Shown here: one piece after another, positions 1-64,000 of the stretch | How positions within the stretch are numbered: the stretch's first letter is position 1 | How the letters are laid out: each line of letters begins with the position of its first letter | DNA from: Alphaproteobacteria bacterium 43-37 | GTDB taxonomy: Bacteria > Pseudomonadota > Alphaproteobacteria > 43-37 | Direction of reading: 5' to 3' | NCBI GenBank assembly: GCA_001897475.1 | Contig: MKSY01000026.1 | Span: 25,324-89,323, forward strand | Length of the DNA stretch: 64,000 nucleotides | The notes under the pieces: generated by a model | Databases searched by the model: none | What the model was told of the DNA's origin: nothing | Seen by the model: only the letters and a program-made list of their open reading frames with translations | Position numbers and translations under genes: made by a program

Positions 1-100
1 TCATAAAAATATGGAAGCATCGCTTCAACCACTCTTGGATCACAAGGTGTTGTGGCCTGGTAATCAAGATATGTTGCAAGGTGTGATTGTAGTTGTTCCA

Positions 101-1252
101 TCATGATGTTATCCTCTGGGGGGCGGAATTTATGGTTTTTGAATACCTGTGTTGTACGCGCTTGTAAAGGCTTGCCCATGTTTGCATAAATTGATCCACA
201 TCTTTATCGCCTGATGACCACCCAAAGCTGACGCGGATGGCTGATTTAGCTGATTCATAGGAGGCGCTCATGGCAAGCAAAACATGGGAAGGGTGCAGTT
301 TTTTAGAGGCGCAGGCTGCTCCGGCGCTGGCATAAATATGGGCTAAGTCCAGTGTCATGAGTTGGCTCTCTTGACTGAGTGATGATACGCTAAAGCAAGA
401 TGTATTGGGTAGCCGTTCCGCATTTTTCCCATAAATAGTGATGTCAGGTGCTATGGCTTGTAGCGCATCTTCAAGTTTTTCACGCAAGGAAAATGTATTT
501 CGTTCTAATGACAATGTCATAATGTCAGGTGCGAGGGCTGCGAATCCAGCGATGGCTGGGAGATTTTCAGTGCCGGCGCGCAGGCCCATTTCTTGGAGCC
601 CGCCTTTGAACAAAGAACTTGGCTTTGCCGTGGGTGAGAAAATGAGTGCACCTATTCCAAGTGGGCCGCCAAGTTTATGAGCCGACAAGGTCATATAATC
701 CACGCTAAGTTCATCGAACATAAAAGCATGTTTTCCTAAGGCTTGAGATGCATCAGTATGAACATACCCGCCATAATGTTTAACAACGGCTGAAATTTCC
801 TTGATGGGTTGAATGACGCCTGTCTCATTATTGGCAAGCATCACGCTGACAAGAAGGGGATGCGCAATGCATCGTTTTTTGAGTCTGGTTTGCAGGATTT
901 CTAGATCGATAACACCGTCTTCGTTGACAGGCAAACAATTGTCTGGATGAGCATAGGATCTTACTGAGTCATGTTCTATGTTTGAGCATAAAATTTCAAA
1001 CCCTTGTCTTTGCGCGTCCAGTAATATTATGGCATTGGCTTCGGTCCCGCCGCTTGTGAATATAGCCTGCTCTGGCTTGGTGCCAACTACGCTTGCTATC
1101 GCTTTTCGATAGCCTTCCAGCCTCTTTTTTGCCTCGCGGCCCAAGGTATGTATGGCAGACGCATTGCCAATGCATGCGTATTCATCCATTATTGCTTTAT
1201 GGCAAATGGGCCTTAAGGGGGATGTTGCGTTATGGTCCAAATAGGTGCTCAT
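101..1252 (-). CDS. Cysteine desulfurase (NifS/IscS family, PLP-dependent)
   Basis: The ORF translation contains [13 protein letters not shown] near the N-terminus, a PLP Lys motif (SAHKLGGP) and class V aminotransferase architecture. The likely start is Met6 at 1252. The gene is coupled to the upstream Rrf2 gene. Confidence 0.85.
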
Positions 1253-1713
1253 GCTGCTCCTGCGCATGTTTTATTTTGATGAGGGTCAGAAGAAGCAAGC
1301 AGATCAATCAAGGTTTTTTGTCCCAAGTAGATTGTAATCTGTTCCTCAAGATTTTCCCATAAATGGTGAACCATGCAGCGAGCGTTCTCACCCTGGCAGC
1401 CGGTTGTGCCCGTTGAGTTGCATCGAGTCACTTGTAAAGGTTCATCGATTGCAGCGAGAATTTCAGTGATCTTAATTGCCTCGGGTGTTAATGCAAGGAT
1501 ATAACCGCCTTTTTGCCCACGGGTGCTTTTAACGAGCCCGTGGTTTTTCAATTGGTTGAATATTTGCTCAAGAAACGCTAAGGGCAGTTTTTGCCGATCA
1601 GAAATTGAGGAAAGCCTCACTGGCTCTTGAGTTGCATGCATCGCAAGGTCTGCCATTGCTAGAAGGGCGTAATGACTTTTAATTCCAAATCTCATTAAAG
1701 GTTCCGTGGTCAT
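1249..1713 (-). CDS. Rrf2-family transcriptional regulator (IscR-like)
   Basis: It has an N-terminal winged-helix region (MRFGIKSHYALLAMADLA). It lies directly upstream of the cysteine desulfurase in the same operon. The true start may be Met7 at about 1695. Confidence 0.75.
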   Translation of the reverse strand: MTTEPLMRFGIKSHYALLAMADLAMHATQEPVRLSSISDRQKLPLAFLEQIFNQLKNHGLVKSTRGQKGGYILALTPEAIKITEILAAIDEPLQVTRCNSTGTTGCQGENARCMVHHLWENLEEQITIYLGQKTLIDLLASSDPHQNKTCAGAA

Positions 1714-1875
1714 TTGATTTTTGTGGACAAAAAGCAGCGTTTTAGGTAATATAGTTCATCGCAAAAAGCGATGCTTTTTTGATCTGTGAATCCATTATAA
1801 GATTCCTGATTAATTTAGTCAACAATGAATGATTTTGGTGCTTCGACACCACAAACATAATGATAAGAGGACGCA

Positions 1876-2538
1876 ATGCCTGAGGTAATTTTTCCTGGCC
1901 CAGAAGGTCGAATTGAAGCTCGCTACCATCATAGCAAAGTTCCCAATGCGCCAATAGCCATTATTTTACATCCTCATCCGGCAGATGGTGGCACTATGAA
2001 TAACAAGATTGTTTTCAATCTTTTTAAAACATTTGTTGATCAAGGGTTTAATACTCTGCGTTTCAATTTTAGAGGGGTTGGAAGATCCGAAGGACGCTTT
2101 GATCATGGCGAGGGTGAGCTCTCTGATGCCGCTGCTGCCCTTGATTGGTTGCAGGCCCAAAATCCAAATTCCAATAGCTGCTGGGTGGCTGGGTTTTCAT
2201 TTGGTGCCTGGATTGGTATGCAGCTTCTGATGCGTCGCCCTGAAATTGATGGTTTTATTTCGATCAGTCCTCCGGCAAACCTTTATGATTTTAACTTTTT
2301 GGCTCCCTGCCCAGTATCTGGTATGATTTTACAAGGCGAGAATGATACCATTGTCACCCATGACTCTGTCTTAAAGCTGGTTGATAAGCTGAACAGTCAA
2401 AAAGGTATCGCTATTGATTATCGTGTTGTTCAAAAGGCGGGACATTTCTTTGATCAGCAATTGGAAGAGTTGAGCGCAAATGTCCTCGAATATTTAACTA
2501 AAGCCATCGCACCGCTCCATAGAGTTGCTAACCTTTAG
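1876..2538 (+). CDS. Alpha/beta-fold hydrolase
   Basis: It has a GFSFG nucleophile-elbow motif and is about 220 aa, which fits an alpha/beta hydrolase architecture. Confidence 0.6.
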   Translation: MPEVIFPGPEGRIEARYHHSKVPNAPIAIILHPHPADGGTMNNKIVFNLFKTFVDQGFNTLRFNFRGVGRSEGRFDHGEGELSDAAAALDWLQAQNPNSNSCWVAGFSFGAWIGMQLLMRRPEIDGFISISPPANLYDFNFLAPCPVSGMILQGENDTIVTHDSVLKLVDKLNSQKGIAIDYRVVQKAGHFFDQQLEELSANVLEYLTKAIAPLHRVANL

Positions 2539-2636
2539 GGTGTTGCTTGGCATTAGAGTAACTTTCCTATTGACAACAGTTGGTGCGGTTGGTTAAACAT
2601 ACGTTGCAAGTTTTTGAAGATTGAAAGATTAAGACC

Positions 2637-2762
2637 ATGAAAATTGTAAATTCTCTAAAAACAATGAAGTTGAGGCACAAGGCTTGCCAGATCGTGCGTC
2701 GTCGTGGTCGTGTTTATGTGATCAACAAGGTCAATCCACGCTTCAAAGCCCGTCAGGGTTAA
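2637..2762 (+). CDS. rpmJ: 50S ribosomal protein L36
   Basis: A 41-aa ORF ([41 protein letters not shown]) that is not in the ORF track. It has the classic L36 zinc-ribbon signature. A hairpin follows at 2817-2851. Confidence 0.85.
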
Positions 2763-3055
2763 TCAAGCCAAAATCTTTCCAAAATCCTTTTAAGTGAGTT
2801 TTAAGGGCCTGTCTTTAAGATACCTCTGGGTTTATTAGTGAGGTATTTATTATGAAGTTACAGGCCAAATGTCATTTTATGGCTGCCTTTTTATTTAACG
2901 CAAGGCCCAGCAGCTCAAGTGGCGTTGCCAGCCGCAGGATACCCTTAAATTTTAACTAATTTTTCTGCATTTTTTACGTTTCTTTAACTAAAGCTTAATA
3001 CGCATTTAATCATTTCACTCTAAGATGTTACGAGTCATCTTAGGAGTTTTATATC

Positions 3056-3796
3056 ATGAGAACTATGAAAAGTATTGTGAGCGTCATCTCAGTTATTGGT
3101 TGTGCCATGTCTTCAGTGGGGTTTGCTCGCGCTAATCAGGAAGAAGATGCGGCAATGGAAGTTTGTATGGACTATTGCTCGACGATGACCACAGTTACTC
3201 ATCAGTTTCCTGAAGCATCTCAGGCAATAATAGACACTCATAATTCAAGATCGTTTTCAGACAACTTGCTGCTTAAAAGAATTAGTGTGACCTTAGGTTT
3301 GTTGCAAGAAATGCATCAAGTATCACAAAATGTTATGGGGGCATTAATCGCATATGCTCATAGTGCATCTATCAGTGACGCTGATAGATCTAAACTCAAT
3401 CAAGCTTATAGTTATGCTGCCTCAGGTTTGAGGGTTTCATTAAGTATGGCTAATGAATGGTTAGAGGTATTGCGCACAACCAATAAATCACCGTTTCGCG
3501 TGCCTGGCTTGAACCAGCTCTCTTTAAACGTTGAAGATGTTGAAGGATTGATGACTGAAGAAGGTCGTATAAAAGCTAATGGTTATTTTGCTTCTGACAA
3601 TCCACAAGGATTTTTAACAGCACTACGTTGTGCCTATTCGGGTCTTGTTTACATGCGAGCCAGCATAGAAGGCGCCCCAACGGATCCATTGATATTAGAT
3701 GATTATTGCTGGGATCAAATTAGGCCTCTCAATGAGCCAGCCAATCAAAATGCAGCTGCTGCTGAGGAGCTGCCTTCGTCTCATGTAGAGCTTTAG
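3056..3796 (+). CDS. Secreted hypothetical protein (Sec signal peptide)
   Basis: The N-terminal hydrophobic signal (MRTMKSIVSVISVIGCAMSSVGFARA) is followed by a 220-aa soluble domain. The gene lies in the AT-rich accessory island. Confidence 0.5.
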   Translation: MRTMKSIVSVISVIGCAMSSVGFARANQEEDAAMEVCMDYCSTMTTVTHQFPEASQAIIDTHNSRSFSDNLLLKRISVTLGLLQEMHQVSQNVMGALIAYAHSASISDADRSKLNQAYSYAASGLRVSLSMANEWLEVLRTTNKSPFRVPGLNQLSLNVEDVEGLMTEEGRIKANGYFASDNPQGFLTALRCAYSGLVYMRASIEGAPTDPLILDDYCWDQIRPLNEPANQNAAAAEELPSSHVEL

Positions 3797-3861
3797 TTAA
3801 AACGGCATGGGGGCCGCGGGCCTTTAAGGTGTGCAGTGACAATTGATTATGAAGGTGAAAA

Positions 3862-4587
3862 ATGCATAAAAATTTACTAAAGTTTTTTAATGTTAACGTT
3901 CGAAATTCTCATGCTTGTAAAGTATTTAAGCGGGTTATTGCTGTTTTTCTGATGATAGGGTGTACGATCAGGGGAGATGCTTATGCAACTTCATTGGCGC
4001 CAGATGTCAAAGAGTTCTGTGATCATTTTTATGCGACACATAATGTAACGGCAGAGCAATCTGTTGATCGTGAGTTTTTGGCCAACAAAATCCGACAAGG
4101 AAAAATAGCCCATGCAAGAGTTGAGGTTGCATTAGATCTTGTAGGCGGTATGCAAAGGCCTCTTCGAGAAATGCAAAGGTTGTATCAAACGGCCCTAACA
4201 GGAAAAGGCTTTGATCCTGTTCAGCTGGATATTGAATATCAAACACTGGCAAAGCATTTTACTCTAGCATACTCAGCAATGTGGAAATACCTTAGACACA
4301 TGATTGATGGTGAGTCTCAATTTGAGATTTTGTCACAAATGATCGGGCAGTTGCCCCCAGAGTTTTCGATAGGGACGCTTAGCTGCCCGTTAAAAATTCA
4401 GGAGATAGATATGAGGCTTGTGGGCAGTAGTGAACAAGGCGGGCTTCTCACCTTAGTGGATCATTTGATAATTGGTTTGCAGTCAGCTAGGCATTCTTTG
4501 GAATATAATCAAGGCTTTTTCGAGCTGGCTCAAACCGAGCCATGTTTGGCCCGTATTATGGTGAGAGGGTTAAAGATTGGCTTATAG
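3862..4587 (+). CDS. Hypothetical protein with N-terminal membrane anchor or signal peptide
   Basis: It has a hydrophobic segment at aa 24-36, no recognisable catalytic motifs, and sits next to the secreted protein and the patatin gene. Confidence 0.45.
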   Translation: MHKNLLKFFNVNVRNSHACKVFKRVIAVFLMIGCTIRGDAYATSLAPDVKEFCDHFYATHNVTAEQSVDREFLANKIRQGKIAHARVEVALDLVGGMQRPLREMQRLYQTALTGKGFDPVQLDIEYQTLAKHFTLAYSAMWKYLRHMIDGESQFEILSQMIGQLPPEFSIGTLSCPLKIQEIDMRLVGSSEQGGLLTLVDHLIIGLQSARHSLEYNQGFFELAQTEPCLARIMVRGLKIGL

Positions 4588-4730
4588 GCAGTGGAGGCTG
4601 ATTGGAAAGTCCTAGGCTCTGCAAGCCAACTGTCAGATCAAGTCTGAATTAGTACATGTTATGCAAACAAAACTCCTCCTGAAATTTTCATTCAGGAGGA
4701 GTAAGTGCTCATTATAACTTTATAATTAAA

Positions 4731-5792
4731 TTAGAAGTCCATTGTGGATTTTACACCCAGGCTGTCAAAATTCTCTCTCATCCACTCGGATGCGCACTCT
4801 TTACCTGCCTCATAAAGGTGGTTGATAAATTCGCTTGTAGAATTGAGCTTACTTGAGAAGCCGAGTTTGGTGAAAACACTTTCGTTTTTAATGCAATGCA
4901 TATGAACGCGCTTATGCTTCTTGTCGCTTAGCTCACCCTTGTTAATGAGATCAGTAATGAAATGAATGTTGCGCATTTCTCTCATTAAAGACATGTTGTT
5001 GCTGATCTCATTCAAGCGATCGGAGATGCCACGTACATCGTGTGGAATTTCTGCCCTGCGGGTTGGGTTGAGCTGCACAATGATGATATCCTGAGCGTCA
5101 CAATTGTAGATGAGGGGATAGATAGCTGGGTTTCCAACAAACCCACCGTCCCAGTAGAATTCGCCGTCTACTTCAACTGCCTTGTGGATCAAAGGTAGGC
5201 ATCCAGATGCTAGAAGCACTTCTGGCTTTAATTCAGGGTTAGTGAAGATGCGGATGTTGCCGTCACAAACATGTGTGGCGCAGAGGAAGACTTTGTGCAG
5301 GGTTTCTCGGCGAAGGATATCAAAGTCAAATGTTTTTAGAATCACATCACGCAAAGGATCTGTATCCATTGGGTTGAACTGATAAGGTGAGAGCATGCGA
5401 ATCATTGTGTCAAAGGCCATGTATGCTGGGGTGTTATACATAGTGTACAAGCCCATCATTTTATCGATTGGGCCGGGTTTAAGTTGCCCTTTGTCTCCAG
5501 CTTCAGCGATGCCTTCCCAGAATGCTCTTAAAACTTTACGTGCGCCCTTGTTGCCATTGATGATCAGGCCCTGGCATGTCGCTACAGAGTTCATTGCTCC
5601 TGCGCTTGTGCCGCTTAATCCTTCAACTTCAATGCGATCATCTTCCAGTAATCGATCGAGGACACCCCAGGTGAAAGCACCGTGAGCCCCGCCACCTTGA
5701 AGTGCAAGATTTACACGCTTTTTGCCACTTGCGGGTGCTTTGCTAGCTGGATTTGTCATAATTTGTCTCTCCTGTTTAATTTTTTGGTGCAA
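4731..5792 (-). CDS. Patatin-like phospholipase
   Basis: It has a glycine-rich oxyanion motif (LALQGGGAHGAF), a GTSAG serine-lipase motif, a downstream DGG Asp dyad motif and a basic N-terminal leader. Confidence 0.8.
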   Translation of the reverse strand: MHQKIKQERQIMTNPASKAPASGKKRVNLALQGGGAHGAFTWGVLDRLLEDDRIEVEGLSGTSAGAMNSVATCQGLIINGNKGARKVLRAFWEGIAEAGDKGQLKPGPIDKMMGLYTMYNTPAYMAFDTMIRMLSPYQFNPMDTDPLRDVILKTFDFDILRRETLHKVFLCATHVCDGNIRIFTNPELKPEVLLASGCLPLIHKAVEVDGEFYWDGGFVGNPAIYPLIYNCDAQDIIIVQLNPTRRAEIPHDVRGISDRLNEISNNMSLMREMRNIHFITDLINKGELSDKKHKRVHMHCIKNESVFTKLGFSSKLNSTSEFINHLYEAGKECASEWMRENFDSLGVKSTMDF

Positions 5793-6314
5793 TATCCGAT
5801 ATAATTTATTCTAAAAACAAAAGGATAAGAATGTTTTAATTTAGTAATGGGTATGCCCAAACTACTATTCGTACGCGCTCCCTAATGGGTGTGATGCATA
5901 CATTGATTAAGAATGTGCAGCAAAAATGTTAATAAATCCTTACCGGGCATTTTCAATGCGTTATAATTTTTAATCTTTTCGGTAGGAAACGCTTTTTCTT
6001 GTAAAGCTGAAACAATCTGCCTTTATCGATTTTTAGGTAAAAAATACGGATGTTGGAGGGAGGATATTTTGATAATAATAGGAGCAATTAAGGCGATAAA
6101 TTCGAATAAGGTTAATGTTACGCTGTTATTGAATGCCATTCTAGCTAAATAAGATTCCAGCTATGTAAGTGTATTGCAATGTGTCATTGCGCCGGTAACG
6201 GTGGGTTAGAATAAAAAAAGTTGAGCGCAAAACAGGTGCTAGTAAGGCTTTGACGTTAAAAATTGCTACTCGTGCCGCGTAGTTGAGTTTAGCGATAAAC
6301 ACAGGAGAACCACC

Positions 6315-7115
6315 TTGAATCTTAAATGTATGGATTACAACTACTCTGCTTACAAGTATCAAGAGTCAATTTATGATGCTTATTGTGAAATTATTGAGCC
6401 ATTGCTGAAGTATTTTAGATGCAAAATATTTTATTACATGAAGTTTTTTCCTGATGGAACATATTTGTCTTTAAGTAACAACCTCAGTTGGCAAAAATTC
6501 TATTTTTCAAATATTCTTAATAATGACATGATTCAGGGGTTTAGAGCTCTTGCTTGCTATAACCTTACAGATTATGTTCCGGTTCTGTGGCCTAAAACGC
6601 CTAACTCAAAGATTACTCAAAGTTTATACGATCAAGATATTTGGAACGGCTATAAGCTTATGAAGGTTTCAAGTAATTGTGTTGAGTCTTGGGGTGTGTG
6701 TACAGATAGGCTCTCGTCAGAAAGCCAAGAATTTTATATCCGTCAAAAAGAAACATTTTTATCGTTCATTCGCCATTTTGAAGAAAAAGCAAAAGATCTC
6801 ATAAGGTTGGGGCCGTTAGAAGATTATAAGCTTGGTTATTATGAAAATGGTACGGAAACGTTTCCTATTGTTGCAAATTTGTATTCTCAAAGTTTGCTGA
6901 AAGAAGAAGAGGCGCGGATGAGAACATTTTTATGTGAGTTATACAAAGAGGATCGGTTTATTAATGTTTTGACGCCTTTGGAAACAAAATGTCTGGCGCG
7001 CTATCAAGGAGGTGAGAGGGCGAGTGATCTTTCAAAGAAATTTAACCTGCCGTTTCAGACTGTGGAAATGTTGCTTAGGAATGCGGGCAAGAAAATTAGG
7101 GGCATTGCCACTTAA
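6315..7115 (+). CDS. LuxR-family transcriptional regulator (C-terminal GerE-type HTH, solo)
   Basis: The C-terminus has LTPLETKCLARYQGGERASDLSKKFNLPFQTVEMLLRNA, a LuxR/GerE helix-turn-helix. The N-terminal domain of about 190 aa is not a canonical autoinducer-binding fold. The gene is very AT-rich. Confidence 0.6.
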   Translation: MNLKCMDYNYSAYKYQESIYDAYCEIIEPLLKYFRCKIFYYMKFFPDGTYLSLSNNLSWQKFYFSNILNNDMIQGFRALACYNLTDYVPVLWPKTPNSKITQSLYDQDIWNGYKLMKVSSNCVESWGVCTDRLSSESQEFYIRQKETFLSFIRHFEEKAKDLIRLGPLEDYKLGYYENGTETFPIVANLYSQSLLKEEEARMRTFLCELYKEDRFINVLTPLETKCLARYQGGERASDLSKKFNLPFQTVEMLLRNAGKKIRGIAT

Positions 7116-7195
7116 GCTCTTATGGGCGCTGCTATTGGGTGCGAGGTAAATGCTTTTTGGAATTCTCTTAAAGCTGAGTAAGTTTTAACGGCCTC

Positions 7196-7309
7196 TTACT
7201 CCCTCACGCCCATCCAGTTGCCAAGATGGCTGTGGGCTCTGGTGTTCTTCGCCCTGAAGCGTGCGTGGAATTGAGGAAGAAGGGCAATGCTCGGGTTCAA
7301 GCAAAATAA
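7196..7309 (+). pseudogene. Relic of a T7 gp10-like major capsid gene with an internal deletion of about 280 codons
   Basis: Positions 7196-7212 match the 5' end of the intact capsid gene (ttactccctcacgccc at 12683). Positions 7221-7309 match its 3' end (13541-13629), encoding ...KMAVGSGVLRPEACVELRKK...QAK*. Confidence 0.65.
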
Positions 7310-7442
7310 CCTTCTCAAATAAGAAGCCAATTATTTAGTTTTTAAAGATATAATTTAGTAACAGTCGCCAGGGGATTGCTGAAGATTTGTTTACATCATC
7401 GTTTCAGGTTTGGTATAAAATAAGACTAACAAGAGGAAAAAG

Positions 7443-7931
7443 ATGAGTAAGATTTCATTTACATGCGATCTCCATAAAACGGTTGAAGTCCTTCTTTGGG
7501 TCATGGGTCAATCAAAGGAGGGTGTCAATCTGTATAACCTTGTTAAAACGATCTTTCATGCTGATTGTTACCACTTGAACAACTATGGAAGGCCAGTCAC
7601 AGGGGATCATTACATTGCGATGGATCATGGAACTGTCCCCAGCTGGGTTTATGACTTGCTCAAGCATGATCCTTTTACGTTATGTGATGCTGGGTATGAA
7701 CTAGGCGGCCAAACCCTTCCCTTTGAAGCTAAAGGGAATATGCTGGTTGCCAAGCGCCCCTTTAACCCAGACTTTTTATCTGAAAGTGACATTGAGGCCC
7801 TTCAGCAAGGTTTTAAAGAGTATGGAACTTTGTCGTTTCATGAGGTCAGAAATAAGAACCACTCACACCCAGCTTGGAAGAAATACTATTTTGAACAGCC
7901 CATCAAGAAATTCTTTTTGAAGCACTTATAA
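7443..7931 (+). CDS. Panacea-domain (SocA/GepA-like, DUF4065) protein, a putative antitoxin
   Basis: The motif block LYNLVKTIFHADCYHLNNYGRPVTGDHYIAMDHGTVPSWVYDLLKH matches the Panacea-domain consensus (KLQKLLY...GPV..VY). Confidence 0.6.
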   Translation: MSKISFTCDLHKTVEVLLWVMGQSKEGVNLYNLVKTIFHADCYHLNNYGRPVTGDHYIAMDHGTVPSWVYDLLKHDPFTLCDAGYELGGQTLPFEAKGNMLVAKRPFNPDFLSESDIEALQQGFKEYGTLSFHEVRNKNHSHPAWKKYYFEQPIKKFFLKHL

Positions 7932-8006
7932 ACGATTCTGAGATATTGGAAGATCTCCAATCCATTTCCTCTCAGTCTATTAAAGTCTAGACAAGGCAAG
8001 GACAAG

Positions 8007-8383
8007 TTGGTAAAGCTGAAAGTTGGAGATGTTATTCATATTTATCAAGAGCAAATCTATTCGCCTAAAAATAAGTATCATGTATGTGTCTGCCTGGATG
8101 CAGAAGAGTATTGGTTTTTTCTGATAAACTCCCAAGCCAGAAAAATGTACGAGTGCACATGGGCGATATTGCCGCAGAAATATCCGTTTCTGAAACACGA
8201 AAGCTACATTTCTTGCTCACGAGTATTAAGCGAGTCCAAGGATATTGTTATTCAAAAAGTTCTTGGCGTTTGGATTCAGAGGACTTGAAAGAGGTTTTAA
8301 GTAAAACCCAAGCTTCTCGAACGTTAACAAAACGTCGGAAAGATCGTATTCTCCCCCAGCTTCTTCAAGCTTTATCGGCATAA
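8007..8383 (+). pseudogene. Small ORF pair (8007-8288 and 8084-8383) downstream of the Panacea gene, possibly a frameshifted toxin-like gene
   Basis: Two overlapping frames are present 75 bp downstream of the Panacea gene on the same strand. The first ORF has a GDV...K.K.HV.VCL pattern that faintly resembles PemK/MazF. No other support. Confidence 0.25.
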
Positions 8384-8471
8384 GAAGCCTCTATAAACGT
8401 TTTTCTCTAACATCAAACTTTTAAAAAAATCAAGACATCTAACTAAAGATAGATATTGGTTGTAAGGTTTG

Positions 8472-8619
8472 CTACCGCTGAATATCAACAATCAATTTAT
8501 TCCCAACCTAATTTGTTACCTAGGAGAAGAACTTGAAGGTGTCTAATTTCAAAGACCCTAGGGAAGTTATGGTGGGCGATGAGGGGATTGAACCCCCGAC
8601 CCTCTCGGTGTAAACGAGA
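8472..8619. repeat. attL: direct repeat of the attR region, including a 50-bp exact copy of the tRNA-Val 3' end (8570-8619)
   Basis: Positions 8570-8619 are identical to 47194-47243. About 95 bp of imperfect homology extend leftward (ctgaatatcaacaatcaatttattcc...ttgttacctaggagaa). Confidence 0.75.
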
Positions 8620-8734
8620 TTCCAGTATTGTCATGGAATTATCAAAAGCTATAATTTTTGTTTTATTTTTAGTGGCTTACGCAAAATCTAAAATCATCTG
8701 GTGTCACTAAAAATTTGCTATTTTATCCATTTTT

Positions 8735-8756
8735 TGTTACCTATATGTTACCTAGA
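8735..8756 (+). promoter_or_regulatory. Tandem TTGTTACCTA repeats upstream of int (candidate integrase arm-type sites)
   Basis: ttgttacctatatgttacctag recurs exactly at 47127-47148 beside attR, and as a single copy at 8514-8524. Confidence 0.4.
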
Positions 8757-8773
8757 TCAAAAATGATGGATAG

Positions 8774-9967
8774 ATGCCAAAACTAACAAGAAAGATTATT
8801 GACGAATTAAAACCTGATCTTTCAAAAGAAAGATGCCTTTGGGATACTGAGATTAAAGGGTTTGGTATAAGGATACAAAAGAGCGATAAGAAAACGTTTA
8901 TTTATGTCTACAGAAACTCAAGCGGCAAGCTGAGAAAATTCAAGCTTGGTAATTATGGTAGCCTTACTGTTGAGCAGGCAAGAGAGCGCGCTTTAAAAAC
9001 TTCTGCTAAGGTTATCCTTGGTGAAGACCCTGTTAAAGAAAAGGAAGAGATAGTACTCGCTCGAAAAAATGCAGTTTACACTGTTTCTGACCTCATAAAT
9101 GACTACATGTTAAATTATGCTCCAGCAAACATAAAAAAAATTACCATAGGAAAATGGAAAAGCTTTATAAGGCTTTATATCTTGCCCGAATGGGGGGCTA
9201 GACCAGTCAATGAAATTAAAAAATCTGATGCTGAAAAGCTAAAGGCTAGCCTTAAGGATAAAAAGACTACTGCTAACCAGGTATTATGTATACTCTCAAG
9301 TATGTTTAATCATGCCATTGAATGGGGTAAAATCACTGAAAATCCCATTACTAAAGTTAAAAAGTATAAGGAACATAAAAGGCTTCGTTGGGCTGATGGT
9401 GAAGAGTTTGAACGATTATGGTCAACCCTTCAAAGTTACAAGGGCTATGCGCCTGCTGATGTTCTTATCTTTATTCTTTTAACTGGCTCACGTAAAAGTG
9501 AGGTTTTTAAGGCTAGTTGGGATCAATTTGATCTTGAAAAAGGTATTTGGGTTAAGCCCCACATTAATACAAAGCAGCAACGAAACGAGTATATTCCTCT
9601 TTCTCATGAGGCTATAGAGTTTCTTCAGGAATTAAGAGGGTATTCCTCTGACTATTACCTTTTTCCTGGTCGGGTTCCGGGTTCACATATTACAGATGTC
9701 AAAAAGTTCTGGGCTAAGGTTCTTAAAGAAGCCAACATTGACAACCTGCGCATCCATGATCTGCGGCATACGTACGCATCCCACCTGGTCTCCAGTGGTT
9801 TGAGTCTTAGTATTGTGGGTAGGCTTTTAGGACACTCAAACCCAAATACCACCCAGCGCTATGCCCATTTGGCTGATCAGGCTCTGCGTGATGCCACAAA
9901 CCTGTTTGCGGGTAAGCTGAAGAAAATTACGCAGAAAGATTCATCCTCAAAAGAACCTTCATTATAA
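8774..9967 (+). CDS. int: Tyrosine integrase (P4-type, with N-terminal arm-binding DUF4102-like domain)
   Basis: The catalytic block is RIHDLRHTYASHLVSSGLSL...LLGHSNPNTTQRYAHL (R, HxxR, Y). The N-terminus has WDTEIKGFGIRI. The gene is adjacent to attL. Confidence 0.9.
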   Translation: MPKLTRKIIDELKPDLSKERCLWDTEIKGFGIRIQKSDKKTFIYVYRNSSGKLRKFKLGNYGSLTVEQARERALKTSAKVILGEDPVKEKEEIVLARKNAVYTVSDLINDYMLNYAPANIKKITIGKWKSFIRLYILPEWGARPVNEIKKSDAEKLKASLKDKKTTANQVLCILSSMFNHAIEWGKITENPITKVKKYKEHKRLRWADGEEFERLWSTLQSYKGYAPADVLIFILLTGSRKSEVFKASWDQFDLEKGIWVKPHINTKQQRNEYIPLSHEAIEFLQELRGYSSDYYLFPGRVPGSHITDVKKFWAKVLKEANIDNLRIHDLRHTYASHLVSSGLSLSIVGRLLGHSNPNTTQRYAHLADQALRDATNLFAGKLKKITQKDSSSKEPSL

Positions 9968-10032
9968 TCACAACATAAATCTTTTAATCCGTTAAATAAC
10001 CTCTCTCTTCCTATACAAGGAGTTTCCCCCTT

Positions 10033-10380
10033 ATGTGCGATCCAGTTACCGCAATGGTAGCCATGGCCGGCACCAGCATGCTCGGTACAATGTATATGGC
10101 CTCTAAAGACCGTGATATGCCAACGTTCAACCCCCCTTCTGCTAGTCTGCCTGCACCGCCACCAGCGCCTGAGCCTCCCAAGATACAGGATGCCTTCTCT
10201 GGGAATAGCCACCTCAATGACATCAAGCCAGGGCAGTTGTCCCTTGGCATCAAATCCCCACTAGAAACCAAGCTTGACCTTCGAGCCAAACAAAAGTCCG
10301 CTTTACGCAAAAAGCAAAAGGTGGAAGGGCTATTCGCTGGAGGCGGTCTCAACATTCCCATGCCGGACGGTGATGTATGA
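10033..10380 (+). CDS. Small Pro-rich hypothetical protein, translationally coupled to the portal gene (position of T7 gp6.7/7.3)
   Basis: Its stop overlaps the portal start. It has low complexity (PPSASLPAPPPAPEPP). Support is position only. Confidence 0.3.
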   Translation: MCDPVTAMVAMAGTSMLGTMYMASKDRDMPTFNPPSASLPAPPPAPEPPKIQDAFSGNSHLNDIKPGQLSLGIKSPLETKLDLRAKQKSALRKKQKVEGLFAGGGLNIPMPDGDV

Positions 10381-11894
10381 GCATGGTGATTAAACCCGAT
10401 CTCCTCAGCACGGATTCCCTTAAAAGTCGTTATGAGAAACTGGCAATCAAGCGTCATCCTTTCCTGGAGCGATCCCGTGAGTGCGCTGAGCTCACACAGC
10501 CTTACCTTATGATGCGCCCAGGTCAAACTCAATTTGTGACTCCATGGCAAGGAATCGGCTCTCGAGGAGTTAACAATTTAGCTGCCAAGCTATTGTTGGC
10601 TTTGCTTCCCCCCAACAGCCCCTTCTTTCGCCTGGTGGTGCAAGAGGCAGAATTGGTTGATGTTGACCCCAAGCTCAAGCTGCATGTCGATGAAGCCTTG
10701 ACCCAATGCGAACGCCTTTTGATGACTGAGATTGAAACAGGCGCTATGCGCGTGGGAGTCTTTGAAGCGTTAAAACACCTCATTGTTACTGGCAATAGCC
10801 TCATCTACCTTGTTCCCGAAGGGGGCATCCGCGTCTTTCACTTGGATCAGTATGTTATTCGCCGTGATCCTGCCGGCCATGCATTAGAAATCATTGTCCA
10901 TGAGAAAGTTGACCGAACTTTTGTGGATTTACCCTTAGATAGTCTTGGAATTGATAAGCCTTCATCCTCAGATCAAACCACTGTTGACCTCTTCACCAGC
11001 ATCACCTGGCAAGATGATAGATGGCATGTTCTTCAAGAGGTTGGCGGTGTCCTAGTGCCTGAATCAAAGGGAACCTACCCTAAAGACTGCTCCCCTTGGC
11101 TTGCCCTTAGGTTTATCCGGGTGGATGGCGAAGACTATGGAAGAGGTTTGGTAGAAGAATATTTGGGTGATTTGAAGAGTCTGGAGACCCTTACCAAAGC
11201 GATTGTGGAAGGAAGCGCAGCGGCAGCCAAAGTTCTGTTTCTGGTTAAGCCAAACTCCACCACGAAAGAAACAGTTCTAGCTGAAGCTCCTAATGGAGCC
11301 ATACGTTCAGGAAACGCTGAAGATGTAACAGTCCTCCAAGTGCAAAAATATGCGGACTTTCGGGTAGCCAGAGAAACTATGGAGCATATGACACAGCGGC
11401 TATCCTATGCTTTCTTGCTCAACTCTTCTATCCAAAGGCAAGGTGAGCGAGTCACAGCTGAAGAAATCCGACATATGGCAGGAGAGCTGGAAGATGCCTT
11501 GGGTGGCGTTTACTCCATCCTCTCCCAAGAGTTCCAACTGCCACTCATTTTACGACTGATGCACCAGATGGAGCGTAGAGGTTTATTCCCCAAACTGCCC
11601 AAGGGGATGGTCAGGCCCATGATTGTCACTGGCCTAGAGGCTTTAGGCAGAGGGCACGACCTTCTCAAGCTCCAGAGCTTTGTGGGCGATTTAGCCAGCC
11701 TTGGCCAAGCTTTGCCAGAAATCCTGATGCGTATTAACCCAGAAGAGCTGATCAAGCGCTTGTGCATTGCCAGAGGCTTGGATGCCCAAGGACTCATATT
11801 ATCGGAAGAAGAGCTGATGCAAAAGCAAGCGATCCAGCAACAAGCTCAGATGCAAGCTCAAGCGCCAATGCTTCCTGGCTTACCCATTACCTAA
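10377..11894 (+). CDS. Portal (head-to-tail connector) protein, T7 gp8-like
   Basis: At 505 aa it is the first large gene of the structural block that contains the scaffold, capsid and tail tubular genes. It has an acidic Gln-rich C-terminus. No direct motif evidence. Confidence 0.7.
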   Translation: MSMVIKPDLLSTDSLKSRYEKLAIKRHPFLERSRECAELTQPYLMMRPGQTQFVTPWQGIGSRGVNNLAAKLLLALLPPNSPFFRLVVQEAELVDVDPKLKLHVDEALTQCERLLMTEIETGAMRVGVFEALKHLIVTGNSLIYLVPEGGIRVFHLDQYVIRRDPAGHALEIIVHEKVDRTFVDLPLDSLGIDKPSSSDQTTVDLFTSITWQDDRWHVLQEVGGVLVPESKGTYPKDCSPWLALRFIRVDGEDYGRGLVEEYLGDLKSLETLTKAIVEGSAAAAKVLFLVKPNSTTKETVLAEAPNGAIRSGNAEDVTVLQVQKYADFRVARETMEHMTQRLSYAFLLNSSIQRQGERVTAEEIRHMAGELEDALGGVYSILSQEFQLPLILRLMHQMERRGLFPKLPKGMVRPMIVTGLEALGRGHDLLKLQSFVGDLASLGQALPEILMRINPEELIKRLCIARGLDAQGLILSEEELMQKQAIQQQAQMQAQAPMLPGLPIT

Positions 11895-11951
11895 CCCAAT
11901 CTACTTTCTATAACTTCACCAACTTCTTAATCAAAAGGAGACACATTCCCT

Positions 11952-12608
11952 ATGACCTCTGAAAACAGTACTATTGAGCCAACTTCTGAGAGTGGGCCTC
12001 AGCCAGAAACTCAGCTTGAACCCTCATCACCTTCGACCCCAACAACCCCAAATTCTCCTAACCAACCCGATAATCTAACCATCGATCCAGCGCCTCAATC
12101 ATCAGAACCACCCATCAGCCAACAGTTCCTTTCCGAACTCACCCAAGAATACCAGCAACAAGGTACTCTTTCCGAAGAACGCTATCAGCAGTTGGAAAAG
12201 CTTGGAATCAGCAAACCCTTTGTGGACACTTACATCAAGGGCGTTCAATCTCAGGCCAATGAGGCGGTGCAAAAAGCATATGCTGCTGTGGGCGGTAAAG
12301 AAACCTTTGAGCAGATGCAGCAATGGGCCACTCATAACTTAAGCAAAGAGCAGATTTTGGCCTTCAATGAGATTGTGACGACCTCACCTAATATGGATGC
12401 GGCCATCTTAGCCATCAAGGGGCTTTATGCCGATTACAGGCAAGCTCAAGAACCATCTTTGCTTCAAGGTAAAGGCAGTGGCCATGACACCAGTGTCTTT
12501 GAATCGCTCGCTCAAGTGACGGAAGCCATCAAAGACCCACGCTATGAGAAAGACCCAGCTTACCGGCGAGCGGTGGAAAGCAAACTCGCTCGATCTAGAG
12601 TGCTCTAA
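11952..12608 (+). CDS. Scaffolding protein (gp9-like)
   Basis: It lies between the portal and capsid genes. It has a Pro/Ser-rich N-terminus followed by a helical, charged region. Confidence 0.5.
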   Translation: MTSENSTIEPTSESGPQPETQLEPSSPSTPTTPNSPNQPDNLTIDPAPQSSEPPISQQFLSELTQEYQQQGTLSEERYQQLEKLGISKPFVDTYIKGVQSQANEAVQKAYAAVGGKETFEQMQQWATHNLSKEQILAFNEIVTTSPNMDAAILAIKGLYADYRQAQEPSLLQGKGSGHDTSVFESLAQVTEAIKDPRYEKDPAYRRAVESKLARSRVL

Positions 12609-12675
12609 CCACTCATCATTTACTCAATCCTCATATTTTCCCATTGAACGTCTTACCTAATAGGAGATTCATTCC

Positions 12676-13629
12676 ATGACGTTTACTCCCTCACGCCCAG
12701 GTATCAACAGTCTCAATCCGCAGACTGGTGATCGCGAACTGTTTTTAAAAGTCTACAGCGGTGAAGTGTTAGCCGCCTTTGAAGAAAGCACGGTGGCCAT
12801 GAGCCGCCATATGGTGCGCACCATCCAAAATGGTAAAAGCGCTGCCTTCCCTGCCCTCTGGAAAGCGGATGCGTATTACCATAAACCAGGTGAAGTCATT
12901 GCGCCTCAAGCCTTTAACCATGGTGAACGAGTGATCACTATTGATGATCTATTGGTCTCAGCATCCTTCTTACCCAGCATTGATGAAGCCATGTCCAGTT
13001 ATGATGTCAGAGCCGCTTATTCCAAAGAAGCAGGCTTTGCTTTAGCCAGACGCTTTGACCAGAACGTCCTCAAGACCGGCATTCTGGGTGCACGCTCTGG
13101 CCCAGCTGTGAGTGGCGGCCCCTATGGCAGTATTCTTGAACGAGACAAGATTGACTCTGACAGCATGGTTCTAGCCGAAAGCATCTTTGAAGCCGCCCAG
13201 TTGCTCGATGAGAAAGATGTTCCGTCACAAGATCGCTTCATCTTCCTAAGCCCCAAGCATTATTACATGCTTGCCAGAAACACCACGGTGCTTAATAAAG
13301 ACTGGGGCGGCAGTGGCGCTTACAGTGATGGTAAAGTCCTCAAGATTGCCGGCATCACCATTGTGGAGACCAACAACCTACCCAACACCAACATTAATGA
13401 TGGCTTGGATAAATACCGTGGCGACTTCTCTAGCACGGTAGCTCTTGTGATGCATAAAACAGGTGTTGGCACCGTCAAGCTCATGGAGATGGCGACCGAG
13501 TCTGAATATGACATCACCCGTCAAGGATTCTGGACGGTGGCCAAGATGGCTGTGGGCTCTGGGGTTCTTCGCCCTGAAGCGTGTGTTGAATTGAGGAAGA
13601 AAGTTGGCAGCCCAGTTCAAGCAAAATAA
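12676..13629 (+). CDS. Major capsid protein, T7 gp10-like
   Basis: LFLKVYSGEVLAAFEESTVAMSRHMVRTIQNGKSAAFP and the C-terminal VGTVKLMEMA...GVLRPEA align with T7 gp10A (LFLKVFGGEVLTAF...SRHMVRS...GKSAQFP; VGTVKLRDLA...GGLRPEA). Confidence 0.9.
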   Translation: MTFTPSRPGINSLNPQTGDRELFLKVYSGEVLAAFEESTVAMSRHMVRTIQNGKSAAFPALWKADAYYHKPGEVIAPQAFNHGERVITIDDLLVSASFLPSIDEAMSSYDVRAAYSKEAGFALARRFDQNVLKTGILGARSGPAVSGGPYGSILERDKIDSDSMVLAESIFEAAQLLDEKDVPSQDRFIFLSPKHYYMLARNTTVLNKDWGGSGAYSDGKVLKIAGITIVETNNLPNTNINDGLDKYRGDFSSTVALVMHKTGVGTVKLMEMATESEYDITRQGFWTVAKMAVGSGVLRPEACVELRKKVGSPVQAK

Positions 13630-13705
13630 CAAATTTTTGATAGATACTTGTTTTTTTATTTGTGTTATTTAAGATGCTTTTTAAGAAAATTTTGAAAGAA
13701 ATAAA

Positions 13706-14164
13706 ATGAGTGAAAGCAGATTAACAAAGAACTTTATTGCTACTGAAATTAACCCTATTGTTGCGACTTATTTTGATCTTAAAGATTATTTGAGTGCCTT
13801 TATAAGTCAGGCTAGAACTGTTACACATATTGAAACTTTATTGCAACCATACCTAATCCCAAGGCAACCTTCATTTGCAAATGATCTTGTGCCTATACTT
13901 AAAAAACTCTCGGCAGAAGACGGCGCTATATTAACACGCTTTATTTCTCATCATGAAACCATAGTAAGAATGTTGAGTGATACAAAACAGCTAAATCTAG
14001 ACCATGCTGAAGTATTGTTTGAAAAAGTAGTAGAGGGTTTGCAATTGCTTGGCGATTTGCTTGAAAAATTTAATGTTGATTTAATACTTGTAACCCCTCG
14101 AGGGCAAAAAATCATGGCTATTCAAAAAATAAGAGATCCAAAATTTTATGAAATAATTATTTAA
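13706..14164 (+). CDS. Hypothetical protein, an AT-rich moron between the capsid and tail genes
   Basis: The 152-aa ORF has a strongly AT-rich upstream region and its composition differs from the flanking structural genes. No recognisable domain. Confidence 0.4.
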   Translation: MSESRLTKNFIATEINPIVATYFDLKDYLSAFISQARTVTHIETLLQPYLIPRQPSFANDLVPILKKLSAEDGAILTRFISHHETIVRMLSDTKQLNLDHAEVLFEKVVEGLQLLGDLLEKFNVDLILVTPRGQKIMAIQKIRDPKFYEIII

Positions 14165-14243
14165 TACGCTTTAAATCTTAATCTTATACCCACGTATTCA
14201 CGTGTATGCAGTTGAATAGGGTATGTGTAAAGAGGGAACCCCT

Positions 14244-14837
14244 ATGCTTTCACCCACCTCAACGTTAGATGCCATCAACATGATGTTGTCTGGCATCGGT
14301 CTAAGACCGGTTACGGCTGATCAGTTGGAGTCTAAAACCCGATCTGAAGTCGCCATAGCCGTCAACCTTCTAGAAAATGTCACCCGTGAGGTACAATCTT
14401 CTGGCTGGGGGTTTAATACTGAAAACGCTTATCCCTTTGTACCTAACGAGGAGGGAGAAATTTTACTCCCTCCGGGCCTTCTTAAAATTGAAGGCACGCC
14501 TCACCACCCAGGGCTGACTATGAGGAGAAAGGCAGGCACTTTTGGCAAACAGTTTTACCTCTATGATCCAAACCGTCACAGCTTCACTTTCAAACAAACC
14601 GTTCACGCGGACGTGGTCTGGCAGTTTGAGTTTGAGGATTTGCCAGAGCCTTTTCGCCGCTATATCTTGATTCGCTCGGGACGGATGTTCCAAGACCGTG
14701 TGGGTGGTTCCCATTCTCAGCATATGTTCCAAGAGCGAGATGAGATGACTGCGCTATCAGCTCTACGCAATGCCGATAACCAAACCACGCAACCCAATAT
14801 ACTTAATCCCAAAACCTTTCCTCTCATCCGCAGATAA
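14244..14837 (+). CDS. Tail tubular protein A (T7 gp11-like)
   Basis: MLSGIGLRPVTADQL...REVQSSGWGFNTEN corresponds to T7 gp11 ILASIGEPPVSTLEGD...RQIQSRGWTFNIEE. The start is taken at the ATG that has an AGAGGGA RBS. Confidence 0.75.
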   Translation: MLSPTSTLDAINMMLSGIGLRPVTADQLESKTRSEVAIAVNLLENVTREVQSSGWGFNTENAYPFVPNEEGEILLPPGLLKIEGTPHHPGLTMRRKAGTFGKQFYLYDPNRHSFTFKQTVHADVVWQFEFEDLPEPFRRYILIRSGRMFQDRVGGSHSQHMFQERDEMTALSALRNADNQTTQPNILNPKTFPLIRR

Positions 14838-14874
14838 TAACCAGTTCTATCTCTTATCTTCACAGGATTTCCGC

Positions 14875-17142
14875 ATGACAGCCTTACACACCCAGCTGAT
14901 TCCGCATCTTTGTGGCGGCATCTCAAAGCAGCCTGCTTATCTTCGTGGCATTACCATGAGCGAAGATGAGCTGAATACCTGGCCTTCATTGTCTGAAGGA
15001 TTGCGCAAAAAGCCGCCTACATCGTTTGTAGCCAAGTTGAATATCCCTGCATCCGAATCCATCCTCTTTTGCCAAAACCTTGAGATCAGCGAGAAGCTCG
15101 CCTTTACCCTTGTCATCACACCTGGGCAGCTCCATATGTTTGATCCATTTGGTAAGAGCCTTGCGGTTGAGGGTGGTTTATCACTATATCTGATTGGGCA
15201 AAATTTTGCCGCCATTACCATCGCGGATGAAACTTTTATTCTGAATAAAAATAAAACGCCTCAAATGCTGGATGCTTTGGATACCAAGCGTCCCTTTGAA
15301 GGCATGGTCTTCATCCGCCAAGCCATTCGAGATACGACCTATTCAGTATCCATCAATGTGGGTAGCAGCGAGCACTTCTTCTCTCATTCCACCAAAGTGC
15401 TTTCCCGAGATCAAGGAATTGATACGGATATGATCTGCAATAGCCTTTACTCTCAAATGCGCTCTTCATTGCCATCTTCTTTTAAGCTTCAACAACAAGG
15501 CTCTAAAATCTTGATTCAAAATGAGCAAACTGACTTTACCTTGAAAGCCATGGATGGGTTTGGGGATCAGGGGATTCAAGGGATCAAGGACACTATCGGC
15601 GATTTCGCAGAATTACCCCACACAGCCTTTGTAGGCTTTACCGTTGAGGTCAGCAGTGATCCACGGCATAAATTAAACAAAACCCTTCCCAAAGATAGTT
15701 ACTATGTGTGGTATCAAGGTAATGGAGTTTGGACGGAAACCGTCAAAGGCGGCCTGAAATATGCCATTGATCCAACCACCATGCCGCATAAATTGAGCTT
15801 TAATGAAGAAGGAAGGTTTAAGTTCGAGGCAGCTACCTGGAAAGACCGGGATGCTGGCGATGATCAAACAGCTCCTGAGCCTTCGTTCATTGGTACACCA
15901 ATTTCGGACATGGTCTTTTACAAAAGCCGGCTTGGGCTCTTGTGCGGGAGCAATATTGTGTTTTCAGAAACTGACGATATTACGAACTTCTGGCCAACCA
16001 CAACAGCGACTGTGATTGATTCTGACCCCATTGACTTAACAGTCTCAGCCAACCAGCCAGTCTTGTTAAACTATGCTGTGCCCACCTTAAATGGCAATCT
16101 ATTGCTGTTTGCTAATCAAGATCAATTTTTACTGACCGTCAAAGACATTTTAAGCCCCCATACGGTAAGCATCAATATTTACAGCCACTATTCAGGCATC
16201 ACCACTAAACCGATGGAAGCTGAGCAGAGTATTGTGTTTGCCACCAAGCATGGCAATTCAACGGAGGTAAGAGAAATCTCACCCACACTAGCAGATTCTT
16301 ATGATAACAGCACGATTGAAACCTTGACAGATCATGTGCCATCTTTTCTGCCAGACAAATTGACGGAAAGTTTCTCGCTCACAAAGGAAAAACTCTTAGG
16401 CTTTTACAGGCCCAAAAACAAAACCATTTACATATACAAATACCACTGGCGCAAGGATATCAAGGTTCAATCCGCTTGGACAAAATGGGAGTTTCCCCAT
16501 GAGATTGAAGCAATAACAGCAACAGCGGATGGGCTCACGCTGATTGCTAAAACAAGCAGAGGTGAACGACTGATGCTCAAGATGGCCCTAAGAGAAGAGG
16601 CACCAATTTACCTGGACTCACTCACAGAGCTTACCAATGGCACCTTTGATCTTCACACGATATACACTTCATGGAGTCTTCCATTTTTACCTGAGAACGG
16701 CCTTAGAGCTTTTGCAGAGGACAGGACGGAGCTGGAGATAACCATTGATCCAGTCAGCAACCAATGTAGGGTTGGTGGAAATTATTCTCAAAGTTCAGTC
16801 ACGGTAGGATACGGCTATGACTTTGCCTATACCTTCTCACCGTTCTTAGTGAAGCGGGAAGCTCAGTCAGGACAAGTGAGCGCAGAATTGGAAGCGATGC
16901 CATTGGTGAAGGACTTGATTATCACCACGCAAAATACGCCTGAATTTGAAGTAAGCATTGAATCTGAGGGCACATTGCCAACCCAAAGCAGCATCATTCC
17001 GACCACGACCAAACCACAGGCCCAGCGTATCTTGATCTTGGATCGAGCGGAGGGGCTTACCGTTAGGCTCATTTGCAAAGCCCCGTACAGCTGTTTGTTC
17101 CAAAACGCCACCTGGAGATATACTCATGGTCAAATCAACTAA
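14875..17142 (+). CDS. Tail tubular protein B (T7 gp12-like)
   Basis: At about 755 aa, with size and position matching T7 gp12. The internal Met start (MTALHTQLIPHL) has an AGGA RBS and avoids a long overlap with gp11. Confidence 0.7.
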   Translation: MTALHTQLIPHLCGGISKQPAYLRGITMSEDELNTWPSLSEGLRKKPPTSFVAKLNIPASESILFCQNLEISEKLAFTLVITPGQLHMFDPFGKSLAVEGGLSLYLIGQNFAAITIADETFILNKNKTPQMLDALDTKRPFEGMVFIRQAIRDTTYSVSINVGSSEHFFSHSTKVLSRDQGIDTDMICNSLYSQMRSSLPSSFKLQQQGSKILIQNEQTDFTLKAMDGFGDQGIQGIKDTIGDFAELPHTAFVGFTVEVSSDPRHKLNKTLPKDSYYVWYQGNGVWTETVKGGLKYAIDPTTMPHKLSFNEEGRFKFEAATWKDRDAGDDQTAPEPSFIGTPISDMVFYKSRLGLLCGSNIVFSETDDITNFWPTTTATVIDSDPIDLTVSANQPVLLNYAVPTLNGNLLLFANQDQFLLTVKDILSPHTVSINIYSHYSGITTKPMEAEQSIVFATKHGNSTEVREISPTLADSYDNSTIETLTDHVPSFLPDKLTESFSLTKEKLLGFYRPKNKTIYIYKYHWRKDIKVQSAWTKWEFPHEIEAITATADGLTLIAKTSRGERLMLKMALREEAPIYLDSLTELTNGTFDLHTIYTSWSLPFLPENGLRAFAEDRTELEITIDPVSNQCRVGGNYSQSSVTVGYGYDFAYTFSPFLVKREAQSGQVSAELEAMPLVKDLIITTQNTPEFEVSIESEGTLPTQSSIIPTTTKPQAQRILILDRAEGLTVRLICKAPYSCLFQNATWRYTHGQIN

Positions 17143-17641
17143 TAAGTCAAAACTGAAGCTTGTGAAAGCAACCAAAAAGCATGCGATAGAATTGGCCCCA
17201 AACCTCAAGCAGGCTGATTTGGAAGAGATTGCGGCTGCTTCAGGAAGAGACTGTCTCGACAGTGCACCAACCGGCCTGCTGATTCAATCCATTGCCATCT
17301 CAAAAATAGCTTATGCAATCATTTTGCAGAATAAAGGCGGTTCAAAGGAAGTGATCGCCTTAGGCGGTGTGGCACCCCATCCAACTGATCCTCAAATCGG
17401 TATTCCATGGGCGTTTACTTCCGATAAGGTGAGGGCTTGTCCAAAGGACTTTATGATGAAGGTAAGACAAGCCCTCAATAAATTTTACACGCATTTTCCA
17501 ACGTTGACTAACTTTGTTTACTATAAGAATATGACGGCGATAAGGTGGCTAGAAAGATTGGGGTTTGGTTTTGCAAGGAAAAAATTAAAATATCGAAATG
17601 ATGAAGCGCGTCTCATACAATTTGTTTTGAGAAAATTTTGA
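17126..17641 (+). CDS. Internal virion protein A-like (gp13 position)
   Basis: Support is position only, after tail tubular protein B. It is a basic N-terminal 171-aa protein. Confidence 0.35.
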   Translation: MVKSTNKSKLKLVKATKKHAIELAPNLKQADLEEIAAASGRDCLDSAPTGLLIQSIAISKIAYAIILQNKGGSKEVIALGGVAPHPTDPQIGIPWAFTSDKVRACPKDFMMKVRQALNKFYTHFPTLTNFVYYKNMTAIRWLERLGFGFARKKLKYRNDEARLIQFVLRKF

Positions 17642-17642
17642 A

Positions 17643-18236
17643 TTAGTAACTTCGGTATATCTTATCTTCAGGTTTATACCCTCTAAGCTTCATATGTTCC
17701 AAAAGGTCCCTACCTTGGTCGCTTAAAATAAATTCATCATCTTCTTGTTTAGTAACTAATTTATAGACATTTTCTAAGGGGATCAGATAGTCGCTTAGGC
17801 CATAGGCTGCATCGCTTAAAATGTTCTGTTTATCGGCTTCTTTAAAAAAATTTGCTAGATCCTTCCTTTTTAATGGTTTTTCCTCCATTTTTGAAAGAAG
17901 GTAAAGCTGAGTGTAACTTAATTGATTATACGTCCACTCACACCAAATGATAAAATCTTTGACTTTCATCTCTCTGTCAATTTTATCCATCGTTTCCATG
18001 TATTTTGACTGATACTCAGCATCAATTTTTTCAATGATTTCCGAAAAATCCTTTTCGGTTTCTGGGTTAATTGCTCCCGGCCCAATTGATACACCGCTCC
18101 TGTCAATCCTGTTGATTTTACTAATTAGCTCTTTAATTTCAGAAGAAAAATGTCTTACAATTACAAAAACAACCAGAGGCCAACTTAAAGTACTTAAGAA
18201 ATCAAGAAATTTGCTTAAAATAACGGTAATATCCAT
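17643..18236 (-). CDS. Hypothetical membrane protein, an opposite-strand AT-rich moron
   Basis: The 197-aa ORF has an N-terminal transmembrane helix (LSTLSWPLVVFVIV). It is the only minus-strand gene in the gp12-gp14 stretch and is AT-rich. Confidence 0.5.
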   Translation of the reverse strand: MDITVILSKFLDFLSTLSWPLVVFVIVRHFSSEIKELISKINRIDRSGVSIGPGAINPETEKDFSEIIEKIDAEYQSKYMETMDKIDREMKVKDFIIWCEWTYNQLSYTQLYLLSKMEEKPLKRKDLANFFKEADKQNILSDAAYGLSDYLIPLENVYKLVTKQEDDEFILSDQGRDLLEHMKLRGYKPEDKIYRSY

Positions 18237-18371
18237 TGTTACCTTTGTGCTAAATAGTAAGAGAAAAAATAAATTGGGTCGGTTATCAACAAATCATTAG
18301 CACCTTAGTCTTTTCAAAACCATAAATTTTTAGCATTCGCTTAAGGCTTAATCAAGTTATATCACGCTCTT

Positions 18372-18989
18372 TTGAAAAAAAATTGTGAATATCTGCTATT
18401 TAGGATTCTCTCAATGCTCCCAATTTCCTCCACCCACCTGTTTGCGATGAATGCTGCTATGTCGGCCAGTCAAAGCCTTTTGGGCTACATGCAAGCGCGG
18501 CAAAATGCTGCTGCTCAGCGTGCGCATAACGCTATGATCGAAGCGATCAATCAGCAGAATGCTTTGAGCGCTTATGATACATATTACAATAACCTCCAGG
18601 CCCTGGAATCACGCCTTTCGGAAGAATACATGACAACCGGCCAAAAATTGGTCTTATCACAAAAACAGGCTCTTGAAGTAGCCGGCCATGCGAGAGCGAG
18701 CGCCGCTGCTTCAGGTTTTGGCGGCGTATCCATTAACAACATGATGCGTCAGATCGCTGGGCAATTCTCAGCATCTGATCGAACAGCTCGTAAGAACATG
18801 GATAACCAGGCTATCCAATCTTACCGCAATGCTTTGGGGATGCACCATGAGACGCTCTCAAAAGCCAATAATGTGATCCCAACCACCCCAGTACAAAAGC
18901 CATCTCCATGGGCCCATATGCTCGGCCTTGGCGGAGATTTGATGCGCACTTACACATCTTTGCAAATAGCTAAAGGAAGCATTCGATGA
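18372..18989 (+). CDS. Internal virion protein B (gp14-like)
   Basis: It is about 200 aa and Ala/Gln-rich, with size, composition and position like T7 gp14. Confidence 0.5.
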   Translation: MKKNCEYLLFRILSMLPISSTHLFAMNAAMSASQSLLGYMQARQNAAAQRAHNAMIEAINQQNALSAYDTYYNNLQALESRLSEEYMTTGQKLVLSQKQALEVAGHARASAAASGFGGVSINNMMRQIAGQFSASDRTARKNMDNQAIQSYRNALGMHHETLSKANNVIPTTPVQKPSPWAHMLGLGGDLMRTYTSLQIAKGSIR

Positions 18990-20761
18990 TCCCACGTTAT
19001 CAATTGCCTGCCGCAACCATTCAGCCTGTCTCGGCTCCCGCTGATCAAGGTGTTGTTATTAAGCCTAGCCAAACTCAAGCTCCCAACAATAAGTTTGGTG
19101 AATTGGCTGCGGCTTTATCCAAATTCAATGACCCCTTACAAAAGATGATGCTAGCAAAGGTGGACTCTGAGAACAAAGGCGCTTTTATCTCAGGCCAAGA
19201 GCTTGCCTTAAACTATCAAAGCTGGGATGAAGCGGTGAAGGCTGGAAGAGCAGATGTTACCGACTCTCCTTACTTTCGCAAAGGCTTTATGGAAGCTAAG
19301 GGACGATTAGCCGGACTTACCTATGCGCAAAACTTAAATCAAGCCTATGAGTTGTGGGAAGGCAAAAACAGCATCAAGTTTATCGAAGACCCTGCCACTG
19401 GCAGCAAACGCATTGACCAAGACTCACTCTTGCAGTTTATGGAAGAGGTTCGCAAGGGATATCTGTCATCTCACCCTGAAATAAGGTCTTCAGATAATAA
19501 CCCTGCCGGAGGCGACCATGCTGGTGGCAGCCCTGACTATGATTGGTATGAAGGGTTTAAGCCAAAGATGGAAATGGCTGAGATTAACCTACTTAACCAT
19601 CACACGGCTTATACCCAGGCCCATTTGCGCGAATCCCGCTTGCAAATCCTGGATGGAGAAGTCGCCGCTGTTATCCGCCAAGGGCTTGGAGGAAATGACC
19701 TTAAAAGCAAACTCGATGAGCTCATAGTAGAAGCTATGTTTACTGGACTTTCCAAAGCACACGTAGAAGAGCGGGTTCAAAACAGTGTGATTGTTTCAGC
19801 CTTAGAAATGGGTGGCAGCCATGGTGACGCGCTCCTTAAGGTCATTGATTCAGATAACCCAGCTGGTAAGCAAAAGATACTTCAGGCGCAAAAGCACATT
19901 GAAGATGAGATGTGGCGGGATGAAGAGCGAGCACACCACAGAAAAGAGCGGCAGCGCAATGAATTCACTCGCACCTTTAAAAGCCATGTTCTGCGCTCTC
20001 TCATGGATGATCCAAATTACAAACCATCCCATGAGTTAGAGGCCCAAGCCATTGACGCTGGGGTTACCGATCTGCCACAAGTGGTCGAACTCATGCGCAA
20101 ACAAGTGTTGGAATACCAGGTTGAACACAACGTAGCGGGGCAAGAGCGCTTTTACGCTGATCTTTACGCAGGAAGATTATCTGAGCAGCAGATTTTGGAT
20201 TCAACCTTCTTGAACCCCACTGAGAAAGCACAGGCTTTAAAAACCCACTTTGCGCAATCGGATATCGTCAAGCACGAAGCGGTTAAAAGCGCCAAGCATA
20301 TCCTCACCGATGCGATTGCGCCCAATAAGCTGGAATCGCTCTTGATTGGCACCACCGAGAAGGGACAACAATTGAGCTCTCTTGCTGCAGAGGCTCAAGG
20401 AGAATTCCATCGAGAAATCTGGACGTTGCAGAGGGTTCAACCTGAGATTGCCGGTGATCCAATAGCACTTAGCCAGCAAGCAACCCAGATTGCTCAAACT
20501 CTTAAGACAAAGTATCAGAAACTGAAAGAGCAAATTGTCTCGGGTGCACCTGCAACCAACACAAGCCCTAACTCTTCAAGTGCTAATCCTCAAGAAAAAT
20601 CACCTACATCAAAATTGTTTCAATCAAAAACTGAGCTTAAACAAGCACTGGCTGATTACAAGCAAGGCAAGGGAAAACTTAAAGACTACGTAGATACCCA
20701 CCCAGGTATGACGCAAGAGCAGTTTGAGTCATTCCTTCAAAGTTTTACTTTTGAGGATTAG
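18986..20761 (+). CDS. Internal virion protein C (gp15-like)
   Basis: It is 591 aa, coupled to the upstream gene, and at the position of T7 gp15. Confidence 0.5.
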   Translation: MIPRYQLPAATIQPVSAPADQGVVIKPSQTQAPNNKFGELAAALSKFNDPLQKMMLAKVDSENKGAFISGQELALNYQSWDEAVKAGRADVTDSPYFRKGFMEAKGRLAGLTYAQNLNQAYELWEGKNSIKFIEDPATGSKRIDQDSLLQFMEEVRKGYLSSHPEIRSSDNNPAGGDHAGGSPDYDWYEGFKPKMEMAEINLLNHHTAYTQAHLRESRLQILDGEVAAVIRQGLGGNDLKSKLDELIVEAMFTGLSKAHVEERVQNSVIVSALEMGGSHGDALLKVIDSDNPAGKQKILQAQKHIEDEMWRDEERAHHRKERQRNEFTRTFKSHVLRSLMDDPNYKPSHELEAQAIDAGVTDLPQVVELMRKQVLEYQVEHNVAGQERFYADLYAGRLSEQQILDSTFLNPTEKAQALKTHFAQSDIVKHEAVKSAKHILTDAIAPNKLESLLIGTTEKGQQLSSLAAEAQGEFHREIWTLQRVQPEIAGDPIALSQQATQIAQTLKTKYQKLKEQIVSGAPATNTSPNSSSANPQEKSPTSKLFQSKTELKQALADYKQGKGKLKDYVDTHPGMTQEQFESFLQSFTFED

Positions 20762-20773
20762 AAAGATTAAATT

Positions 20774-21184
20774 TTACCGTAACGTAGGTAAAAAAAGGTT
20801 GCCAGCTGAAAACACATGAAGGGCTCCAGCTGCTGCGGGTGCTGGGGCTGCTTTTGCTGCTGCCGCGGGTGGCGCAGCGCTGGCTCCTCCACTTAGCGCG
20901 GTGGTAGCCGCTGCGGCTTCTTTCTTTCCCGGCGCGCCTCCTGAACCTGAACTGGCTTTAGCTGCTGCAATTAATGGTTTATAAGAAGCAGCAAATTCCA
21001 AGCGCATATCATCCATTGACCGAAAATCTCTAATAAAACGATCGGGTTGGGCATGAGCTAACCCCGCATTCAAAATCAATCCTAACAACAATACATATCT
21101 CATTTTATCCATAAACCTAACTCTAGTAAAAATATTCATCATATTTACCTTATAATTATTTCCTCTGTTTTTTGCAATCAGCAA
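20774..21184 (-). CDS. Small secreted Ala-rich protein (an opposite-strand moron)
   Basis: It has a signal peptide (MRYVLLLGLILNAGLAHA) followed by an A/G/P-rich low-complexity tail. Confidence 0.45.
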   Translation of the reverse strand: MLIAKNRGNNYKVNMMNIFTRVRFMDKMRYVLLLGLILNAGLAHAQPDRFIRDFRSMDDMRLEFAASYKPLIAAAKASSGSGGAPGKKEAAAATTALSGGASAAPPAAAAKAAPAPAAAGALHVFSAGNLFLPTLR

Positions 21185-21205
21185 CTTCTTTTAAGGAAGA
21201 CTTCA

Positions 21206-21655
21206 ATGCTCACCTTATTTGGGGCCCTGTTGGGCTTTTTATCCAGTGCCATGCCCGAGATCATGCGCTTCATAAATCAACACCGCGATCGCATCCAGGA
21301 GCTTTCCATCATGGATCGGCAAATGGAACTCACCAAACAAGGTCATACCCATCGCCTTGAAGAAATCCGCCTTACCTCTGAATCCAATGAACAAATCGCC
21401 CTGATCCAAAGCCAACGGCGAGTAAAAGTTAAATGGGTGGATGGATTGGCGGGCTCTGTTCGTCCTGTGATCACCTATGCCTTCTTTGGTCTTTATGCTG
21501 CTGTGAAGATTGCCAGCTGGTATTCTTGGGTAAATGGATCAAACGTTCCTGCCATTACAGCCTTGATTCATATTTGGAGCGGTGAGGATGAAGCCTTGTT
21601 TGCGGCTGTCATGTCCTTCTGGTTTGGGCATCGCGCATTGAATCGAAAGAAGTAG
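21206..21655 (+). CDS. Putative holin or lysis membrane protein
   Basis: It has two to three predicted transmembrane segments and lies immediately upstream of the endolysin, 3 bp away. Confidence 0.45.
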   Translation: MLTLFGALLGFLSSAMPEIMRFINQHRDRIQELSIMDRQMELTKQGHTHRLEEIRLTSESNEQIALIQSQRRVKVKWVDGLAGSVRPVITYAFFGLYAAVKIASWYSWVNGSNVPAITALIHIWSGEDEALFAAVMSFWFGHRALNRKK

Positions 21656-21657
21656 CT

Positions 21658-22098
21658 ATGCGAACAATATCAAGCAAAGGGCTAGCCCTCATCAAGCACT
21701 TTGAGGGGTTTAAGGACAAACCTTACACATGCCCAGGGGGATATGTCACGATTGGGTATGGCCATGTGATAGGTAAAGATGAGGAATTCAAAACCCTTAT
21801 AGAACATGAAGCTGAAGAGCTCTTAATCCACGATGCACAAAAAGCTCTTCACGCCTTAAGCCGTCTTGTCAAAATCCCACTTACACAGCCTCAGGTGGAT
21901 GCTTTAATTTCGTTTATCTTTAACCTTGGAGCTGGAGCTTTCCAGCGTTCCACCTTAAGGGCGAGCATTAACCGCCGCGATCACACACAGGCGTGCTTGG
22001 AGTTCCTCAAATGGACAAAGGCAAGTGGCAAGGTTTTGAGTGGTTTACTCAAACGCCGGCAGGCTGAAGCAAGGCTTTACCAGTCTGGTATTTGCTGA
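21658..22098 (+). CDS. Endolysin, GH24 phage lysozyme
   Basis: LIKHFEGFKDKPYTCPGGYVTIGYGH is the canonical T4-lysozyme-family catalytic motif (E, D, T). Confidence 0.85.
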   Translation: MRTISSKGLALIKHFEGFKDKPYTCPGGYVTIGYGHVIGKDEEFKTLIEHEAEELLIHDAQKALHALSRLVKIPLTQPQVDALISFIFNLGAGAFQRSTLRASINRRDHTQACLEFLKWTKASGKVLSGLLKRRQAEARLYQSGIC

Positions 22099-22147
22099 TC
22101 AATTCGATCTCTCATAACATTTTCATTTTTCTCAATGGAGAGTTTTT

Positions 22148-25100
22148 ATGGAACAACCAGTTCTTCCTCAAGCTTATGAACCACAAGATTTAACCCCATC
22201 TTCTGACTTAGAATCACCAAAACTCAAAGTACCGGATGCATTCATCCGCAAGCTTGAAACCGAAGAGCAAGAGCAAGGCATTCTTAGCCGTGCCCTGACT
22301 GATGTATCAGACTTTGCCTTCTCTTCTGAGGTGTTTAAAGCACCTGTGCATGGTATGGTGGAAGGGGTTAATCAGACGATCACAACCATTGAACATGCCT
22401 TAAAACCTGTGGTAGAAACCCCGGCACACTTATTAGCCCCTGAGTTTGAATTTGGACTTCCCCATCTTCCCAATGTGAACGCACCTCAAACTGTCACTGG
22501 CAACCTGGTCTCGGATGTAGCACAGTTTGCCCTTCCCTTTACCTGGGCCTTGAAAGGCATGAAAGCCCTCAATGTCCTCTCACGTGTGGCGCAAAAAGCT
22601 CCAGGAGCATTGACACCGAGTGTCCTAGCTGCAGGGGCAGGGTTTATTGCCGATAGCGTGGCCTTTGACCCTTATGAAGAGCGGCTGTGCAACCTTGTGG
22701 CTGATCATGGGCCGGAACTTACCAAACCAATTTTTGATGCCCTTAAGGCTGAAAGGCAAGATGGTGAGGTTGAAGCACGATTAAAGCGAGGGGTTGAAGG
22801 ACTTGCCTTAGGTGGCCTCACATCAGGGGTTATCAAGCTGGTGCAAAAGATGCGTTGGATTAAAACCCATAAGGAAAGAGTGGTTTCGAGCACAGGTGAG
22901 TCTTATGAGCCTGATCATGGTATACTTCAGGCTGCTAGTGACTTAAGCTACTGGTCAGGTCATCATCAAGATGAAACTTTGATCCACAAAACCATTTTGG
23001 AAACGGCTGGTTCTGCTAATCATTCGGATCATTTTGCTGCTTTAAGGGAACTAACCCAGCAGCATAATGCGCCAGTGATGAGCCCAGGTGTCAGTCAGAA
23101 TTTTATGACTCAAGCATCCGAGCGCTGGGTCAGTATCTTGCAATCTAAAGCTTGGGAGGAGTTGCCCGAGGCTGCCAAACAGGATTTGGAAAGTTTGTTC
23201 CTTAAAGGTGAGCAAGAGCATTGGCCTGAGTCGCTCAAACAAGCGATGGAAGCAAATCAACTTAAACGACAGGCTGCTACTGAAGTTAAGGTATCAACTA
23301 ATCTCGGGCAAGAGACCCTCAGTTTAGAAGCATCACCTATTACTCACAATGTAACTGCTGATTCAGGTGAAACCCTGTTATCCTTACAAACTCATCAGGT
23401 AAAAGCCTTTCAAGAAGCACTCTCAAATTTCGATGAAGAGAGGGCAAGCCGGGTCATTGGGCGTGGCATCAACTTTGATAACATTGCGTCATCGGATGAC
23501 ACCATCAAAGTGATGAAGACTCTTCAAGACCTCATGGCCGATGGCATCAATGAAGCTACAGGCAACGTGAGAACCTGGACGGATACCAACAAGATTGCAA
23601 CTATCATTGGTTCAAGCCCGGAGAACGTCACATCATCACTGAACACTTTGTTCAATAGCTCCAAACTGATGGACTCACAGCTAAGAGCATCCGGCATTTA
23701 TCTGCAAAGCCTTTTTGAAACGCTGCGTCGAGAAGCGGTCAAGATTGATCTTGGGGAAGCTGGAACCGAGCAGATAGCTAACTTTGTAAGACTGAAAACA
23801 CTCACGGGTGAAACCCTTAAAATGTACCAAGGAATTAAGTCCAACATCGCTCGGTCACTCAATACTCTCAAAATGCCCCTTTATGGTAAAGAGCTTTCCG
23901 AAAAACAGTTGACGGAAATCTTTGAAGCGCAAGGAGGCGTGACGAACATCCGAGCCTTGGCTAAAGCTTTTGCATCCTGCCCTTCCAATGAGGAGTTGGC
24001 AAAATTAGTCAAACCTTCGTTTTATGAAAAATCCAGAGACGCTGTGTTGGAATATTTTATGAACAGCGTCTTATCTGGCCCATCAACCCATGCCGTCAAC
24101 ATAATGTCCACAGCGGCCCACACACTTTGGCAACCCCTAGAGCGGTTTACGGCTGGCCTCATTATGGCCGATAAAGATATGCTTCTAGAGGGCACGTATC
24201 TCACCCGAGGTATTTTTGACAGTTTGAAGGATATTCTTCGTTGGACAGCTTTAGGCTCAAGCCGTCATGCGGATGAAACCTTCACTCACGCCAACCCACT
24301 TCAAGGCGCCGCAAAAGCCTTTATGGTGGATCGAAACCTCATCAACCAGCATGGTATTAATGACGTCAGCCGGCCCAAAGCCATCAGCGCAGAACGGTTT
24401 GGCTTTCTTCCAGCAGAATCGATCATGAAAGCATTGGAAGAAAACAATTATGCTGAAGCCATTCGCTCATCCATGATCCATGGGCTTGATTATCTGGGTA
24501 AAGCGATCAACTTGCCTGGACGGTTTCTCTTGGCCGAAGATGAGTTCTTCAAGATCATCAATTACAGATCATCGATCAGAGCTTTAGCTGCACGGGAAAC
24601 CAAACTGACTAGTCAGACGCTAGCCCCTGAGGCTGGCCAGAACATCGATGGGCTTTATGAATCAATCCTTGCCAACCCCAAACAATACGGCAACCTTCAT
24701 GAAAAAGCGCTTGCCTTTGCCGACGAGGTGAGTTTCACCACCCCACTCGCAGAAGGAACACTTTCCCATTCCCTCAACCAGATCGCCCATAAGCATCCTG
24801 GTTTAAGGTTCATCATTCCCTTTATCCGCACGCCGGCAAATATTCTGAAGTTTGCGCATCACCGGACACCTGGTCTTAATCTGCTCTCCAAGCAATATCG
24901 GCAGGAACTCACTTCCTCTGATCCGATGGTGCAAAAACAAGCGCTTGGCAAACTGTTTGGTGGATGGATTTTATGGGCGACGGCTTTTTCTTTGGCTGAG
25001 GATGGCGTCGTTACTGGTGGTGTTCCTAAAGGCAAAGGTGAAGCGCTGCGTAACACTGGCAGGTTGCCGTATTCCTTTGCATTTCAGCAAGAGGATGGAA

Positions 25101-25930
25101 CAACCAAATATGCGCAGTTTAGCCGCCTTGACCCCTTTGGGATGTTCTTTGGGCTGGCTGCTGATTTACACTACATCTTCCATGAATTGCCTCAAGGTGA
25201 ACAAGAGAATCTAGCCACAGCCTCACTTATTGCGATTTCGCAAAACATCAACACACGCGGGTATTTGGTTGGCCTTACCAATTTGCTCAACGCCTTAAGC
25301 GATGGAAACCGGTATGGCCAACGATTTGCGGCAAACTACCTCTCCAGCCTCGTTCCAAATGCCATCAAGCAGCATCGCAAGGGTGAAGATAATATTCAAC
25401 GACTGGCACCCAAAAACCCCTTTGAAGATTTAGAATCACTCATATCCTTTTACAAAAGCCAGCTGCCTGGATATTCGAAGGAACTGCCAGCTAGGTTGAA
25501 CTTGTTTGGGGAGGAAGTGAGTTACCCCAGCCTATTGGGCCAAGGGCTGCTAAAGGGGATTGCTACTTCAAAAAGTACCCAAGACCCCGTTGCAGAAGAG
25601 ATGTTCAGGCTTAAAATGTCAGGACGGCCCCCAATGGATGAGATTGAGGGCGTCACGCTTTCATCAGAGGAATATCACCATTATATCAAACTGTGCGCTA
25701 AGCCAAGTTCAAATATGAACCTAAAGAAGGTACTTGAAACCATCATGTCTTCAGCTAGTTACCAGCAGATGCCTGAAGGGGATGAGAATGTGGAAGGACA
25801 CAAGCAGCATGCCATCAAAAGCGTAATTCAGCTCTATCGAAAACTCGGTCAAGCCAAACTGCTGGAAAAGTATCCTAACCTGAATGCAAAGGTTTTGGAG
25901 CAGCGTAAGAAAAAGATAAGAGGCAATTGA
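22148..25930 (+). CDS. Internal virion protein D (gp16-like, ejection protein)
   Basis: It is 1260 aa, the largest gene, and sits at the position of T7 gp16 before the fiber genes. Confidence 0.6.
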   Translation: MEQPVLPQAYEPQDLTPSSDLESPKLKVPDAFIRKLETEEQEQGILSRALTDVSDFAFSSEVFKAPVHGMVEGVNQTITTIEHALKPVVETPAHLLAPEFEFGLPHLPNVNAPQTVTGNLVSDVAQFALPFTWALKGMKALNVLSRVAQKAPGALTPSVLAAGAGFIADSVAFDPYEERLCNLVADHGPELTKPIFDALKAERQDGEVEARLKRGVEGLALGGLTSGVIKLVQKMRWIKTHKERVVSSTGESYEPDHGILQAASDLSYWSGHHQDETLIHKTILETAGSANHSDHFAALRELTQQHNAPVMSPGVSQNFMTQASERWVSILQSKAWEELPEAAKQDLESLFLKGEQEHWPESLKQAMEANQLKRQAATEVKVSTNLGQETLSLEASPITHNVTADSGETLLSLQTHQVKAFQEALSNFDEERASRVIGRGINFDNIASSDDTIKVMKTLQDLMADGINEATGNVRTWTDTNKIATIIGSSPENVTSSLNTLFNSSKLMDSQLRASGIYLQSLFETLRREAVKIDLGEAGTEQIANFVRLKTLTGETLKMYQGIKSNIARSLNTLKMPLYGKELSEKQLTEIFEAQGGVTNIRALAKAFASCPSNEELAKLVKPSFYEKSRDAVLEYFMNSVLSGPSTHAVNIMSTAAHTLWQPLERFTAGLIMADKDMLLEGTYLTRGIFDSLKDILRWTALGSSRHADETFTHANPLQGAAKAFMVDRNLINQHGINDVSRPKAISAERFGFLPAESIMKALEENNYAEAIRSSMIHGLDYLGKAINLPGRFLLAEDEFFKIINYRSSIRALAARETKLTSQTLAPEAGQNIDGLYESILANPKQYGNLHEKALAFADEVSFTTPLAEGTLSHSLNQIAHKHPGLRFIIPFIRTPANILKFAHHRTPGLNLLSKQYRQELTSSDPMVQKQALGKLFGGWILWATAFSLAEDGVVTGGVPKGKGEALRNTGRLPYSFAFQQEDGTTKYAQFSRLDPFGMFFGLAADLHYIFHELPQGEQENLATASLIAISQNINTRGYLVGLTNLLNALSDGNRYGQRFAANYLSSLVPNAIKQHRKGEDNIQRLAPKNPFEDLESLISFYKSQLPGYSKELPARLNLFGEEVSYPSLLGQGLLKGIATSKSTQDPVAEEMFRLKMSGRPPMDEIEGVTLSSEEYHHYIKLCAKPSSNMNLKKVLETIMSSASYQQMPEGDENVEGHKQHAIKSVIQLYRKLGQAKLLEKYPNLNAKVLEQRKKKIRGN

Positions 25931-26040
25931 TCAAAGCACACATTTAAAAAATGCTGTTAAATATTTTTTTGTTAATTCATGTATTTTAACGTATGTTCAT
26001 AAAATATTATTGGTCTTAATATAAATTGAAATAGCATGGT

Positions 26041-26319
26041 ATGATTAAGACGTTTAAGTGCAGAGAAACAGAAAAGCTATTTAACGACCAGATGGTTAAA
26101 GGTTTTAGGGCCTTTGAACGGCAGGCAAGAAGGAAGCTATTATTACTGCATGCTGCCAAAGGTTTGGAAGACCTCAAATCACCTCCTGGCAACCATTTGG
26201 AAAGCTTAAAAGGTGATCGTCAAAGCCAGTACAGCATTCGCATTAATAATCAATGGCGGCTGTGTTTTGAATGGACCGATAATAACGCTTATGAAGTAGA
26301 GATAGTTGATTATCATTAG
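26041..26319 (+). CDS. higB: HigB toxin (RelE/ParE superfamily, plasmid-killer type)
   Basis: It is 92 aa with the conserved C-terminal block WRLCFEWTDNNAYEVEIVDYH. Its stop abuts the start of higA. Confidence 0.8.
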   Translation: MIKTFKCRETEKLFNDQMVKGFRAFERQARRKLLLLHAAKGLEDLKSPPGNHLESLKGDRQSQYSIRINNQWRLCFEWTDNNAYEVEIVDYH

Positions 26320-26657
26320 TGAGAAGAGCCATGTCAGAACTTGATCTTATTACCCCTGGAGAAATTCTTCTTGAAGAGTTTATGAAACCAAATGACATTA
26401 GTCAGGCTCAAATGGCTAAGGACTTGAATATTCCCGTTTCGCGCATTAGGGGGGTTGTGCATGGTCGCTCTCACATTACGGCTGATTTAGCATTAAGGCT
26501 TGCCCGATATTTTGGAACAACAGCAGAATTATGGCTCAGTCTTCAAAACGAGTATGATGTGCGAAAAACCCAACGTGCTATTGGCAAGGATATCAAAAGA
26601 CAAGTCCAGCCGCTCGTAAAACATTTTACAAACAACCTATCTGAATCACATCGCTAA
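26319..26657 (+). CDS. higA: HigA antitoxin (XRE-family HTH)
   Basis: ITPGEILLEEFMKPNDISQAQMAKDLNIPVSRIRGVVHGRSHITADLALRLARYFGTTAELWLSLQNEYD is the typical HigA/VapI HTH. Confidence 0.8.
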   Translation: MRRAMSELDLITPGEILLEEFMKPNDISQAQMAKDLNIPVSRIRGVVHGRSHITADLALRLARYFGTTAELWLSLQNEYDVRKTQRAIGKDIKRQVQPLVKHFTNNLSESHR

Positions 26658-26692
26658 CTTTTAATACACATTCTTAAGTTAGGATTAAATTC

Positions 26693-27400
26693 ATGAAAAC
26701 CATTACCTACACCTCCGATGGGGTGCAGCTTCTGTACCCTATCGGTTTTGTCTACAATACGCAGGATGTATTCACGGTTTATGTGGATGATAGTCTTGTG
26801 CCGTTTGAGAAGATTGATCATAACCACACGATCAGGCTTTTGGAAGCACCGGCCTTGAGCTCGCGCATTAAAATTGTGTGTGCAGCTTGTTTATCGAAAG
26901 CAGGTGATGAGGAAGAACAAGCCAACTTTAAGCTTCATCATAAGCAACAATTTGTACAACAACCTTCAACAACCATCCCAATTGATCAGCTCAAACAAAG
27001 CATCCTGTCTGATATTGAGCCTATTCTCAAAGACTTTAAAACCAGCAGCATCGAACTTCTAGCTCAGATGGATAAGCTCTATACCAAAACCATGCAGTCA
27101 GTTGAAAGCTGCCAGAAGCTAAAGGCAGAAATATTTCATGAAATGTCTTCCTTTCGGCAATCGATCCACCAACTAATCCAGGAAGGCGTTGGCAAACTTC
27201 AATATGATGCTTCGCGCATTGAGGGTGTCGCCAATCATGCGGTCAATGTAGCCAATCAGCGGTGGGGCGAAGTGAACTCACTGCAACAGTCTGTGCACTC
27301 CCTTCAATCTGAGGTTACAAGCCTTAAAGGGCAAATCAATTCTTTGAGCAACTCACTGAACCGACTAGAAAGTCGATCTTTTGGCGGTTCATCAAAATAA
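26693..27400 (+). CDS. Tail fiber-like protein 1 (T7 gp17 N-terminal domain plus coiled coil)
   Basis: The N-terminus (YTSDGVQLLYPIGFVYNTQDVFTVYVD) resembles the gp17 N-terminal tail-attachment domain. The C-terminus has a heptad coiled coil. Confidence 0.5.
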   Translation: MKTITYTSDGVQLLYPIGFVYNTQDVFTVYVDDSLVPFEKIDHNHTIRLLEAPALSSRIKIVCAACLSKAGDEEEQANFKLHHKQQFVQQPSTTIPIDQLKQSILSDIEPILKDFKTSSIELLAQMDKLYTKTMQSVESCQKLKAEIFHEMSSFRQSIHQLIQEGVGKLQYDASRIEGVANHAVNVANQRWGEVNSLQQSVHSLQSEVTSLKGQINSLSNSLNRLESRSFGGSSK

Positions 27401-27479
27401 CTCTTTCATCAATCAAGCATCCGTATTTTTTTAAAGTTTACCTTCTCATAAACACCTTTATCCAAAGGAGTCAAAACCC

Positions 27480-29198
27480 ATGGCACAAAGCTATGTGACC
27501 TATACGGCCGATGGAAAGACAGACGTCTTTCAAGTGCCGTTTCCATTCATCTCACAACAAGACCTTAAAATCATTCTTTCTGGCGATGTACCACCCAATG
27601 GAAAACCCATTCAAGTTGAATACCTTTCACACAACAATTCCATCAAATTAAACTTCATCCCCAAAGCGGGCAGTAAAGTAACTGTGAGCCGCAAAACGTC
27701 GATACAGGATTTAGCCCAAAAGTTTCAAGCCGGAGCCATTAACAATGAGGCGCTATCTAAAAATGCTCAACAGTCCTTGCTCAAATTGCAAGAACTCGAA
27801 GAATCATTTGAAAAGACGCTTATCCCAGCTGATGGTGTTTGCTCTATGCGTGGTAATCGCATCACGGTTTTAGGCTATCCAAAAGATGACTCTGATGCGG
27901 CATCCGTAAGCTTTGTAAAATCCTTGTACAAAGAAAAAGAGGAACAGTTTGCTAAAACATCCGCCTCCATTGAAGCTCAAGTGAAAACTCATCAAGAGGT
28001 GAGCAAGGCTGTTGAAAGTTCAGTCCAATCAGTTGAGGGTAAAGTTTATGACTTGTTAGCCAAGATCGAGGATAAGTCAAAACAGATTCAATCCATTGAA
28101 GATCGGTTTACTCAAACAGGCATTAAAGCTGTTACGGATGCTCACATGCATGCCGGGCAAGCGAAAGCTTTATTGGAACAGTTGCAGGCTAAGGCAGCCG
28201 CTTTTGAGGCTGGCGTTAAAATTGCATCCGATAACATTGAAGTGAAAGCCAAAAGCGCCGCAGAGGCAATCGAATCAAGGGCCAAAAATTCTTCTGATAA
28301 TATTGATACCCTTAGGCAGAAAGCTTTGGCTGATATCGAGGCGCAAGAAAAACAGCTCAAAGATGCTGCCGCCCAAAAGCAAGCCAGCCTGGAAGAACTG
28401 TTGGCCAAAACCCAAGTTTTACATGATCAAAGCAAGGCTGCCGCCGCTGAGGCCAAGCAAACCAAAGAGAGCCTATCTCAAGACTCTGCAAAAACAATAG
28501 CCACCTTGCAGCAAGAAGCCAAAGATACCATTGATCAAGCAAAAGCTATGACAGCCAAATGTGAGGCTGATTTATCCGCTGGGCTTAAAGCAGCTCAAGA
28601 CAGCATTATCAAAACCAGGCTGGATTCCATTGCGGAAATTGCCGAGCTGACGGGCAGGCATCGGGAGCTCTTGCGCACCTGCCAGGATCATACGGATCAA
28701 TCGAAAGCTGTAATGGAAGCCAGGTCAAAGGAGATCGACACTTATAAACAAACTCTGTCCAAACTATTTGAGGAATTTAAGGCTGATTATCAAAACAAGC
28801 ACAAAGAGATGTTTGAGGTTTTAGGAGCTATCAAAGCACGAGAAGAAGCTGTCACCCAAACTTTGAGAGAAGCTCAAGCCCTCAAGCAGCAGCTTGAAAA
28901 TGAGTTTAGACAGCGCCAAGCAGAACTAGCAGCAGCTTATAGCGAGAACACTCTCAAGACCAAGTTGGAATTGTCTAACTATGCTGAGAACATTAAAAGC
29001 ACTCTTTTAAATGACGTGTTCACTGAGCTTGAAAAACCGTTGCAGCCGGAAGGTCAGGACCAACAGCCAATCCCACCAGGTACCACTGTTTCAACGCCCA
29101 TAGTTGAACCCTCTCAAACACCCACACCAGCTCCGCAAGAGCAAGAGCTTGTGCCATCAATCACACCACCGTTAGTTACCCCAACACCACAGCCATAA
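27480..29198 (+). CDS. Tail fiber-like protein 2 (gp17 N-terminal domain, long coiled coil, Pro/Thr-rich C-terminus)
   Basis: YTADGKTDVFQVPFPFISQQDLKIIL resembles T7 gp17 YQLDGSNRDFNIPFEYLARKFVVVTL. About 350 aa of Ala/Lys/Gln-rich coiled coil follow. Confidence 0.55.
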   Translation: MAQSYVTYTADGKTDVFQVPFPFISQQDLKIILSGDVPPNGKPIQVEYLSHNNSIKLNFIPKAGSKVTVSRKTSIQDLAQKFQAGAINNEALSKNAQQSLLKLQELEESFEKTLIPADGVCSMRGNRITVLGYPKDDSDAASVSFVKSLYKEKEEQFAKTSASIEAQVKTHQEVSKAVESSVQSVEGKVYDLLAKIEDKSKQIQSIEDRFTQTGIKAVTDAHMHAGQAKALLEQLQAKAAAFEAGVKIASDNIEVKAKSAAEAIESRAKNSSDNIDTLRQKALADIEAQEKQLKDAAAQKQASLEELLAKTQVLHDQSKAAAAEAKQTKESLSQDSAKTIATLQQEAKDTIDQAKAMTAKCEADLSAGLKAAQDSIIKTRLDSIAEIAELTGRHRELLRTCQDHTDQSKAVMEARSKEIDTYKQTLSKLFEEFKADYQNKHKEMFEVLGAIKAREEAVTQTLREAQALKQQLENEFRQRQAELAAAYSENTLKTKLELSNYAENIKSTLLNDVFTELEKPLQPEGQDQQPIPPGTTVSTPIVEPSQTPTPAPQEQELVPSITPPLVTPTPQP

Positions 29199-29213
29199 AG
29201 AAAGGTCAGAAGA

Positions 29214-29480
29214 ATGACAGAACCCACCACAAATAAAATCCTCCTGTTGCTAGGCAGGCTGGAGGGCAAAGTCGACTCCCTTTTGTCTAGCCAGTTAAGC
29301 ACGGAAGATACCATCAAAACCCATGACAAACGTCTCAGCAAACTGGAGAAAGCCCAAGCCTACTTAGCGGGGGCCTTGGCCCTTTGCTCTATCATTGCTT
29401 CTGGGGTGATCAAACATGTGAATTTAAAGCACATTGATGAACATCAAGAGGTTCGAATTAGAAGGGAGGAGCAACCATGA
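29214..29480 (+). CDS. Small hypothetical protein with a C-terminal transmembrane segment (gp17.5 holin position)
   Basis: It is 88 aa with one hydrophobic helix (LAGALALCSIIASGVI) and lies between the fiber and small terminase genes. Confidence 0.3.
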   Translation: MTEPTTNKILLLLGRLEGKVDSLLSSQLSTEDTIKTHDKRLSKLEKAQAYLAGALALCSIIASGVIKHVNLKHIDEHQEVRIRREEQP

Positions 29481-29692
29481 GCTCTCAACGATCAGTTCTT
29501 GAAAAGCTTCATGAGCAGCTCACCTTAATACTGTTAGAGCGGATCAAGGAAGGCGATTCAACCCCGGCACTGCTGAGTGTTGCTAGGCAGTTTCTGAAAG
29601 ACAATGGCATCGAAAGCCTGCCTACACCTGGCTCACACATGAGCGCACTGTTTGATAATATCCAGTCCTATGATCTGGATGATGCGCATTAG
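29477..29692 (+). CDS. Terminase small subunit (gp18-like)
   Basis: It is 71 aa, coupled to and immediately upstream of the large terminase, and acidic-helical like T7 gp18. Confidence 0.5.
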   Translation: MSSQRSVLEKLHEQLTLILLERIKEGDSTPALLSVARQFLKDNGIESLPTPGSHMSALFDNIQSYDLDDAH

Positions 29693-29706
29693 CAATAAAT
29701 GATTGG

Positions 29707-31377
29707 ATGATAAGCAGCATGAAAAATAACCAATCCATACACCCCATCCTTACCGACTTCCGTCAGTTCCTATTCCTGGTGTGGGAGCATCTGCATCTAT
29801 CATCACCCACACCGATTCAGCATGACATTGCCCATTTCCTGCAACACGGGCCAAGACGATGCGTGATTGAAGCTTTTCGGGGTGTTGGAAAGTCCTGGAT
29901 CACGTCGGCCTTTGTCTGCTGGAGCCTGCTTCGCAATCCTCAGCTCAACATCCTTGTCGTCTCAGCCAGCAAGCAGAGGGCGGATGACTTTTCCACCTTC
30001 ACCCGGCGCCTCATCTATGAACTGCCGATCCTGTATTCCATCCGCCCCAGAGATAATCAGCGCGATGCCAATATTGCCTTTGATGTAGGGCCTGCTCAAG
30101 CCTCACAAGCACCATCTGTTAAAAGCATAGGGATTACTGGGCAGATTACAGGAAGCCGGGCCGATATCGTGATTGCCGATGACGTTGAAGTGTTAAACAA
30201 CTCCCAAACCCCCATGATGCGGGAAAAACTCCTTACCACCATCAAAGAGTTTGAGGCTGTCATTAAGCCTGGTGGGCGAATCATTTTTCTTGGCACCCCT
30301 CAAACAGAAATGAGCATTTATCACCATTTGGAGGAAAGCGGTTATACCACAAGACTCTGGCCGGCCAGAACACCAGCTAACGATAAACTATCATCTTATG
30401 GAAGCAGACTCGCTCCTTACATCAAGAAGCTTATGTCAGACTCAGCAGAATTGACTCCCGCTGATCCCAAACGGTTTAGTGATCTTGAGCTCACAGAGCG
30501 GGAAGTGGTTTATGGCAAAACAGGGTTTGCGCTACAATTTATGTTGGATACATCCCTTAGCGATGCCAACAAGTATCCGCTGAAACTGTCCGATCTTATT
30601 GTGATGGATGTAAACTCAGACATTGCGCCAGTGAAAGTGGCTTGGTGTTCATCCTATGAGAAAGCACTTCTTGATCTTCCAACCATGGGGCTTTATGCGG
30701 ACAGGTTTTATGCGCCACTCTACATCTCAGACGAATGGGACTCTTACACTGGTTCTATCATGACCATTGACCCATCCGGCAGAGGGCAGGATGAGACAGG
30801 ATACGCCGTGGTCAAAATGCTCAAAGGTTATTTGTTCCTCACGGCAAATGGCGGCCTTAAAGGAGGGTACACGCAAGAGACATTAGAGCAACTTGCCAAG
30901 ATAGCCAAAGAGCAACAAGTGAACTTGATCCAGATTGAATCCAACTTTGGGGATGGAATGTTCACCCAGCTGTTCAAACCCATCTTACATAAACACTACT
31001 CCGTAGGGGTAGATGAAGTTCGGCACTCAACCCAAAAGGAACGGCGGATCATTGACACGCTTGAACCCGTGATGAACCAGCATCGCCTCATTATCGATAA
31101 GCGAATCATCCGCCAAGATTTTGAATCTACAAGTGAGGCGACCCACAAATTATTCTACCAAATGACTCGCATCACGAAAGACAGAGGCGCATTGGCCCAT
31201 GATGATCGCCTGGAAGCCCTTGCTATGGCTGTGAGCTACTGGGTGGATCAAATGGCAAAAGATACAGAAAGAAATGAGCAGGAACATAAGGAAAAGCTGC
31301 TGGATGAAGAGCTGGAGAGGTTTAGAAGGTGTGCCTTAAAATGCAATCATCAAAACAAAGAGGCCACCTGGGTATAA
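29707..31377 (+). CDS. Terminase large subunit (gp19-like)
   Basis: It has a Walker A block (AFRGVGKSWITSAFVCW) and an ATPase plus nuclease architecture. It is the last gene of the structural operon. Confidence 0.85.
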   Translation: MISSMKNNQSIHPILTDFRQFLFLVWEHLHLSSPTPIQHDIAHFLQHGPRRCVIEAFRGVGKSWITSAFVCWSLLRNPQLNILVVSASKQRADDFSTFTRRLIYELPILYSIRPRDNQRDANIAFDVGPAQASQAPSVKSIGITGQITGSRADIVIADDVEVLNNSQTPMMREKLLTTIKEFEAVIKPGGRIIFLGTPQTEMSIYHHLEESGYTTRLWPARTPANDKLSSYGSRLAPYIKKLMSDSAELTPADPKRFSDLELTEREVVYGKTGFALQFMLDTSLSDANKYPLKLSDLIVMDVNSDIAPVKVAWCSSYEKALLDLPTMGLYADRFYAPLYISDEWDSYTGSIMTIDPSGRGQDETGYAVVKMLKGYLFLTANGGLKGGYTQETLEQLAKIAKEQQVNLIQIESNFGDGMFTQLFKPILHKHYSVGVDEVRHSTQKERRIIDTLEPVMNQHRLIIDKRIIRQDFESTSEATHKLFYQMTRITKDRGALAHDDRLEALAMAVSYWVDQMAKDTERNEQEHKEKLLDEELERFRRCALKCNHQNKEATWV

Positions 31378-31404
31378 GGGTTCTTAAACCTAATTCTAAA
31401 CATT

Positions 31405-33348
31405 TTAAGACTTTTTGCCAGACCAACACCATTTTGCAAAATCAACTGCGGCCCAGAAAACCCCACCACGCCCACCTCCTGCAGCATCGCCTCCTTGACT
31501 CAATTCACCACCAAGACCAACACCTGTTCCTCCGGCTGCTGCTGCCGTACCTCCAGTTGATCCAACTGCAGCACCGGCCCCGGCTGAGGTAGAACCACCT
31601 TGCAACGTTGTTCCCCCTGCTCCAGTGACTGTGCTTCCTCCAGTAGCCACTGTTCCATAATTAAAGACTGCACCAGCCCCAGCAATTACCCCTGGCCGCC
31701 TTACAAAATAAATAATCGAACCAACAGCCGCAATTCCCACTACGGTACTAATGATTGGGCGCTCTAGAGCATAATGAACGGCACCATGGCCATAAGTTGT
31801 TAGTATATTTAAAATGCCGCCTTGCTGCACATTATCTCCCTGATTGATTAGCACCCTATTCCTTGCTCCAACACCTTCAACATTATGCGCACCTCTAGCT
31901 TCACCCCCATTTGCGGCTGCTGTTGCTTGTCCTGTTGAGGCTGCGCCCCTACTTGCCGCTCCTGCGCCGCCATGGGTGGCAATTGTGCCACCAGGGTAAG
32001 CGGTATGATGGTCTCCAGCTATGTTGTTGACAACATTATATTGAAAAGATTGGGCTGATCCTAGTGTTGGTGTGGCTGGCATTGACGCCGCGCCTGGAAC
32101 TGCACTGGTGGGTAACGTAGCCACGGAGAAGGATGATGCCACCGTATCAAATTCTGACCCTACGTCTCTTTCTGAGACTTCTAGTGTTTTTGCAGCTTCA
32201 GCAAGAATTGCTTGTACGGTTTTATAAGCATCTGATGAACTTGGAATACGGGATAGTAATTCCCTTAATACTGCCTGAGCCTCTTCTGCAAGTTCTGCGT
32301 TATGGCTAAATTTTTCCCAAGCAGACTTGAATGAATTAATGTCAATTCCATTTCCTCTTAGTTTAAGCCTATAAAGTCTCGCCCAAGCACCGTATTCGTT
32401 ATCCGGGTTCCTGCTTTTTACAATTTCATCTAAGTCCGCTAATGCCTCTTTGTGATCTGCATATTCGCCATTTCTATATGCAGCAATAAGTGCTCTTATG
32501 CTCGCATCTCTGTTAGCTATTTTTTCACGATCTCCTCCACTTGGTATTCTAATGTGTCCTAACCATGTGTCTCTTCTCTCTGTCAACCCCGGGGTTCCTG
32601 GCGCTGCTGCAGCGCCAACATCCACCGCTGTTGCTCTTCCTCTCCCGGTCTCGGCAGCTGATGCTGAGACAGGCTCAAACGCCCCCGTAGCTGGGTTAAG
32701 CCTGGTATGTAATGTTGGTAGTCCAGCTCCACCGCTTGCCCCTGCACCCCCTGCTGCTGCTAAGCCTGGCGCTGAGTCATCTTCTTCAACATCTGTTCGG
32801 GCAGGAACGCCTGGCTTGTTTGTTTTGGTAGCGAATGGTGTTGGTGATGCAGAAAAATAGGGATTACCCCTGCCAACTTTAATGCCATTAACAATATCAT
32901 ATGGGAGGTAAGAGGGCGTTGGGGAAGAAGCTGGGTAGAGTACTGCTATTTGTTCAAGAGTTAGCCTACCTTGCTCACCATCCACCCTTACTGGATAATT
33001 TCTTAGGCTTTCTATTCCATGAGTTGTTGTTTCATCAGCTCTTCTTGAAGGAGAAGCCGTTGCTGAGGGCATCATTGAAGGTTCAAACATGGGATTTACG
33101 TCAAACTGTATGGCTAATGGGCTTGGATTCGGAAGAGTAACAGTTCTTCCTCTTGGAAAAAACCCACCAAAGAACTCACCGGCTCCTGAAGGCTGGGCAC
33201 AGACATTCTTAGTTGGGAATGATGAAAGAATGGTGGTCAAAGCCAAAGCTTTAGCCAAAAGGAGTTTTGTTCCTTTACCTAACGTATTGCTGATATTCAT
33301 AAAAACCTCCAAGAGTGCATGAATATTTGTAACTATTATGTGATTCAT
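31405..33348 (-). CDS. Large Gly/Ala-rich protein predicted to be secreted, with a C-terminal TM helix and a poly-Gly tail
   Basis: It has an N-terminal signal peptide (LLAKALALTTILSSF), a TM helix (ISTVVGIAAVGSIIYFV) and a C-terminal G/A/T low-complexity tail. It is on the minus strand, convergent with the terminase. Confidence 0.5.
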   Translation of the reverse strand: MNHIIVTNIHALLEVFMNISNTLGKGTKLLLAKALALTTILSSFPTKNVCAQPSGAGEFFGGFFPRGRTVTLPNPSPLAIQFDVNPMFEPSMMPSATASPSRRADETTTHGIESLRNYPVRVDGEQGRLTLEQIAVLYPASSPTPSYLPYDIVNGIKVGRGNPYFSASPTPFATKTNKPGVPARTDVEEDDSAPGLAAAGGAGASGGAGLPTLHTRLNPATGAFEPVSASAAETGRGRATAVDVGAAAAPGTPGLTERRDTWLGHIRIPSGGDREKIANRDASIRALIAAYRNGEYADHKEALADLDEIVKSRNPDNEYGAWARLYRLKLRGNGIDINSFKSAWEKFSHNAELAEEAQAVLRELLSRIPSSSDAYKTVQAILAEAAKTLEVSERDVGSEFDTVASSFSVATLPTSAVPGAASMPATPTLGSAQSFQYNVVNNIAGDHHTAYPGGTIATHGGAGAASRGAASTGQATAAANGGEARGAHNVEGVGARNRVLINQGDNVQQGGILNILTTYGHGAVHYALERPIISTVVGIAAVGSIIYFVRRPGVIAGAGAVFNYGTVATGGSTVTGAGGTTLQGGSTSAGAGAAVGSTGGTAAAAGGTGVGLGGELSQGGDAAGGGRGGVFWAAVDFAKWCWSGKKS

Positions 33349-33621
33349 TATTAAGTTAACGATAATAATGGATATGGATAAATCAAGTACTATAACGGTA
33401 TAATCTAGGGAAAATGATCAAGCTTAAGATAAATATCTATTTCAATCAATGAAATAGAAGATATTATTTTTAATGAATAATTGGCATTCACTAAACGTTC
33501 CATTGATTGTTAATATCTTTAAGCAAATTACTTAATAACAAAAATATTTTTTTACAAAAATCTCAAACCCCAACTCTCCCGGTAACCGTCAGCGCTTTCC
33601 CCCGTAGGGGTGGCCACTCCG

Positions 33622-34218
33622 TCATAGCAGATCGATGAGTGCACGTTGGGCGTCGGTGTTAGCATCAATGTAGCGCTGGGTCATGGAAAGGGACGCATGA
33701 CCTGCCAGCAGCTGTACGTCTCTCAGGCTTCCTCCTACTGTCGACACCTTCCTAGCCGCATTGGTGATGAATGTTCTGCGCCCAGAATGGCTGGAGCAGC
33801 CGATGAGGCCAAGAGCTGCATACACCTTTTTGAACCAATGGACTACGTTGCAGGTGTGCATTTTACAGCCATGCTTACTAAAGATGATGTGTTTATGAGG
33901 CTCTGGTGAATGGTGCGCCTTCCTTACAACCATTCTTAAAATGATAAGTGCATCTTTCAACTGTGGATGCAGAGGAATAATCCGTCCTGACTTGCCCTTG
34001 CTGGCAGAGGATGGCAGGTGGATGTGGTTACTGATGTTCCCATCAGGATCAAGCACCATGGCCCAGGTTAGCTCAGCAATTTCCTTGGCTCGTAAACCTG
34101 CTTTAAAGGAAAGCAGCACCATTACCATATTACGCTCAGGATAGGTTAAGGCTGATACGTGATAAAGTATCCTCTCCATGTCTTTTGTTCTTAAAACTTT
34201 TGCTTGTCTACCAATCAT
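33622..34218 (-). CDS. Tyrosine recombinase, catalytic domain only (198 aa)
   Basis: It has the catalytic R (LRAKE), HSGRRTF (HxxR), LAGHASLSMTQRY (H and Y) and lacks an N-terminal core-binding domain. Confidence 0.7.
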   Translation of the reverse strand: MIGRQAKVLRTKDMERILYHVSALTYPERNMVMVLLSFKAGLRAKEIAELTWAMVLDPDGNISNHIHLPSSASKGKSGRIIPLHPQLKDALIILRMVVRKAHHSPEPHKHIIFSKHGCKMHTCNVVHWFKKVYAALGLIGCSSHSGRRTFITNAARKVSTVGGSLRDVQLLAGHASLSMTQRYIDANTDAQRALIDLL

Positions 34219-34752
34219 TTAATGCACTCATTTCAGCGGTTACTCACTACTTTTATGTGCAAATCTATGCTTGATTTTTAAAGATGGCCCTTGAATAGGG
34301 CTTCAACCTTCACTTGCACAATAAATTAATCTTTCATGTTCAACAGATGCTATGTGAGCATTGTTCAGGGCAAAAATCAAGTCTGCCGCCAACTCAACCC
34401 GTTGGTTTTGCTGGAGTTTTAGTCCATCCAAGTCAGTGTGTTGCCTTAAAAATTTTGAAGTTTGTCACTTTAACAAAAGCCGGGATTTTATAATGGAGTA
34501 TTTGTAGCTGGTAAATGGTCAGTGCATTGTGGATTGAACATTGATCAAATGAAACTGTAATATGTTGATTCAATATGATGTTTTAAGGCTTATGTCAACA
34601 TAATGATCAATTATGCATCATAATCCCTATATTTTGACCCCTGAATGGCCTTTGGGATATTGGGTGGCCCAAAAGCTCCAGAAATAGATAAAACGTATCA
34701 GTGAGCAGATTTTGGGCATTTATGACGATGTTGCTGTTTTTGTTATCTTTTC

Positions 34753-35793
34753 TCATAAAGCCTTCTTAATTAAACCAACCAAAGTCTTCATGGCTTGATC
34801 ATGAATAACGTTCTTATGGCAGTGTAGGTAAACATCAGCCGTGCCAACAGGCTCGTTCATAACCTTGACGAGTTGACTTCTATGGATCAGATCAGGCGGG
34901 TAAAGGGCAATGCCAACACCTACTTCACATAGCTTGAGCGCCATGTAGGAATGATTCACCTCTGTGATGTTTTCGGGTGGGATGTTTCCAAACCCAGCCA
35001 TCCAGTTGGCATCAAAAGTTGTATTGCCACTCACTCGTGTCACAATGATGGAATGGTTTGTTAAGTCAGCTGAAGAAAGGCTGCCAAACTTCTTCATATA
35101 TTCTGGACTTGCAAAAAGATAGCTTTGGTAGGTTTTTAAATGGATGGCTTCAAAGCCTCTGGAGATTTGATCAATGGGCCAGATGATGACGTCTGCTTCT
35201 TTAAACTTCTTATCCGGCAGAGCTGATAGCGTGTAAATGCATAGCTGAATCTGGGGGAATGCATCTTTAAACTGTTTCAGCACTTTGGGAAACACAGATA
35301 TGCCAAGAGGCAGTGTGGTGAATATTTTTATCTGATGGATGTTTGTTTTATCGGTTGCATCATTATAAGTGTCCCACTGCAACTTTGAAAAAATCTCATT
35401 GACCATTTGATAAACTTTGTCTCCTGAAGTCGTCAGCTCATACCCACGTGGTTCTCGATCAAATAGCAAAACCCTAAGAATATCTTCGAGCTTTTGAATA
35501 TTATAAGTTACCGCAGAAGGGGACATTTTTAGGTTCTTTGCGGCTAATCTACGGGTTTTGTAATAAACGCAGGCATGAAAGACTTTGAGCTGCAAAATGT
35601 TGGCACAGAGGAGGGTTTCATTTAAATGATTCTCACAAGATACGTTTTCTTGTCTTTTCCTTAGATGTGAAACTTTGGGAGTTCTAGGCTTTTTTCTTTT
35701 AGTGATTTGAAGTGATCGTTTCTGTGTCACGGTTTTAGCCTCTTTCTTGAAAACTAAACTCAAAAATTGCTCTGCCACAAATATACCGATCAA
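34753..35793 (-). CDS. LysR-family transcriptional regulator with an N-terminal Lys/Arg-rich extension
   Basis: It has an HTH (LQLKVFHACVYYKTRRLAAKNLKMSPSAVTYNIQKLE) and a LysR substrate-binding domain. It is divergent from the RNAP gene. About 60 aa of basic leader (KRKKPRTPKVSHLRKRQ) precede the HTH. Confidence 0.8.
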   Translation of the reverse strand: MIGIFVAEQFLSLVFKKEAKTVTQKRSLQITKRKKPRTPKVSHLRKRQENVSCENHLNETLLCANILQLKVFHACVYYKTRRLAAKNLKMSPSAVTYNIQKLEDILRVLLFDREPRGYELTTSGDKVYQMVNEIFSKLQWDTYNDATDKTNIHQIKIFTTLPLGISVFPKVLKQFKDAFPQIQLCIYTLSALPDKKFKEADVIIWPIDQISRGFEAIHLKTYQSYLFASPEYMKKFGSLSSADLTNHSIIVTRVSGNTTFDANWMAGFGNIPPENITEVNHSYMALKLCEVGVGIALYPPDLIHRSQLVKVMNEPVGTADVYLHCHKNVIHDQAMKTLVGLIKKAL

Positions 35794-35953
35794 TATTTAA
35801 TATTTGCCTAAAACAGGCCGTATGGCTTCAACATAGGAGGAGTCAACTTTTCTGCCCTCAAAAAACATTTGCGTCAACATAAGCCCAAATGATATATGCC
35901 CAATTTGTATTCAACTATAAAAACTGTAACCACATACAAATAGGGAACTTATC

Positions 35954-38440
35954 ATGGACTCTACTTTTACTGAAGGCAGTGTTGAGACCAATCTCAATGC
36001 CAGCCTTGAATCAAACGTTAATAGCAACGTCAATCCCCACTTTGAAGAAACATTTGTTCAACAGGGCAAAGAGCGCTTTGCCGTATCCCACCAAAAAGCC
36101 ATAAGAAAAGGTTCTTACTCGGTTACGCAGGTTGGGCGCATCCTCCTTCCGCCCGCCATTGAACCACTTAAAGAAGCTGTGATCGATTTTGTCACCACAG
36201 CGATGACTGGCCAGGCCACCACCATGGCAACAGCAGCCCTTTATCTTAAAAACCTAGCTCCTGAAGTTGTGTCATTGATCGCTTGTCGTTGCATCATCGA
36301 TAAGCTCACGCAGCCCATCTCTTTCACACGTCTTGCCAGCATCATTGGCAAAGCGATTCAGGATGAATTGATCATGGAAGCTTTCAGCGAACAAAATAGA
36401 AGGCTATACGATACTATCGCTTTAGAGAACTTGAAGAAGATTTCCAACACCTTTGTGCGCCGCTCTATGATGCGCAAGCAAGCCGCTCACTATGAAATTG
36501 TCTCACCAGAGATGGATCAATCCACCTGCATTCTTGTGGGAGCCAAGCTTATTGAACTGTTTTGTGAGGTCACTGGGTTTATCGAAATCTTCATTCAGAT
36601 TCGAAGTGGCCGGGAATACCGCATGGTGCATCCCACGGCTAAGGTCTTAGAGTCCATTGATCAGCTTTACGATCAGTTATCTGGAAGGTTCCCAGCTTTT
36701 GGCCCTATCATCAAAAAGCCCAAAGATTGGAAAAGCTTTCATGAAGGAGGATTCCATACGTTACGCCAAAAGTTTGTGCGCACCTTTTCCAAAGAGCATG
36801 CGAAGATGCTTAAACATCATGCCATGCCAAAGGTGTATGAAGCCGTCAACCATTTGCAGGCAACACCCTATGCCATTAACAAGCAAGTCTTGGAAGTGGC
36901 TCAATACATTTGGGATCGAAGAGAAAACTTTGGCGAATTGCCCTTTGCGGGGCTGCCTGAAAGGTATGTTTATGAGATACACGGCCAACCAACTGGATTT
37001 GATGAGGGTTCTCTTGCTAAGCATAAATACAATGAAAGCATAAAAAGTCAGAACCTTGAGGTCAAATTTATTCTTAAAACAGCCCATAGCTACAAGGATG
37101 AAAGGCAATTATACTTTGTCCATAACACAGACTTTCGAGGAAGGGTTTATCCTGTTACTAGTTACCTGTCCCCACAAGGCAATGATTTGAATCGCGGCAT
37201 ACTCACTTTTTCTGAATCTCAAGCAAAACCTTTGGGTAAATCAGGGCTAATCTGGCTCAAGATTCATGCAGCCAACTGTTGGGGCAAAGATAAAGACTCA
37301 TTGGATGAACGCATCAATTGGAGCAGTGATAACCTTGAGCGCATTATTCGAGTAGCTGAAGACCCGTATGCTGATTACTGGTGGGAAGAAGCGGACAAAC
37401 CGTTTCAGTTCTTGGCTGTTTGTTATGAGTTTTTAAAGCTGATGGTGGAATGGGATGATTACAAATGCGCCCTTCCCATCACAGTGGATGGATCAAACAA
37501 CGCCCTGCAACACTTCAGTGCTCTTCTCTTAGACGAGAGGCTCGGAAGGGCAACCAACATGCTCCCTCCTGAGTCAGATGGTGAAAAGCCAAAGGACTTT
37601 TACCAAGAAGTTTGTGATGCAGCCACTCACCTGATCACCATAGATGCCGCTCATGGGAAGCCAGAAGCTAAAGCTTGGGTAAAAGCCATTAACCGCAAGA
37701 TAGTGAAGTCTCCAGTTATGACCTACTATTACGGCGTCACATTCAAAGGAATGGAAGATCAGATTGATGAGGTTTTGGGAAATCAAATCGATGAAAGCTT
37801 GAAAGATCAAGCGTTAACAGTTCATGGGGATCGTAAAAAGAGTATTCAGTACCTTGTCTGGTTGTTAAAACGAATCATTCCTCAAAAGGCACCATCCGTG
37901 GAAAGCTGTATGCAGCTTTTGAAGTGCGCCACACGGCATCTTGCTAAGCAAAATAAATCCACTACATGGCTAACACCTTCTGGGTTTAAGGTTGTCCAAG
38001 ATAATCGAATAAAAACAAAGATGCAGATAAAAACTAAATTGTTTGGAACTCAGAACTTCTGGATGAGGTTCGATGCTGAGCCCAATAACGAAGATAAGGC
38101 TGATATTAAACGACAAGCCAATGGTATTACAGCCAACTTTATTCACTCTTTGGATGCTGCTGCCTTAACCCTGTGCATCTTGGAAGCTAAAAAACACAAC
38201 ATCACAGCCATTCGAACCATTCATGATAGCTTGTCTGTGGTTCCAGGTGATATGGAAGTTTTAAGCCAGCTGATTCGAAAAAGTTTTCAGCAGATGTATC
38301 AGGATAAAAACTTGCTCAAGGATTTTCTAACCCAAACATTGGACAAGGAAACAGCTGAAACCTTTTGGAAAGAAGCCAATATTAGCCTTGGGCTTCTTGA
38401 TCTCAGTCAACTGAAAAAAGCCACATACTTTTTTGCTTAA
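35954..38440 (+). CDS. Single-subunit DNA-directed RNA polymerase, T7 gene 1-like
   Basis: VDGSNNALQHFSALLLDE (T7 DGSCSGIQHFSAMLRDE), NFIHSLDAAAL (T7 NFVHSQDGSHL), IHDSLSVVP (T7 IHDSFGTIP) and the C-terminus ...YFFA (T7 ...FAFA). Confidence 0.92.
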   Translation: MDSTFTEGSVETNLNASLESNVNSNVNPHFEETFVQQGKERFAVSHQKAIRKGSYSVTQVGRILLPPAIEPLKEAVIDFVTTAMTGQATTMATAALYLKNLAPEVVSLIACRCIIDKLTQPISFTRLASIIGKAIQDELIMEAFSEQNRRLYDTIALENLKKISNTFVRRSMMRKQAAHYEIVSPEMDQSTCILVGAKLIELFCEVTGFIEIFIQIRSGREYRMVHPTAKVLESIDQLYDQLSGRFPAFGPIIKKPKDWKSFHEGGFHTLRQKFVRTFSKEHAKMLKHHAMPKVYEAVNHLQATPYAINKQVLEVAQYIWDRRENFGELPFAGLPERYVYEIHGQPTGFDEGSLAKHKYNESIKSQNLEVKFILKTAHSYKDERQLYFVHNTDFRGRVYPVTSYLSPQGNDLNRGILTFSESQAKPLGKSGLIWLKIHAANCWGKDKDSLDERINWSSDNLERIIRVAEDPYADYWWEEADKPFQFLAVCYEFLKLMVEWDDYKCALPITVDGSNNALQHFSALLLDERLGRATNMLPPESDGEKPKDFYQEVCDAATHLITIDAAHGKPEAKAWVKAINRKIVKSPVMTYYYGVTFKGMEDQIDEVLGNQIDESLKDQALTVHGDRKKSIQYLVWLLKRIIPQKAPSVESCMQLLKCATRHLAKQNKSTTWLTPSGFKVVQDNRIKTKMQIKTKLFGTQNFWMRFDAEPNNEDKADIKRQANGITANFIHSLDAAALTLCILEAKKHNITAIRTIHDSLSVVPGDMEVLSQLIRKSFQQMYQDKNLLKDFLTQTLDKETAETFWKEANISLGLLDLSQLKKATYFFA

Positions 38441-38642
38441 ATGAGTGTGAGGATGAAGAAAAAGAATAACGCAATTTACAAAAAGGAATATTCATAAAAT
38501 TTTATACAGAAAGTTTGCGTATTGGAGAAATCAATCATCTCTTGTTTTAGGTTAATCACAACTAAGAACAAATAATGATCCACAGTGACATCCTATATAA
38601 TATATATTAATAAACTATAGTATTTTATAATAACTTAAATGA

Positions 38643-38690
38643 ACTTAAGGCAGCTTAAAAAACAAATGAAGGCTGCCTTAAGTTATTTTT
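38643..38690 (+). terminator. Rho-independent terminator-like hairpin downstream of the RNAP gene
   Basis: A 13-bp perfect stem (aacttaaggcagc / gctgccttaagtt) is followed by ATTTTT. Confidence 0.45.
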
Positions 38691-38770
38691 AAAGAGCCTT
38701 AAGAAACTTAAAGCACATATAAGCTTCTTCTTTCATCATCTTCATCAACATATCTTACTTTCCAAAGTCT

Positions 38771-38940
38771 GCTCAAGCCCGAGCCGCCCAGGCGGGAGGC
38801 AGGGCGAGGGCTGCAAGCAGCCACAGACGACACAAAGAAAGGAAAGACACAAAAGAAAGTGTCATCTCATCTCTTCCAAGAGCAATCGTCGTGTCGCACT
38901 GCGAGGCAGTTGCTGCCAAGGCAGGAGATAGAACAAAGAA
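38771..38940. other. GC-rich structured block inside the 650-bp noncoding region between the RNAP and SSB genes (candidate ori, promoter cluster or ncRNA)
   Basis: gctcaagcccgagccgcccaggcgggaggcagggcgagggctgcaagcagcc... has short palindromes (ggctgcaagcagcc). It is flanked by very AT-rich DNA (tatataatatatattaataaactatag). Confidence 0.3.
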
Positions 38941-39093
38941 TCATTCATCATACCTAATGTTTTCTTAAGGAAAGGAAGCATCATGACAAACTCATCATAA
39001 AAAGGCTCTGTCAAGAGCCGCCCCTTAATTCATCATAATGAACCATAATTCATTTAATGCCTTCATTTCTTTTACTCAAAGGACACACATCCC

Positions 39094-39681
39094 ATGTCTT
39101 CACAAAAACCTCTTACTTCACCAAAAGGCACTCTCCTCTTTGGAGCCATCCATAGTCCCAGCACCAAGTTTAATGAGCTGGGTGAATACGTTGCTGTCAT
39201 GATCTTCTCAGATGAAGAAACACAAAAGTTCATTGAAACACTGGAAGCCAACCTTGAAGGCTTTCGTCAATCTCAAGGTATTTCATCAAATGCTCGAAAG
39301 AACATTCCCTACAAGAAGGTCATTGATCAGGAAGGAAAAGAAACTGGTCAGATCAGCTTTAAGTTTGGAAGCAAAGCCAAAATTATCCGAGAGGACAAAG
39401 AACCCATCACCATTCGTCCTGTCATCTTTGATGAAGCAGGTAAGCCTTATGATGTTGATATTGGAAGTGGTTCTGAGCTGAAGGTATCCTATGTCTGCCA
39501 TTATTGGTCAAACCCAGGATTGGGTTATGGAGTGTCGCTTCGTCTGAAAGCTGTGCAGGTCTTGGATTTAAGGGAGCCTCAGGCATCACAACGAGATGCT
39601 GAGTATTACGGATTTACCTTTGAAGGAGAGAATGATGAGCATTCAGGCCAAGAGGCAGATGAGGAAGAAGTCTCCTTCTAA
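39094..39681 (+). CDS. Single-stranded DNA-binding protein, T7 gp2.5-like
   Basis: It is about 195 aa and begins the DNA-metabolism block. It has an acidic C-terminal tail ending in an aromatic residue (EADEEEVSF), as in gp2.5 (…EDGDF). Confidence 0.75.
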   Translation: MSSQKPLTSPKGTLLFGAIHSPSTKFNELGEYVAVMIFSDEETQKFIETLEANLEGFRQSQGISSNARKNIPYKKVIDQEGKETGQISFKFGSKAKIIREDKEPITIRPVIFDEAGKPYDVDIGSGSELKVSYVCHYWSNPGLGYGVSLRLKAVQVLDLREPQASQRDAEYYGFTFEGENDEHSGQEADEEEVSF

Positions 39682-40060
39682 ACATCAACAGTACCGTTCA
39701 GCCTTTGAGAAAGGGATTGCCAAAAGCTTATCCGCCAAAAACATTCCTTTCACCTATGAGACCAAATCCCTTGTCTACCACAGCACTCAAACTTACACAC
39801 CCGACTTTGTGTTTCCATCAGGCTTGATGTTGGAAGCCAAAGGGTTTTTTAAACCACAGGATCGTCGCAAGCATTTGCTTGTTAAGCAACAACATCCTGA
39901 TGTGGATATCCGGTTTGTGTTTCAAAATGCCAATGTGCCTTTGTCTAAGGGTTCAAAAACCACTTATGCCAAATGGTGTGAAAGGCATGGGTTTTTGTAT
40001 GCTGAAAAGGATGTTCCAGACAGCTGGATCACTCAGAGCATCGTTGAGGAGGTGCAATGA
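39635..40060 (+). CDS. Endonuclease I (Holliday-junction resolvase), T7 gp3-like
   Basis: YTPDFVFPSGLMLEAKGFFKPQDRRKHLLVKQQHPDVDIRFVF matches T7 gp3 YTPDFLLPNGIFVETKGLWESDDRKKHLLIREQHPELDIRIVF. The start is uncertain (39596, 39635 or 39656) and overlaps the end of the SSB gene. Confidence 0.8.
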   Translation: MSIQAKRQMRKKSPSKHQQYRSAFEKGIAKSLSAKNIPFTYETKSLVYHSTQTYTPDFVFPSGLMLEAKGFFKPQDRRKHLLVKQQHPDVDIRFVFQNANVPLSKGSKTTYAKWCERHGFLYAEKDVPDSWITQSIVEEVQ

Positions 40061-41640
40061 CTTCAAATTCAAACTTTGTTGGTCATGAGCCTTGTCCAAA
40101 GTGTGGTAGCAAGGATAATCTTGGTCGATATGATGACGGTCATGGCTATTGTTATGGCTGCCAATACAGTCAGCAGCCTGATTCAGTTGAGGAAGTTGAA
40201 GAAGTTGAGGGTGTAGAAAGAGGCAATAGCTTCTCTTTTATTCAAGGCACCATCAAAGCTTTGCCCAAGCGTGGTTTGACTCAGGCAACCTGCAAGCTCT
40301 GGCGCTATGAGGTGGGTCAATACAAAGGTAGGGTTTGCCATATTGCCAATTATTTTGATGAGGCTGGGAGAAAGGTTGGCCAAAAACTTCGATTTGAAGA
40401 TAAAACTTTTAAGGTCATTGGCAAGCTGAATCTTTATGGTAAACATCTTTGGTCGGCTGGAAAAATGGTGGTGGTGACTGAAGGTGAGATTGACGCCCTG
40501 TCTATGTCTCAAGCTTTTGATAACAAATGGCCTGTGGTGTCGATCCCAAATGGGGTGCAAAGTGCTTATAAAGCCTTACAAGAAACCCAAGACTGGTTCA
40601 ATGGCTTTGACCGAGTTGTGTTACTGTTTGATCAAGATGAAGCCGGCATTAAGGCCGCCAAGTCCTGTGCTCAGCTGTTTAAGGTGGGTCACGTCTTTAT
40701 TGGCAAACTCCCATTAAAGGATGCCAATGAGATGATCGTGGCAGGCCGAAGCTCAGAACTCATCAATGCCATATGGCGAGCGTCTGAATACCGGCCCGAT
40801 GGCATTGTGGATGGCAAGGACACCTGGAAATATCTTCTCGAGTCCCAGGGCAAGCCAGCAGCACTTTATCCATTTGAAGGATTAAACCAAAAGACCGGAG
40901 GCATTCGCCTTGGGGAAATTGTGACCATTTGTGCTGGCACAGGAATTGGAAAGTCCCAAGCTTGCCGTGAGATTGCTTTGTCTTTGGTAAATCAAAACTT
41001 TAAGGTTGGCTACATTGCCTTGGAAGAAAACTTGGGCAAAACAGTTGCTTCATTCATTCACCTTAAGCTTAATCAACCACCTCATGCTTCACTTCAAACA
41101 GATGACACCACAAAAACTGTATGGGAAGAAGTTATCCCAAAGATGGCGTTTTATGATCACTTTGGCTCAATGGACAGCACAACCTTACTCAACCGGATTC
41201 GGTTTATGGCTGTGAGCCTGAACTGCAAACACATTATCCTCGACCACTTGTCCATTGTGATCTCTGGCTTGGCTGGGGGCGATGAGCGGCGGATGATTGA
41301 TCAGACCATGACCAATCTACGTTCTCTAGTGGAAGAGTTACAAATCAGTCTCATCCTTGTTTCTCACTTGCGTCGCATTGATGGCAAGCCTCATGAAGAA
41401 GGTGGCGCCACATCTTTGTCTCACCTTCGTGGCAGTGGCGGTGTGGCTCAGCTGTCTGACATGGTCATTGGCCTAGAGCGGGATCAACAGTCTGAATCCT
41501 CTAATCTCATGACTCTGAGAGTCCTTAAGAATCGCTTCAAAGGTGAGACGGGGTTTGCCGCTACACTGGAATATAACCCCACCACCGGAAGGCTGAGCGA
41601 GGTAAGCGCTAAGAGCGGTGAAGCTACGACAGCCTTTTAA
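40057..41640 (+). CDS. DNA primase/helicase, T7 gp4-like
   Basis: It has a zinc ribbon (CPKCGSKDNLGRYDDGHGYCYGCQ), a TOPRIM region and a helicase Walker A (CAGTGIGKS). Confidence 0.9.
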   Translation: MTSNSNFVGHEPCPKCGSKDNLGRYDDGHGYCYGCQYSQQPDSVEEVEEVEGVERGNSFSFIQGTIKALPKRGLTQATCKLWRYEVGQYKGRVCHIANYFDEAGRKVGQKLRFEDKTFKVIGKLNLYGKHLWSAGKMVVVTEGEIDALSMSQAFDNKWPVVSIPNGVQSAYKALQETQDWFNGFDRVVLLFDQDEAGIKAAKSCAQLFKVGHVFIGKLPLKDANEMIVAGRSSELINAIWRASEYRPDGIVDGKDTWKYLLESQGKPAALYPFEGLNQKTGGIRLGEIVTICAGTGIGKSQACREIALSLVNQNFKVGYIALEENLGKTVASFIHLKLNQPPHASLQTDDTTKTVWEEVIPKMAFYDHFGSMDSTTLLNRIRFMAVSLNCKHIILDHLSIVISGLAGGDERRMIDQTMTNLRSLVEELQISLILVSHLRRIDGKPHEEGGATSLSHLRGSGGVAQLSDMVIGLERDQQSESSNLMTLRVLKNRFKGETGFAATLEYNPTTGRLSEVSAKSGEATTAF

Positions 41641-41776
41641 CCAGTTACAAGAGACCTACGCCAGTGCCGTAAGCTACGGCAAACGTATGGGTGAACCCAA
41701 TAAAAATAACAATCCCCTAAAGACATAATGCGTTTTCAATTGTTTCAACTTTTTTACCTTTAAAGGAAAACTACAC

Positions 41777-42298
41777 ATGCAAAATTTAAATACAACTTCT
41801 GATTTTGAGCTCAATAATCGTTCTGGTCGTGGCATTCAAGATAATACTCGTCCATTAAAGCATTTTAAGTCGATCCGTAACAAAAAGTTTGGTTTTTCTC
41901 TTGATGCGATGACGGATGATGAAGGAACGGTTTGGTTTGTTTTTGATGTCGTTTGCTACTATCTGGGATTATCGACTTTAAAGAACCCTAAAGAGACTCT
42001 TAATGAAGCTCAAACACGTGTCGTTACAACGGGTATATATGGGGGCTGGAAGCCAATCACTCTTGTCAGTGAGCCTGGAGTTTATCATCTGGCTTTAAGA
42101 AGCCATAAACCAAGCGCCGAACGATTCTATGAATGGGTCTTTGAGGACGCACTACCTTCTATTCGCAAAGCAAGCATTGATGCTTTACTGGCTCAAATTA
42201 ATGCATTCAATGAAGAGATCAGAGAAACTAAGGAATTGCTGCGAGCTCGTCATGAGGAGCTGATCTTCTGCAAATTCGGTGCAGATTACATTTGTTAA
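41777..42298 (+). CDS. Bro-N domain protein
   Basis: WFVFDVVCYYLGL...GVYHLALRSHKPSAERFYEWVFEDALPSIRK is a Bro-N (antirepressor N-terminal) signature. Confidence 0.65.
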   Translation: MQNLNTTSDFELNNRSGRGIQDNTRPLKHFKSIRNKKFGFSLDAMTDDEGTVWFVFDVVCYYLGLSTLKNPKETLNEAQTRVVTTGIYGGWKPITLVSEPGVYHLALRSHKPSAERFYEWVFEDALPSIRKASIDALLAQINAFNEEIRETKELLRARHEELIFCKFGADYIC

Positions 42299-42328
42299 AA
42301 ATGACTCACTTGTAGCTGAAAGGTTACC

Positions 42329-42619
42329 ATGCCTGATCATACACCAAATGTAAGTTTCCTTGAGAATGTGCAAAGCACCCTTGAGGATCGCAAAAACCAG
42401 TATGGTACAGCTGAAGAGCTGTTTACCCATATTGCCAAACGGTGGAGCCTGACGCTTAGTCAGGCCATCACGCCTGCTCAGGTTGCCATCTGCATGATGG
42501 ACTTGAAGATGGCCAGGCTTGCCCATGATCCTAAACACCATGACAGCCTTATGGACATTGTGGGATATGCCAACTGCCTGGCTGACCTTAAAGCATCAGG
42601 GAAAGCTTTTACTCCCTAA
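42329..42619 (+). CDS. Hypothetical protein
   Basis: The 96-aa ORF lies between the two Bro-N genes. No motif recognised. Confidence 0.35.
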   Translation: MPDHTPNVSFLENVQSTLEDRKNQYGTAEELFTHIAKRWSLTLSQAITPAQVAICMMDLKMARLAHDPKHHDSLMDIVGYANCLADLKASGKAFTP

Positions 42620-42661
42620 CTTAGGCCCATACCGCATACCTCTGGGCAATATATTTTTCTA

Positions 42662-43525
42662 ATGAAGCACTCAAATAAGGATTTAAAACTTATGACTATT
42701 CTAAATTTTCCTGGCACCAGCGCCACTAACACCCATGCCAATTCTTCCTCTAATAGCACCGCCTCAGCTTTACAAACCTTTCTTTTTGAAGATCAAAATG
42801 TCCGCATTGCCCTTGATGATAAAGGTGAGCCTTGGTTTGTGGCTGCAGATGTTTGCAGGATTCTAAATCTCCAAGATCATAAGTCGGCATTAAGGCCTCT
42901 AGAAGAAGATGAAAGGGGGGTAAAAACTTTCCTATCCCATGGAGGGCCTCAAAAATACTCCATTATTAATGAATCAGGCCTTTATTGGCTTATCTTTAGA
43001 AGCACCAAGCCTGATGCCAAACGCTTCCGTATTTGGGTTACCAATGAAGTCTTGCCATCCATTCGCAAGACTGGCAGCTATAGTGTGCATAATAAAATTC
43101 CAGACTTTACCAAAATCCCAGAAACATACGAAGAGCTGATGTTCCACCATCAATATGTTGTTGGAGCTTGTATAAAGCTGCAAAAGGAAAACGAGGTTAT
43201 TAAGCCCAAAGCGTTATTTTATGACAATTATAAAGATGTGAAGGGAAATCACCCCCTGCGTGCCTTAGGTAAACTCTTTCATCTTCCGCCCAATGGGCTT
43301 ATTAAACAGCTGATTGAGGATGGATTCTTATATCGGTGTGGTAAGTCGCTCATGGCCAAGCAAACCTTTGTCCAGAAGAAGTGGTTTGAGACCAAGCTGG
43401 TCATTGATTATCATGGAAGACCTAAAACACAAACGGTTGTTACGCCCAAAGGTGTTTTAGGATTAGCTGAGCGCTACGGTTTCATGAATGACTCTGATTC
43501 CAACGATGACTACTTAATCAATTGA
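42662..43525 (+). CDS. Bro-N domain plus KilA-C/ANT-like C-terminal domain protein
   Basis: It has a second Bro-N block (WFVAADVCRILNL...GLYWLIFRSTKPDAKRFRIWVTNEVLPSIRK). The C-terminal 150 aa resemble antirepressor C-domains. Confidence 0.65.
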   Translation: MKHSNKDLKLMTILNFPGTSATNTHANSSSNSTASALQTFLFEDQNVRIALDDKGEPWFVAADVCRILNLQDHKSALRPLEEDERGVKTFLSHGGPQKYSIINESGLYWLIFRSTKPDAKRFRIWVTNEVLPSIRKTGSYSVHNKIPDFTKIPETYEELMFHHQYVVGACIKLQKENEVIKPKALFYDNYKDVKGNHPLRALGKLFHLPPNGLIKQLIEDGFLYRCGKSLMAKQTFVQKKWFETKLVIDYHGRPKTQTVVTPKGVLGLAERYGFMNDSDSNDDYLIN

Positions 43526-43557
43526 CATCGTTTGGCTATTTGAAAGGCTTAAGAGCA

Positions 43558-43589
43558 AAGGGGGAGCAAACTTTGCCCCCCCTTTAAGT
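43558..43589 (+). terminator. Hairpin (GGGGGAGCA..TGCCCCCC) between the Bro genes and the DNA polymerase gene
   Basis: An imperfect GC stem is followed by a weak T-tract. It may be a terminator or an RNase III-type processing site. Confidence 0.3.
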
Positions 43590-43623
43590 TCATCAAAAAC
43601 AATTTAATAAATGGAGCAAGTTC

Positions 43624-45408
43624 ATGACGAAATGGATCATGGATTGTGAATGCGATGGGCTTTTGCCTGAAGCAACCCAGCTGTTTTGCGTTGTCTTACG
43701 AAGTCTTGACGTTCCAGATCACATTGCCACCTTTACCCAAGAGACCGGCTTTGATGGCTTGAAGGAAACCCTTCAGGCAAGCGAACTTTTGGTTGGCCAT
43801 AATATTATTGGGTTTGACTTGCCCTTATTGGAAAAGCTTATTGGTCTACCTAAATCAGTTTGTGAGATCAGAGACACACTCATTATTGCTCGTCTGATGT
43901 TTCCTGACACAGCAGCCTTGGATAACCTGAATAAACTTCCTGGTAAACTCTGGGGAAGACATTCTCTTGAGGCTTGGGGCCACCGCCTTAAGGTTCATAA
44001 AGGTAATCATGTGGACTTTTCGATATTTTCAGAAGGAATGCTGGACTATTGCATTCAAGACACCTTTGTAACCTATAGGCTGTGGCAATTTTTAAAGAAG
44101 CAGAAATGGGACGAACGGTCAATCACCCTTGAGCATGAAGTGGCCAAAATCATACAGGCTCAGGAAAGTCGAGGATTTTGCTTTGATGTCGACAAAGCCG
44201 TGTCTTTATACACGAAGCTGCTGGATAAAAAGCATACCCTTACAACAGCGCTCCAAGAACTCTTCCCACCATGGTGGGGTAACGAGCATATTTTTGTGCC
44301 CAAACGAGACAATAAACGCTTAGGCTATGTGGCTGGTGTTCCGGTGACAAAGGGAGAATGGATCACTTTTAACCCATCGTCTCGAGATCATATCGCCGAT
44401 CGCTTGCAAGCTGTTTATGGATGGAAGCCCAAGGAACTCACACCCACTAACAAACCCATTGTGGATTGCCAGAGTCTTGGCTTATTAAACTACCCACCCA
44501 TTCCATTGCTCTTAGAATATCTAACTATCGAAAAGCGCCTAGGCCAATTGGCTGAAGGCAATCAGGCTTGGTTAATGCTTGAGCGTAAGGGCAGGCTTCA
44601 TGGCAAGGTCAATACCAATGGTGCAGTGACAGGGCGGATGACGCATTCGAACCCAAACATGGCTCAGGTTCCGGCCAATGATGTGCCTTATGGTAAAGAA
44701 TGCCGTGATCTATTCATCCCAAGCCCAGGTTTTGTCTTAGTCGGTTGTGATGCGGCTGCCTTGGAATTGCGGTGTCTGGCAGGCTACATGGCTCCTTATG
44801 ACAATGGTGCTTATGTTCAAACTGTTATTGGTGGCGAAAAATCCACAGGCACGGACATTCATAGTGTCAACCAACAAGCCATTGGTGCTGAATCAAGGGA
44901 CATCGCAAAGACTTGGTTTTACGCCTACATCTATGGTGCTGGGCATGCCAAGCTCGGTGAAATCTTAAGTGGTAATGCGGCTTTAGGTAAGATATCCAAG
45001 GAACGATTTGAGAAAAACCTTCCCGCCTTGGGTAAGCTGGTGAAAGCCATTGAGCAAACACTTGTCACAAGAAAATACCTAAAAGGATTGGATGGCCGAA
45101 AGCTTTATGTGCGTTCCAAACATGCGGCCCTGAACACACTTTTGCAAAGTGCTGGAGCGGTGCTGATGAAGCAAGCTTTGGTGTTGCTTAAACAGAGCCT
45201 TGATGCTGAAGGGCTTGTCCTAAATAAGGACTACGCCTTTGTGGCCAATGTCCATGATGAATGGCAGATCGAGGCTTTGCGTCATTTGGCGGATATTATC
45301 GGGCAAAAGTCCGTGGAAGCCATCAAAGCTGCTGGCAACCACTTCAACTTTGCTTGTCCCTTAGATGCCTCCTACAACATTGGCTCCTCTTGGGTTGAGA
45401 CTCATTAA
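43624..45408 (+). CDS. DNA polymerase, family A, T7 gp5-like (compact, 594 aa)
   Basis: It has an N-terminal 3'-5' exonuclease motif (IMDCECDGL). WGRHSLEAWGHRLKVHKGNH matches T7 gp5 FGSHALEAWGYRLGEMKGEY. Pol motifs DYAFVANVHDEWQ are present. Confidence 0.9.
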   Translation: MTKWIMDCECDGLLPEATQLFCVVLRSLDVPDHIATFTQETGFDGLKETLQASELLVGHNIIGFDLPLLEKLIGLPKSVCEIRDTLIIARLMFPDTAALDNLNKLPGKLWGRHSLEAWGHRLKVHKGNHVDFSIFSEGMLDYCIQDTFVTYRLWQFLKKQKWDERSITLEHEVAKIIQAQESRGFCFDVDKAVSLYTKLLDKKHTLTTALQELFPPWWGNEHIFVPKRDNKRLGYVAGVPVTKGEWITFNPSSRDHIADRLQAVYGWKPKELTPTNKPIVDCQSLGLLNYPPIPLLLEYLTIEKRLGQLAEGNQAWLMLERKGRLHGKVNTNGAVTGRMTHSNPNMAQVPANDVPYGKECRDLFIPSPGFVLVGCDAAALELRCLAGYMAPYDNGAYVQTVIGGEKSTGTDIHSVNQQAIGAESRDIAKTWFYAYIYGAGHAKLGEILSGNAALGKISKERFEKNLPALGKLVKAIEQTLVTRKYLKGLDGRKLYVRSKHAALNTLLQSAGAVLMKQALVLLKQSLDAEGLVLNKDYAFVANVHDEWQIEALRHLADIIGQKSVEAIKAAGNHFNFACPLDASYNIGSSWVETH

Positions 45409-45425
45409 AACTGGAAAATCACAAA

Positions 45426-46181
45426 ATGACTAAATTACTTATTGACGGCGATATGCTGATCTATCGTCATGCCCATGGGGCAACCGAACATGTGGACTGG
45501 GGTGACGGCCTTTGGGTGTCTTTTGGCAACCAGCATATTGCCATAGAAGGCATTCATAGAACGATTTCTGAGTGGCAAGAGCAGTTTAAAGCAAAAGATG
45601 TTCTCCTGGCCTTATCGCATAAAGACAATTTCCGCAAAAAGCTGTGCCCGAAATATAAGGCGCAAAGGAGGTTAAAAGAACCAGCCGTTCTGGTCAAAGT
45701 TTTAAGACAAGAAGTTGCCAAAGATTATCCTACCCTTGAGGTTCCAACCTTAGAGGCTGACGATGTCATTGGTATTGAAGCGACGAAGGACAATGAGAAT
45801 GAATGTTCTAAAGCCATCATTATCTCTTCGGATAAAGATTTTAAGCAAATCCCTGGGACTCACTTTAACCCGCTCACGCCCCTGTTAGGCCTTGAAACAG
45901 TTACCAAGTCACAAGCTGAAGAAGCCTTTCTGACGCAAACCCTTTCTGGGGACATTGTGGATGGCTATACTGGCTGCCCAGGCATTGGCAAAACCAAAGC
46001 CAAAAGTATCTTGGATGGCTACTTATCCTTGGCTGATGCGTGGGAGAGGATACTCAAAACTTACGCCAAAGCAAATCTCAAGCCAGAAGATGTGCTCCAC
46101 CAGGCCAGGCTCGCCAAGATTTTGCATGCTCATGAATATTGCCCAAAGCAGGGCGTGCGCCTTTGGCAGCCCCCCCTCTAA
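45426..46181 (+). CDS. 5'-3' exonuclease, T7 gp6-like (FEN family)
   Basis: LLIDGDMLIYRHAH, LEADDVIGIEAT, ISSDKDFKQIP and GDIVDGYTGCPGIG align with T7 gp6 MDGDWLVFQAM, LEGDDVMGVIAS, ISCDKDFKTIP and GDITDGYSGIAGWG. Confidence 0.85.
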   Translation: MTKLLIDGDMLIYRHAHGATEHVDWGDGLWVSFGNQHIAIEGIHRTISEWQEQFKAKDVLLALSHKDNFRKKLCPKYKAQRRLKEPAVLVKVLRQEVAKDYPTLEVPTLEADDVIGIEATKDNENECSKAIIISSDKDFKQIPGTHFNPLTPLLGLETVTKSQAEEAFLTQTLSGDIVDGYTGCPGIGKTKAKSILDGYLSLADAWERILKTYAKANLKPEDVLHQARLAKILHAHEYCPKQGVRLWQPPL

Positions 46182-46241
46182 AAACACATCGCCTACCTAT
46201 AAAAACTCAACCAATAATCTAAAACAGGAACTGATATAATA

Positions 46242-46640
46242 ATGACTCAATTACTCACGCCTAAAGCTGTGGCGAATCAATACAGCATCAGCCTCAGCAC
46301 TCTTTACAAACAGCGAACCTTAAACACAGGCATTCCTTATACCAAGGATGCGGATGGAAACACATACTATAACCGCAAGGATGTAGAAGCCTGGCTTGCC
46401 AACCATTGGAACCCACGAGTGAACAAAAAGGCCCGTACATACATCAATCCTGATGTGGTTCATTTTGTGACGCCTAAATACATTGCCAAAACCTATAATC
46501 TGTGTGAGCAAACCTTGGCCAGGCTTAGGCAGCTGGGCAAAGGAATGAGGTTTGTGAGCCTCAGAGGGCAAGATTATTACATCAAAGAGCAATGGGAGAC
46601 GTTTTACCGGGGCCGAAACGTCAATGTGAACTGGAATTGA
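46242..46640 (+). CDS. Tandem-HTH excisionase/AlpA-like DNA-binding protein
   Basis: It has two repeats of the motif LLTPKAVANQYSISLSTLYKQ...GIPYTKD / FVTPKYIAKTYNLCEQTLARLRQLGKGMRFV, which is the excisionase-type (MerR-like) HTH. Confidence 0.5.
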   Translation: MTQLLTPKAVANQYSISLSTLYKQRTLNTGIPYTKDADGNTYYNRKDVEAWLANHWNPRVNKKARTYINPDVVHFVTPKYIAKTYNLCEQTLARLRQLGKGMRFVSLRGQDYYIKEQWETFYRGRNVNVNWN

Positions 46641-46653
46641 GGAGGCATAAACA

Positions 46654-46932
46654 ATGACTCAACACTATGCCTACACAAAAGACAACAAAGCCACCCGCCT
46701 TATGGGCGAACAAGAGGTAGCCAAGATGCTGAATGTCAGCCCAGGCACACTAAGAAATCAACGTTCCAAAAAGATCGGCTTACCGTATGTGAAGATTGGA
46801 AAGAAGGTTCAATATAGGTATTCAGATATCGAGGATTTTATTGAGAAAAACATTCGCCTGATCACAAAAGATCACTCAATCGGTGCAGCAATTAAAATAG
46901 GACTGGAAAATGACAAAAATATTGCTAACTGA
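46654..46932 (+). CDS. Excisionase-family HTH protein
   Basis: QEVAKMLNVSPGTLRNQRSKKIGLPYVKIGKKVQYRYSDIEDFI is paralogous to the neighbouring genes. Confidence 0.5.
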   Translation: MTQHYAYTKDNKATRLMGEQEVAKMLNVSPGTLRNQRSKKIGLPYVKIGKKVQYRYSDIEDFIEKNIRLITKDHSIGAAIKIGLENDKNIAN

Positions 46933-47119
46933 AAAGCAGGTTTCAGAATTATACAATGTAAGCGTTGGAACTCTGCGCTCTCAAAGAGTAACCGGCAAAG
47001 GAATGCCCTTTGTTAAGTTTGGAGGTAAAATCCTTTATAGGACTGAAGATATTGAAAAATATATTCAGGGTAGACTTTTTAACTCTACCACTGAATATCG
47101 ACAATCAATTTATTCCTAA
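46910..47119 (+). CDS. Excisionase-family HTH protein (candidate recombination directionality factor)
   Basis: KQVSELYNVSVGTLRSQRVTGKGMPFVKFGGKILYRTEDIEKYI. Its 3' end lies inside the att-flanking repeat, and a relic copy of this 3' end is at 8478-8505. Confidence 0.5.
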   Translation: MTKILLTEKQVSELYNVSVGTLRSQRVTGKGMPFVKFGGKILYRTEDIEKYIQGRLFNSTTEYRQSIYS

Positions 47120-47243
47120 TCTAACTTGTTACCTATATGTTACCTAGGAGAAAAATCCAGAAGTTGCTAACTTCAAAAACCCTAGGGAAACTATGGTGGG
47201 CGATGAGGGGATTGAACCCCCGACCCTCTCGGTGTAAACGAGA
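47086..47243. repeat. attR: direct repeat partner of 8472-8619, overlapping the 3' 50 nt of tRNA-Val
   Basis: Positions 47194-47243 are identical to 8570-8619. The upstream imperfect homology contains the TTGTTACCTA tandem at 47127-47148. Confidence 0.75.
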
Positions 47244-47268
47244 CGCTCTCCCGCTGAGCTAATCGCCC
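47194..47268 (-). tRNA. tRNA-Val (anticodon TAC)
   Basis: The reverse complement reads GGGCGATTAGCTCAGCGGGAGAGCGTCTCGTTTACACCGAGAGGGTCGGGGGTTCAATCCCCTCATCGCCCACCA. It has a 7-bp acceptor stem, a TTTACAC anticodon loop, a TTCAATC T-loop and CCA. Confidence 0.85.
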
Positions 47269-47272
47269 ATAA

Positions 47273-47316
47273 AAAACCCCAGGTTGCTAAACAATGCAGT
47301 CCTGGGGTTTGTTTTA
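47273..47316 (-). terminator. Rho-independent terminator of hupB
   Basis: On the minus strand it reads CCCCAGG...CCTGGGG followed by TTTTTT. Confidence 0.5.
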
Positions 47317-47318
47317 AA

Positions 47319-47591
47319 TTAGGAAATGGCTTCAGTCAAGCCCTTACCGGCACGAAACTTTGGTTGTTTCTTTGCTGGGATCTTAATTTTTTCACCCGTC
47401 CGAGGATTGCGACCTTCTGTCGCTGGACGGTTGGCAACTGTAAATGTGCCAAAGTTAACCAGACGGACTTCTTGACCTTTTTTCAAGAAATCTGTAATTG
47501 ATTCAAGAACGCCATCAACTGCCTTTCCGGCGTCCGTTTTGGTAAGACCTGTTTTATCGGCTACCAAACCAACGAGATCATTTTTGTTCAC
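47319..47591 (-). CDS. hupB: DNA-binding protein HU
   Basis: A 90-aa ORF containing FGTFTVANRPATEGRNPRTGEKIKIPAKK, the HU/IHF arm motif. Confidence 0.85.
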   Translation of the reverse strand: MNKNDLVGLVADKTGLTKTDAGKAVDGVLESITDFLKKGQEVRLVNFGTFTVANRPATEGRNPRTGEKIKIPAKKQPKFRAGKGLTEAIS

Positions 47592-47753
47592 GTATATGCT
47601 TCCTACTTTCCAACCTAACCAATGTTACTTCCGGCTGTATTAATTTGCCTAGTCGTAACGTACGAACCATGTTAGTGCTAAAAAAATGATTACGTCAACG
47701 AAAAAACTAGATTTTTCCAAGAAAAAACATAAAAAAAGTCGCAAAAACTGAAA

Positions 47754-50171
47754 TTATGCTCTTGCCAAATTTGATTCTTCTTGTCCCAAGGGTTTGGAAG
47801 TGACCGAACTTTCACCATTATCAAGCTGTGGCGGAAGGGGCTTTAAGTCTTCTTGAAGGGCATATTTTAGCACATTATCCGCAGCTTTGAGAGGGATGAT
47901 TTCGAAGCTGTTTTTAACCTCTTGAGGAATTTCCTCTATATCTTTGAGGTTATCCTCGGGGATAATGACTCTTTTAATACCAGCCCTATGTGCAGCAAGA
48001 AGCTTCTCTTTTAACCCTCCAATCATGAGGACTCTACCACGTAGCGTGATTTCACCAGTCATGGCTGTATCGCGTCGCACAGGGATGCCTGTGAAAGCTG
48101 ATACAACTGAGGTAAAGATAGTAATCCCGGCTGATGGACCGTCTTTAGGTGTCGCACCTTCGGGAACGTGAACATGGATATCTTTCTTGTCAAAGATATC
48201 GTGGGGGATGCCAAATTCTCGTGCGTGGGCTCGAATAAAACTTATAGCTGCTTGGACAGACTCTTGCATGACCTCGCCGAGTTTTCCGGTGATGGTAATT
48301 TTGCCTTTTCCGGGAAGGATGGCTGCTTCAATCATTAATAATTCGCCGCCAACCTCGGTCCAAGCAAGACCGGTTGTGACACCAATTTGGTTGGCTTCTT
48401 CTGCTTCAGAGTGTTTGAAGCGAGGGACTCCAGCAAATTTTTCAAGTGTGTCAACTGTGACTTCAATGGACGTGTTCGTGGGGGAAGCTAATTCTTTCAC
48501 TGCCTTGCGCGCGAGATTTGCCAGTTCGCGCTCGAGGTTTCTAACGCCGGCTTCACGTGTGTAATTGCGGATAAGCTTGTAGATCGCATCGTCGTTAACG
48601 GTCCACTCATTAGTTTTGAGCCCATGGGATTCGCGATGCTTTGGGATCAAGTGTTGTTTGGCTATCTGCAATTTCTCTTGTTCTGTGTAGCCGGAAATAC
48701 GAATGATCTCCATGCGATCCAAAAGCGGTTGTGGCATCCTCAATGAGTTGGCTGTGGTGACAAACATAACGTCTGATAAATCATAATCAACTTCAAGATA
48801 GTGATCATTGAAGGCGTTGTTTTGCTCTGGGTCCAAAATTTCCAACAGAGAGGATGAGGGGTCGCCTCGCCAATCTGAGCCAAGTTTATCAATTTCATCC
48901 AGCAAGAAAAGCGGGTTAGATGTGCTAGCCTTTTTCATCCCTTGAACAATTTTGCCCGGCATAGAGCCAACATATGTGCGGCGGTGGCCGCGAATTTCAG
49001 CTTCATCTCTAACACCGCCTAATGAAAGGCGAACGAAATTCCGCCCCGTAGCTTTCGCAAGGGACTTTCCGAGAGATGTTTTACCTACGCCTGGAGGTCC
49101 AACTAAGCACATGATGGGGCCTTTTAATTTGCCAACGCGATTTTGCACGGCCAGATGCTCCAAAATGCGCTCTTTAACTTTATCCAGGCCGTAATGGTCG
49201 GCGTCTAAGATACGTTTAGCATGCTCTAAGTCACGCTTGATTTTGGTGCGTTTTTTCCATGGGATGGAAACCATCCAATCTAGGTAGTTGCGAATAACCG
49301 TGGCTTCCGCCGACATGGAGCTCATGGTCCTTAGCTTTTTGATTTCTGAAAAGGCTTTTTCTTTAGCTTCAGCTGTAAGCTTGGTTTTTTCAATGCGCTC
49401 TTCGATTTCCGAAATTTCATCGCGACCATCTTCACTTTCGCCGAGTTCTCTTTGAATGGCTTTCATTTGTTCATTCAAATAATACTCGCGTTGTGTTTTT
49501 TCCATCTGTTTTTTGACGCGGTTGCGGATCCTTTTCTCCACGTTCAAAACGCTGATTTCACTCTCCATGAGGCTATAAATTTTCTCCAATCGATTTTCGA
49601 CATTGCTGATCTCAAGGATTTTTTGCTTTTCAGAGAGCTTTAATGTGAGGTGAGATGCAATGGTATCGGCGATACGGCTGGGATCATCAACCTGACTGAC
49701 AGATGAGCTGACATCTGGGGGGATTTTCTTGTTCAGCTTTACATATTGATCAAACTGCGAATGAACGGCTCGGGAAAGAGCTTCAAGCTCTTGAGAAGCA
49801 TGAATCTCATCAGGAATCTCTTCCACATAAACTTGATGAAATGCATCATTGTCCGCGTATTGCAAAATGCGCGCTCTTGGGCCACCTTCAACCAATACTT
49901 TCACAGTGCCATCCGGGAGCTTTAGGAGTTGAAGAACCGTACCGATGGTCCCAATGGAGAAGATGTCGGCCGGGTTTGGTTCATCATCCGAAGGATTCTT
50001 TTGGCTAACCAGGAATACCTTTTTCTGTTCCTTCATCACATCTTCGAGCGCGCGAACAGATTTTTCGCGACCAACAAAGAGTGGAACAATCATATGTGGG
50101 AAAATGACAATATCCCGAAGAGGCAGAAGTGGAAAGAGGTTGTCTGATTTAATGCCAATCACAGTAAACAC
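47754..50171 (-). CDS. lon: ATP-dependent Lon protease
   Basis: It has an N-terminal Lon domain, an AAA+ Walker A (GPPGVGKTS) and a protease Ser-Lys dyad ([10 protein letters not shown]). Confidence 0.95.
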
Positions 50172-50293
50172 CTTTGGAGCTATTCTACATACGTATGATA
50201 GGTTTTCTCGTGGGGTTTTAGCAATAAAATTTTTGTCTTAAGAGTATTTTGCTGCTTTACGGCAAAGAAAGGTTTGAAAAATATTGCTTTCGA

Positions 50294-50806
50294 TTAAATT
50301 ATATGCTTGCGCAAAAAGACATAAAAAGCCCCAGTGCCACCATCCGAAGGCTTTGCTTGTGAGGTTTGTCGAATCATTGGCTGAATTTCCGGCAATTGTA
50401 GGGCTTGGAGTAGCAGTACTTTTAAAGCCCCAGGGTTAGAGCGTCCTTTGCCTGTGATTACCAAAATACACCCAAAATGTTTTTGATGGGCAGCGCTGAT
50501 AAAGCGAATGATTGCATTAAGCGCCTCTTTCTTATTCATGCCGTGCAAGTCGAGAGATGCATCGTATCTTACTTTTCTCTGAGATTTTCTAGAAAGAATT
50601 GTTGTTTCAAACGTTAGAATGGGCAAATCGCCCAGAGCAAAGGGTGTATTTTTTGTGGGTTCTTGAGCTTGTGGTATGGGGGTGACTGTTGCAGTTTTAT
50701 CGCTATGGATAGGGCTGACGGACTTGAGGAATTGCTCCCATTCCAATCGATCGTCTTTTGATTTTGAAACGTTGTTTTTAAAGAATGAGGCAAATTTTCG
50801 ACTCAT
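50294..50806 (-). CDS. Smr-domain protein
   Basis: LDLHGMNKKEALNAI...ILVITGKG is the Smr (MutS2 C-terminal-like) motif. Confidence 0.6.
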   Translation of the reverse strand: MSRKFASFFKNNVSKSKDDRLEWEQFLKSVSPIHSDKTATVTPIPQAQEPTKNTPFALGDLPILTFETTILSRKSQRKVRYDASLDLHGMNKKEALNAIIRFISAAHQKHFGCILVITGKGRSNPGALKVLLLQALQLPEIQPMIRQTSQAKPSDGGTGAFYVFLRKHII

Positions 50807-50820
50807 TGTAGCATTTCGCT

Positions 50821-51651
50821 CTAACGCATTAGGTCTGGCTTAACAGCAATAAGGCCAACGCTTTCACGGCCATCATGGCGAAGTGCTTCGGGAAATTCGG
50901 GTCTGGAGATAAAATGGCATGTTTCAATTTTAAAGCCAGCATCAATAAAAAATTGGCTTAATGTGTCGGGGTCGTGGAAGTTCAGCATGTCAGGAAAATA
51001 GGGGGAGCGAGTGGGAGCGATATGGTGAGGATCTGTTAGCAGTCCAGGTGCTTCTACGCCAGCTTTCTTGCGTGCTTCAAAATATTGAACAAAGTTTAGC
51101 CAGTATTTAAGATAAGGAGATTCGACCGTAACAAATACTTTCCCTCCAGGTTTTAACCATTGATAAAGCTTTTTTGCCGCGGCGGCTGTTTGGTGATCAT
51201 CCATGAAATTAAATACTCTTGCGACTAAGATATGTTGAAAGGTGTTGTCCTCAAAAGGAGTGTGATCGGGAAACCTGTTAACGACCGTGGTCAACCGCTT
51301 TTTGTGATGATTCAAGGTTTGCTCTTCAAGTACCGCTATATGTCGTGGCTCAATATCTAAAGCGGTAACGGTGAGTTCTTTTTCTAAACAAAGGCTCGAA
51401 ATGTAGCCATAGGCGCACCCAACATCTAAGATTGGCCCACGAGCAGGGTCTGACTGATCGATAAATGCTGTGGTGATTTCGTCAAGGTAAAGAAGCATAT
51501 CTCCCATTTTATTCAACGTAGGGATACGCATACCGTTATTAGGTGGGACAGTTTGAATGGCATTGGCTTTTGACATCAAGTGTGGGAGCATGAAGATGCA
51601 ACAAAAAAATATTAAGCTGATTTTTCTAAGGCAGCAAAATACTCTCTGCAC
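50821..51651 (-). CDS. Class I SAM-dependent methyltransferase
   Basis: ILDVGCAYGYIS (motif I) and a Rossmann-like fold pattern. Confidence 0.6.
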   Translation of the reverse strand: MQRVFCCLRKISLIFFCCIFMLPHLMSKANAIQTVPPNNGMRIPTLNKMGDMLLYLDEITTAFIDQSDPARGPILDVGCAYGYISSLCLEKELTVTALDIEPRHIAVLEEQTLNHHKKRLTTVVNRFPDHTPFEDNTFQHILVARVFNFMDDHQTAAAAKKLYQWLKPGGKVFVTVESPYLKYWLNFVQYFEARKKAGVEAPGLLTDPHHIAPTRSPYFPDMLNFHDPDTLSQFFIDAGFKIETCHFISRPEFPEALRHDGRESVGLIAVKPDLMR

Positions 51652-51691
51652 TGTTTGCCTCCAAAATATAATTCACTAAATATACCAACCA

Positions 51692-52555
51692 TTAGGGGTT
51701 CTGCAAGCCCTCGATTGAAAGTATGCTATTCAGCCCTTCTTTAAAAGTTGGATGAATTAGCTTTTTTATGAGAGTATGTTTAATTTTTGCATTCGATACT
51801 CGTTTACTTGCTTGGTAAAACTGTAAAGCCGTTGGGGTTAGTGTGGCATTTTCAAATGAAATGGGTTCAGGTCGTGGTAGTCTCAATAGTTCGGCGGCAT
51901 ATTCAAGAACTTGTTGAGGAGAAGCTGGCAAGTCATCGCTAACATTATAGGTGGATCCAGGTTCTGGAGAGAGCATGGAATTAATTAGTACTTCCACAAT
52001 ATCATCGACATGTATGCGAGAAAAAACGATGTTTTCTTTGATGATGTTTCGTGCTGTGCTATTTCGAATGCGGTCCAATACGTTTCTTCCTGGGCCATAA
52101 ATGCCACTGAGTCTAAAAACATGAACCGGTAGCCCGTATTCATGAAATAAAGATAGCCAGGCCTGCTCGGCGTATAAACGGTTCTTGCCAAGCTGAGTGG
52201 TCGGACAAGGGTCTGTCATCTCATCCACCCATCCTCCGTCCGCATCGCCGTATATGTTTGTGGCTGATAAATACCCTATCCACTGAGCATTGGATTTTAG
52301 CAATGATTCTTTTAGAGGCTGGCATCCATCTGTCCCATCTTCGTGTGGTGGCGTGGAAATCAGAAGATTTTGGCAGTGTTGTAAAGCTTGGCATAATTCA
52401 CTGGAAATTGATTTTCCGTCAAAAATGAGGTGGCCTTTTCCAGGTGTTCTTCGGCTACCAGTAACGCTGACTCCGGAAAGTTTAAGTCGATTCTTGAGGT
52501 GATTGGCAACGTAACCTAAGCCAAGGCAAAAAACGTCAGAAATCAAGGTTTTCAT
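51692..52555 (-). CDS. NAD-dependent epimerase/dehydratase (SDR) family protein
   Basis: It has an N-terminal GxGYVANHL glycine-rich NAD-binding motif and is about 287 aa. Confidence 0.6.
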   Translation of the reverse strand: MKTLISDVFCLGLGYVANHLKNRLKLSGVSVTGSRRTPGKGHLIFDGKSISSELCQALQHCQNLLISTPPHEDGTDGCQPLKESLLKSNAQWIGYLSATNIYGDADGGWVDEMTDPCPTTQLGKNRLYAEQAWLSLFHEYGLPVHVFRLSGIYGPGRNVLDRIRNSTARNIIKENIVFSRIHVDDIVEVLINSMLSPEPGSTYNVSDDLPASPQQVLEYAAELLRLPRPEPISFENATLTPTALQFYQASKRVSNAKIKHTLIKKLIHPTFKEGLNSILSIEGLQNP

Positions 52556-53204
52556 AGTGTTTTGAAGGTAGTAAGGGGGGGAATTTGTCCTGCAAGATTT
52601 GCCGGAAAGAGGGTCTGGATTTTATGCGTGCATACCAGTCCTTGGCATTTGTATTTTTTTCCCAAGGAACATCGCCGAGGTAATCAATGCAGGATAATTG
52701 AGCGGCTGCGGTGATATCGGCAAGTGAGAGTTGATCTCCAGCGAGCCAGCACCGCCGATCAATAAGCCAGCCGATGTATTCAAGGTGGTCAATAAGTCTG
52801 GCTTGGCCTTCACGAATGCGTGCTGATTCAGGGCCGCCGAGGCCAAAATATCGCTTAAGCGTTTTTTGAAAAACCAAATTTAAAGTCACTTCGTCATAAA
52901 ATTTTGTTTCGAACCAGCTGACTAGTCGTCTGGCCTCTGCGCGCTCGCTAGGGCTTTTGGGTAATAAGGGAATGTCTGGGTAAGCTTCTTCGAGGTACTC
53001 ACCAATCGCTATGCTCTCAACTGCGATTGAGCCATTTAAATCAACCAACACAGGTGTTTGACCATTGGGGTTGATTTCAATAAAATCAGCAGGTTTTTCC
53101 CAGATTTTGACAAATTTTAACGTAAAATCCAGGTGTTTCTCGGCCATTTGTATGCGAATTTTTCGGGAGAAAGGGCAAAGCCATGTGTGGGTTAAGGTGC
53201 GCAT
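52536..53204 (-). CDS. Glutathione S-transferase
   Basis: It has an N-terminal thioredoxin-like GST domain (CPFSRKIRI...NPNGQTPVL) and a C-terminal helical domain. Confidence 0.7.
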   Translation of the reverse strand: MRTLTHTWLCPFSRKIRIQMAEKHLDFTLKFVKIWEKPADFIEINPNGQTPVLVDLNGSIAVESIAIGEYLEEAYPDIPLLPKSPSERAEARRLVSWFETKFYDEVTLNLVFQKTLKRYFGLGGPESARIREGQARLIDHLEYIGWLIDRRCWLAGDQLSLADITAAAQLSCIDYLGDVPWEKNTNAKDWYARIKSRPSFRQILQDKFPPLLPSKHYENLDF

Positions 53205-53341
53205 ATTTAGGTTTATGGTTAGATTCTAGGTTTAACTTACTTTTGTCTAGTGCTCTGATAATAAGACACTACCATAAATCACTTTTACGTGGGAGGAAAG
53301 TGTTCTACAACAGAAACGCTATATTTTTTAAGGGGAAGTAG

Positions 53342-54139
53342 ATGGAGCTAATTCACATCATTGTATTGAGTGTGATTCAAGGGATTGCAGAATTTTTCCC
53401 TGTCAGCTCAAGTGCTCACTTGATCTTGCTTCCTTTGGTTATGGGGTGGGAAGATCAGGGGATTGTTGTAGATGTTGCTGGGCATCTTGGAACATTGCTC
53501 GCTGTAGTTGTTTATTTTAGGGGTGATGTTAAAGATTTATTCGTTGAGTTTATACGATCGTTTCCCACAAAGAAGGTGCCAAGACGGTGCATGATGCTTC
53601 TGGTAGCCAGTATTCCAATTTTTATTTTAGGGTACTTTTTTAAGCCATATATCGCCATGTTACGCTCGGCCATGGTTATTGGTATAGCGGGAATCGTTTT
53701 TGGGTCATTGATGGGGATAGTGGATTATGTCCGCCCAAAAACCCAAAAATTGCCCACAATGACATATCTTCATGCCTTCCTAATTGGGTGCGGGCAAATT
53801 TTTGCCCTTATCCCCGGGGCTAGTCGTTCTGGCACAACGATTACAGTCTCTCGATGGCTTGGGTATGCAAGAAAAGAAGCGTTAACATTTACATTTTTGC
53901 TGTCTTTACCCATTACGTTGGCCGCTGTAGTGCTATCCTTTTTTGATGCTTGGAAGGAAGGGGTCGCTCTTGCTGAGCAAAGCCTTGTCATTGTAACGAT
54001 TGTATCAGCAGTTGTGGGCTATGGGGTCTTAGCTTTAGTAATGCGCATGGGCCAGTTTATTACATTCATCCCATTTGCAGTATACCGTATAGCGCTTGGT
54101 ATTGTGGTTCTATGTTTAAGTTATTTTAAGCTTATATAG
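53342..54139 (+). CDS. uppP: Undecaprenyl-diphosphatase
   Basis: It is a multi-TM protein with the BacA motifs (IQGIAEFFPVSSSAHL; PGASRSGTTI). Confidence 0.85.
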   Translation: MELIHIIVLSVIQGIAEFFPVSSSAHLILLPLVMGWEDQGIVVDVAGHLGTLLAVVVYFRGDVKDLFVEFIRSFPTKKVPRRCMMLLVASIPIFILGYFFKPYIAMLRSAMVIGIAGIVFGSLMGIVDYVRPKTQKLPTMTYLHAFLIGCGQIFALIPGASRSGTTITVSRWLGYARKEALTFTFLLSLPITLAAVVLSFFDAWKEGVALAEQSLVIVTIVSAVVGYGVLALVMRMGQFITFIPFAVYRIALGIVVLCLSYFKLI

Positions 54140-54336
54140 AGAGTTTAGGGTTCTTTGCAAGATACCGAATACGCATTCGAAAACTCTTTTCCTCGACTTA
54201 AAACATGAGCGCCACTATGATGGTGAGGGCTGGCTTGAGTCAATCCTGTTCCTGGTGTACGATACATGATTAATAAATCATTAAGGATTTTTAGGATATC
54301 TTGTACATAAGTTTTAAAAACTAAGGATCACCTTAA

Positions 54337-54879
54337 ATGTTGTCGAGATTTGTTTTATTGGCTTCTGCCTTGATTTTTGTGAGTGGTTTGTCGGCGCAAC
54401 CCGCAAATAGCGGTTCAAATACTCAAACGCCCGTGCAAAATGTAGATCCAAACAGCTTTTTTTGTTCATTTGCCTGTACGCCAGGTGCGTGTGCTGTAAG
54501 CCAACAAATTTTCGATCGCTGTAAGAAATGTCCGCAGTCTCAGGTGGCCGGTTGCCTTATGGCTGCCTCTGGCGTTTCTATTGATGCGGCGAGAACAGCA
54601 ATGAATGCAGGGACGATGTTGCCGCCGCCAGGTAATTGCCCAACATTGGCTGCAAAAGGTGGTGATGGTGCTGTTAAGCAGTTGAATAGCAAAGATGCTC
54701 CTGATGATGGTAATGATGATCACGATGGTGCTAGTGATGATGACGATGATAAGAAGGACGATTCAGAGAGCTCGGATTCAAGCTCGGATGAAGACTCTTC
54801 TGATGAGGATGATAAGAAGGATGATTCCGACTCAGACTCAAGCTCTTCAAATGATTCTGATAGTGAGGATGACCAGTAG
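54337..54879 (+). CDS. Secreted protein with a Cys-rich N-domain and a poly-acidic Ser/Asp repeat tail
   Basis: It has a signal peptide, eight Cys in about 80 aa, and then DDGNDDHDGASDDDDDKKDDSESSDSSSDEDSSDEDDKKDDSDSDSSS. Confidence 0.5.
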   Translation: MLSRFVLLASALIFVSGLSAQPANSGSNTQTPVQNVDPNSFFCSFACTPGACAVSQQIFDRCKKCPQSQVAGCLMAASGVSIDAARTAMNAGTMLPPPGNCPTLAAKGGDGAVKQLNSKDAPDDGNDDHDGASDDDDDKKDDSESSDSSSDEDSSDEDDKKDDSDSDSSSSNDSDSEDDQ

Positions 54880-54909
54880 GTCGTAAAATCTAATTTCTCA
54901 GGTTCAATA

Positions 54910-54941
54910 AAAAACGCCTCAAGTATTTGAGGCGTTTTTTT
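54910..54941. terminator. Bidirectional rho-independent terminator
   Basis: AAAAACGCCTCAAGTATTTGAGGCGTTTTTTT is a perfect 10-bp stem flanked by A- and T-runs. It lies between convergent genes. Confidence 0.55.
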
Positions 54942-54985
54942 AGTTAGGTAGGTTCTGTGATATTAACGTTACGTTTATGGCCCAC

Positions 54986-56137
54986 CTATGATTGAATGGT
55001 TCGAGAGTACTCTCGAAATATGTGTGCAATCGTCATTAAAATTAAGACAGGATAAATATACTGTAAGATTGGTCCCATGATGCCTAAAATTTTTCCGAAA
55101 CCTAAAAACACAGCAATGAAATAGCTAATTGCTAAGCTTATAATGAGTTTAATAAAGTAGGGTGTGTTTTCCAATATGTTCAGGCTTTTAAGAGTGTCCA
55201 TCCAGCAGATGGTTAGCGCAACGGATGTTGTTAAGCATGAAAATACAATGGTTAGAGAAAAAGCAACGCTTGCAGCGGGGCCAAGGGCGTGCTGAGCGAT
55301 GATGGGTAAAATTTCGACTTCCGGAGCATTGCATATTAAGTTGGCATATTTTGTTCCAAGGTACATAAAGCAAATGTATATCGCGCTTAAAATGCCTGCC
55401 CCAATGACGCAAGCTGCAAAGCCATCTTTGAGTAAGTTTTCTGAAGTGTTTTTGGTCGTATTTCGAAAGAAACTCATGATTGCGGCTGCGAAGAAGATGG
55501 CTGCAGTTAGATCCATGGTGTTATAGCCATTCATGGCGCCGGAGCTAAAGCTATTAAAGGCATTGCAAGGAGGCAAATTTGTGGATGGTGCCCAGTATAG
55601 GCCTAATATAATGAGTAAGAGAATGAGTGAAAATTTTATAGGTGTGAGGAATTTTCCGATAATGGGAATAATTTTATCCTGCCGAAATGTTAGTAAGAGG
55701 AGTACTATGATGAATATTCCTGCAAATATATATTCAGGCAACGCGGTATCAACGTATTTATAAGAGCCATAGCTAACGCTGATGCAGCGGGGTATAACGC
55801 CAAATGGGCCAATAAGAGAAATGATAAACAATTGAAGTGCTGCACTTAACTTGCTCCCAATCATTGAGGGGAGTTGGTTTTTGATGCCCATTTTTGAGCC
55901 CAAATATTCCGCAGATAGTGTGATGATGTTAAAAAATTTCTTGCTGTCGCCTTTAAGGAGTACGATCGCCATAAGCCCTAAGAAGGGAACGAGAACTGCC
56001 GTTAAGAAAAAACCACTCATAGCAAAGGCCCACATGTCGCCAGATACTCGGCCTAAGCTTAGAGGAAAGACAATGTTGCCTGAGCCAAAAAACATCGCAA
56101 AAATTGCAAAACCGGCTAAAATTATTCGGCGTCTCAT
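54986..56137 (-). CDS. brnQ: Branched-chain amino acid transport system II carrier protein
   Basis: It has 12 TM segments and an N-terminal FAMFFGSGNIVFP LIVCS motif. The start is taken at Met14. Confidence 0.75.
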   Translation of the reverse strand: MRRRIILAGFAIFAMFFGSGNIVFPLSLGRVSGDMWAFAMSGFFLTAVLVPFLGLMAIVLLKGDSKKFFNIITLSAEYLGSKMGIKNQLPSMIGSKLSAALQLFIISLIGPFGVIPRCISVSYGSYKYVDTALPEYIFAGIFIIVLLLLTFRQDKIIPIIGKFLTPIKFSLILLLIILGLYWAPSTNLPPCNAFNSFSSGAMNGYNTMDLTAAIFFAAAIMSFFRNTTKNTSENLLKDGFAACVIGAGILSAIYICFMYLGTKYANLICNAPEVEILPIIAQHALGPAASVAFSLTIVFSCLTTSVALTICWMDTLKSLNILENTPYFIKLIISLAISYFIAVFLGFGKILGIMGPILQYIYPVLILMTIAHIFREYSRTIQS

Positions 56138-56619
56138 AAAGCTACTTTCTCTTAAAAGAATTGCTACCAAAATCAAAACACGATTTTTTGATGCTAAAAA
56201 ATCAAAAGCTTATAATCAAGTAAATATTTTGATGATTTCTAGGCAAAAGACATAATTCTTAATTTAGATGTTTTTGTTTTGTAATTGATATTCATGAAGA
56301 AATGAAAGTAACTCTTGGTAAGGCGTGTTGCGCATTATGCGACGAAATGGGGTGCCTTAAGTAAAATTTACGAATAGGCGTTTTTTGTGGATGAAAATTT
56401 TTTGCCTAAAAAATAAAAAATTAACTGAAACTTAACGTAAAATTTGAGATAATTTTTAAGGGTTAAAACTGAACAAAAGCGGGCATTTGAGTGATTTTCC
56501 CATTGACTCCCATTTATACCCATGTTATCCCAGTTACGGGTCAATTCGTCTATTCTTTATGTATCGTGATTTGCCCTTTTTGTGTTCTTCTTTTAAGTGA
56601 CCACGGGTTAATAATTTTT

Positions 56620-57096
56620 ATGCCAATTTTTTTGTCAACCTTTATCAACAAATTGGATAAAAAGGGTCGCGTCTCTGTTCCTGCAGCATTTCGGTCTGCT
56701 CTCTCCGCGGAAGCATTCCAGGGGGCTGTGGCCCTTCGGTCATATGCTGTTCCGGCTATCGAGGTATTCGGGGGGAGCGTTATGGAGCGGTTGGTTTCTC
56801 AAGTCGATCATATGGATATGTTTTCCGAAGAGCGTCAAAATTTTACAGCCACATTATTCGCTGATTCAGAACTGTTGTCTTTTGATTCTGAGGGGAGAAT
56901 AGCTCTTTCTGAAGTTTTGCTTAACCATGCACAAATTCATGAGAAGGTGGCTTTTGTAGGGTGTGGCACCCATTTTCAGATTTGGGAGCCTGGAATTTTT
57001 GAGGCAGTGCGTGAAAAAGCAAGGCAAAAGCTCAAAGAAGAAGGTCTGGCTCTTCCATTGAAAAACTTAGGGAAAGTACCTGGAGGCGAGCGATGA
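56620..57096 (+). CDS. mraZ: Transcriptional regulator MraZ
   Basis: MPIFLSTFINKLDKKGRVSVPAAFR is the MraZ N-terminus. It is the first gene of the dcw cluster. The start is refined from the longer ORF in the track. Confidence 0.85.
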   Translation: MPIFLSTFINKLDKKGRVSVPAAFRSALSAEAFQGAVALRSYAVPAIEVFGGSVMERLVSQVDHMDMFSEERQNFTATLFADSELLSFDSEGRIALSEVLLNHAQIHEKVAFVGCGTHFQIWEPGIFEAVREKARQKLKEEGLALPLKNLGKVPGGER

Positions 57097-58013
57097 TCCA
57101 TTTTCCCGTTATGTGCAATGAGGTTATATCGTTTTTGCCGTTACACAAAGGAGCGATCATTGTAGATGGAACATTTGGGGCTGGAGGCTACTCTAAGGCT
57201 ATTCTGGAAAACGCAGATGTTGCTGTCATTGGTATTGATCGCGATCCAGAAGCTGTTAAGCGTGGCCATGAGCTTGAGGCAAAATTTGGTGCGCGATTTC
57301 GCATACTCGAAGGCTCCTTTAGCTGTATGAAGTCATTGTTGGCTCAAGCTGGGGTTGCAAAGGTGGATGGTATCGTGTTGGATTTAGGGGTTTCTTCTCC
57401 GCAAATCGATCAAGCTGAGCGTGGCTTTTCTTTTCAAACAGATGGACCTTTGGATATGCGGATGTCAGCGCATGGGCAAACGGCGGCAGATGTCGTGGAA
57501 AGTCTGTCCGAAGAGGAATTAGCTCGAATTATCTGGGAATATGGTGAAGAGAAAAAATCAAGGCGGGTTGCTAGGGCCATTGTTTCGTTTCGCGAAACGG
57601 CGCCTATCAAGAGAACACAAGTTTTGGCTGATCTGGTGCGTGGCGCTGTTGGTTACACGCCGGGTATCGATTCGGCAACTCGAACCTTTATGGCGTTACG
57701 GATTTACGTTAACCAAGAACTGGAAGAGCTGCATGCTGTTTTAAAAGCATCAGAAGACATTTTAACGCCTCACGGTCGTATCGTGGTTGTGACCTTCCAT
57801 TCTCTTGAAGATCGGATTGTCAAAAATTTCTTAAAGGCAGATACAACGTCTTTGTCACGCTACTCACCGAGTATGGAAATTGGCTCAAAAACGATGTGGA
57901 AGGTGCTTACCAAGAAACCGTTGTCGCCTTCAAATGAAGAGTTGGTTATTAATCCCAGATCAAGATCAGCAAAGCTGAGAGCAGCAGAGTATATTGGGAG
58001 TGGCGTATCGTGA
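57093..58013 (+). CDS. rsmH: 16S rRNA (cytosine1402-N4)-methyltransferase
   Basis: It has DGTFGAGGYS and VLDLGVSSPQID motifs, and lies between mraZ and ftsL. Confidence 0.9.
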   Translation: MIHFPVMCNEVISFLPLHKGAIIVDGTFGAGGYSKAILENADVAVIGIDRDPEAVKRGHELEAKFGARFRILEGSFSCMKSLLAQAGVAKVDGIVLDLGVSSPQIDQAERGFSFQTDGPLDMRMSAHGQTAADVVESLSEEELARIIWEYGEEKKSRRVARAIVSFRETAPIKRTQVLADLVRGAVGYTPGIDSATRTFMALRIYVNQELEELHAVLKASEDILTPHGRIVVVTFHSLEDRIVKNFLKADTTSLSRYSPSMEIGSKTMWKVLTKKPLSPSNEELVINPRSRSAKLRAAEYIGSGVS

Positions 58014-58354
58014 AATTTGCACCCGTCATATTTTTAGGATTTGCTATTTTGCTTGGTGTGGTTCTGTTCCAAGTAAAATACCGAGTGTCTGCTTTGGAGT
58101 TAGAGTATGCGACGCTTCAAAGAAATATTCATGATGGCCAAGAGTCCATAAAAGTTTTACAGGCAGAGTGGAGCTATTTATCTGAGCCTCAAAGGTTACA
58201 GAAATTGTCGGAAAAATTTTTATCTTTAAAACCTATGCAATCAGGGCAAGTGGTCGATTTGGCTGAAGTTATGCGGGTTGTTGAAGAGGAAAATATTGTT
58301 CAAGCCGTTCTCAAGGGAAATGTAGTTGTGACGGAGGAACCGGATGGATCTTAA
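58010..58354 (+). CDS. ftsL: Cell division protein FtsL
   Basis: It is a small single-TM protein with a coiled coil, located between rsmH and ftsI. Confidence 0.6.
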   Translation: MKFAPVIFLGFAILLGVVLFQVKYRVSALELEYATLQRNIHDGQESIKVLQAEWSYLSEPQRLQKLSEKFLSLKPMQSGQVVDLAEVMRVVEEENIVQAVLKGNVVVTEEPDGS

Positions 58355-60038
58355 AGTCTTCAGCCGAACTCAACCGCATTCTTCTGTGTCGCCAATGAGC
58401 GGAGAGCTTGAGAGGACCAAATCGCGTCTTATTATCTTGATGATTGTGTTTTCATTAACTTTTGTTGTTATTGGGTTTCGTTTGGGGCACCTGATGATAT
58501 CAGTAAGTGGTGATGAGCAGGGATTAGAGACGGCGCTTGAAGCCCAGGGGGCTGTTACGAGAGCGGATATTCTAGACAGGAATGGCGTTGTTTTGGCTAC
58601 CAGTTTGGTAACACAGTCACTATATGCAAATCCTAAGGTTATCATGAATCCTGAAGAAGCGGCCAGAATGCTTAATAAAGTATTCCCAGATCTTTCAGTC
58701 CAGAGTTTAAAGGCAAAACTAAGCAGCGATCGTGGGTTCATATGGCTTAAGCGTAATCTGACGCCGGCACAGCAGAATCAAGTATATAATCTCGGTATCC
58801 CAGGGGTATGGTTTCAAAGAGAGGAAAAGAGAGTTTACCCCCATGGTCGTCTGTTCTCGCATGTATTGGGGTGTACAGATGTGGATAACAAGGGCGTTTC
58901 TGGCATAGAGAAATCATTTGATGAAGGTCTGCTCCATGATAAAGACCCACTGCAGTTATCATTGGATACTAGACTGCAACATGTTGTTAAGGATGAAATT
59001 CTGCGAAAAATGGAAGAGTTTAATGCGATTGGCGGCATGGGAATTGTTATGGATGTGCAAACAGGTGAAGTGTTGGCCATGGTTTCTATGCCCGACTATG
59101 ACCCGCATCATATTGGTAAAGCGAAAAAAGATGACTTGTTTAATAATGTAACGTTGGGAGTTTTTGAGCTTGGCTCTAACATGAAAATCCTCACAACGGC
59201 ATTGGCGTTAGAAAGTGGCGCAGTTAATATCGATTCGCGTTATGATATTACGGGGCCATACCGCATTGGTAGATTCAAGGTGAAAGATTATCATCCAAAG
59301 AATATGGTTGCAAATATACCTCAGATTTTTTTGCATTCTTCCAATGTTGGAATGATTAAAATGATTAATGATGTGGGTGTTAAGACGCATCAGGAGTTCT
59401 TGAGAAAATTTGGGCTCTTATCTCCAGCTCTTATTGAGTTGCCTGAGGTGGCTAAGCCTCTCTTGCCAAAAGACTGGCGAGAAGTAAGCTCGATGACTAT
59501 TGCTTATGGTTATGGGCTTGCTATTACGCCTCTTCAAATGGCTAATGCTATTGCTTCAGTGGTCAATGGTGGTATCTTAAGGCGGCCTACTCTGATTATG
59601 AGAAAGGCAGGAGAGGTCCCGACTGGGGTACGAGTGATATCTGAGAAAACATCCTACATCATGCGTGATCTTTTGCGGCTTGTTGTCCAGCATGGAACTG
59701 GCCGTAAGGCGGCAGTGCCAGGTTTTGATGTGGGTGGCAAAACCGGAACGGCTGAAAAACTTTCAGCAACTGGCGGTTATCGTAACAAGGACAACCGGGT
59801 TTCATTTGTATCGGCCTTTCCGATGAAAGACCCTAAATATTTAGTTATGGTCACAATTGATGAGCCAAGAGGAAACAAATCAAGCTTTGGTTTTGCAACG
59901 GCTGGTTGGATTGCTGCGCCTGCAGCTAAGAATATTGTTCAGCGGATTGCCCCGTTGCTAAGAGTGTGTCCAGTAGTGGTTGAGGAAGCAACATCGCCTC
60001 AGTATGAGATTTTTAAAGCCAGCGCGCAGGTTGAATAA
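58344..60038 (+). CDS. ftsI: Peptidoglycan D,D-transpeptidase FtsI (PBP3)
   Basis: It has a TM anchor, a PBP dimerisation domain and transpeptidase motifs (SNVGM..., KTGTA). Confidence 0.9.
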   Translation: MDLKVFSRTQPHSSVSPMSGELERTKSRLIILMIVFSLTFVVIGFRLGHLMISVSGDEQGLETALEAQGAVTRADILDRNGVVLATSLVTQSLYANPKVIMNPEEAARMLNKVFPDLSVQSLKAKLSSDRGFIWLKRNLTPAQQNQVYNLGIPGVWFQREEKRVYPHGRLFSHVLGCTDVDNKGVSGIEKSFDEGLLHDKDPLQLSLDTRLQHVVKDEILRKMEEFNAIGGMGIVMDVQTGEVLAMVSMPDYDPHHIGKAKKDDLFNNVTLGVFELGSNMKILTTALALESGAVNIDSRYDITGPYRIGRFKVKDYHPKNMVANIPQIFLHSSNVGMIKMINDVGVKTHQEFLRKFGLLSPALIELPEVAKPLLPKDWREVSSMTIAYGYGLAITPLQMANAIASVVNGGILRRPTLIMRKAGEVPTGVRVISEKTSYIMRDLLRLVVQHGTGRKAAVPGFDVGGKTGTAEKLSATGGYRNKDNRVSFVSAFPMKDPKYLVMVTIDEPRGNKSSFGFATAGWIAAPAAKNIVQRIAPLLRVCPVVVEEATSPQYEIFKASAQVE

Positions 60039-61513
60039 TGGTTGTGTTGAAAACGGTACTAGATTGGATTGATCATTCACAAGCAACTGAGAAAACGCAT
60101 ACGCCTACTATTACAGATTTAACCTCAGATTCGAGGCAAGTTAAGCCAGGCTGCCTTTTCTTTGCATTGGCCGGAGAGCAAACCTCTGGTGCTTGCTTCA
60201 TCGATGCTGCTATTAAGAATGGTGCAAGCGCAGTGATTGTGGATGAAACTGAGCCTTTGTCGATAATGGAGGAGGCAGTTCCTATCGTCCGTGTGAAAAA
60301 TGCACGGCGAGCATTGGCTAAGATTGCGGGACAATTTTTTGATCCAGGGCCGGAAGCATGCGTTGCTGTAACTGGGACAGATGGCAAAAGCTCTACGGTC
60401 AGCTTTACTAGGCAAATCTGGACATCTGCCGGTTTGAAGGCCGCATCATTGGGGACTTTAGGCCTGGATGCGCCAGATCTGACAGCGTTTGGGCAACCAA
60501 AGTTTGGCCTCACGACACCTGATCCAATCGGTTTGCATAAGTTATTGGGGGCTCTTAAAACGAGTGCTGTAACCCACGTTGCAATGGAAGCATCAAGCCA
60601 TGGGTTAGATCAATTTCGGATAGATGGCGTTCGTTTAAATGCAGCAGGTTTTACCAATTTAAGCCAAGATCATTTAGATTATCATGGTACAATGGAAAAG
60701 TATTTTGAAGCTAAAGCTAGGCTGTTTCATGAAGTACTCTTGCCAGACGGTGTTGCCGTTTTGAATGCAGATATTCCAGAATACGAGGCCTTGATGGCTA
60801 TATGCAAAAAGCGCGGTTTGAAAGTGTTTAATTATGGCCGTAATGCGGCAAGTCTTCGTTTGGAAAAATTGACGGCTTGCGTCCAAGGGTATCAAATTGA
60901 GATCATGGTTTTGGGGAGGCCTCAAGAATTGTTGTTGCCCTTAGTTGGGCAATTCCAAATTTACAATAGTCTTTGCGCTTTGGGTTTGGCTTTGGCTACA
61001 GGGATTAAAGAAGACGTGGCACTAAACGCTCTTACGACATTAAAAGGTGTGGCAGGACGATTACAAAAAGTAGGGACAACCTCAAAGGGCGCGTTGATTT
61101 ATGTTGACTATGCTCACACGCCAGATGCTATGGAAGCTGTTTTGACATCTATGAAGCCACATTGTTTGGGAAAGATGATCTGTGTTTTTGGGTGTGGTGG
61201 GGATCGCGATAGGTTAAAGCGACCACTTATGGGGCGGATCGCTTGCAAGTATGCGGATAGGGTGATTGTAACGGATGATAACCCTCGCAGCGAAGATCCG
61301 GCCTCGATTCGAGGGCAGATTCTCCAGGCTTGTGACGCTAATGCAATTGACATAGGTGGTCGTGAGGATGCTATAAAATACGCCATTGAGCAATCGGGTG
61401 CCAATGATATGGTCCTCATTTTAGGTAAAGGGCATGAGCATGGTCAGATCGTTGGACACCAAGTTCTGCCTTTTGATGATGTTCAAGTTGCGCGCGCATG
61501 TATTGGTTTTTAA
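60038..61513 (+). CDS. murE: UDP-N-acetylmuramoyl-L-alanyl-D-glutamate--2,6-diaminopimelate ligase
   Basis: It has a Mur ligase P-loop (VTGTDGKSST) and a DNPR motif typical of meso-DAP-adding MurE. Confidence 0.9.
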   Translation: MVVLKTVLDWIDHSQATEKTHTPTITDLTSDSRQVKPGCLFFALAGEQTSGACFIDAAIKNGASAVIVDETEPLSIMEEAVPIVRVKNARRALAKIAGQFFDPGPEACVAVTGTDGKSSTVSFTRQIWTSAGLKAASLGTLGLDAPDLTAFGQPKFGLTTPDPIGLHKLLGALKTSAVTHVAMEASSHGLDQFRIDGVRLNAAGFTNLSQDHLDYHGTMEKYFEAKARLFHEVLLPDGVAVLNADIPEYEALMAICKKRGLKVFNYGRNAASLRLEKLTACVQGYQIEIMVLGRPQELLLPLVGQFQIYNSLCALGLALATGIKEDVALNALTTLKGVAGRLQKVGTTSKGALIYVDYAHTPDAMEAVLTSMKPHCLGKMICVFGCGGDRDRLKRPLMGRIACKYADRVIVTDDNPRSEDPASIRGQILQACDANAIDIGGREDAIKYAIEQSGANDMVLILGKGHEHGQIVGHQVLPFDDVQVARACIGF

Positions 61514-61529
61514 AGAGTGAAGTAAGTGT

Positions 61530-62960
61530 ATGTTCTTGGATGAAGTTAGAGTTGCTCTAAAATCCCTTATACAAGATGATAAATCTGTAAAAGCTGATCT
61601 CAATGAGTTGAGTGGTATATCCATTGATTCGCGAACCATTAACCCTGGCGAGATCTTTTTTGCTATTCAGGGGGATGTGACGGATGGTCACTTTTACATA
61701 GCTCAGGCAGTGGAAAAAGAGGCTGGCCTTATTGTGGTTGAAGAAAGCAAAAAGAGCCAAGTTCAGGGGCAACTTGGTCAATGTGCCTACATAAGTGTGA
61801 CAGATACTCTCAAAGCCATGGAAGCTGTTGGACAAGCTATGCGTGAGAAAACGAGGGCACGCATCATTGGTATTACTGGCAGTGTCGGCAAAACCAGTGT
61901 TCGAACGGCGTTAGAAGTTTTACTATCCCGACAGGGGAAAACAACAGCGAGCCAAAAAAGCTTCAACAACCATTGGGGTGTCCCATATAGCCTGTGTCAT
62001 CTTAAAGCTGATGATGCGTATGGGGTTTTCGAAATAGGCATGAATGCCCCAGGAGAAATCAGATGCTTAACACAGCAAATAAAGCCAGATGTGGCTTTGA
62101 TTACTGTTATTGGGGAAGCTCATATTGGTAACCTTGGGTCTATTGAAGCAATTGCTGAGGCTAAATCAGAAATCTTTGATGGGTTGAACCAAAGCCATGG
62201 TATTGCTGTGATCAATGCAGATTCACCCTGTTTTGATATCATGCACCAAAGAGCCCAAGAAGCTGGTGCACAGAAAATCATAACGTTTGGAAAAAGTGGT
62301 TATGCTAATGTGCGTCTTGTGTCGCAAGTGATGGAAGGCGACGGTCGGGATGTGACTGTTGATGTCATGGGGCAAATTGTGACACTGCATCTTCGAATGA
62401 TTGGCTTTCAATGGGTTGAAAACGCTTTAGCCATTATGGCAACCATTGCGGCTGTGGGTGCGGATATTCATCAAGCAGCGCAAGATTTCTCACGGGTCGG
62501 TTTGTTGGATGGCAGAGGAAAGGTGCATCATTTGTCGCTTCGTTTTGGCGGAACATTTACGCTTATTGATGACAGCTATAATGCTAATCCAACGTCTGTT
62601 CGCTCAGCATTAGATACTATTGCTCAAGTGAACGGGCGTCGCATTGTTGCCTTTGCTGACATGCTGGAACTTGGTGATCAGGCTCGAGGTATACACATTG
62701 GGCTTGCACCAAAAGTGATGGAGGCAGGTGTGGATAAGTTTTTTGCCTGTGGCCCTCTCATGGGGGCTTTGTATAGCTATCTGCCAGCGAATATTCAAGG
62801 GGCTTGGAAAGCAAATTCAGGCCAATTATTGGAGCCATTAACCCAAGAAATTCGATCGGGAGATGTGTTGTTGATCAAAGGGTCTAATAGTATGAAAATG
62901 ACGCTGCTGATGGAGCAGATTTGCGCTTTCTATTTAGATCAAAAAGTCCAATCTGCATAA
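61530..62960 (+). CDS. murF: UDP-N-acetylmuramoyl-tripeptide--D-alanyl-D-alanine ligase
   Basis: It has a Mur ligase P-loop (ITGSVGKTS) and follows murE. Confidence 0.9.
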
Positions 62961-62972
62961 GGAACGCTTAGG

Positions 62973-64000
62973 TATGTTTGTGTATTTATCCACTCTGTTT
63001 TCTGCACATTTTAGCGTTTTGAACGTTTTTAAATATCTTACGTTTCGAACCGGTGGCGCGATATTAACCGCTGTGTTTCTAAGCTTTTATCTTGGCCCTA
63101 AAATTATTTCCTGGCTGAAGTTAAAACAAAAAGAAGGGCAGCCAATTCGAGATGATGGCCCTCAAACTCACTTCCTCAAGCGGGGGACTCCAACTATGGG
63201 CGGGTTGCTGATATTGCTTGTTTTAGTGATCAGTACCGCTCTTTGGTCTGATTGGCACAATTCATTTGTTTGGATTGTTATGGGGGTAACAATATCCTTT
63301 GGCTTGATTGGTGCATGTGACGATTACTTGAAGCTAACTAAACGAAACTCTAAGGGACTTTCTGGGAAAAAGAAGCTGCTGTTGCAAATTTTGTTTGCGA
63401 CGGTTGCCGCATGCCTAATGGCTATCTATCATCCGGCAGGCTTAAAAAATGCTCTGTCAGTACCATTTTTCAAAGATGTCTTATGGCAGTTTGGCTGGGT
63501 TTATACTTTATTCACAGTTTTTGTGATGGTTGGAACATCCAATGCTGTGAATTTAACGGATGGTCTAGATGGCTTGGCGATTGTTCCTGTCATGATTGCG
63601 GCAGGTTGTTTTATGCTGATTGCCTATCTAGTGGGTAACCATGTTTTTGCAAACTATCTTCAGTTGCATTTTATTCCAGGAAGTGGTGAGTTGGCTGTCT
63701 TTTGCGGTGCTCTTGTCGGTGCTGGGATTGGGTTCTTATGGTTTAATGCGCCGCCGGCACAGGTGTTTATGGGAGATACTGGATCTTTGGCGACGGGTGC
63801 AGCTTTAGGGGCCATTAGTGTCGTCACCAAGCATGAAATCGTCTTATCCATTATTGGTGGGCTTTTTGTATTGGAGGCTGTCTCAGTTATGGCCCAAGTG
63901 ATGTATTATAAGATCACTAAGAAAAGAATATTTTTGATGGCCCCAATTCACCACCATTTTGAAAAGAAAGGATGGGCGGAGCCAACAATTGTGATAAGAT
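62973..64000 (+). CDS. mraY: Phospho-N-acetylmuramoyl-pentapeptide-transferase, 5' partial (runs off the window)
   Basis: Manual translation gives [48 protein letters not shown]...[18 protein letters not shown], the canonical MraY N-terminus. It is not in the ORF track because there is no in-window stop. Confidence 0.85.

Follow-up and report, generated by a model that had tools for sequence, protein, structure and literature searches.

Directly left of a resident T7-like prophage in the window (the whole stretch of 64,000 nucleotides that we analysed), positions 7196-8567 are very probably the inert remnant of an older temperate T7-like phage, with the history proposed below. An earlier note on this DNA had taken all of 2800-8619 for former prophage. 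Its claim holds for the DNA directly left of the displaced att core, which points to an earlier, related T7-like phage, but not for the wider span, since phage ancestry is limited to 1.4 kb. The features are collected in Table 1.

Table 1. Features of the window discussed in the text (window coordinates)
Feature	Position	Strand	Basis or remark
Tested segment, membership of the relic unsupported	2763..7195	.	No phage homology, no att remnant
Two signal-peptide-like ORFs	3056-3796, 3862-4587
Patatin gene	4731-5759	-
ORFan ("LuxR" of the earlier note)	6315-7115
Capsid-gene relic, 5' piece	7196..7212	+	Equals nt 8-24 of resident major capsid gene; without start codon; 16/17 to L087
Capsid-gene relic, 3' piece	7214..7310	+	Final ~94-97 nt of a T7-type capsid gene, TAA stop included
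Panacea (SocA/PanA-type) antitoxin gene, frameshifted near 7905-7916	7443..7990	+	Pfam PF13274, E 5e-16, 60 bits vs cut-off 25.7
Panacea partner gene (presumed toxin, no named family), frameshifted near 8268-8272	8007..8383	+	Joined frames align to relatives
P arm of older phage's attachment site	8472..8567	+	83/95 identical to 47085-47191, 13 gap columns
Excisionase-like (HTH_17) gene remnant, last 11 codons	8472..8506	+	Aligned to 47085-47119, end of ORF 46910-47119
Displaced att core	8568..8619	+	52-bp exact copy of 47192-47243: 3' part of tRNA-Val plus 2 nt
Resident intact T7-like temperate prophage, 38.6 kb	8620..47191	+	PHROG and Pfam annotation; precisely absent from L003/L248 and L250
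Resident integrase	8774-9967		PHROG/Pfam annotation
Resident T7-type major capsid gene	12676-13629		PHROG 267, E 2e-79; Pfam Gp10A-like
Resident RNA polymerase	35954-38440		PHROG/Pfam annotation
Resident last xis-like gene	46910-47119		Pfam HTH_17
tRNA-Val(TAC), integration target	47194..47268	-	ARAGORN

Capsid and attachment-site homologies of the relic

Comparison of the left with the right part of the window by BLASTN recovered two pieces of a major capsid gene. The 5' piece is identical to 12683-12699 at all 17 positions, and the chance of a 17-mer from the capsid gene falling beside the 3' match is roughly 1e-6, while the 3' piece (7217-7310 vs 13537-13630) is 86.6% identical over 97 columns (E 5e-25). 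The two are separated by 1-4 bases without a match in the alignments, and the gene has lost about 835 nt from this point. Careful alignment to the intact copy therefore bears out the match described by the earlier note at 7196-7309, in which the head and tail of the gene are joined and its interior is lost; however, the head is not the "first 17 nt" of the gene, the ATG and first 7 nt being missing. Compared without gaps, the 3' piece matches L087, another T7-like prophage in the same metagenome (about 83% DNA identity to the resident, from which it differs in integrase and tRNA site), at 88/97 positions and the resident at 80/97, and the resident and L087 match each other at 79/97. These figures point to divergence between phage lineages and not to a recent duplication, and since the fragment is nearer to L087, the older phage was likely a different member of the family rather than a duplicate of the resident.

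A second block of homology, 8472-8619 against 47085-47243, is 83.8% identical over 160 columns (E 2e-43, BLASTN within the window), in agreement with the claim that the approximately 95 bp left of the attL core correspond to phage-side DNA at attR, the 3' end of the excisionase-like gene included. The stop codon of this gene remnant is mutated from TAA to CAA. The arm retains, at 8514-8522, one copy of the 9-mer TGTTACCTA, which occurs five times in the 64 kb (0.28 expected); all of these candidate arm-type sites are confined to att arms, the repeat also flanks the integrase gene, and core-type sites are present in both copies of the core. No match to the pattern of the relic arm was obtained in a scan of a viral collection. 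In the relic and the resident alike, the capsid sequence precedes the xis arm on the + strand, so that the two are colinear and in the same orientation. Beyond the capsid pieces and the att region, the rest of 1-8650 had no match to the prophage (BLASTN with word size 9, and TBLASTX), and the 3' capsid piece was the sole TBLASTX match of 2763-8570 to 160 T7-like viral loci. What marks the relic's left edge is the point where homology stops, at approximately 7196; no junction is recognisable there. Because no fuller copy was found anywhere, the T7-like nature of the older phage is read from 114 nt of capsid gene and the att arm.

Two independent assemblies of the same species, L003/L248 (99.99%) and L250 (100%), join window positions 1-8619 straight to 47244 onward; they have no resident prophage, yet relic DNA is directly joined to tRNA-Val, which is intact in L003. 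The relic occurs at 100% identity in six of six contigs read, which come from independent assemblies (JGI, NCBI, ENA and Logan). Since prophage-free assemblies keep it, the relic is neither a mis-assembly nor a part of the resident phage. The resident, which is classed as T7-like by its single-subunit RNA polymerase and T7-type morphogenesis module, is present or absent among assemblies that are otherwise more than 99.9% identical, and the view that it and the older element are separate integrations is upheld, the resident being a unit inserted at the core. Instead of representing strains that were never lysogenised, the contigs without the prophage could have arisen by excision.

The frameshifted Panacea pair

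The Panacea gene starts 133 bp after the stop codon of the relic's capsid piece. Its called ORF (7443-7931) has 162 aa, and alignment together with frame translation places the family C-terminus LFEALINDSEILEDLQSISSQSIKV and its stop in another frame, ending at 7990; homologues are mostly 169-195 aa long (query coverage 78-93%). The joined frames of the partner align end to end with a 122-aa (37%) and a 118-aa (34%) gene directly after Panacea genes in L258 and L259, respectively. Its 68 library relatives, nearly all of 113-144 aa, match only residues 1-89 of the 93-aa ORF. Neither gene of the pair thus keeps an intact frame. The proposal that the Panacea gene is cargo of the older element is right as to its place within the relic, but the gene and its partner have both decayed.

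The partner family adjoins Panacea genes in L258, L259 and L265, and relatives of the pair are found in phage-type contexts, beside a terminase in L258 and on an IMG/VR contig (L265). The pair recalls the PanA-PanT toxin-antitoxin pairs, in which a small conserved partner gene comes right after the gene of a Panacea-domain protein and for which phage contexts occur (PMC8832971): in the relic, too, a small conserved partner, presumably the toxin, directly follows. Unlike in those systems, both genes carry frameshifts, and the partner has neither a Pfam nor a PADLOC match. The Panacea protein also had no PADLOC match and none in the viral-collection scan, and PADLOC returned no match for the minus-strand genes of the prophage. 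No relative of the pair was found in T7-like genomes, and therefore the pair could be a later insertion and not original phage content. The interval between the capsid and tube genes is variable, with approximately 26 bp in L087 and a 152-aa ORF in the resident. A truncated Panacea gene on L261 had seemed to share a contig with a patatin homologue, but it does not; an IS21 element interrupts it, and L261 has only the Panacea gene in common with the window.

DNA to the left of the relic

The segment 2763-7195 had no counterpart in the resident prophage, in L087 or in the 160 other T7-like viral loci. A far att remnant had been suggested near 2.8-3.0 kb, but the best local match of the tRNA/core in 2763-8471 is 14 nt long, which is at chance level (equalled or beaten by 18 of 200 shuffles), and neither a P' arm nor integrase-like sequence was found there. 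The genes in this segment had been listed as retained prophage cargo. For the patatin gene, this does not agree with its orthologues in relatives (96, 81-83 and 62-64% identity), which lie among non-phage genes in L256, L260, L262 and a sister contig; the neighbours, where read, include SLT and DapB, tRNA-Pro and a cold-shock gene, and FumC. The named relatives of patatin are Holosporales, e.g., Ca. Bodocaedibacter. A metagenome scan with a degenerate patatin pattern yielded a single 1.1-kb contig. In a scan of a genome collection for the alpha/beta hydrolase, the matches listed were all distant Alphaproteobacteria at 62-71% identity; since no listed match has tRNA-Val, HU or Lon downstream, the scan is uninformative on the island boundary. 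The two secreted-like ORFs, which are not paralogues of one another and do not match the ORFs beside L36 in L256, lose their standing as cargo with the lack of phage homology and of an att remnant in the segment.

The "LuxR gene" is better described as a species-unique ORFan. Searches of Pfam (up to E<10), of 5.8 billion proteins and with PADLOC gave no match to it, and its C-terminal 70 aa have no PDB sequence match. In a single-sequence model (pLDDT 37), only residues ~221-261 are confident; the predicted helices superpose on the RcsB/VraR HTH at 0.6-0.7 A over 44-45 residues, with all Foldseek E-values above 0.06, so that the predicted structure gives a weak hint of a LuxR-type HTH.

Could the whole of 2800-8619 nevertheless be an eroded older prophage or island, with the patatin, "LuxR", two secreted-like proteins and Panacea as retained cargo? 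The lower GC content of 5760-7115 (~35.6%, vs ~44% in the flanks) and the species-unique ORF speak for it, and the sister contig (JGI 3300059473) is approximately 1.5 kb shorter between patatin and HU. However, the same contig, read from gene-call coordinates only, has L36, two ORFs and patatin beside HU and Lon, and a Panacea gene is not among its calls. Together with the absence of phage homology from 2763-7195, the lack of a third att core or P' arm and the non-phage setting of patatin orthologues, this makes the wider island improbable. The secreted-like ORFs, patatin and the ORFan are chromosomal neighbours of the relic and not shown to be phage cargo.

Proposed history, alternatives and known counterparts

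We propose that the older phage was inserted into the 3' end of tRNA-Val(TAC) by a tyrosine integrase with the att specificity of the resident's. At least three deletions would then have followed: that of the region from the integrase to the capsid start plus the far att site, that of approximately 835 nt within the capsid gene, and that of roughly 30 kb beyond the toxin-antitoxin pair, which spared just the last 11 codons of the excisionase-like gene and the arm; we infer both the order and the nature of these losses. The Panacea antitoxin and its partner would have outlasted the deletions, maybe as occupants of a variable slot right after the capsid gene, and each would later have gained its frameshift. 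Since the first integration left the tRNA gene intact, a related phage could integrate later, and the resident probably did so at the same core, thereby displacing the relic and the 52-bp core copy from the tRNA. Lacking both an integrase and a second att site, the relic cannot move.

Other histories were weighed against this one. As a phage could in principle use the displaced core too, the order of the integrations does not follow from the layout alone. The final arrangement would be the same if the resident had integrated first and the decayed phage later, into the core copy on the far side, and both core copies have core-type sites. We consider this very unlikely, since the relic has three deletions and two frameshifts and is found in every contig read, whereas the resident is intact and varies in presence among nearly identical assemblies. 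There is similarly little probability that the relic was never an integrated prophage but a host-DNA arm captured by aberrant excision, or a satellite or other integrative element sharing an int/xis/att module. Att modules are exchanged between elements, and L087 has the same backbone with a different integrase and att site; against this, the arm holds the xis-like 3' end and an arm-type repeat found beside the integrase gene as well, and a capsid fragment, at a distance of 1.2 kb, has the order and orientation that would be expected. Mis-assembly of capsid-like and arm-like pieces from reads of the intact prophage has a negligible chance of being right: the sequence comes from metagenome assemblies throughout, and breaks in short Logan contigs fall at 7216 and within the core, but the pieces are just 82-87% identical to the resident copy, and the identical sequence recurs across the four sources, in contigs without the prophage as well.

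The inert remnant of an older phage thus remains our reading, and it would be quite surprising if the relic were still active. In lysogens, the old P arm (with one arm-type site), the core and the resident P' arm (8472-8773) would form an attP-like chromosomal site, which could alter how efficiently T7-like temperate phages excise or integrate at tRNA-Val. Independently of this, a toxin brought in by related phages could still be neutralised by the truncated Panacea antitoxin.

The feature is an ordinary genome scar of a known kind, in which a remnant and a prophage stand in tandem at a tRNA site. In Oenococcus oeni, a remnant and a full prophage occupy one tRNA att site; the att of the remnant is degenerate, morphogenesis genes are missing, and further integration at the intact site is not prevented (PMC8074189). 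The present case shares the single att site, but its remnant is far smaller (1.4 kb, with no intact gene) and involves T7-like phages in an uncultured alphaproteobacterium. In grounded or defective prophages, the integrase, att site and structural genes are deleted and fragments become fixed in the chromosome (PMC6379469). The relic has lost the same parts by deletion; unlike grounded prophages, it has no sign of domestication, since frameshifts affect the only two genes that can be recognised in it. Temperate T7-like phages at tRNA genes are known from pelagiphages (bioRxiv 10.1101/410191), LUZ100 (PMC10134795) and T7-like cyanophages (PMC8776855). The resident resembles them in its T7-type RNA polymerase, portal, scaffold, capsid, tube/nozzle, fibre, terminase, tyrosine integrase and tRNA gene site; the host lineage differs, and the relic's own membership is drawn from only 114 nt of capsid gene.

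For annotation, a prophage-cargo label should be avoided for the patatin, secreted-like and ORFan genes, and the Panacea pair should be recorded as pseudogenes. The relic itself opens no new question and is a small data point on prophage decay: the tRNA-Val site in this uncultured alphaproteobacterium (species 43-37) has been used at least two times by related T7-like temperate phages.

Capsid remnant and attachment arm beside tRNA-Val

BLASTN comparison of window positions 1-8650 with positions 8651-64000 returned two strong matches and one short match, which fall in the relic, as we call the stretch at 7196-8567, and in the adjoining displaced copy of the tRNA-Val 3' part (the core). Their counterparts lie in the resident element, an intact T7-like temperate prophage, and at its tRNA-Val site. 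The relic capsid sequence comprises nucleotides 8-24 of the gene, 1-4 unmatched bases and the last 94-97 nucleotides including the stop codon, and the chance of finding such a 17-mer beside a capsid 3' match is estimated at about 1e-6. An earlier note had described a capsid-gene fusion at 7196-7309; both pieces do align with the intact gene, although the start codon is absent. The same note had proposed homology between the DNA left of the core and the phage side at attR, including the 3' end of an excisionase-like gene, and this was confirmed: the old arm is identical at 83 of 95 positions, with 13 gap columns, and the alignment takes in the last 11 codons of an ORF with matches to excisionase and HTH families. 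The capsid pieces and the phage-like arm thus support the view that the DNA left of attL is former prophage DNA.

Coordinates of the relic, the resident prophage and neighboring features in the window
Feature	Position	Strand	Remarks
Patatin gene	4731-5759
Putative LuxR ORF	6315-7115		266 aa, GC 35.7%
Relic capsid, 5' piece	7196-7212		17/17 with 12683-12699 (BLASTN)
Relic capsid, 3' piece	7217-7310		86.6% over 97 columns with 13537-13630, E 5e-25 (BLASTN)
Panacea ORF	7443-7931		162 aa; PF13274, E 5e-16
Partner gene	8007-8383
Old P arm	8472-8567		aligned with 47085-47191
Old P arm and core	8472-8619		83.8% over 160 columns with 47085-47243, E 2e-43 (BLASTN)
Displaced core	8568-8619		exact 52-bp copy of 47192-47243
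9-mer, relic arm	8514		one copy
9-mer, beside integrase gene	8735, 8746		two copies
9-mer, P arm	47127, 47138		two copies
Resident prophage	8620-47191
Integrase gene	8774-9967		Arm-DNA-bind_3 domain
T7-type major capsid gene	12676-13629		PHROG 267, E 2e-79
ORF between capsid and tube A	13706-14164		152 aa
Block between terminase and RNA polymerase	31405-35793	minus
Tyrosine recombinase	33622-34218		198 aa, catalytic domain only
LysR-type regulator	34753-35793
Excisionase-like ORF	46910-47119		Pfam HTH_17
tRNA-Val(TAC)	47194-47268	minus	sole tRNA gene in the window

Two contigs of the same species lack the resident prophage. One (ENA ERZ24842104) follows window 1-8619 at 99.99% identity and then passes straight into 47244-52049, leaving tRNA-Val intact; the other (Logan contig L250) is 100% identical and leads from HU across tRNA-Val to 8619-8390. 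These structures indicate that the resident is a discrete unit, present or absent, and that the relic remains with the chromosome. Mis-assembly of the relic from the intact prophage, a possibility raised in the earlier note, is excluded, since the capsid relic is found in a prophage-free contig too.

The chromosomal flanks carry iscS, iscR, an alpha/beta hydrolase gene and rpmJ on the left and HU, Lon and Smr on the right, and exact-protein look-ups assign the window to the MAG species 'Alphaproteobacteria 43-37' (sp001897475). Most of the distant alphaproteobacterial loci listed (L008-L086) share the iscS/iscR/alpha/beta hydrolase arrangement (101-2538), with hydrolase identities of 62-71% across these matches.

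Gene order in the resident is integrase, portal, scaffold, capsid, tube, nozzle, internal virion proteins, fibre and terminase, followed by a minus-strand block, single-subunit RNA polymerase, SSB, endonuclease I, primase-helicase, DNA polymerase, exonuclease and three HTH_17 genes. The block, oppositely oriented, holds a 647-aa protein without a family match, besides the tyrosine recombinase and the LysR-type regulator. Such content is unusual for a T7-like genome and may serve lysogeny control or represent cargo.

Order of integration

Five copies of the 9-mer TGTTACCTA are present in the 64 kb, against 0.28 expected, all within att arms and in the same orientation, and they are candidate arm-type integrase binding sites. 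Read leftward from the tRNA gene, the elements are the resident (xis end first, int end last), the displaced core, the old P arm, the Panacea pair and the capsid relic, which is the layout that serial integration into a regenerated tRNA gene would produce. The serial use of tRNA-Val suggested in the earlier note is therefore supported. Because the relic is decayed and none of the contigs read lacks it, and because the resident is both intact and polymorphic, the relic is probably the older integration.

The Panacea pair and the genes to its left

Two genes separate the capsid pieces of the relic from its arm. The first encodes a Panacea domain; its homologues are mostly 169-195 aa long and cover the ORF at only 78-93%, and the conserved C-terminus lies in another frame, ending at 7990, so that the gene carries a frameshift near 7905-7916. 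The partner gene is split over two frames near 8268-8272. Joining the frames gives a full-length alignment to genes of 122 aa (L258, 37%) and 118 aa (L259, 34%), each directly after a Panacea gene, and the 68 relatives recovered by an exhaustive HMMER search, nearly all 113-144 aa, match at most the first 89 residues of the 93-aa ORF. Since both frames are broken, the two genes are pseudogenes, and the frameshifts are not sequencing errors, because the sequence is the same in six independent assemblies.

Panacea antitoxin pairs have been described, including in phages (PMC8832971). Relatives of the present pair adjoin terminase in L258 and also occur in IMG/VR contigs, none of these contigs being T7-like. 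In the phage-like contig L258 (109-3051), the intact pair has the terminase large-subunit gene on one side and a PemK/MazE pair on the other, so that two toxin-antitoxin modules adjoin each other. The Panacea relative closest by identity (68%; L261, 1912-4534), on another metagenome contig, is also truncated (121 aa) and adjoins an IS21-type IstA/IstB pair.

The earlier note had extended the eroded prophage over 2800-8619, with patatin, LuxR, secreted proteins and Panacea as retained cargo. This extent is not supported, as 2763-7195 has no match, at the DNA or translated level, to the resident, to a second T7-like prophage (L087) or to 160 other T7-like loci. No third core or P' arm was found in 2763-8471, where the best local score was equalled or exceeded by 18 of 200 shuffles; this stretch includes the 2.8-3.0 kb region in which the note had expected the far att remnant.

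The cargo list fares no better. The nearest named relatives of the patatin belong to Holosporales, e.g., Ca. Bodocaedibacter. A 19,224-bp sister contig (JGI 3300059473) carries the orthologue (96%) in the order L36, 255-aa ORF, 135-aa ORF, patatin, 109-aa ORF, HU, Lon, with no Panacea gene called and a patatin-HU interval about 1.5 kb shorter. Other orthologues neighbor SLT and DapB (81%, L256) or tRNA-Pro and a cold-shock gene (83%, L262), or follow FumC (62%, Ca. Bodocaedibacter, L260). Because the neighbors, where readable, are non-phage genes, patatin is not established as prophage cargo. The putative LuxR ORF matches no Pfam family, even with the cut-off relaxed to E<10, and has no homologue among 5.8 billion proteins. 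Its single-sequence model is poor (pLDDT 37), only a three-helix unit of about 45 C-terminal residues being confident; this unit superposes on the LuxR-type HTH domains of RcsB/VraR, with all Foldseek E-values above 0.06. Two ORFs in 3056-4587 have N-terminal hydrophobic segments and no family match. The Panacea gene does lie inside the relic, but it is frameshifted; it may have been part of the older phage.

Source phage of the relic

L087 (IMGVR_UViG_3300003757_000005) comes from the same metagenome and shares about 83% DNA identity with the resident. Its integrase, of 406 aa, is a different one and adjoins a partial non-Val tRNA 3' end at about 206-250 (L087 1-1626); as integrase and tRNA site differ, it represents the same phage backbone with an exchanged integration module. 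Along the 97 nt of the capsid piece, the relic matches L087 at 88 positions and the resident at 80, and the resident matches L087 at 79. The relic is therefore about as diverged from the resident as two living family members are from each other, and its origin as a duplicate of the resident is rejected. Judged from these sequences, its ancestor appears to have been a different family member with a tRNA-Val-type att module.

The interval after the capsid gene also differs: the relic has the Panacea pair there, the resident a 152-aa ORF without a Pfam, PHROG or PADLOC match, and L087 only about 26 bp. The capsid-to-tube A interval is thus a variable accessory slot. This variability agrees with, though it does not prove, the view that the Panacea pair was accessory content in the older phage.

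Integrase-carrying T7-like phages at tRNA genes have precedents (10.1101/410191, PMC10134795, PMC8776855), and prophages of the defective, 'grounded' class are well known (PMC6379469). In Oenococcus oeni, full prophages and tandem remnants share a tRNA att site (PMC8074189), as is the case here. The relic and the intact prophage are a further example of this known type of feature.

Follow-up and report, generated by a model that had tools for sequence, protein, structure and literature searches.

A probable remnant of a type II Panacea antitoxin operon with a toxin of predicted MazF fold in an alphaproteobacterial genome

We describe a short locus in which a type II toxin-antitoxin operon of the PanA-PanT kind very probably survives as a remnant: a gene for a Panacea-domain antitoxin (panA) preceded one for a toxin of predicted MazF fold (panT), each of the two now apparently being short of a single nucleotide and the pair being the probable cargo of an old prophage. 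The locus lies in a 64,000-nucleotide stretch of the genome of Alphaproteobacteria bacterium 43-37 (GCA_001897475.1, MKSY01000026.1:25324-89323), hereafter the window, and all coordinates are counted from its first letter (Table 1). In its intact form, the operon would have encoded a 182-aa antitoxin, made up of the Panacea core and an acidic C-terminal tail, followed after 16 nt by a basic, 125-aa toxin of the MazF fold. What is known of MazEF and of the validated PanA:MazF-like pairs suggests by analogy that PanT would act as a sequence-specific endoribonuclease that arrests translation and that PanA would neutralise it through direct binding, whereby the acidic tail of PanA may occupy the RNA groove of PanT in the way the MazE tail does. 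The frameshift in panA would deprive the antitoxin of its C-terminal strand and helices, and that in panT would cost the toxin its last strand together with both C-terminal helices.

Table 1. Features of the panA-panT locus and of the neighbouring prophage, in window coordinates
Feature	Position	Strand	Remarks
3' relic of a T7-like (Gp10A-like) major capsid gene	7217..7306	+	directly upstream of the module
Possible module promoter	7391..7420	+	TTTACA, 18 nt, TATAAA; read by eye
Putative ribosome-binding site for panA	7432-7437	+	AGAGGA
panA ORF	7443-7931	+	162 aa; Panacea core intact at residues 33-146; last 9 residues out-of-frame junk
Inferred 1-nt deletion in panA	7902..7903	+	ancestral ccc-aat-caa to ccc-atc-aa; profile frame switch 7898-7919
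Displaced ancestral PanA C-terminal tail	7904..7990	+	-1 frame; QEILFEALINDSEILEDLQSISSQSIKV; stop 7988-7990
panT, 5' part	8007-8288	+	93 aa; TTG start; AAGGA at 7998-8002; frame valid to Gly87 (8265-8267)
Second-frame ORF	8084-8383	+	99 aa; -1 frame relative to ORF 8007-8288
Inferred 1-nt deletion in panT	8267..8268	+	ancestral ggN-cgt to ggcgt; profile frame switch 8258-8268
panT, 3' part (meaningful portion of ORF 8084-8383)	8267..8383	+	-1 frame; RLDSEDLKEVL...QALSA, then stop
att-arm-like stretch	8472..8567	.	abuts the att core; resembles the phage-side arm of the prophage, 47085-47191
Left att core of the resident prophage	8568..8619	-	duplicates the 3' 50 nt of tRNA-Val
Prophage tyrosine integrase	8774-9967		
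Prophage Gp10A-like capsid protein	12676-13629		
Prophage single-subunit RNA polymerase	35954-38440		
Prophage T7-type helicase-primase	40057-41640		

That the first ORF of the locus encodes a Panacea protein, as a preliminary description of this DNA had proposed, is on profile evidence far beyond chance: its product matches the Pfam family PF13274 (SocA_Panacea, DUF4065) with an E value of 5.3e-16 and a score of 60 bits, the cut-off being 25.7, residues 33-146 covering profile positions 1-113 of 113. The ORF also matches PHROG 1281 (E 8.7e-16), and its 162-aa product is 100% identical to a 'SocA family protein' of an Alphaproteobacteria metagenome-assembled genome (MAG). Full-length homologues, with which this product aligns, are 170-192 aa long and carry a conserved C-terminal motif, P-N-x-x-I-x-F-E-x-L-I-x-D-x-x-x-L-x-x-L-K-E-x-S-x-x-x-x-I; the panA product departs from them after ...YFEQP and reaches a stop 9 residues on. 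Searched over the window, a PanA profile aligns in frame 0 for its positions 1-155 (7443-7919) and in frame 2 for positions 149-174 (7898-7975, E 1.4e-4). Putting back one A (ccc-aat-caa) regains the P-N-x-x-I-x-F-E-x-L-I motif with its spacing and yields the 182-aa protein. From these alignments, panA appears to be frameshifted at about 7902, its acidic and conserved C-terminal tail (about 28 aa) having been displaced to the -1 frame. This lesion was not part of the preliminary description and is new here.

In the restored frame, the tail of the window copy has a net charge of -6; those of the homologues range from -1 to -9, save for one truncated entry, and are mostly at -4 or below. An AlphaFold model of one PanA homologue (P0003; pLDDT 94.3) renders the tail segment structured, as a strand (152-154) followed by two helices (156-159 and 163-175), and a Foldseek search with the model of a PanA homologue returned no solved structure at E < 0.09. 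Since the displaced tail extends to 7990, the gap of 75 nt to the next ORF on the same strand, which along with the ORF coordinates had been described correctly, is mostly former panA coding sequence. From the ancestral panA stop to the TTG of the toxin gene, the true spacer measures 16 nt, and AAGGA lies four nt before the TTG. The possible promoter upstream of panA was not listed by a consensus promoter scan because its second hexamer ends in A.

What, then, did the second gene encode? Neither of the two small ORFs downstream of panA has a Pfam match when searched separately. Joined after Gly87 (...IQKVLG to RLDSEDLKEVL...), the two frames give the 125-aa PanT, a basic protein with a pI of 9.2. 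A profile built from 100 family members aligns to the window in frame 0 for positions 2-83 (8013-8264, E 2.9e-33) and in frame 2 for positions 82-120 (8258-8374, E 3.6e-8); by this profile evidence, the two ORFs are the halves of one gene. The split by a frameshift that the preliminary description had suspected is thus borne out by profile matches in both frames, and only its site shifts, from near 8280 to about 8267, where we place it because of the conserved Gly of a G-x-L motif. Homologues of PanT run uninterrupted through this region (K-[IV]-[LV]-G-x-[LM]-x-x-E-D-[LM]).

An exhaustive HMMER search with the joined PanT returned 151 cluster representatives at E <= 1e-3, 29 of them at E <= 1e-10; in almost every case the length is 115-130 aa and the alignment runs from about position 4 to about position 120 straight over the join, and the homologues start as PanT does (for example, MLHLKVGDV). 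Word-indexed protein searches recovered little of this family: with the joined PanT, the sole match was the fragment encoded by the second frame of the window itself, annotated as 'hypothetical protein' in an Alphaproteobacteria MAG, and with the family profile, only 11 proteins. One family member had been named a MazF-type toxin by JGI.

Beyond the window, the pairing of the two genes is conserved. A Panacea gene lies directly upstream, on the same strand, of the PanT-family member in all 13 other loci examined, at spacings of -4 to +7 nt, and in each of the 13 both proteins are uninterrupted. Five PanA homologues (42-56% identical) could be traced to their contigs, where each is followed by a PanT-like ORF of 118-124 aa (BLASTP E 3e-23 to 3e-15), and the reverse look-up from the closest toxin homologue (P0020, 45% identity) led to a 180-aa Panacea gene that overlaps it by 4 nt. 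Scanning genome contigs with a degenerate DNA pattern for FFLIN[ST]ENR gave 58 loci. Four of these hold confident PanT-family members, and the genomes in which the pair was found that way are a Bacteroidota MAG, an uncultured bacterium, a Bacteriovoracaceae MAG and a Rickettsiales MAG; a fifth locus has a marginal, partial match of 66 aa and the rest are chance matches.

The pair further occurs on a plasmid of Candidatus Megaera, where the upstream gene is annotated as 'putative SocA family antitoxin', on one of Bacteroides finegoldii ('Panacea domain-containing protein'), in Serratia phage OS31 (genes p23 and p24) and on a Sinorhizobium megaplasmid. Metagenomic contigs are also among the 13 loci. 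Several of the 13 are in phage settings, beside a terminase gene, ERF/Bro-N genes or antiterminator Q. Scans of viral contigs yielded nothing productive. At one locus (L007, 2456-3051, minus strand), a canonical MazE/PemK pair (PF04014 and PF02452) adjoins the PanA/MazF-like pair next to a phage terminase gene, so that two MazF-fold toxins with different types of antitoxin stand side by side. In Sinorhizobium sp. K101, a six-frame search located the Panacea gene and the PanT-family member on the 3.5-Mb replicon pK101a (L074, 488-1860; NZ_CP104131.1, about 2644653-2644958), for which the PLSDB gene table does not list the pair; the Panacea ORF there may have a long N-terminal extension, measuring 335 aa from the first possible start codon.

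The joined PanT has no match in Pfam (none at E <= 10), NCBIfam or PADLOC even at permissive thresholds, and for this reason its assignment to the MazF toxins rests on the predicted fold and on profile comparison. An AlphaFold2 model computed from the 100-sequence alignment (mean pLDDT 95.9, pTM 0.89) comprises five strands and then two C-terminal helices at 91-103 and 109-124. When this model was compared with the PDB by Foldseek, the top 50 matches were all of the MazF/EndoA/PemK/MoxT type (TM 0.57-0.71, best E 7e-5), among them S. aureus MazF, B. subtilis EndoA/YdcE, B. anthracis MoxT and M. tuberculosis MazF-mt1, -mt3, -mt6 and -mt9. In hhalign, the PanT family aligned to a five-sequence MazF/Kid/PemK alignment, whose B. 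subtilis sequence was verified against PDB entry 4ME7, over 102 columns with 90.9% probability (E 1e-6); against a single MazF sequence, the match was weak (15% probability), and searching PDB sequences with the family profile found nothing below E 0.25. Across 64 family members, PF02452 (PemK_toxin) was the only Pfam family to recur, weakly, in 10 (best E 2.7e-4), with its gathering score being reached neither by these nor by the joined PanT, and PHROGs gave nothing significant for the latter beyond a hint of phrog_1936, 'MazF-like growth inhibitor' (E 0.089). The faint PemK/MazF-like pattern read earlier from the first frame is hence upheld by Foldseek, hhalign and PF02452 alike, and PanT is predicted to have a fold of the MazF/PemK/EndoA type, an SH3-like barrel with a C-terminal helix.

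As to the active site, the GDV motif is in register between the PanT family and MazF/Kid/PemK in the hhalign comparison, and the nearly invariant Lys23 of the family is aligned to Arg25 of B. subtilis MazF. The catalytic residues of MazF we take to be this arginine (R25 in B. subtilis, R29 in E. coli) and a threonine or serine (T48 and T52, respectively). The Arg/Thr pair is not conserved as such in the PanT family, which has Lys at the Arg position, and the column of Thr48 falls in a gapped, low-confidence stretch of the alignment; Asn41, conserved in at least 90% of members within the F-F-L-I-N-S strand, would be our guess for its equivalent. By analogy, we infer that members of the PanT family would be endoribonucleases that use Lys23.

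MazF and CcdB have a common fold, and PanT could accordingly belong to a MazF/CcdB-type family that is not an RNase, acting as a CcdB-like gyrase poison or on another target. The presumed replacement of the catalytic pair (Lys/Asn for Arg/Thr) and the missing Pfam gathering-score match would fit such a toxin, as would the appearance of CcdB, at 98%, in the HHpred list published for the related toxin cluster T5 (PMC8832971). CcdB is, however, absent from the top 50 structural matches, all of them MazF-type RNases, the Pfam match that recurs is PF02452, and two validated PanA-linked MazF-like toxins specifically inhibit translation (PMC8832971). We therefore consider a non-RNase toxin quite unlikely and retain the MazF-type endoribonuclease as the predicted activity.

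Are the two lesions real, and do they matter? Six assemblies with six sample accessions (from ENA, NCBI, JGI (two) and Logan (two)) agree in every one of the 958 nt from 7443 to 8400; as they may represent a single population or a few close relatives, 'fixed' is meant here for that lineage alone. Neither site, 7902 or 8267, is a long homopolymer or has a canonical -1 slippery heptamer (X-XXY-YYZ) in the zero frame. Given the identity in six assemblies and the want of homopolymers and slippery sites, both lesions read as genuine single-base deletions fixed in the lineage. Neither gene of the module is thus intact in the window, panA being broken at about 7902 and panT at about 8267. Judged by its sequence, the module is most likely a fixed pseudogene pair that no longer functions, the truncated PanA and PanT products presumably having lost their activity; the Panacea core of PanA is intact and some function could remain. 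Of the two possibilities raised in the preliminary description, a novel toxin or its inactivated relic, it is the relic that the data favour.

It is very unlikely that the module is still active, be it through -1 ribosomal frameshifting, through transcriptional slippage, or because the truncated Panacea core and the 93-aa toxin fragment still work. Programmed frameshifting would be attractive in that the same -1 correction is needed at both lesions, yet we rejected it for both genes on account of the absent slippery sites, and the best join points fall in aat and ggN-cgt codons rather than in a homopolymer run. As for the truncated proteins, the intact Panacea core (residues 33-146), the ability of a standalone Panacea domain to neutralise some toxins directly (PMC10440598) and the retention of all of the conserved PanT residues G7, K23, I40, N41 and F61 speak for residual function; against it, the truncated toxin is without two helices that belong to the confidently modelled fold, and all 13 homologous loci encode both proteins without interruption. 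More improbable still is that the frameshifts stem from faulty sequencing or assembly, the organism itself having both genes whole. Assemblies often contain single-base indels, and the source genomes are MAGs, but the region is the same in six assemblies from four archives, no long homopolymer occurs at 7902 or 8267, and each of the two adjacent genes would have had to suffer an error of its own that was reproduced everywhere.

If the pair is indeed a fixed relic, its surroundings bear on how it came to the site. On a prophage-free contig of the same species (L001), window positions 4443-8619 are joined straight to position 47244 onward, and 8620-47191 is therefore an inserted element: a T7-like temperate prophage of 38.6 kb at about these coordinates, integrated in tRNA-Val, for which the contig represents the empty site. 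Its 52-nt att cores are identical (8568-8619 and 47192-47243) and lie, on the right, inside tRNA-Val (47194-47268); besides the genes in Table 1, it encodes a family A DNA polymerase, a 5'-3' exonuclease, a head-tail connector and a nozzle protein. From the same junction it follows that the toxin-antitoxin relic is not part of the resident phage.

Probable traces of another phage flank the module on either side. Upstream, the translated capsid relic matches the C-terminal 30 residues of the prophage capsid protein with 87% identity in tblastn, and the DNA is 87% identical over 97 nt. Downstream, the arm-like stretch plus att core resembles 47085-47243 with 84% identity over 160 nt (E 4e-44). 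The prophage-free contig contains the capsid relic as well as the arm-like stretch (8472-8567), the latter with 100% identity; from its similarity, this stretch probably derives from the right arm of a related but older prophage. With the capsid fragment on one side of the module and, on the other, the arm-like stretch bordering the tRNA-Val att core, these two short similarities suggest that an older T7-like prophage at tRNA-Val, since decayed, carried panA and panT close to its att-proximal end. The repeat at 8472-8619 had also been considered as a sign of two tandem prophages; we dropped this reading, for comparison with the empty site points to the left-hand DNA as an older relic.

Further observations concern the same neighbourhood. 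TGTTACCTA motifs at 8514-8522, 8734-8742, 8746-8754, 47126-47134 and 47138-47146, and thus on both sides of the prophage ends as well as in the older arm relic, are candidates for the sites at which the integrase binds the arms. An ORF on the plus strand (6315-7115), shortly before the capsid relic, encodes 266 aa that match neither Pfam nor NCBIfam, with a C-terminus that by eye resembles a LuxR/GerE-type helix-turn-helix. About 1.6 kb upstream of the module, a gene for a patatin-like phospholipase occupies 4731-5792 on the minus strand (PF01734 in the annotation of the same gene in L001-L004).

How does the locus relate to known systems? Two PanA:MazF-like pairs, from P. moraviensis and B. 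ruminantium, have been shown to consist of a toxin that inhibits protein synthesis and is neutralised by its PanA, with complex formation demonstrated for the former (Kurata et al. 2022, PNAS, PMC8832971), and the neutralising element of a PanA can be a C-terminal extension (Ernits et al. 2023, PMC10440598). The combination of PanA and a MazF-like toxin is therefore already published and validated, which leaves the suggestion of a novel toxin without good support; what the window holds is a new, degenerate member. Among the clusters of Kurata et al. with MazF-like toxins are T5, T6 (with the validated P. moraviensis PanAT) and T25 (with the validated B. ruminantium PanAT); T5 and T6 are large clusters of 'hypothetical proteins' that have no CDD match and reach 99.5% to EndoA/MazF in HHpred (PMC8832971).

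Our pairs share with these the gene order, in which a Panacea antitoxin precedes a small toxin with an overlap or a gap of a few nt, the broad phyletic spread that includes Bacteroidetes and Proteobacteria, and the association with phages and plasmids; like the T5/T6 toxins, which are seen as EndoA/PemK/MazF-like by HHpred only, PanT has no conserved-domain match. In contrast to the published pairs, which are intact, the window copy is doubly frameshifted. Compared by description rather than by sequence, the PanT family is likely to be T5/T6; accessions of these clusters (e.g., WP_083201923.1, WP_116809181.1 and WP_076782181.1) did not overlap with the PanT-family matches, and a search for the PanT motif in the supplementary files, which are without sequences, gave no link to T5/T6. 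It is unlikely, in our estimate, that the PanT family instead forms a distinct MazF-fold clade outside Pfam and T5/T6 with a Lys/Asn active site, that it is tied to a single PanA subfamily whose conserved acidic tail, and not the Panacea core, neutralises as a MazE mimic, and that the window copy records toxin- or antitoxin-first decay in a dead T7-like prophage.

With MazEF, PemIK (Kid-Kis) and EndoA-EndoAI, the locus shares the predicted toxin fold, the profile-profile match being nearly full length. Common to PanT and the MazF toxins are an N-terminal GDV, a [DS]-S-[VY]-I strand that leads into a G-x-L turn, and a C-terminal helix, and as in MazEF an acidic antitoxin tail is set opposite a basic toxin. 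The antitoxin, however, is a Panacea protein and not a MazE of the AbrB or RHH type, and PanT differs from PF02452 toxins in falling below the Pfam threshold, in having Lys aligned with the catalytic Arg and Asn41 as no more than a tentative counterpart of the catalytic Thr. SocAB of Caulobacter crescentus, a type VI system, has the antitoxin domain PF13274 in common with the module and differs in its toxin, SocB being unrelated to PanT, with binding and not proteolytic adaptation as the mechanism to be expected for PanA. That the Panacea protein would serve as a ClpXP adaptor for degrading the toxin, as suggested by its NCBI name 'SocA family protein' and by SocA being the founding Panacea protein, is barely credible given a score of 13.6 bits against a cut-off of 190 for the NCBIfam SocA_antitoxin equivalog NF047745, a partner with a MazF fold rather than SocB, and the stable, type II-like complexes formed by five PanAT pairs, including the MazF-like pair of P. 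moraviensis (PMC8832971).

The new biology in this locus is small, in that pairs of PanA and a MazF-like RNase were validated before and the window copy is most likely dead. Caution is in order with its public entries, a 'SocA family protein' of 162 aa and a 'hypothetical protein' of 90 aa, both of which are most likely pseudogene fragments. The family it led to comprises about 150 clusters, is linked to Panacea genes in every locus examined and goes unannotated by Pfam, NCBIfam and PADLOC, so that genome annotation would miss its members, and the PanA subfamily with its conserved acidic C-terminal extension offers a testable candidate for the neutralising element. The locus itself would neatly illustrate how the two partners of a toxin-antitoxin system decay via single-base deletions after the death of the prophage that carried them.

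Follow-up and report, generated by a model that had tools for sequence, protein, structure and literature searches.

T7-like phages that can lysogenise their hosts have already been described. Lysogeny has been reported for Pasto and for pelagiphages, and T7-like prophages have been called widespread (PMC10134795; PMC9145550), while 625 of the 1143 Autographiviridae populations in a marine survey carry an integrase (PMC12361551). Phages of the Pasto/RHEph01/LUZ100/HTVC019P type share with the element described here their own single-subunit RNA polymerase (RNAP), the T7 gene order and a tRNA-targeting tyrosine integrase. They are its nearest isolated relatives, with portal identities of 52-57% and RNAP identities of about 30-31%. 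In Pasto-type phages, the integrase gene and a MarR-like or HTH regulator are located directly upstream of RNAP (Pasto record; PMC12361551; contigs L011, L012), and silencing of the RNAP gene has been modelled as the basis of lysogeny (PMC10134795), which is plausible for the present element as well. A first-pass annotation of the 64,000-nucleotide stretch analysed here (the window) had called temperate T7-like phages rare, a view that gives way before the published Pasto, pelagiphages and LUZ100 and the integrase count of the marine survey. Since such phages are already known, the novelty of this element lies in where its lineage carries the genes for integration and control.

The element, its boundaries and its host

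Positions 8568-47243 (38.6 kb) very probably constitute the genome of a temperate T7-like phage of the Autographiviridae type, intact in appearance and integrated in the 3' end of tRNA-Val(TAC) of an uncultured alphaproteobacterium (Table 1). Profile searches together with a 52-bp repeat bear out the first-pass proposal of an integrase-bearing, complete-looking T7-like prophage at this tRNA. Specifically, the longest exact direct repeat joining the two ends is 52 bp long, and because 50 of these bases belong to the tRNA 3' part, the 50-bp tRNA-derived core and the coordinates given earlier were right within 2 bp. The window contains two exact copies of a 27-nt segment of the core, versus 0 expected by chance, and both ARAGORN and Rfam (66.3 bits) call a single tRNA-Val(TAC). 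Additionally, GC skew is -0.02 within the element versus +0.09 and +0.13 in the flanks.

The source is a metagenome-assembled genome (MAG) and contigs of a sister prophage break at repeats, as could be expected if a phage contig had been falsely joined to host DNA via a collapsed tRNA-like repeat. Against such an artefact, which the first-pass annotation had itself raised, both junctions are present on separate contigs of other assemblies, possibly drawn from related samples (JGI contig L005 has attL, ENA scaffold L002 has attR). In addition, the RNAP is carried by a contig of 201,628 bp, the flanks differ at the two junctions, and attR yields a complete tRNA. We thus regard a false join as extremely improbable.

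The host had been described as Bartonella-like. The MAG is labelled "Alphaproteobacteria bacterium", and its Lon protease points elsewhere: the nearest named proteins (about 70% identity) are from Stellaceae, Kiloniellales, Pelagibius and Aliidongia, and no Bartonella or Hyphomicrobiales protein is found among the best 120 matches.

Table 1. Features of the element and its junctions (positions in the window)
Feature	Positions	Strand	Evidence
Fossil P' arm, degraded copy of the right end of the prophage itself, host side of attL	8472-8567		Similarity to 47085-47191
attL core, displaced tRNA-Val 3' part	8568-8619		Exact 52-bp repeat of 47192-47243
P-arm repeats, TGTTACCTA x2, candidate arm-type Int binding sites	8735-8754	+	~20 nt upstream of int ATG
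P4-type tyrosine integrase	8774-9967	+	PF13356 Arm-DNA-bind_3, PF22022, PF00589; phrog_1
115-aa ORF, conserved upstream of portal	10033-10380	+	No family match; position
Portal (gp8)	10377-11894	+	PF12236, E = 6e-88
Scaffold (gp9)	11952-12608	+	PF05396
Major capsid protein (gp10)	12676-13629	+	PF21703 Gp10A-like, E = 5e-61
Tail tubular protein A (gp11)	14223-14837	+	PF17212
Tail tubular protein B / nozzle (gp12)	14770-17142	+	PF25675, E = 2e-149
gp13-like internal virion protein	17126-17641	+	phrog_308; weak PF11090
Opposite-strand moron, 197-aa predicted membrane protein, gp13/gp14 hot spot	17643-18236	-	No family match
gp14 internal virion protein	18372-18989	+	PF24072
gp15-like protein	18986-20761	+	Position only
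Holin-like protein	21206-21655	+	phrog_6637, weak GTA_holin_3TM
GH24 lysozyme	21658-22098	+	PF00959, E = 4e-40
gp16-like internal virion protein	22148-25930	+	phrog_6651, E = 7e-42
HigB/HigA toxin-antitoxin moron	26041-26657	+	PF05015, PF01381
First fibre-like protein	26693-27400	+	Position and N-terminal motif only
Second fibre-like protein	27480-29198	+	PF03906 T7 tail fibre N-terminal domain; phrog_2710
Terminase small subunit (gp18)	29477-29692	+	PF11123
Terminase large subunit (gp19, TerL)	29707-31377	+	PF22530, E = 2e-42
Variable cargo, 647-aa Gly/Ala-rich protein	31405-33348	-	No family match
Short (198-aa) tyrosine recombinase, catalytic domain only	33622-34218	-	PF00589, positions 1-169 of 172
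Non-coding region, candidate cis-acting (genome ends, recombinase site or early promoters)	34219-34752		Alignment blocks
LysR-type regulator, divergent from RNAP gene	34753-35793	-	PF00126, PF03466
LysR-RNAP divergent control region	35794-35953		Conservation, dyad, TCAACATA copies
Single-subunit RNAP (gp1)	35954-38440	+	PF00940, E = 9e-88; PF14700
653-bp non-coding region after RNAP gene, candidate origin or promoter region	38441-39093		Contains CGTATTGGAGAAA, 38518-38530
gp2.5-like SSB	39094-39681	+	phrog_112
Endonuclease I	about 39635-40060	+	PF05367
Primase-helicase	40057-41640	+	PF21268, PF13155, PF03796
Bro-N protein, DUF6378 protein, Bro-N/KilAC antirepressor-like protein	41777-43525	+	PF02498, PF19905, PF03374
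DNA polymerase (gp5)	43624-45408	+	PF00476
5'-3' exonuclease (gp6)	45426-46181	+	PF02739, PF01367
Three HTH_17 (Xis-like) genes	46242-47119	+	PF12728 x3
P'-arm repeats, TGTTACCTA x2	47127-47146	+	Repeat count in window
attR core, supplies 3' part of intact tRNA	47192-47243		Exact 52-bp repeat of 8568-8619
tRNA-Val(TAC), reconstituted by phage-borne core	47194-47268	-	ARAGORN; Rfam

The T7 hallmark genes listed by the first-pass annotation are recovered by profile matches, including RNAP, gp10 and gp4, whereas gp15 is assigned by position only; the gp15-like ORF has no family match and no similarity to its positional counterpart in Pasto. The RNAP matches T7 RNAP (PDB 1aro; E = 5e-89), with the equivalents of T7 D537, K631, Y639, H811 and D812 aligned, and shares at most about 31% identity with that of any isolated phage. 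The portal is 57% identical to the LUZ100 portal. The 38 listed ORFs are without obvious truncations at a coding density of 92%, and the profile searches of the element identified no spanin. In the region following the RNAP gene, an Rfam search returned nothing above threshold.

The integration module and a sister prophage

Domain matches confirm that, as noted earlier, the integrase is P4-type and the three HTH genes are Xis-like. Gene order and repeats place attP in the interval flanked by gene 6 (exonuclease) and gene 8 (portal); compared with T7, the prophage map is consequently permuted. TGTTACCTA occurs in five copies in the window, all five at the att arms, versus 0.28 expected. One of these arms is a fossil P' arm of about 85-90% identity to the prophage's own right end, in which an 11-bp deletion takes out one TGTTACCTA repeat. 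The third HTH_17 gene (46910-47119), which is nearest to attR, likely encodes the excisionase; its match to TIGR01764 "excise" (22.4 bits) is under the curated cut-off of 28.8. In the mechanism that we propose, the integrase would recombine attP, located between xis and int, with the tRNA, and the prophage would thereby be split where the DNA-metabolism and structural blocks meet, and the TerL-to-RNAP junction would come to lie inside it. Excision would be carried out by the integrase together with the att-proximal HTH_17 protein.

The same MAG contains a sister prophage with the same layout at a tRNA-Thr site, with a 47-bp core. The two prophages show 77-84% nucleotide homology, which is interrupted from 46793 to 9701, a segment that takes in most of int, both att arms and the third of the HTH_17 genes. 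The integrases of the siblings share 50% identity, the value also given by the window integrase against the portal-adjoining integrases of L016 and L020, and the third HTH_17 proteins of the siblings share 49%. Each arm of the sister carries TGCTACCG x2 at positions matching the TGTTACCTA pairs; the int-att-xis cassette has been swapped, and the arm repeats co-vary with the integrase. The 115-aa ORF upstream of the portal gene has an equal-sized counterpart at the same place in the sister and a 100-aa counterpart in L016, and int also adjoins the portal gene in a relative that is further removed (68% portal identity). Homology is interrupted as well at the cargo slot, where the window has a protein with an apparent signal peptide (by eye) and the sister a type I secretion ABC transporter, an HlyD-like protein and an AAA-ATPase_like protein. 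The gp13/gp14 slot is occupied by ParE/ParD in the sister and by a DUF3800 gene in L016. After the RNAP gene, CGTATTGGAGAAA is present in one copy here versus five tandem copies in the sister. The first-pass annotation did not cover the sister prophage, the fossil att arm, the departure of the int/att module from its published position or the LysR and short-recombinase module.

These comparisons bear on whether the element is a resident relic or domesticated element that looks intact and is unable to excise or form particles. Such a defective state would be consistent with several observations. No attB or attP junction was seen in the scannable collections, the JGI metagenome scan giving attL only and IMG/VR no match; a search of the element found no recurrent T7-type phage promoter consensus; a spanin and a family match for gp15 are missing; and relatives do decay at the tRNA-Val site, as the fossil arm outside attL shows. 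On the other hand, the ORFs are intact at high coding density, as are the RNAP catalytic residues. All 12 genes compared between window and sister are open, and dN/dS is 0.04-0.29 in the 11 genes with a usable estimate (dS of the third HTH_17 gene is not computable), which indicates strong purifying selection. Recent mobility is further implied by several diverged lineages that occupy different tRNAs and show coherent swaps of the cassette. We therefore consider a defective prophage unlikely and favour an intact temperate phage.

The LysR and short-recombinase module

The LysR gene, whose start codon is uncertain (325-341 aa depending on the gene caller), has a dN/dS of 0.15 versus the sister copy, and no T7-like phage record contains a homologue. 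The LysR-RNAP intergenic region is near-identical between window and sister and conserved above the flanking genes (by eye); it contains a 22-nt imperfect dyad at 35889-35955 and TCAACATA x2. The short recombinase gene shows a dN/dS of 0.04 versus the sister copy, and its product is 35-42% identical over the full length to recombinases of large alphaproteobacterial siphophages. Three lineages retain the pair of LysR and short-recombinase genes, and the non-coding region between the two has sequence blocks conserved across the three, with no ORF common to all. No conserved invertible segment for the short recombinase was seen.

Lysogeny may be kept by silencing the sole RNAP gene, on which all middle and late genes would depend. 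From gene position and conservation, we propose that the divergent LysR-type regulator most likely silences this gene, replacing the MarR-like regulator proposed for Pasto/LUZ100-type phages, and that the 198-aa recombinase, beside the predicted genome-end region, most likely works on phage DNA (cyclisation or multimer resolution) and not in chromosomal integration.

A second tyrosine recombinase near the RNAP gene occupies the int position of canonical temperate T7-likes, and in L020 the short recombinase gene lies about 1 kb from an attL-int junction. Both observations would suit a composite locus, in which the P4-type integrase and attL form an integrative island to themselves, and the T7-like genes were inserted next to it by another integration system, such as the short recombinase. 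However, the join in L020 crosses an IS1-family transposase-like fragment (by eye), where other assemblies break, and the short recombinase is devoid of a core-binding or arm-binding domain and has its nearest phage relatives in large siphophages. Moreover, the 52-bp repeats enclose exactly the T7-like gene set, the order int, 115-aa ORF, portal is kept in the sister (with an ORF of about 100 aa in the relative with the 68% portal), and the third HTH_17 gene has been swapped between the siblings as a unit with the integrase and the two arms. A composite origin is accordingly very unlikely, and a single integrated phage is the reading that we retain.

Comparison with known systems

Genes 1, 2.5, 3-6, 8-14, (15) and 16-19 agree with T7 (Teseptimavirus) in set and order, and the RNAP catalytic residues align. 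Unlike T7, the element is integrated, carries int and xis genes and opposite-strand morons, and shows no recognisable T7-type promoter consensus; in place of the T7 gene 3.5 amidase it has, between gp15 and gp16, a holin-like gene and one for a GH24 lysozyme.

The integration module resembles P4-type (DUF4102/Arm-DNA-bind_3) integrases with AlpA/Xis-type HTH_17 proteins in domain architecture and in its small HTH_17 neighbour. As with other P4-type integrases that target tRNAs, insertion is in the tRNA 3' part, the tRNA is restored by the element, and the arms carry direct repeats. Such modules are usually carried by genomic islands, satellites and lambdoid or P2-like prophages, and no close homologue was found among the T7-like phage records in the collection. 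The integrase is 27% identical to that of Pasto, over the catalytic half.

The short recombinase is comparable to the XerC-like recombinases of alphaproteobacterial siphophages (Lacusarx, phiCbK-like, DSS3P8-like), which have about 190-200 aa and a catalytic domain only; here, by contrast, the gene is flanked by TerL/cargo on one side and by the LysR-RNAP pair on the other, in a 38-kb podovirus-type genome. The large siphophages with the nearest short recombinases, including the phiCbK-like group, are lytic.

Taken together, whereas attP of Pasto-type phages lies between int and RNAP, what is new in this lineage is the location of int, attP and three HTH_17 genes between exonuclease and portal, and of a LysR-type regulator and a 198-aa recombinase upstream of RNAP.

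Integration site, junctions and host

The T7-like prophage lies between direct repeats derived from its target, with an intact tRNA-Val(TAC) gene, the only tRNA gene of the window, at attR, as is expected of site-specific integration. The two proposed ends share at most 52 consecutive identical bp, of which 50 are accounted for by the 3' part (the last 50 nt) of tRNA-Val, bearing out the tRNA-derived core proposed in the first-pass annotation; a 27-nt piece of this core occurs in two exact copies in the window versus none expected by chance. The prophage between the repeats measures 38,624 bp and has a coding fraction of 92%. Its GC skew is -0.02, and that of the flanks is +0.09 and +0.13. Both junctions recur in other assemblies: attL is recovered on a 1.1-kb JGI contig, and attR on an ENA scaffold of 125 kb that also carries the adjacent genes hupB and lon. 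Because both junctions are found on these contigs and the RNAP gene sits on a 201,628-bp contig, it is very unlikely that the att repeats are an artefact of assembly. Additionally, the window is identical to contigs of the MAG GCA_017308305.1. A search for the four-junction pattern (attL, attR, attB and attP) gave no matches in IMG/VR and attL alone in JGI metagenomes.

On the host side of attL, the right end of the prophage recurs in decayed form, as the P' arm and the final 33 nt of the third HTH_17 gene. This stretch looks like a fossil attR left by an earlier, related occupant of tRNA-Val. Just left of this fossil arm, a low-GC stretch carries a SocA/Panacea antitoxin-like ORF and a 93-aa ORF, possibly a toxin-antitoxin pair. 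Further out, the left host flank holds two adjacent ORFs whose products are, by eye, both apparently secreted, and a patatin-like phospholipase.

The host had been described as Bartonella-like. The MAG is labelled by NCBI just as 'Alphaproteobacteria bacterium', and the ENA contigs of a second prophage from the same MAG (the sister prophage) are named Alphaproteobacteria_43_37_sp001897475. The host Lon is about 70% identical to named proteins of Stellaceae, Kiloniellales, Pelagibius and Aliidongia (a single gene, not a phylogeny). Since its relatives lie in these groups, and no Bartonella or Hyphomicrobiales Lon is among the best 120 matches, the description is unsupported. What had been observed in the first-pass annotation is confirmed, and its interpretation is supported in part, the host assignment being among the points that fail.

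Gene content of the T7-like element

Nearly all of the T7 homologies proposed from the sequence were recovered by profile search. The phage-encoded single-subunit RNAP carries PF00940 and PF14700 and matches T7 RNAP (PDB 1aro) at E = 5e-89, with the equivalents of D537, K631, Y639, H811 and D812 in place. The replication genes gp2.5, gp3, gp4, gp5 and gp6, which encode a gp2.5-like SSB, endonuclease I, a primase-helicase, a family A DNA polymerase and a 5'-3' exonuclease, follow the T7 order on one strand. By the standard of T7 the virion module is complete, comprising portal, scaffold, Gp10A-type capsid, tail tube A (gp11) and nozzle (gp12) genes together with genes for gp13-like, gp14 and gp16-like internal proteins, a fibre that has the N-terminal domain of T7 fibres, gp18 and TerL (gp19). 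A gp15-like protein is assigned by position only, and neither it nor the gp16-like protein has pairwise similarity to the Pasto proteins at the same positions. A holin-like protein and a GH24 lysozyme are encoded between gp15 and gp16, and no spanin was found. From the integrated form, the virion genome ends are expected in the interval from TerL (31377) to the RNAP gene (35954).

The integrase is of the P4 type, with PF13356 Arm-DNA-bind_3 (DUF4102), PF22022 central and PF00589 catalytic domains and insertion at a tRNA 3' end; three HTH_17 genes are also present. No close homologue of this integrase exists in any T7-like phage record. The integrase of Ralstonia phage DU_RP_II is 33% identical, but this phage does not belong to the RNAP-encoding T7-likes. 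Several genes that are foreign to T7 or run on the opposite strand resemble morons, and PADLOC found no defence-system match among them. The 647-aa cargo protein fills a variable slot between TerL and a short tyrosine recombinase and has, by eye, an N-terminus resembling a signal peptide, long tracts rich in Gly/Ala/Thr and a predicted membrane segment.

Features of the prophage and its flanks (window positions)
Feature	Position (strand)	Context	Remark
246-aa and 241-aa ORFs, patatin-like phospholipase	3056-5792	left host flank	ORFs without family match
SocA/Panacea antitoxin-like ORF	7443-7931	left of fossil arm
93-aa ORF	8007-8288	left of fossil arm	no family match
Decayed copy of right end	8472-8567	host side of attL	11-bp deletion
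attL	8568-8619	left end	identical to attR
Integrase (int)	8774-9967	beside portal gene	attP between third HTH_17 gene and int
197-aa predicted membrane protein		between gp13 and gp14	moron-like
136-aa Ala-rich protein			moron-like; apparently secreted
HigBA toxin-antitoxin pair		between gp16 and fibres	moron-like
Cargo slot	31325-33583		first homology break with sister
647-aa Gly/Ala-rich protein	31405-33348 (-)	after TerL	moron-like; no family match
Short recombinase	33622-34218 (-)		198 aa
Interval next to short recombinase	34219-34752	up to LysR gene
LysR gene	34753-35793 (-)
RNAP gene	35954-38440 (+)
Region of sub-threshold Rfam matches	38441-39093
CGTATWGGAGAAA	38518-38530	downstream of RNAP gene	13 nt
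GC-rich block	38768-38834	RNAP-SSB intergenic	67 nt
Second homology break	46793 across att to 9701
attR	47192-47243	right end	identical to attL
tRNA-Val(TAC)	47194-47268 (-)	attR

The nearest isolated phages are integrase-bearing T7-likes. Specifically, the portal protein is 52-57% identical to those of LUZ100, RHEph01, RHEph21, Ralstonia T7-likes, roseophages and pelagiphages, and the RNAP is about 30-31% identical to those of the nearest isolates. Among 50,697 phage records, a near-identity DNA search found none that matched the prophage, and an RNAP search of species-representative genome contigs found nothing related. A 948-aa single-subunit RNAP (P0004), 47% identical to that of the window, occurs on a 7.7-kb contig (L018), where it adjoins a DUF927 protein in a non-T7-like gene context.

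A sister prophage and the integrase-att cassette

The sister prophage, which is also T7-like, encodes an RNAP 81% identical to that of the window and is inserted at tRNA-Thr(CGT), with a core repeat of 47 bp. The gene order of the two elements matches: one half runs from int through a 115-aa ORF and the portal gene to TerL, cargo, the short recombinase and LysR, and the other from the divergent RNAP gene to the exonuclease gene and three HTH_17 genes. In both elements, 12 of the 12 compared genes are open, and dN/dS is 0.04-0.29 in 11 of the 12, the third HTH_17 gene being left out of this range as its dS was not computable. The gp13-gp14 slot of the sister holds ParE/ParD.

The DNA of the two prophages is 77-84% identical everywhere but in two places. 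The first is the cargo slot, which in the sister encodes a type I secretion ABC transporter, an HlyD-like protein and an AAA-ATPase_like protein. The second comprises the att arms on both sides, the third HTH_17 gene and approximately the first 310 int codons; here identity is 50% between the integrases and 49% between the third HTH_17 proteins. In the window, TGTTACCTA occurs twice on each att arm, and 5 of its 5 copies are at the arms versus 0.28 expected by chance, whereas the sister arms carry TGCTACCG twice at the same positions, among them the site approximately 20 nt ahead of the start codon of int. Judged from these sequences, the arm repeats co-vary with the integrase. Because integrase, arm sites, core and att-proximal HTH_17 gene differ together between the two prophages, we regard them as one exchangeable cassette. 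In the proposed mechanism, the N-terminal domain of the integrase would bind the arm repeats, and the enzyme would recombine the 52-bp core with the tRNA, whose sequence the phage copy would restore; the att-proximal HTH_17 protein would direct excision.

Between the exonuclease and portal genes lie attP, as the first-pass annotation had placed it, and int, which adjoins the portal gene. Any integrated T7-like phage should have a circularly permuted map, and the unusual point here is the site of the split, not the permutation itself. The conserved linkage of int and portal and the swap of the cassette between sibling prophages contradict the reading of the element as a composite, an integrase island beside a T7-like remnant. 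The adjacency of int and portal is also seen in a more distant relative (portal 68% identical, integrase 50%), and another lineage, whose RNAP is 88% identical, has the same half of recombinase, LysR and RNAP through exonuclease and HTH_17 genes. With sibling prophages in one genome whose int-att-xis region has been swapped as a unit, a ready comparison for att-site specificity is at hand.

Among the homologous proteins found, P0337, considered as a third portal variant, proved to be the portal of the window itself, called from another start codon. In one ENA assembly (L020, 6783-8402), the TerL-cargo-short recombinase end of a further relative is joined to the sister attL-int-portal region through a fragment that, by eye, resembles an IS1-family transposase, and in two other assemblies contigs break close to this point. 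The join may reflect a chimera, deletion by an IS or a tandem array.

The region upstream of RNAP and a proposed organisation of lysogeny

The genes adjacent to the RNAP gene encode a LysR-type regulator, which has no homologue in any T7-like phage record, and the short tyrosine recombinase. The LysR and RNAP genes diverge across a 160-bp region that, by eye, is near-identical between window and sister and conserved above the flanking genes, and in which an imperfect dyad overlaps the RNAP start codon. The short recombinase consists of the catalytic domain only, with the R, K, HxxR, H and Y catalytic residues present by eye. Its closest phage homologues are recombinases of approximately 190 aa from large alphaproteobacterial siphophages (Lacusarx, phiCbK-like and DSS3P8-like), and it matched no PDB sequence at E <= 1e-3. 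The non-coding block beside it, at 34219-34470, is conserved in three lineages. In the interval up to the LysR gene, no small ORF is conserved and none is common to the three lineages. A FimB/FimE-type invertase was considered, and no inverted-repeat pair around a plausible switch is common to the three lineages; the sole inverted pair that they share, a 13-nt dyad with a separation of 49 nt, lies in the upstream region of the recombinase gene.

Searches of intergenic DNA for phage promoters, by exact k-mers and by 16-mers with <=3 mismatches, found nothing recurrent. The only promoter candidate, CGTATWGGAGAAA, occurs once in the window and only in the stretch that follows the RNAP gene; in the sister (contig L006, 12550-12685) it forms five tandem copies approximately 25 nt apart. 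These copies could be iterons, operators or tandem promoters at the position of the T7-like primary origin. AATCCNNTAAA was barely above chance in the promoter search, and TCAACATA clusters weakly in control regions. Rfam identified only the tRNA in the window, and sub-threshold matches downstream of the RNAP gene look like chance. The GC-rich block between the RNAP and SSB genes is 91% identical to the sister, above neighbouring coding DNA, and has no Rfam match. That no promoter consensus emerged, and that no attP/attB junction is present in the searchable collections, would both fit a cryptic prophage that is no longer inducible, a reading that we consider improbable.

Middle and late transcription of T7-like phages depends on the phage RNAP, and silencing the RNAP gene would therefore suffice for lysogeny: a single RNAP gene kept silent would be the lysogenic state. 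The LysR regulator is the best candidate for this control. Additionally, as the short recombinase adjoins the conserved ORF-free block where the virion genome ends are expected, it may cyclise incoming DNA or resolve multimers, the most tentative of the steps proposed. It is possible, if rather doubtful as a joint claim, that T7-type lysogeny has here been rebuilt from three parts, namely a LysR switch, a recombinase and a P4-type cassette. In this three-part reading, a ligand-sensing LysR would be the master lysis-lysogeny switch, gating the single polymerase gene, and induction may respond to a small molecule through it. The minimal recombinase would cyclise the terminally repeated genome, or resolve multimers, at a site within the conserved non-coding block beside the genome ends, analogous to Cre-lox in phage P1, and the int-attP-xis cassette, at the boundary of the DNA-metabolism and structural blocks, would retarget the phage between tRNAs. 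A LysR-gated single-subunit RNAP, if true, would be of interest to builders of orthogonal expression switches.

Temperate T7-likes have been recognised only recently, and the present prophages extend them to an uncultured, unclassified alphaproteobacterial lineage. In the canonical temperate layout, int and a MarR-like regulator directly precede the RNAP gene, and attP falls between int and that gene (PMC12361551). In Pasto, int and an HTH regulator belong to the early region, and a tRNA-Leu separates int from the RNAP gene; two metagenomic relatives share the canonical layout, with int by the RNAP gene; in a Burkholderia T7-like prophage, exonuclease is followed by portal without an integrase between. 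Distinct from the layout of Pasto, LUZ100 and the pelagiphages, the window has int by the portal gene and LysR and the 198-aa recombinase upstream of RNAP. Compared with the published lysogeny model of a MarR-like regulator and an integrase by the RNAP gene, the same chassis of virion and replication genes thus carries a differently placed and differently built system, and we regard the prophage as a new and divergent temperate T7-like phage lineage with a variant lysogeny architecture.

Follow-up and report, generated by a model that had tools for sequence, protein, structure and literature searches.

Two prophage-encoded membrane proteins are among the closest described counterparts of the gene analyzed here. 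The gp15 moron of phage HK97, located in the late operon, is an inner-membrane superinfection-exclusion protein (PMC3594210). In Streptococcus phage TP-J34, the acidic HTH domains of the Ltp protein are positioned at the membrane, where they bind the basic tape measure (ejection) protein and not DNA (PMC12426086). We analyzed ORF197, a gene found in a window (the whole stretch of DNA under study) of 64,000 nucleotides from Alphaproteobacteria bacterium 43-37. The element carrying ORF197 is an intact T7-like prophage of 38.6 kb flanked by 52-bp tRNA-Val repeats, and it holds an integrase as well as a complete T7-like gene set. Since the prophage is integrated and its att repeats are intact, it is meaningful to speak of a lysogen. 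An Rfam search returned nothing besides the tRNA. Holin-like and lysozyme genes lie between gp15 and gp16 of the prophage, while HigB/HigA is present away from ORF197. The gp13-like gene to the left of ORF197 had tblastn matches to internal virion proteins of Autographiviridae, and both this protein and the gp14-like protein encoded to the right are basic (pI ~10). All late genes lie on the strand opposite to ORF197. The coordinates of these features are listed in Table 1.

Table 1. Features of the prophage and of the ORF197 locus, in positions of the window.
Feature	Position	Strand	Evidence
attL, exact 52-bp copy of the tRNA-Val 3' part, left prophage end	8568..8619	.	exact repeat search
Integrase gene of the prophage	8774-9967
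gp13-like internal virion protein gene, left flank	17126..17641	+	phrog_308 8.9e-28; PF11090 (T7_Gp13) 1.1e-4, under the Pfam gathering cut-off; tblastn
Variable cassette without homology to the slot of L013 and L014	17575..18400	.	three-way DNA alignment A3
ORF197 CDS, 197 aa + stop, ATG start	17643..18236	-	ORF list
Acidic winged-helix domain, residues 106-186, pI 5.06 (predicted)	17679..17921	-	HTH_45 in homologues, profile, Foldseek, model
Residues 47-105: disordered linker (47-57), then long acidic helix (58-105)	17922..18098	-	model, alignment, pI 4.39
N-terminal membrane anchor, residues 1-46: hydrophobic helix with W19-P20, then basic amphipathic helix	18099..18236	-	Kyte-Doolittle, conservation, model
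AT-rich spacer upstream of ORF197, 177 nt, presumed promoter region	18237..18413	-	sequence
gp14-like internal virion protein gene, right flank (start taken from public records)	18414..18989	+	PF24072 7.1e-21; phrog_805 9e-17
attR, exact 52-bp repeat inside tRNA-Val, right prophage end	47192..47243	.	exact repeat search
tRNA-Val containing attR	47194-47268	-	Rfam

A sequence-only reading of this DNA had pointed to an opposite-strand 197-aa ORF between the gp13-like and gp14-like genes and had given its span as 17643-18300. We confirmed the ORF at 17643-18236 on the minus strand; the remainder of that span, 18237-18300, is non-coding upstream DNA. The stop codons of ORF197 and of the convergent gp13-like gene are 1 nt apart, 177 nt separate the ORF197 start from the gp14-like start, and an SD-like AAAGG is found upstream of the ORF197 start at 18242-18246 (-). 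As that reading had also proposed, the composition of the gene falls below that of its neighbours, with a GC of 0.337 and a GC3 of 0.328 against 0.42-0.50 and 0.41-0.53, respectively, in the adjacent structural genes. Its GC ranked in the lowest 1.4% (z = -2.7) of all 594-nt segments of the prophage. The exact sequence formed a singleton cluster, and an identical protein has been called on eight public contigs from several independent samples. ORF197 is a real gene, because 197 stop-free codons at its composition would arise by chance with P = 3.8e-8, full-length homologues exist, their architecture is conserved and the AlphaFold model reached a pLDDT of 84. It is moreover a foreign-looking, horizontally acquired accessory gene.

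To place ORF197 in context, we compared the gp13-gp14 slot across relatives. In three cultured alphaproteobacterial Autographiviridae (Lo5R7ANS, CRP-125, RHEph21), gp13 and gp14 overlap or lie at most 4 nt apart, and the slot is empty. The two closest relatives, with nozzle proteins 89-92% identical, carry a different AT-rich minus-strand cargo in the slot. On the minus strand, the L013 slot encodes a ParE-like toxin (1.4e-33) and a ParD_like antitoxin (3.6e-14), and that of L014, L018 and L019 a ParE_toxin (1e-8) with a Phd/HTH_3 antitoxin. In alignment A3, the cassette of our prophage starts within the last ~24 gp13 codons and stops ~15 nt before the gp14 ATG; its GC is 0.328, and that of all three aligned cassettes ranges from 0.33 to 0.37, compared to 0.45-0.48 in the flanks. 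No cassette-flanking repeats pointing to a dedicated insertion mechanism were found. A 13-mer is common to the left edges of two AT-rich cassettes and may be due to chance. Searching metagenome contigs with gp14 yielded only two further copies of the L014-type prophage, and a search of genome contigs with the nozzle protein yielded no relative. The proposal that ORF197 is a moron agrees with this additional DNA between two genes that are neighbours in the three cultured relatives. From sequence comparison, the decisive line of evidence here, it is well supported that ORF197 is "moron"-type cargo in a variable gp13-gp14 slot, because the slot of its relatives is either empty or occupied by other AT-rich minus-strand cargo. 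The sequence-only reading held that absence of the ORF from related prophages would speak against its proposal. ORF197 is indeed absent from the closest relatives, yet the moron idea is not refuted, because a hotspot is by definition a site where one cargo is replaced by another.

We then searched for homologues. With phmmer against 1.84e9 representatives, 14 full-length homologues besides ORF197 were found at E<=1e-3, with E-values to ORF197 from 4e-8 to 1e-3 over residues ~8-190. A word-indexed search with ORF197 returned only itself. Among 50,697 phage records, tblastn with ORF197 gave only a 37-residue N-terminal match to a DUF4145 protein of phage D6 (E=0.3), which we took as anchor similarity only; the family member P0015 had no tblastn match in phage records. 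ORF197 had no significant match in Pfam or NCBIfam, including to any toxin-antitoxin (TA) family, no match to PADLOC models, and its only PHROG matches (phrog_18019 and phrog_18778) are both of unknown function. Thus, across PADLOC, PHROG families with a function, Pfam and NCBIfam, it lies outside the described exclusion, abortive-infection and defence families. Family-wide, PADLOC matches were weak (E>=1e-3), with the exception of CARF_TM in two members (8.8e-6). The 22 family sequences share their architecture, and the conserved columns W19-P20, Q110, L154, G175 and L179 (alignments A1/A2) are present in ORF197. A tighter family alignment (A4) found seven loci.

The family occurs in alphaproteobacterial symbionts, Methylobacterium, Acidobacteria, Patescibacteria and at least one virus. 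Most homologues are chromosomal single genes in unremarkable neighbourhoods outside phages, and in two Holosporaceae genomes the homologue is in synteny between a histidine kinase and an EamA transporter. The single-gene chromosomal homologues and this synteny suggest that at least some of the family acts in the cell and not against phages. We looked for a conserved partner gene around nine homologues and found none. Two homologues adjoin PADLOC candidate defence genes, PDC-S33 (5.6e-115) and PDC-S10 (3e-12), and a RelB/ParE pair lies ~0.8 kb (one gene) from one homologue. Taken at the level of sequence, these searches show the family to be rare, uncharacterised and single-gene.

The protein was predicted to have three parts. 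AlphaFold places helices at residues 3-29 and 31-46 of the anchor, where W19-P20 is invariant in alignment A1 and is shared by 90% or more of the A2 members. The single N-terminal transmembrane helix of the sequence-only reading holds in that a hydrophobic helix exists; its transmembrane character is only marginal, the 19-residue Kyte-Doolittle maximum (residues 9-27) being a borderline 1.72. In 18 of the 22 family members the residues after the anchor helix carry a net charge of +2 to +4, and in 20 of 22 those preceding it carry 0 to -2; this positive-inside pattern supports an N-out/C-in topology. Residues 47-105 vary in length across the family. The motif E-(K/R)-T-Y-x-x-I-F-G-S-Q opens the following domain in the family and is degenerate in ORF197 (EWTYNQLSYTQ), with LSYTQ in place of IFGSQ. 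In contrast to the earlier impression that no domain could be recognised, AlphaFold, Foldseek and HTH_45 matches in the family indicate that the C-terminal half of ORF197 is a predicted winged-helix domain, with model elements H108-119, H124-136, H147-157, E161-163 and E168-171 at a pLDDT of ~90. Pfam HTH_45 was matched by 9 of 15 homologues (best E-value 1.3e-6), and ORF197 alone had no wHTH match in Pfam at E<=0.1. The family profile weakly matched Sso10a (1r7j, E=0.046). The top Foldseek matches in the PDB were mostly winged-helix proteins, every one at E>0.2. The viral protein A0A8S5RYU2 matched the architecture over its full length (E 4.6e-4). The net charge of H3 plus wing in ORF197 is -4, and the acidic winged helix may have protein rather than DNA as its ligand. 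Across the family the charge of the domain ranges from -4 to +5, meaning that an acidic protein-binding surface is not family-wide. Taken together, ORF197 is very probably a genuine hotspot cargo gene for a membrane-tethered winged-helix protein.

Expression signals were sought around the gene. The promoter search that the sequence-only reading had suggested upstream of ORF197 gave nothing convincing: the best sigma-70-like site on the minus strand, TTGATT-18-AAAAAT, scored 8/12 against a consensus that may not be that of the host lineage, no site reached 9/12 with normal spacing, and the number of promoter-like sites equalled that expected from shuffled sequence. The minus strand had no predicted terminator-like site in or downstream of the cassette, where there is no spacer for one. 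Two minus-strand terminator-like sites (18594-18608 and 18799-18817) are both upstream of ORF197, inside gp14, and a 12-bp hairpin inside gp13 has no T-run. ORF197 thus shows no predicted terminator and at best a weak candidate promoter, two signals by which a classical moron is recognised.

The winged-helix fold raises the question of a regulator. ORF197 could be a membrane-tethered DNA-binding regulator of prophage, host or incoming DNA, or a tether of DNA to the membrane, and it could also dampen leaky late-gene expression through antisense transcription. The fold itself, the family matches to HTH_45, Sso10a, PadR and MarR-like proteins, the antisense position relative to the late operon, and the basic winged helix of some family members (up to +5) are consistent with such a role. 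However, the winged helix of ORF197 itself is acidic (pI 5.06, H3 plus wing net -4), and no palindrome or operator was found within the 177-nt upstream spacer. The closest relatives have TA pairs instead of ORF197, which argues that the gene is outside phage core regulation. We consider this explanation unlikely, and a classical repressor was rejected on the grounds of the acidic winged helix, the missing operator and the dispensability of the gene in relatives.

Given that the two other cargos of the slot are both type II TA modules with the same strand orientation, ORF197 might instead be a single-gene addiction or toxin-like stabilisation function, equivalent to the ParDE-type cassettes of the sister prophages. 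The HigB/HigA elsewhere in the prophage and the membrane anchor would fit this explanation. Nevertheless, we judge it very unlikely: the minus strand of the spacer has no ORF of at least 40 aa (only a 7-codon ORF is found there), the homologues are stable single genes in the reduced genomes of Holosporaceae, a 197-aa protein with a soluble domain differs from small membrane toxins, and ORF197 has no TA family matches. A type II TA module was discarded, as the one gene of the cassette lacks a partner. The location of ORF197 within the internal-virion-protein cluster, with holin-like and lysozyme genes nearby, could suggest a lytic-cycle protein (internal core or ejectosome accessory, assembly, lysis timing) rather than lysogen-expressed cargo. 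This is highly improbable considering its foreign composition and its mostly chromosomal, not phage-borne, homologues; a virion or lytic function was rejected because the gene is on the wrong strand and absent from both closest and all cultured relatives examined. Finally, a spurious or decaying ORF without function, as the singleton cluster and the absence of demonstrable expression signals might suggest, is hardly credible in view of the low probability of a chance-open frame, homologues with conserved architecture and residues, a confident structure prediction and an identical protein in several independent samples.

The explanation that we favour, with moderate confidence, is that ORF197 is cargo of a temperate T7-like prophage and encodes a membrane-anchored winged-helix protein that benefits the lysogen. 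In this model, the N-out/C-in anchor would place the winged helix on the cytoplasmic face of the inner membrane. Host RNA polymerase would transcribe ORF197 while the late operon of the lysogen is silent, and, owing to the antisense orientation, read-through would not lead to expression of the late and lysis genes. Because it is acidic rather than basic, the winged helix would most likely bind a protein partner or an incoming complex instead of acting as a classical operator-binding repressor. Most likely, the lysogen would gain protection or a competitive advantage, with the inner membrane as the site of exclusion or abortive infection. ORF197 probably either benefits the lysogen or acts in defence. 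The narrower proposal, a defence or exclusion function, is put forward tentatively; the case for it is circumstantial, since it consists of the TA cargo in the slot and the two homologues next to PADLOC candidates. At its most specific, ORF197 could be the founding example of a single-protein, membrane-anchored acidic winged-helix system of exclusion or abortive infection, swapped with TA modules at a hitherto undescribed gp13-gp14 hotspot of temperate Autographiviridae and targeting, on the cytoplasmic side of the inner membrane, the ejectosome or the leading DNA of incoming T7-like phages, a proposal that we regard as unlikely.

Temperate T7-like phages have been little studied, and their gp13-gp14 junction appears to be a site where AT-rich antisense accessory cassettes are swapped. 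It offers a concrete place to seek lysogen-benefit and anti-phage genes in these phages. Should ORF197 block infection, it would represent a new single-gene membrane system, and HTH-based exclusion proteins such as Ltp would have a counterpart in Gram-negative bacteria; otherwise it would be one more hypothetical moron. ORF197 is an ordinary kind of feature that encodes an uncharacterised protein.

Compared with known systems, the ORF197 cassette resembles the ParE/ParD and ParE/Phd-HTH cassettes of L013, L014, L018 and L019 in its slot, minus-strand orientation, AT-richness and size (~0.7-0.8 kb). Unlike them, it contains just one gene, which lacks a partner ORF and encodes neither a toxin nor an antitoxin domain. 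The predicted C-terminal fold is shared with HTH_45/Sso10a/PadR/MarR-type proteins, the profile aligning with the H3-wing region of Sso10a, whereas the N-terminal membrane anchor, the acidic winged helix and the lack of a significant Pfam wHTH match of its own set ORF197 apart from this group. No homology was detected between ORF197 and TP-J34 Ltp. Ltp is a lipoprotein with its HTH domains outside the Gram-positive membrane, while the N-out/C-in domain of ORF197 is predicted to be cytoplasmic. Nonetheless, both are prophage-encoded and membrane-tethered (as predicted for ORF197) with an acidic HTH-type domain; next to ORF197, the gp13 and gp14 proteins are basic (pI ~10), as is the ejection protein bound by Ltp. 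With respect to HK97 gp15 and other morons, ORF197 differs by its opposite strand, its undetected promoter and terminator, and its lack of similarity to any PHROG family of known function; with a predicted cytoplasmic helix and winged-helix domain of ~140 aa, it also differs from gp15, a small membrane protein. Like these morons, it has a GC unlike that of its neighbours, a predicted inner-membrane anchor and presumed expression from the prophage, and it has been added between two late structural genes that sit side by side in related phages (PMC3594210).

We confirmed a 197-aa ORF on the minus strand between gp13-like and gp14-like genes, at the position and with the flanks claimed by the sequence-only reading. 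The gp13-like gene matched phrog_308 'internal virion protein' (8.9e-28) and, below the cut-off, Pfam T7_Gp13 (1.1e-4), and the gp14-like gene matched Pfam T7_gp14 (7e-21); tube (5e-37) and nozzle (2e-149) genes precede the gp13-like gene. The stop codons of gp13 and of this ORF, named here ORF197, are convergent and 1 base apart, and its start lies 177 nt from that of gp14. As had been claimed, its composition (GC 0.337, GC3 0.328) is lower than that of the adjacent structural genes (0.42-0.50 and 0.41-0.53), its GC falling in the lowest 1.4% of all 594-nt windows of the prophage (z = -2.7).

Features of the window and of related loci (window-relative positions unless a locus is named)
Feature	Position	Strand	Remarks
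SocA_Panacea-domain protein gene	7443-7931	+	host side, immediately outside attL (annotation of locus L001)
att repeat	8568-8619 and 47192-47243		exact direct 52-bp repeat, 3' part of tRNA-Val; bounds the prophage
Paired arm-like repeats	8734-8764 and 47126-47156		TTGTTACCTATATGTTACCTAG, immediately inside both ends
27-nt repeat	13674-13700 and 17620-17646		AGAAAATTTTGAA, 74% identical
152-aa ORF	13706-14164	+	capsid-tube junction
gp13-like gene	17126-17641	+	
12-bp perfect inverted repeat	17430-17441 / 17466-17477		24-nt loop, within gp13 coding region
ORF197	17643-18236	-	ATG start, 197 aa
Non-coding DNA	18237-18300		upstream of ORF197
SD-like AAAGG	18242-18246	-	5 nt before ORF197 ATG
gp14-like gene	18414-18989	+	
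112-aa gene	20774-21112	-	between gp15 and holin-like gene
Holin-like and lysozyme genes	21206-22098	+	between gp15 and gp16
HigB-like toxin and HTH_3 antitoxin	26041-26657	+	between gp16 and next tail gene
Three-gene island	31405-35793	-	between terminase and T7-type RNA polymerase
Transposase gene, 391 aa	L019, 587-1762	-	interrupts nozzle gene
Acidobacteriales family member, 422 aa	L023, 7413-8681	+	extra multi-TM N-terminal domain
Methylorubrum/Methylobacterium-type member, 238 aa	L026, 7587-8303	+	

The window contains an intact integrated T7-like prophage of 38.6 kb, so that 'lysogen' is a meaningful state here. Repeated TGTTACCTA arm-like sites are found immediately inside both of its ends. 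Its gene order is integrase, portal, scaffold, capsid, tube, nozzle, gp13, gp14, gp15, holin-like, lysozyme, gp16, fibre and terminase, followed by the minus-strand island, T7-type RNA polymerase, SSB, primase-helicase, Bro/Ant, PolA and exonuclease. The integrated genome is circularly permuted compared with T7, with late genes preceding the RNA polymerase and replication genes. The island occupies the site of the expected virion genome ends and encodes a 647-aa protein with no Pfam match, an integrase-family protein that is short at 198 aa, and a LysR-type regulator. This regulator, whose gene is divergent from that of the RNA polymerase, could be the lysogeny switch.

We compared the gp13-gp14 junction with that of three Autographiviridae cultured on Alphaproteobacteria (Mesorhizobium phage Lo5R7ANS, Roseobacter phage CRP-125 and Rhizobium phage RHEph21), the two closest relative loci (L013 and L014, with 89% and 92% nozzle identity) and two further L014-type contigs (L018 and L019). 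L013 and L014 come from a metagenome that was also the source of one copy of the ORF197 prophage. In the three cultured phages, gp13 and gp14 overlap or are separated by at most 4 nt, and the capsid and tube genes are likewise adjacent. ORF197 was absent from L013 and L014, where the slot is occupied by a ParE-like toxin (PF15781, 1.4e-33) with a ParD-like antitoxin (PF11903, 3.6e-14) and by a ParE toxin (PF05016, 1e-8) with a Phd/HTH_3 antitoxin, respectively; the latter arrangement is repeated in L018 and L019. All three cargos are on the minus strand. In a three-way DNA alignment, homology was lost approximately 24 codons short of the end of gp13 and regained approximately 15 nt before the gp14 ATG, and all three cassettes were AT-rich (GC 0.328, 0.340 and 0.366) compared with their flanks (0.45-0.48). 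Since the slot is empty in cultured relatives and holds other cargo in L013 and L014, these sequence comparisons indicate that the junction is a cargo hotspot, with ORF197 and at least two other cargos as alternatives. The reading of ORF197 as a moron, an inserted accessory gene, is therefore strongly supported. Absence from related prophages had been proposed as grounds for rejecting it; the absence is real, but it does not refute the idea because replacement by other cargo marks a hotspot. We found no description of a gp13-gp14 hotspot in temperate T7-like phages in the literature searched, and it appears to be previously undescribed. In kind, a prophage hotspot that holds an accessory cassette is ordinary. 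Of note, the transposase gene within the L019 nozzle gene indicates that this L014-type copy is a decaying prophage.

Compared with L013, the prophage carries four cargo insertions, including ORF197. The 152-aa ORF (GC 0.327, GC3 0.222), in the same direction as the late genes, is absent in L013 (capsid-tube gap of 49 nt) and in the three cultured relatives. It forms a singleton cluster with no Pfam, PHROG, PADLOC or NCBIfam match, and its single-sequence AlphaFold model, of low confidence (pLDDT 64.5), was a helical bundle with generic four-helix-bundle matches only. The 112-aa gene, absent in L013 and L014, is also a singleton without family matches; its product begins with a signal-peptide-like sequence and contains a low-complexity region rich in Ala and Pro. 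The HigB-like (PF05015, 2e-18)/HTH_3 pair is missing from L013 and L014 as well, where gp16 is directly followed by a 234/247-aa gene. The holin-like (phrog_6637) and lysozyme (PF00959) genes are similarly placed in L013 and L014, which makes their position a lineage trait; they are absent from this position in the three cultured phages. The left edges of the AT-rich 152-aa ORF and ORF197 cassettes share AGAAAATTTTGAA, which could be due to chance in AT-rich DNA or be a recombination or regulatory remnant.

By the classical definition, a moron has a promoter and a terminator of its own (PMC3594210). With the caveat that the sigma-70 consensus may not be that of the host lineage, no site matching at least 9 of 12 positions with normal spacing was found upstream of ORF197 on the minus strand, the best being TTGATT-18-AAAAAT (8/12), 89 nt from the ATG. 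The region had six promoter-like sites against a shuffle expectation of 4.6 +/- 2.3. No terminator-like site was predicted on the minus strand within or downstream of the cassette, where spacer room for one is lacking; the inverted repeat in gp13, approximately 170 nt downstream of the ORF197 stop, is followed by a T-run on neither strand. In T7-like phages, the phage polymerase reads all late genes in one direction. An opposite-strand gene within this operon would be cleanly expressed only while the operon is silent, and its antisense orientation would prevent read-through from the cargo from turning on gp14-16, holin and lysozyme.

A phmmer search through all 1.84 billion representative proteins retrieved 14 other proteins at E<=1e-3 (best 4e-8), of 174-246 aa and 23-31% identity, with mostly near-full-length matches, and profile searches added a dozen further family members. 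The alignment has a common architecture: a short N-terminus is followed by a hydrophobic helix and then a basic amphipathic helix (F..EI..LI.R), and a linker of differing length leads to a C-terminal domain of approximately 80 residues beginning with E-(K/R)-T-Y-x-x-I-F-G-S-Q. Residues W19-P20 of the hydrophobic helix are invariant in the first family alignment and retained by at least 90% of members in the wider one, and Q110, L154, G175 and L179 are invariant in the C-terminal domain. ORF197 is a divergent member, with EWTYNQLSYTQ in place of this motif. AlphaFold2 with a 22-sequence alignment gave a mean pLDDT of 84, with helices at residues 3-29 and 31-46, a disordered stretch (47-57), a long helix (58-105) and a winged helix (108-185, pLDDT ~90). 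Pfam HTH_45 was matched by 9 of 15 homologues (best E 1.3e-6), and the family profile weakly matched Sso10a (1r7j, E=0.046) over the H3-wing region. Top Foldseek matches in the PDB were mostly winged-helix proteins (F93 of STIV, ST1889, MarR, PadR), all at E>0.2, and thus show fold class and not homology. Because these lines agree, we accepted the winged helix, which supersedes the earlier view that no domain was recognisable. In a viral structure library, the top match, an uncharacterised protein of 233 aa from a metagenomic siphovirus, was full-length (209 columns, E 4.6e-4). ORF197 belongs to an uncharacterised family of membrane-anchored winged-helix proteins.

The N-terminal segment is hydrophobic, although the proposed transmembrane helix is only plausible: the Kyte-Doolittle 19-residue maximum is borderline (1.72) and the segment includes D and P. 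In 18 of 22 members, the ~19 residues after the helix have a net charge of +2 to +4 (family range -2 to +4), and in 20 of 22 those before it have 0 to -2. Under the positive-inside rule, these charges suggest an N-out/C-in topology with a cytoplasmic winged helix, and one member with an additional upstream TM and a basic N-terminus is compatible with it. The ORF197 winged helix has a pI of 5.06 (5.13 for the whole soluble part) and a net charge of -4 over H3 and the wing; domain charge varies from -4 to +5 over the family. As the domain is acidic and no local palindrome was found in the upstream spacer, it would more readily bind a protein or complex than an operator, judging from charge. A role as a membrane-tethered regulator seems unlikely.

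ORF197 had no match in PADLOC, and family-wide matches were weak (WH_III-A and LmuC ~1e-3; CARF_TM 8.8e-6 in two members, probably due to the anchor). PHROG matches were to families of unknown function only. No conserved partner gene was found in homologue neighbourhoods. In two Holosporaceae genomes, the homologue retains synteny, flanked by genes for a histidine kinase and an EamA transporter, and further homologues are near housekeeping genes. One homologue directly adjoins a RelA_SpoT protein that matches the PADLOC candidate PDC-S33 (5.6e-115), the Methylorubrum homologue a metallophosphoesterase matching PDC-S10 (3e-12), and another is separated by one gene (~0.8 kb) from a RelB/ParE pair within a cluster for nucleotide metabolism. 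These defence- or toxin-antitoxin-associated neighbours are suggestive, far short of an enrichment test. The 238-aa Methylorubrum and Methylobacterium homologues both adjoin this metallophosphoesterase and an AAA ATPase and have, upstream, a 688-aa HTH-bearing protein. An addiction-like function is improbable, and a function in the lytic cycle, for a gene opposed to the late operon, highly improbable. That the ORF is spurious is scarcely credible, the probability of 197 codons without a stop at its composition being 3.8e-8; the original observation is confirmed and sharpened, and ORF197 is a genuine gene whose product has a fold. A role in defence or exclusion, as first suggested, is tentatively proposed, and the remaining probability goes to other roles.

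Two precedents match the architecture of ORF197. The HK97 gp15 moron lies in a late operon and its product is an inner-membrane exclusion protein (PMC3594210). In Ltp of TP-J34, acidic HTH domains anchored at the membrane bind the tape measure protein, which is basic (PMC12426086). Whereas Ltp works outside the membrane, ORF197 is predicted to face the cytoplasm. As in Ltp, however, its winged helix is acidic, and the adjacent gp13 and gp14 are basic (pI ~10).
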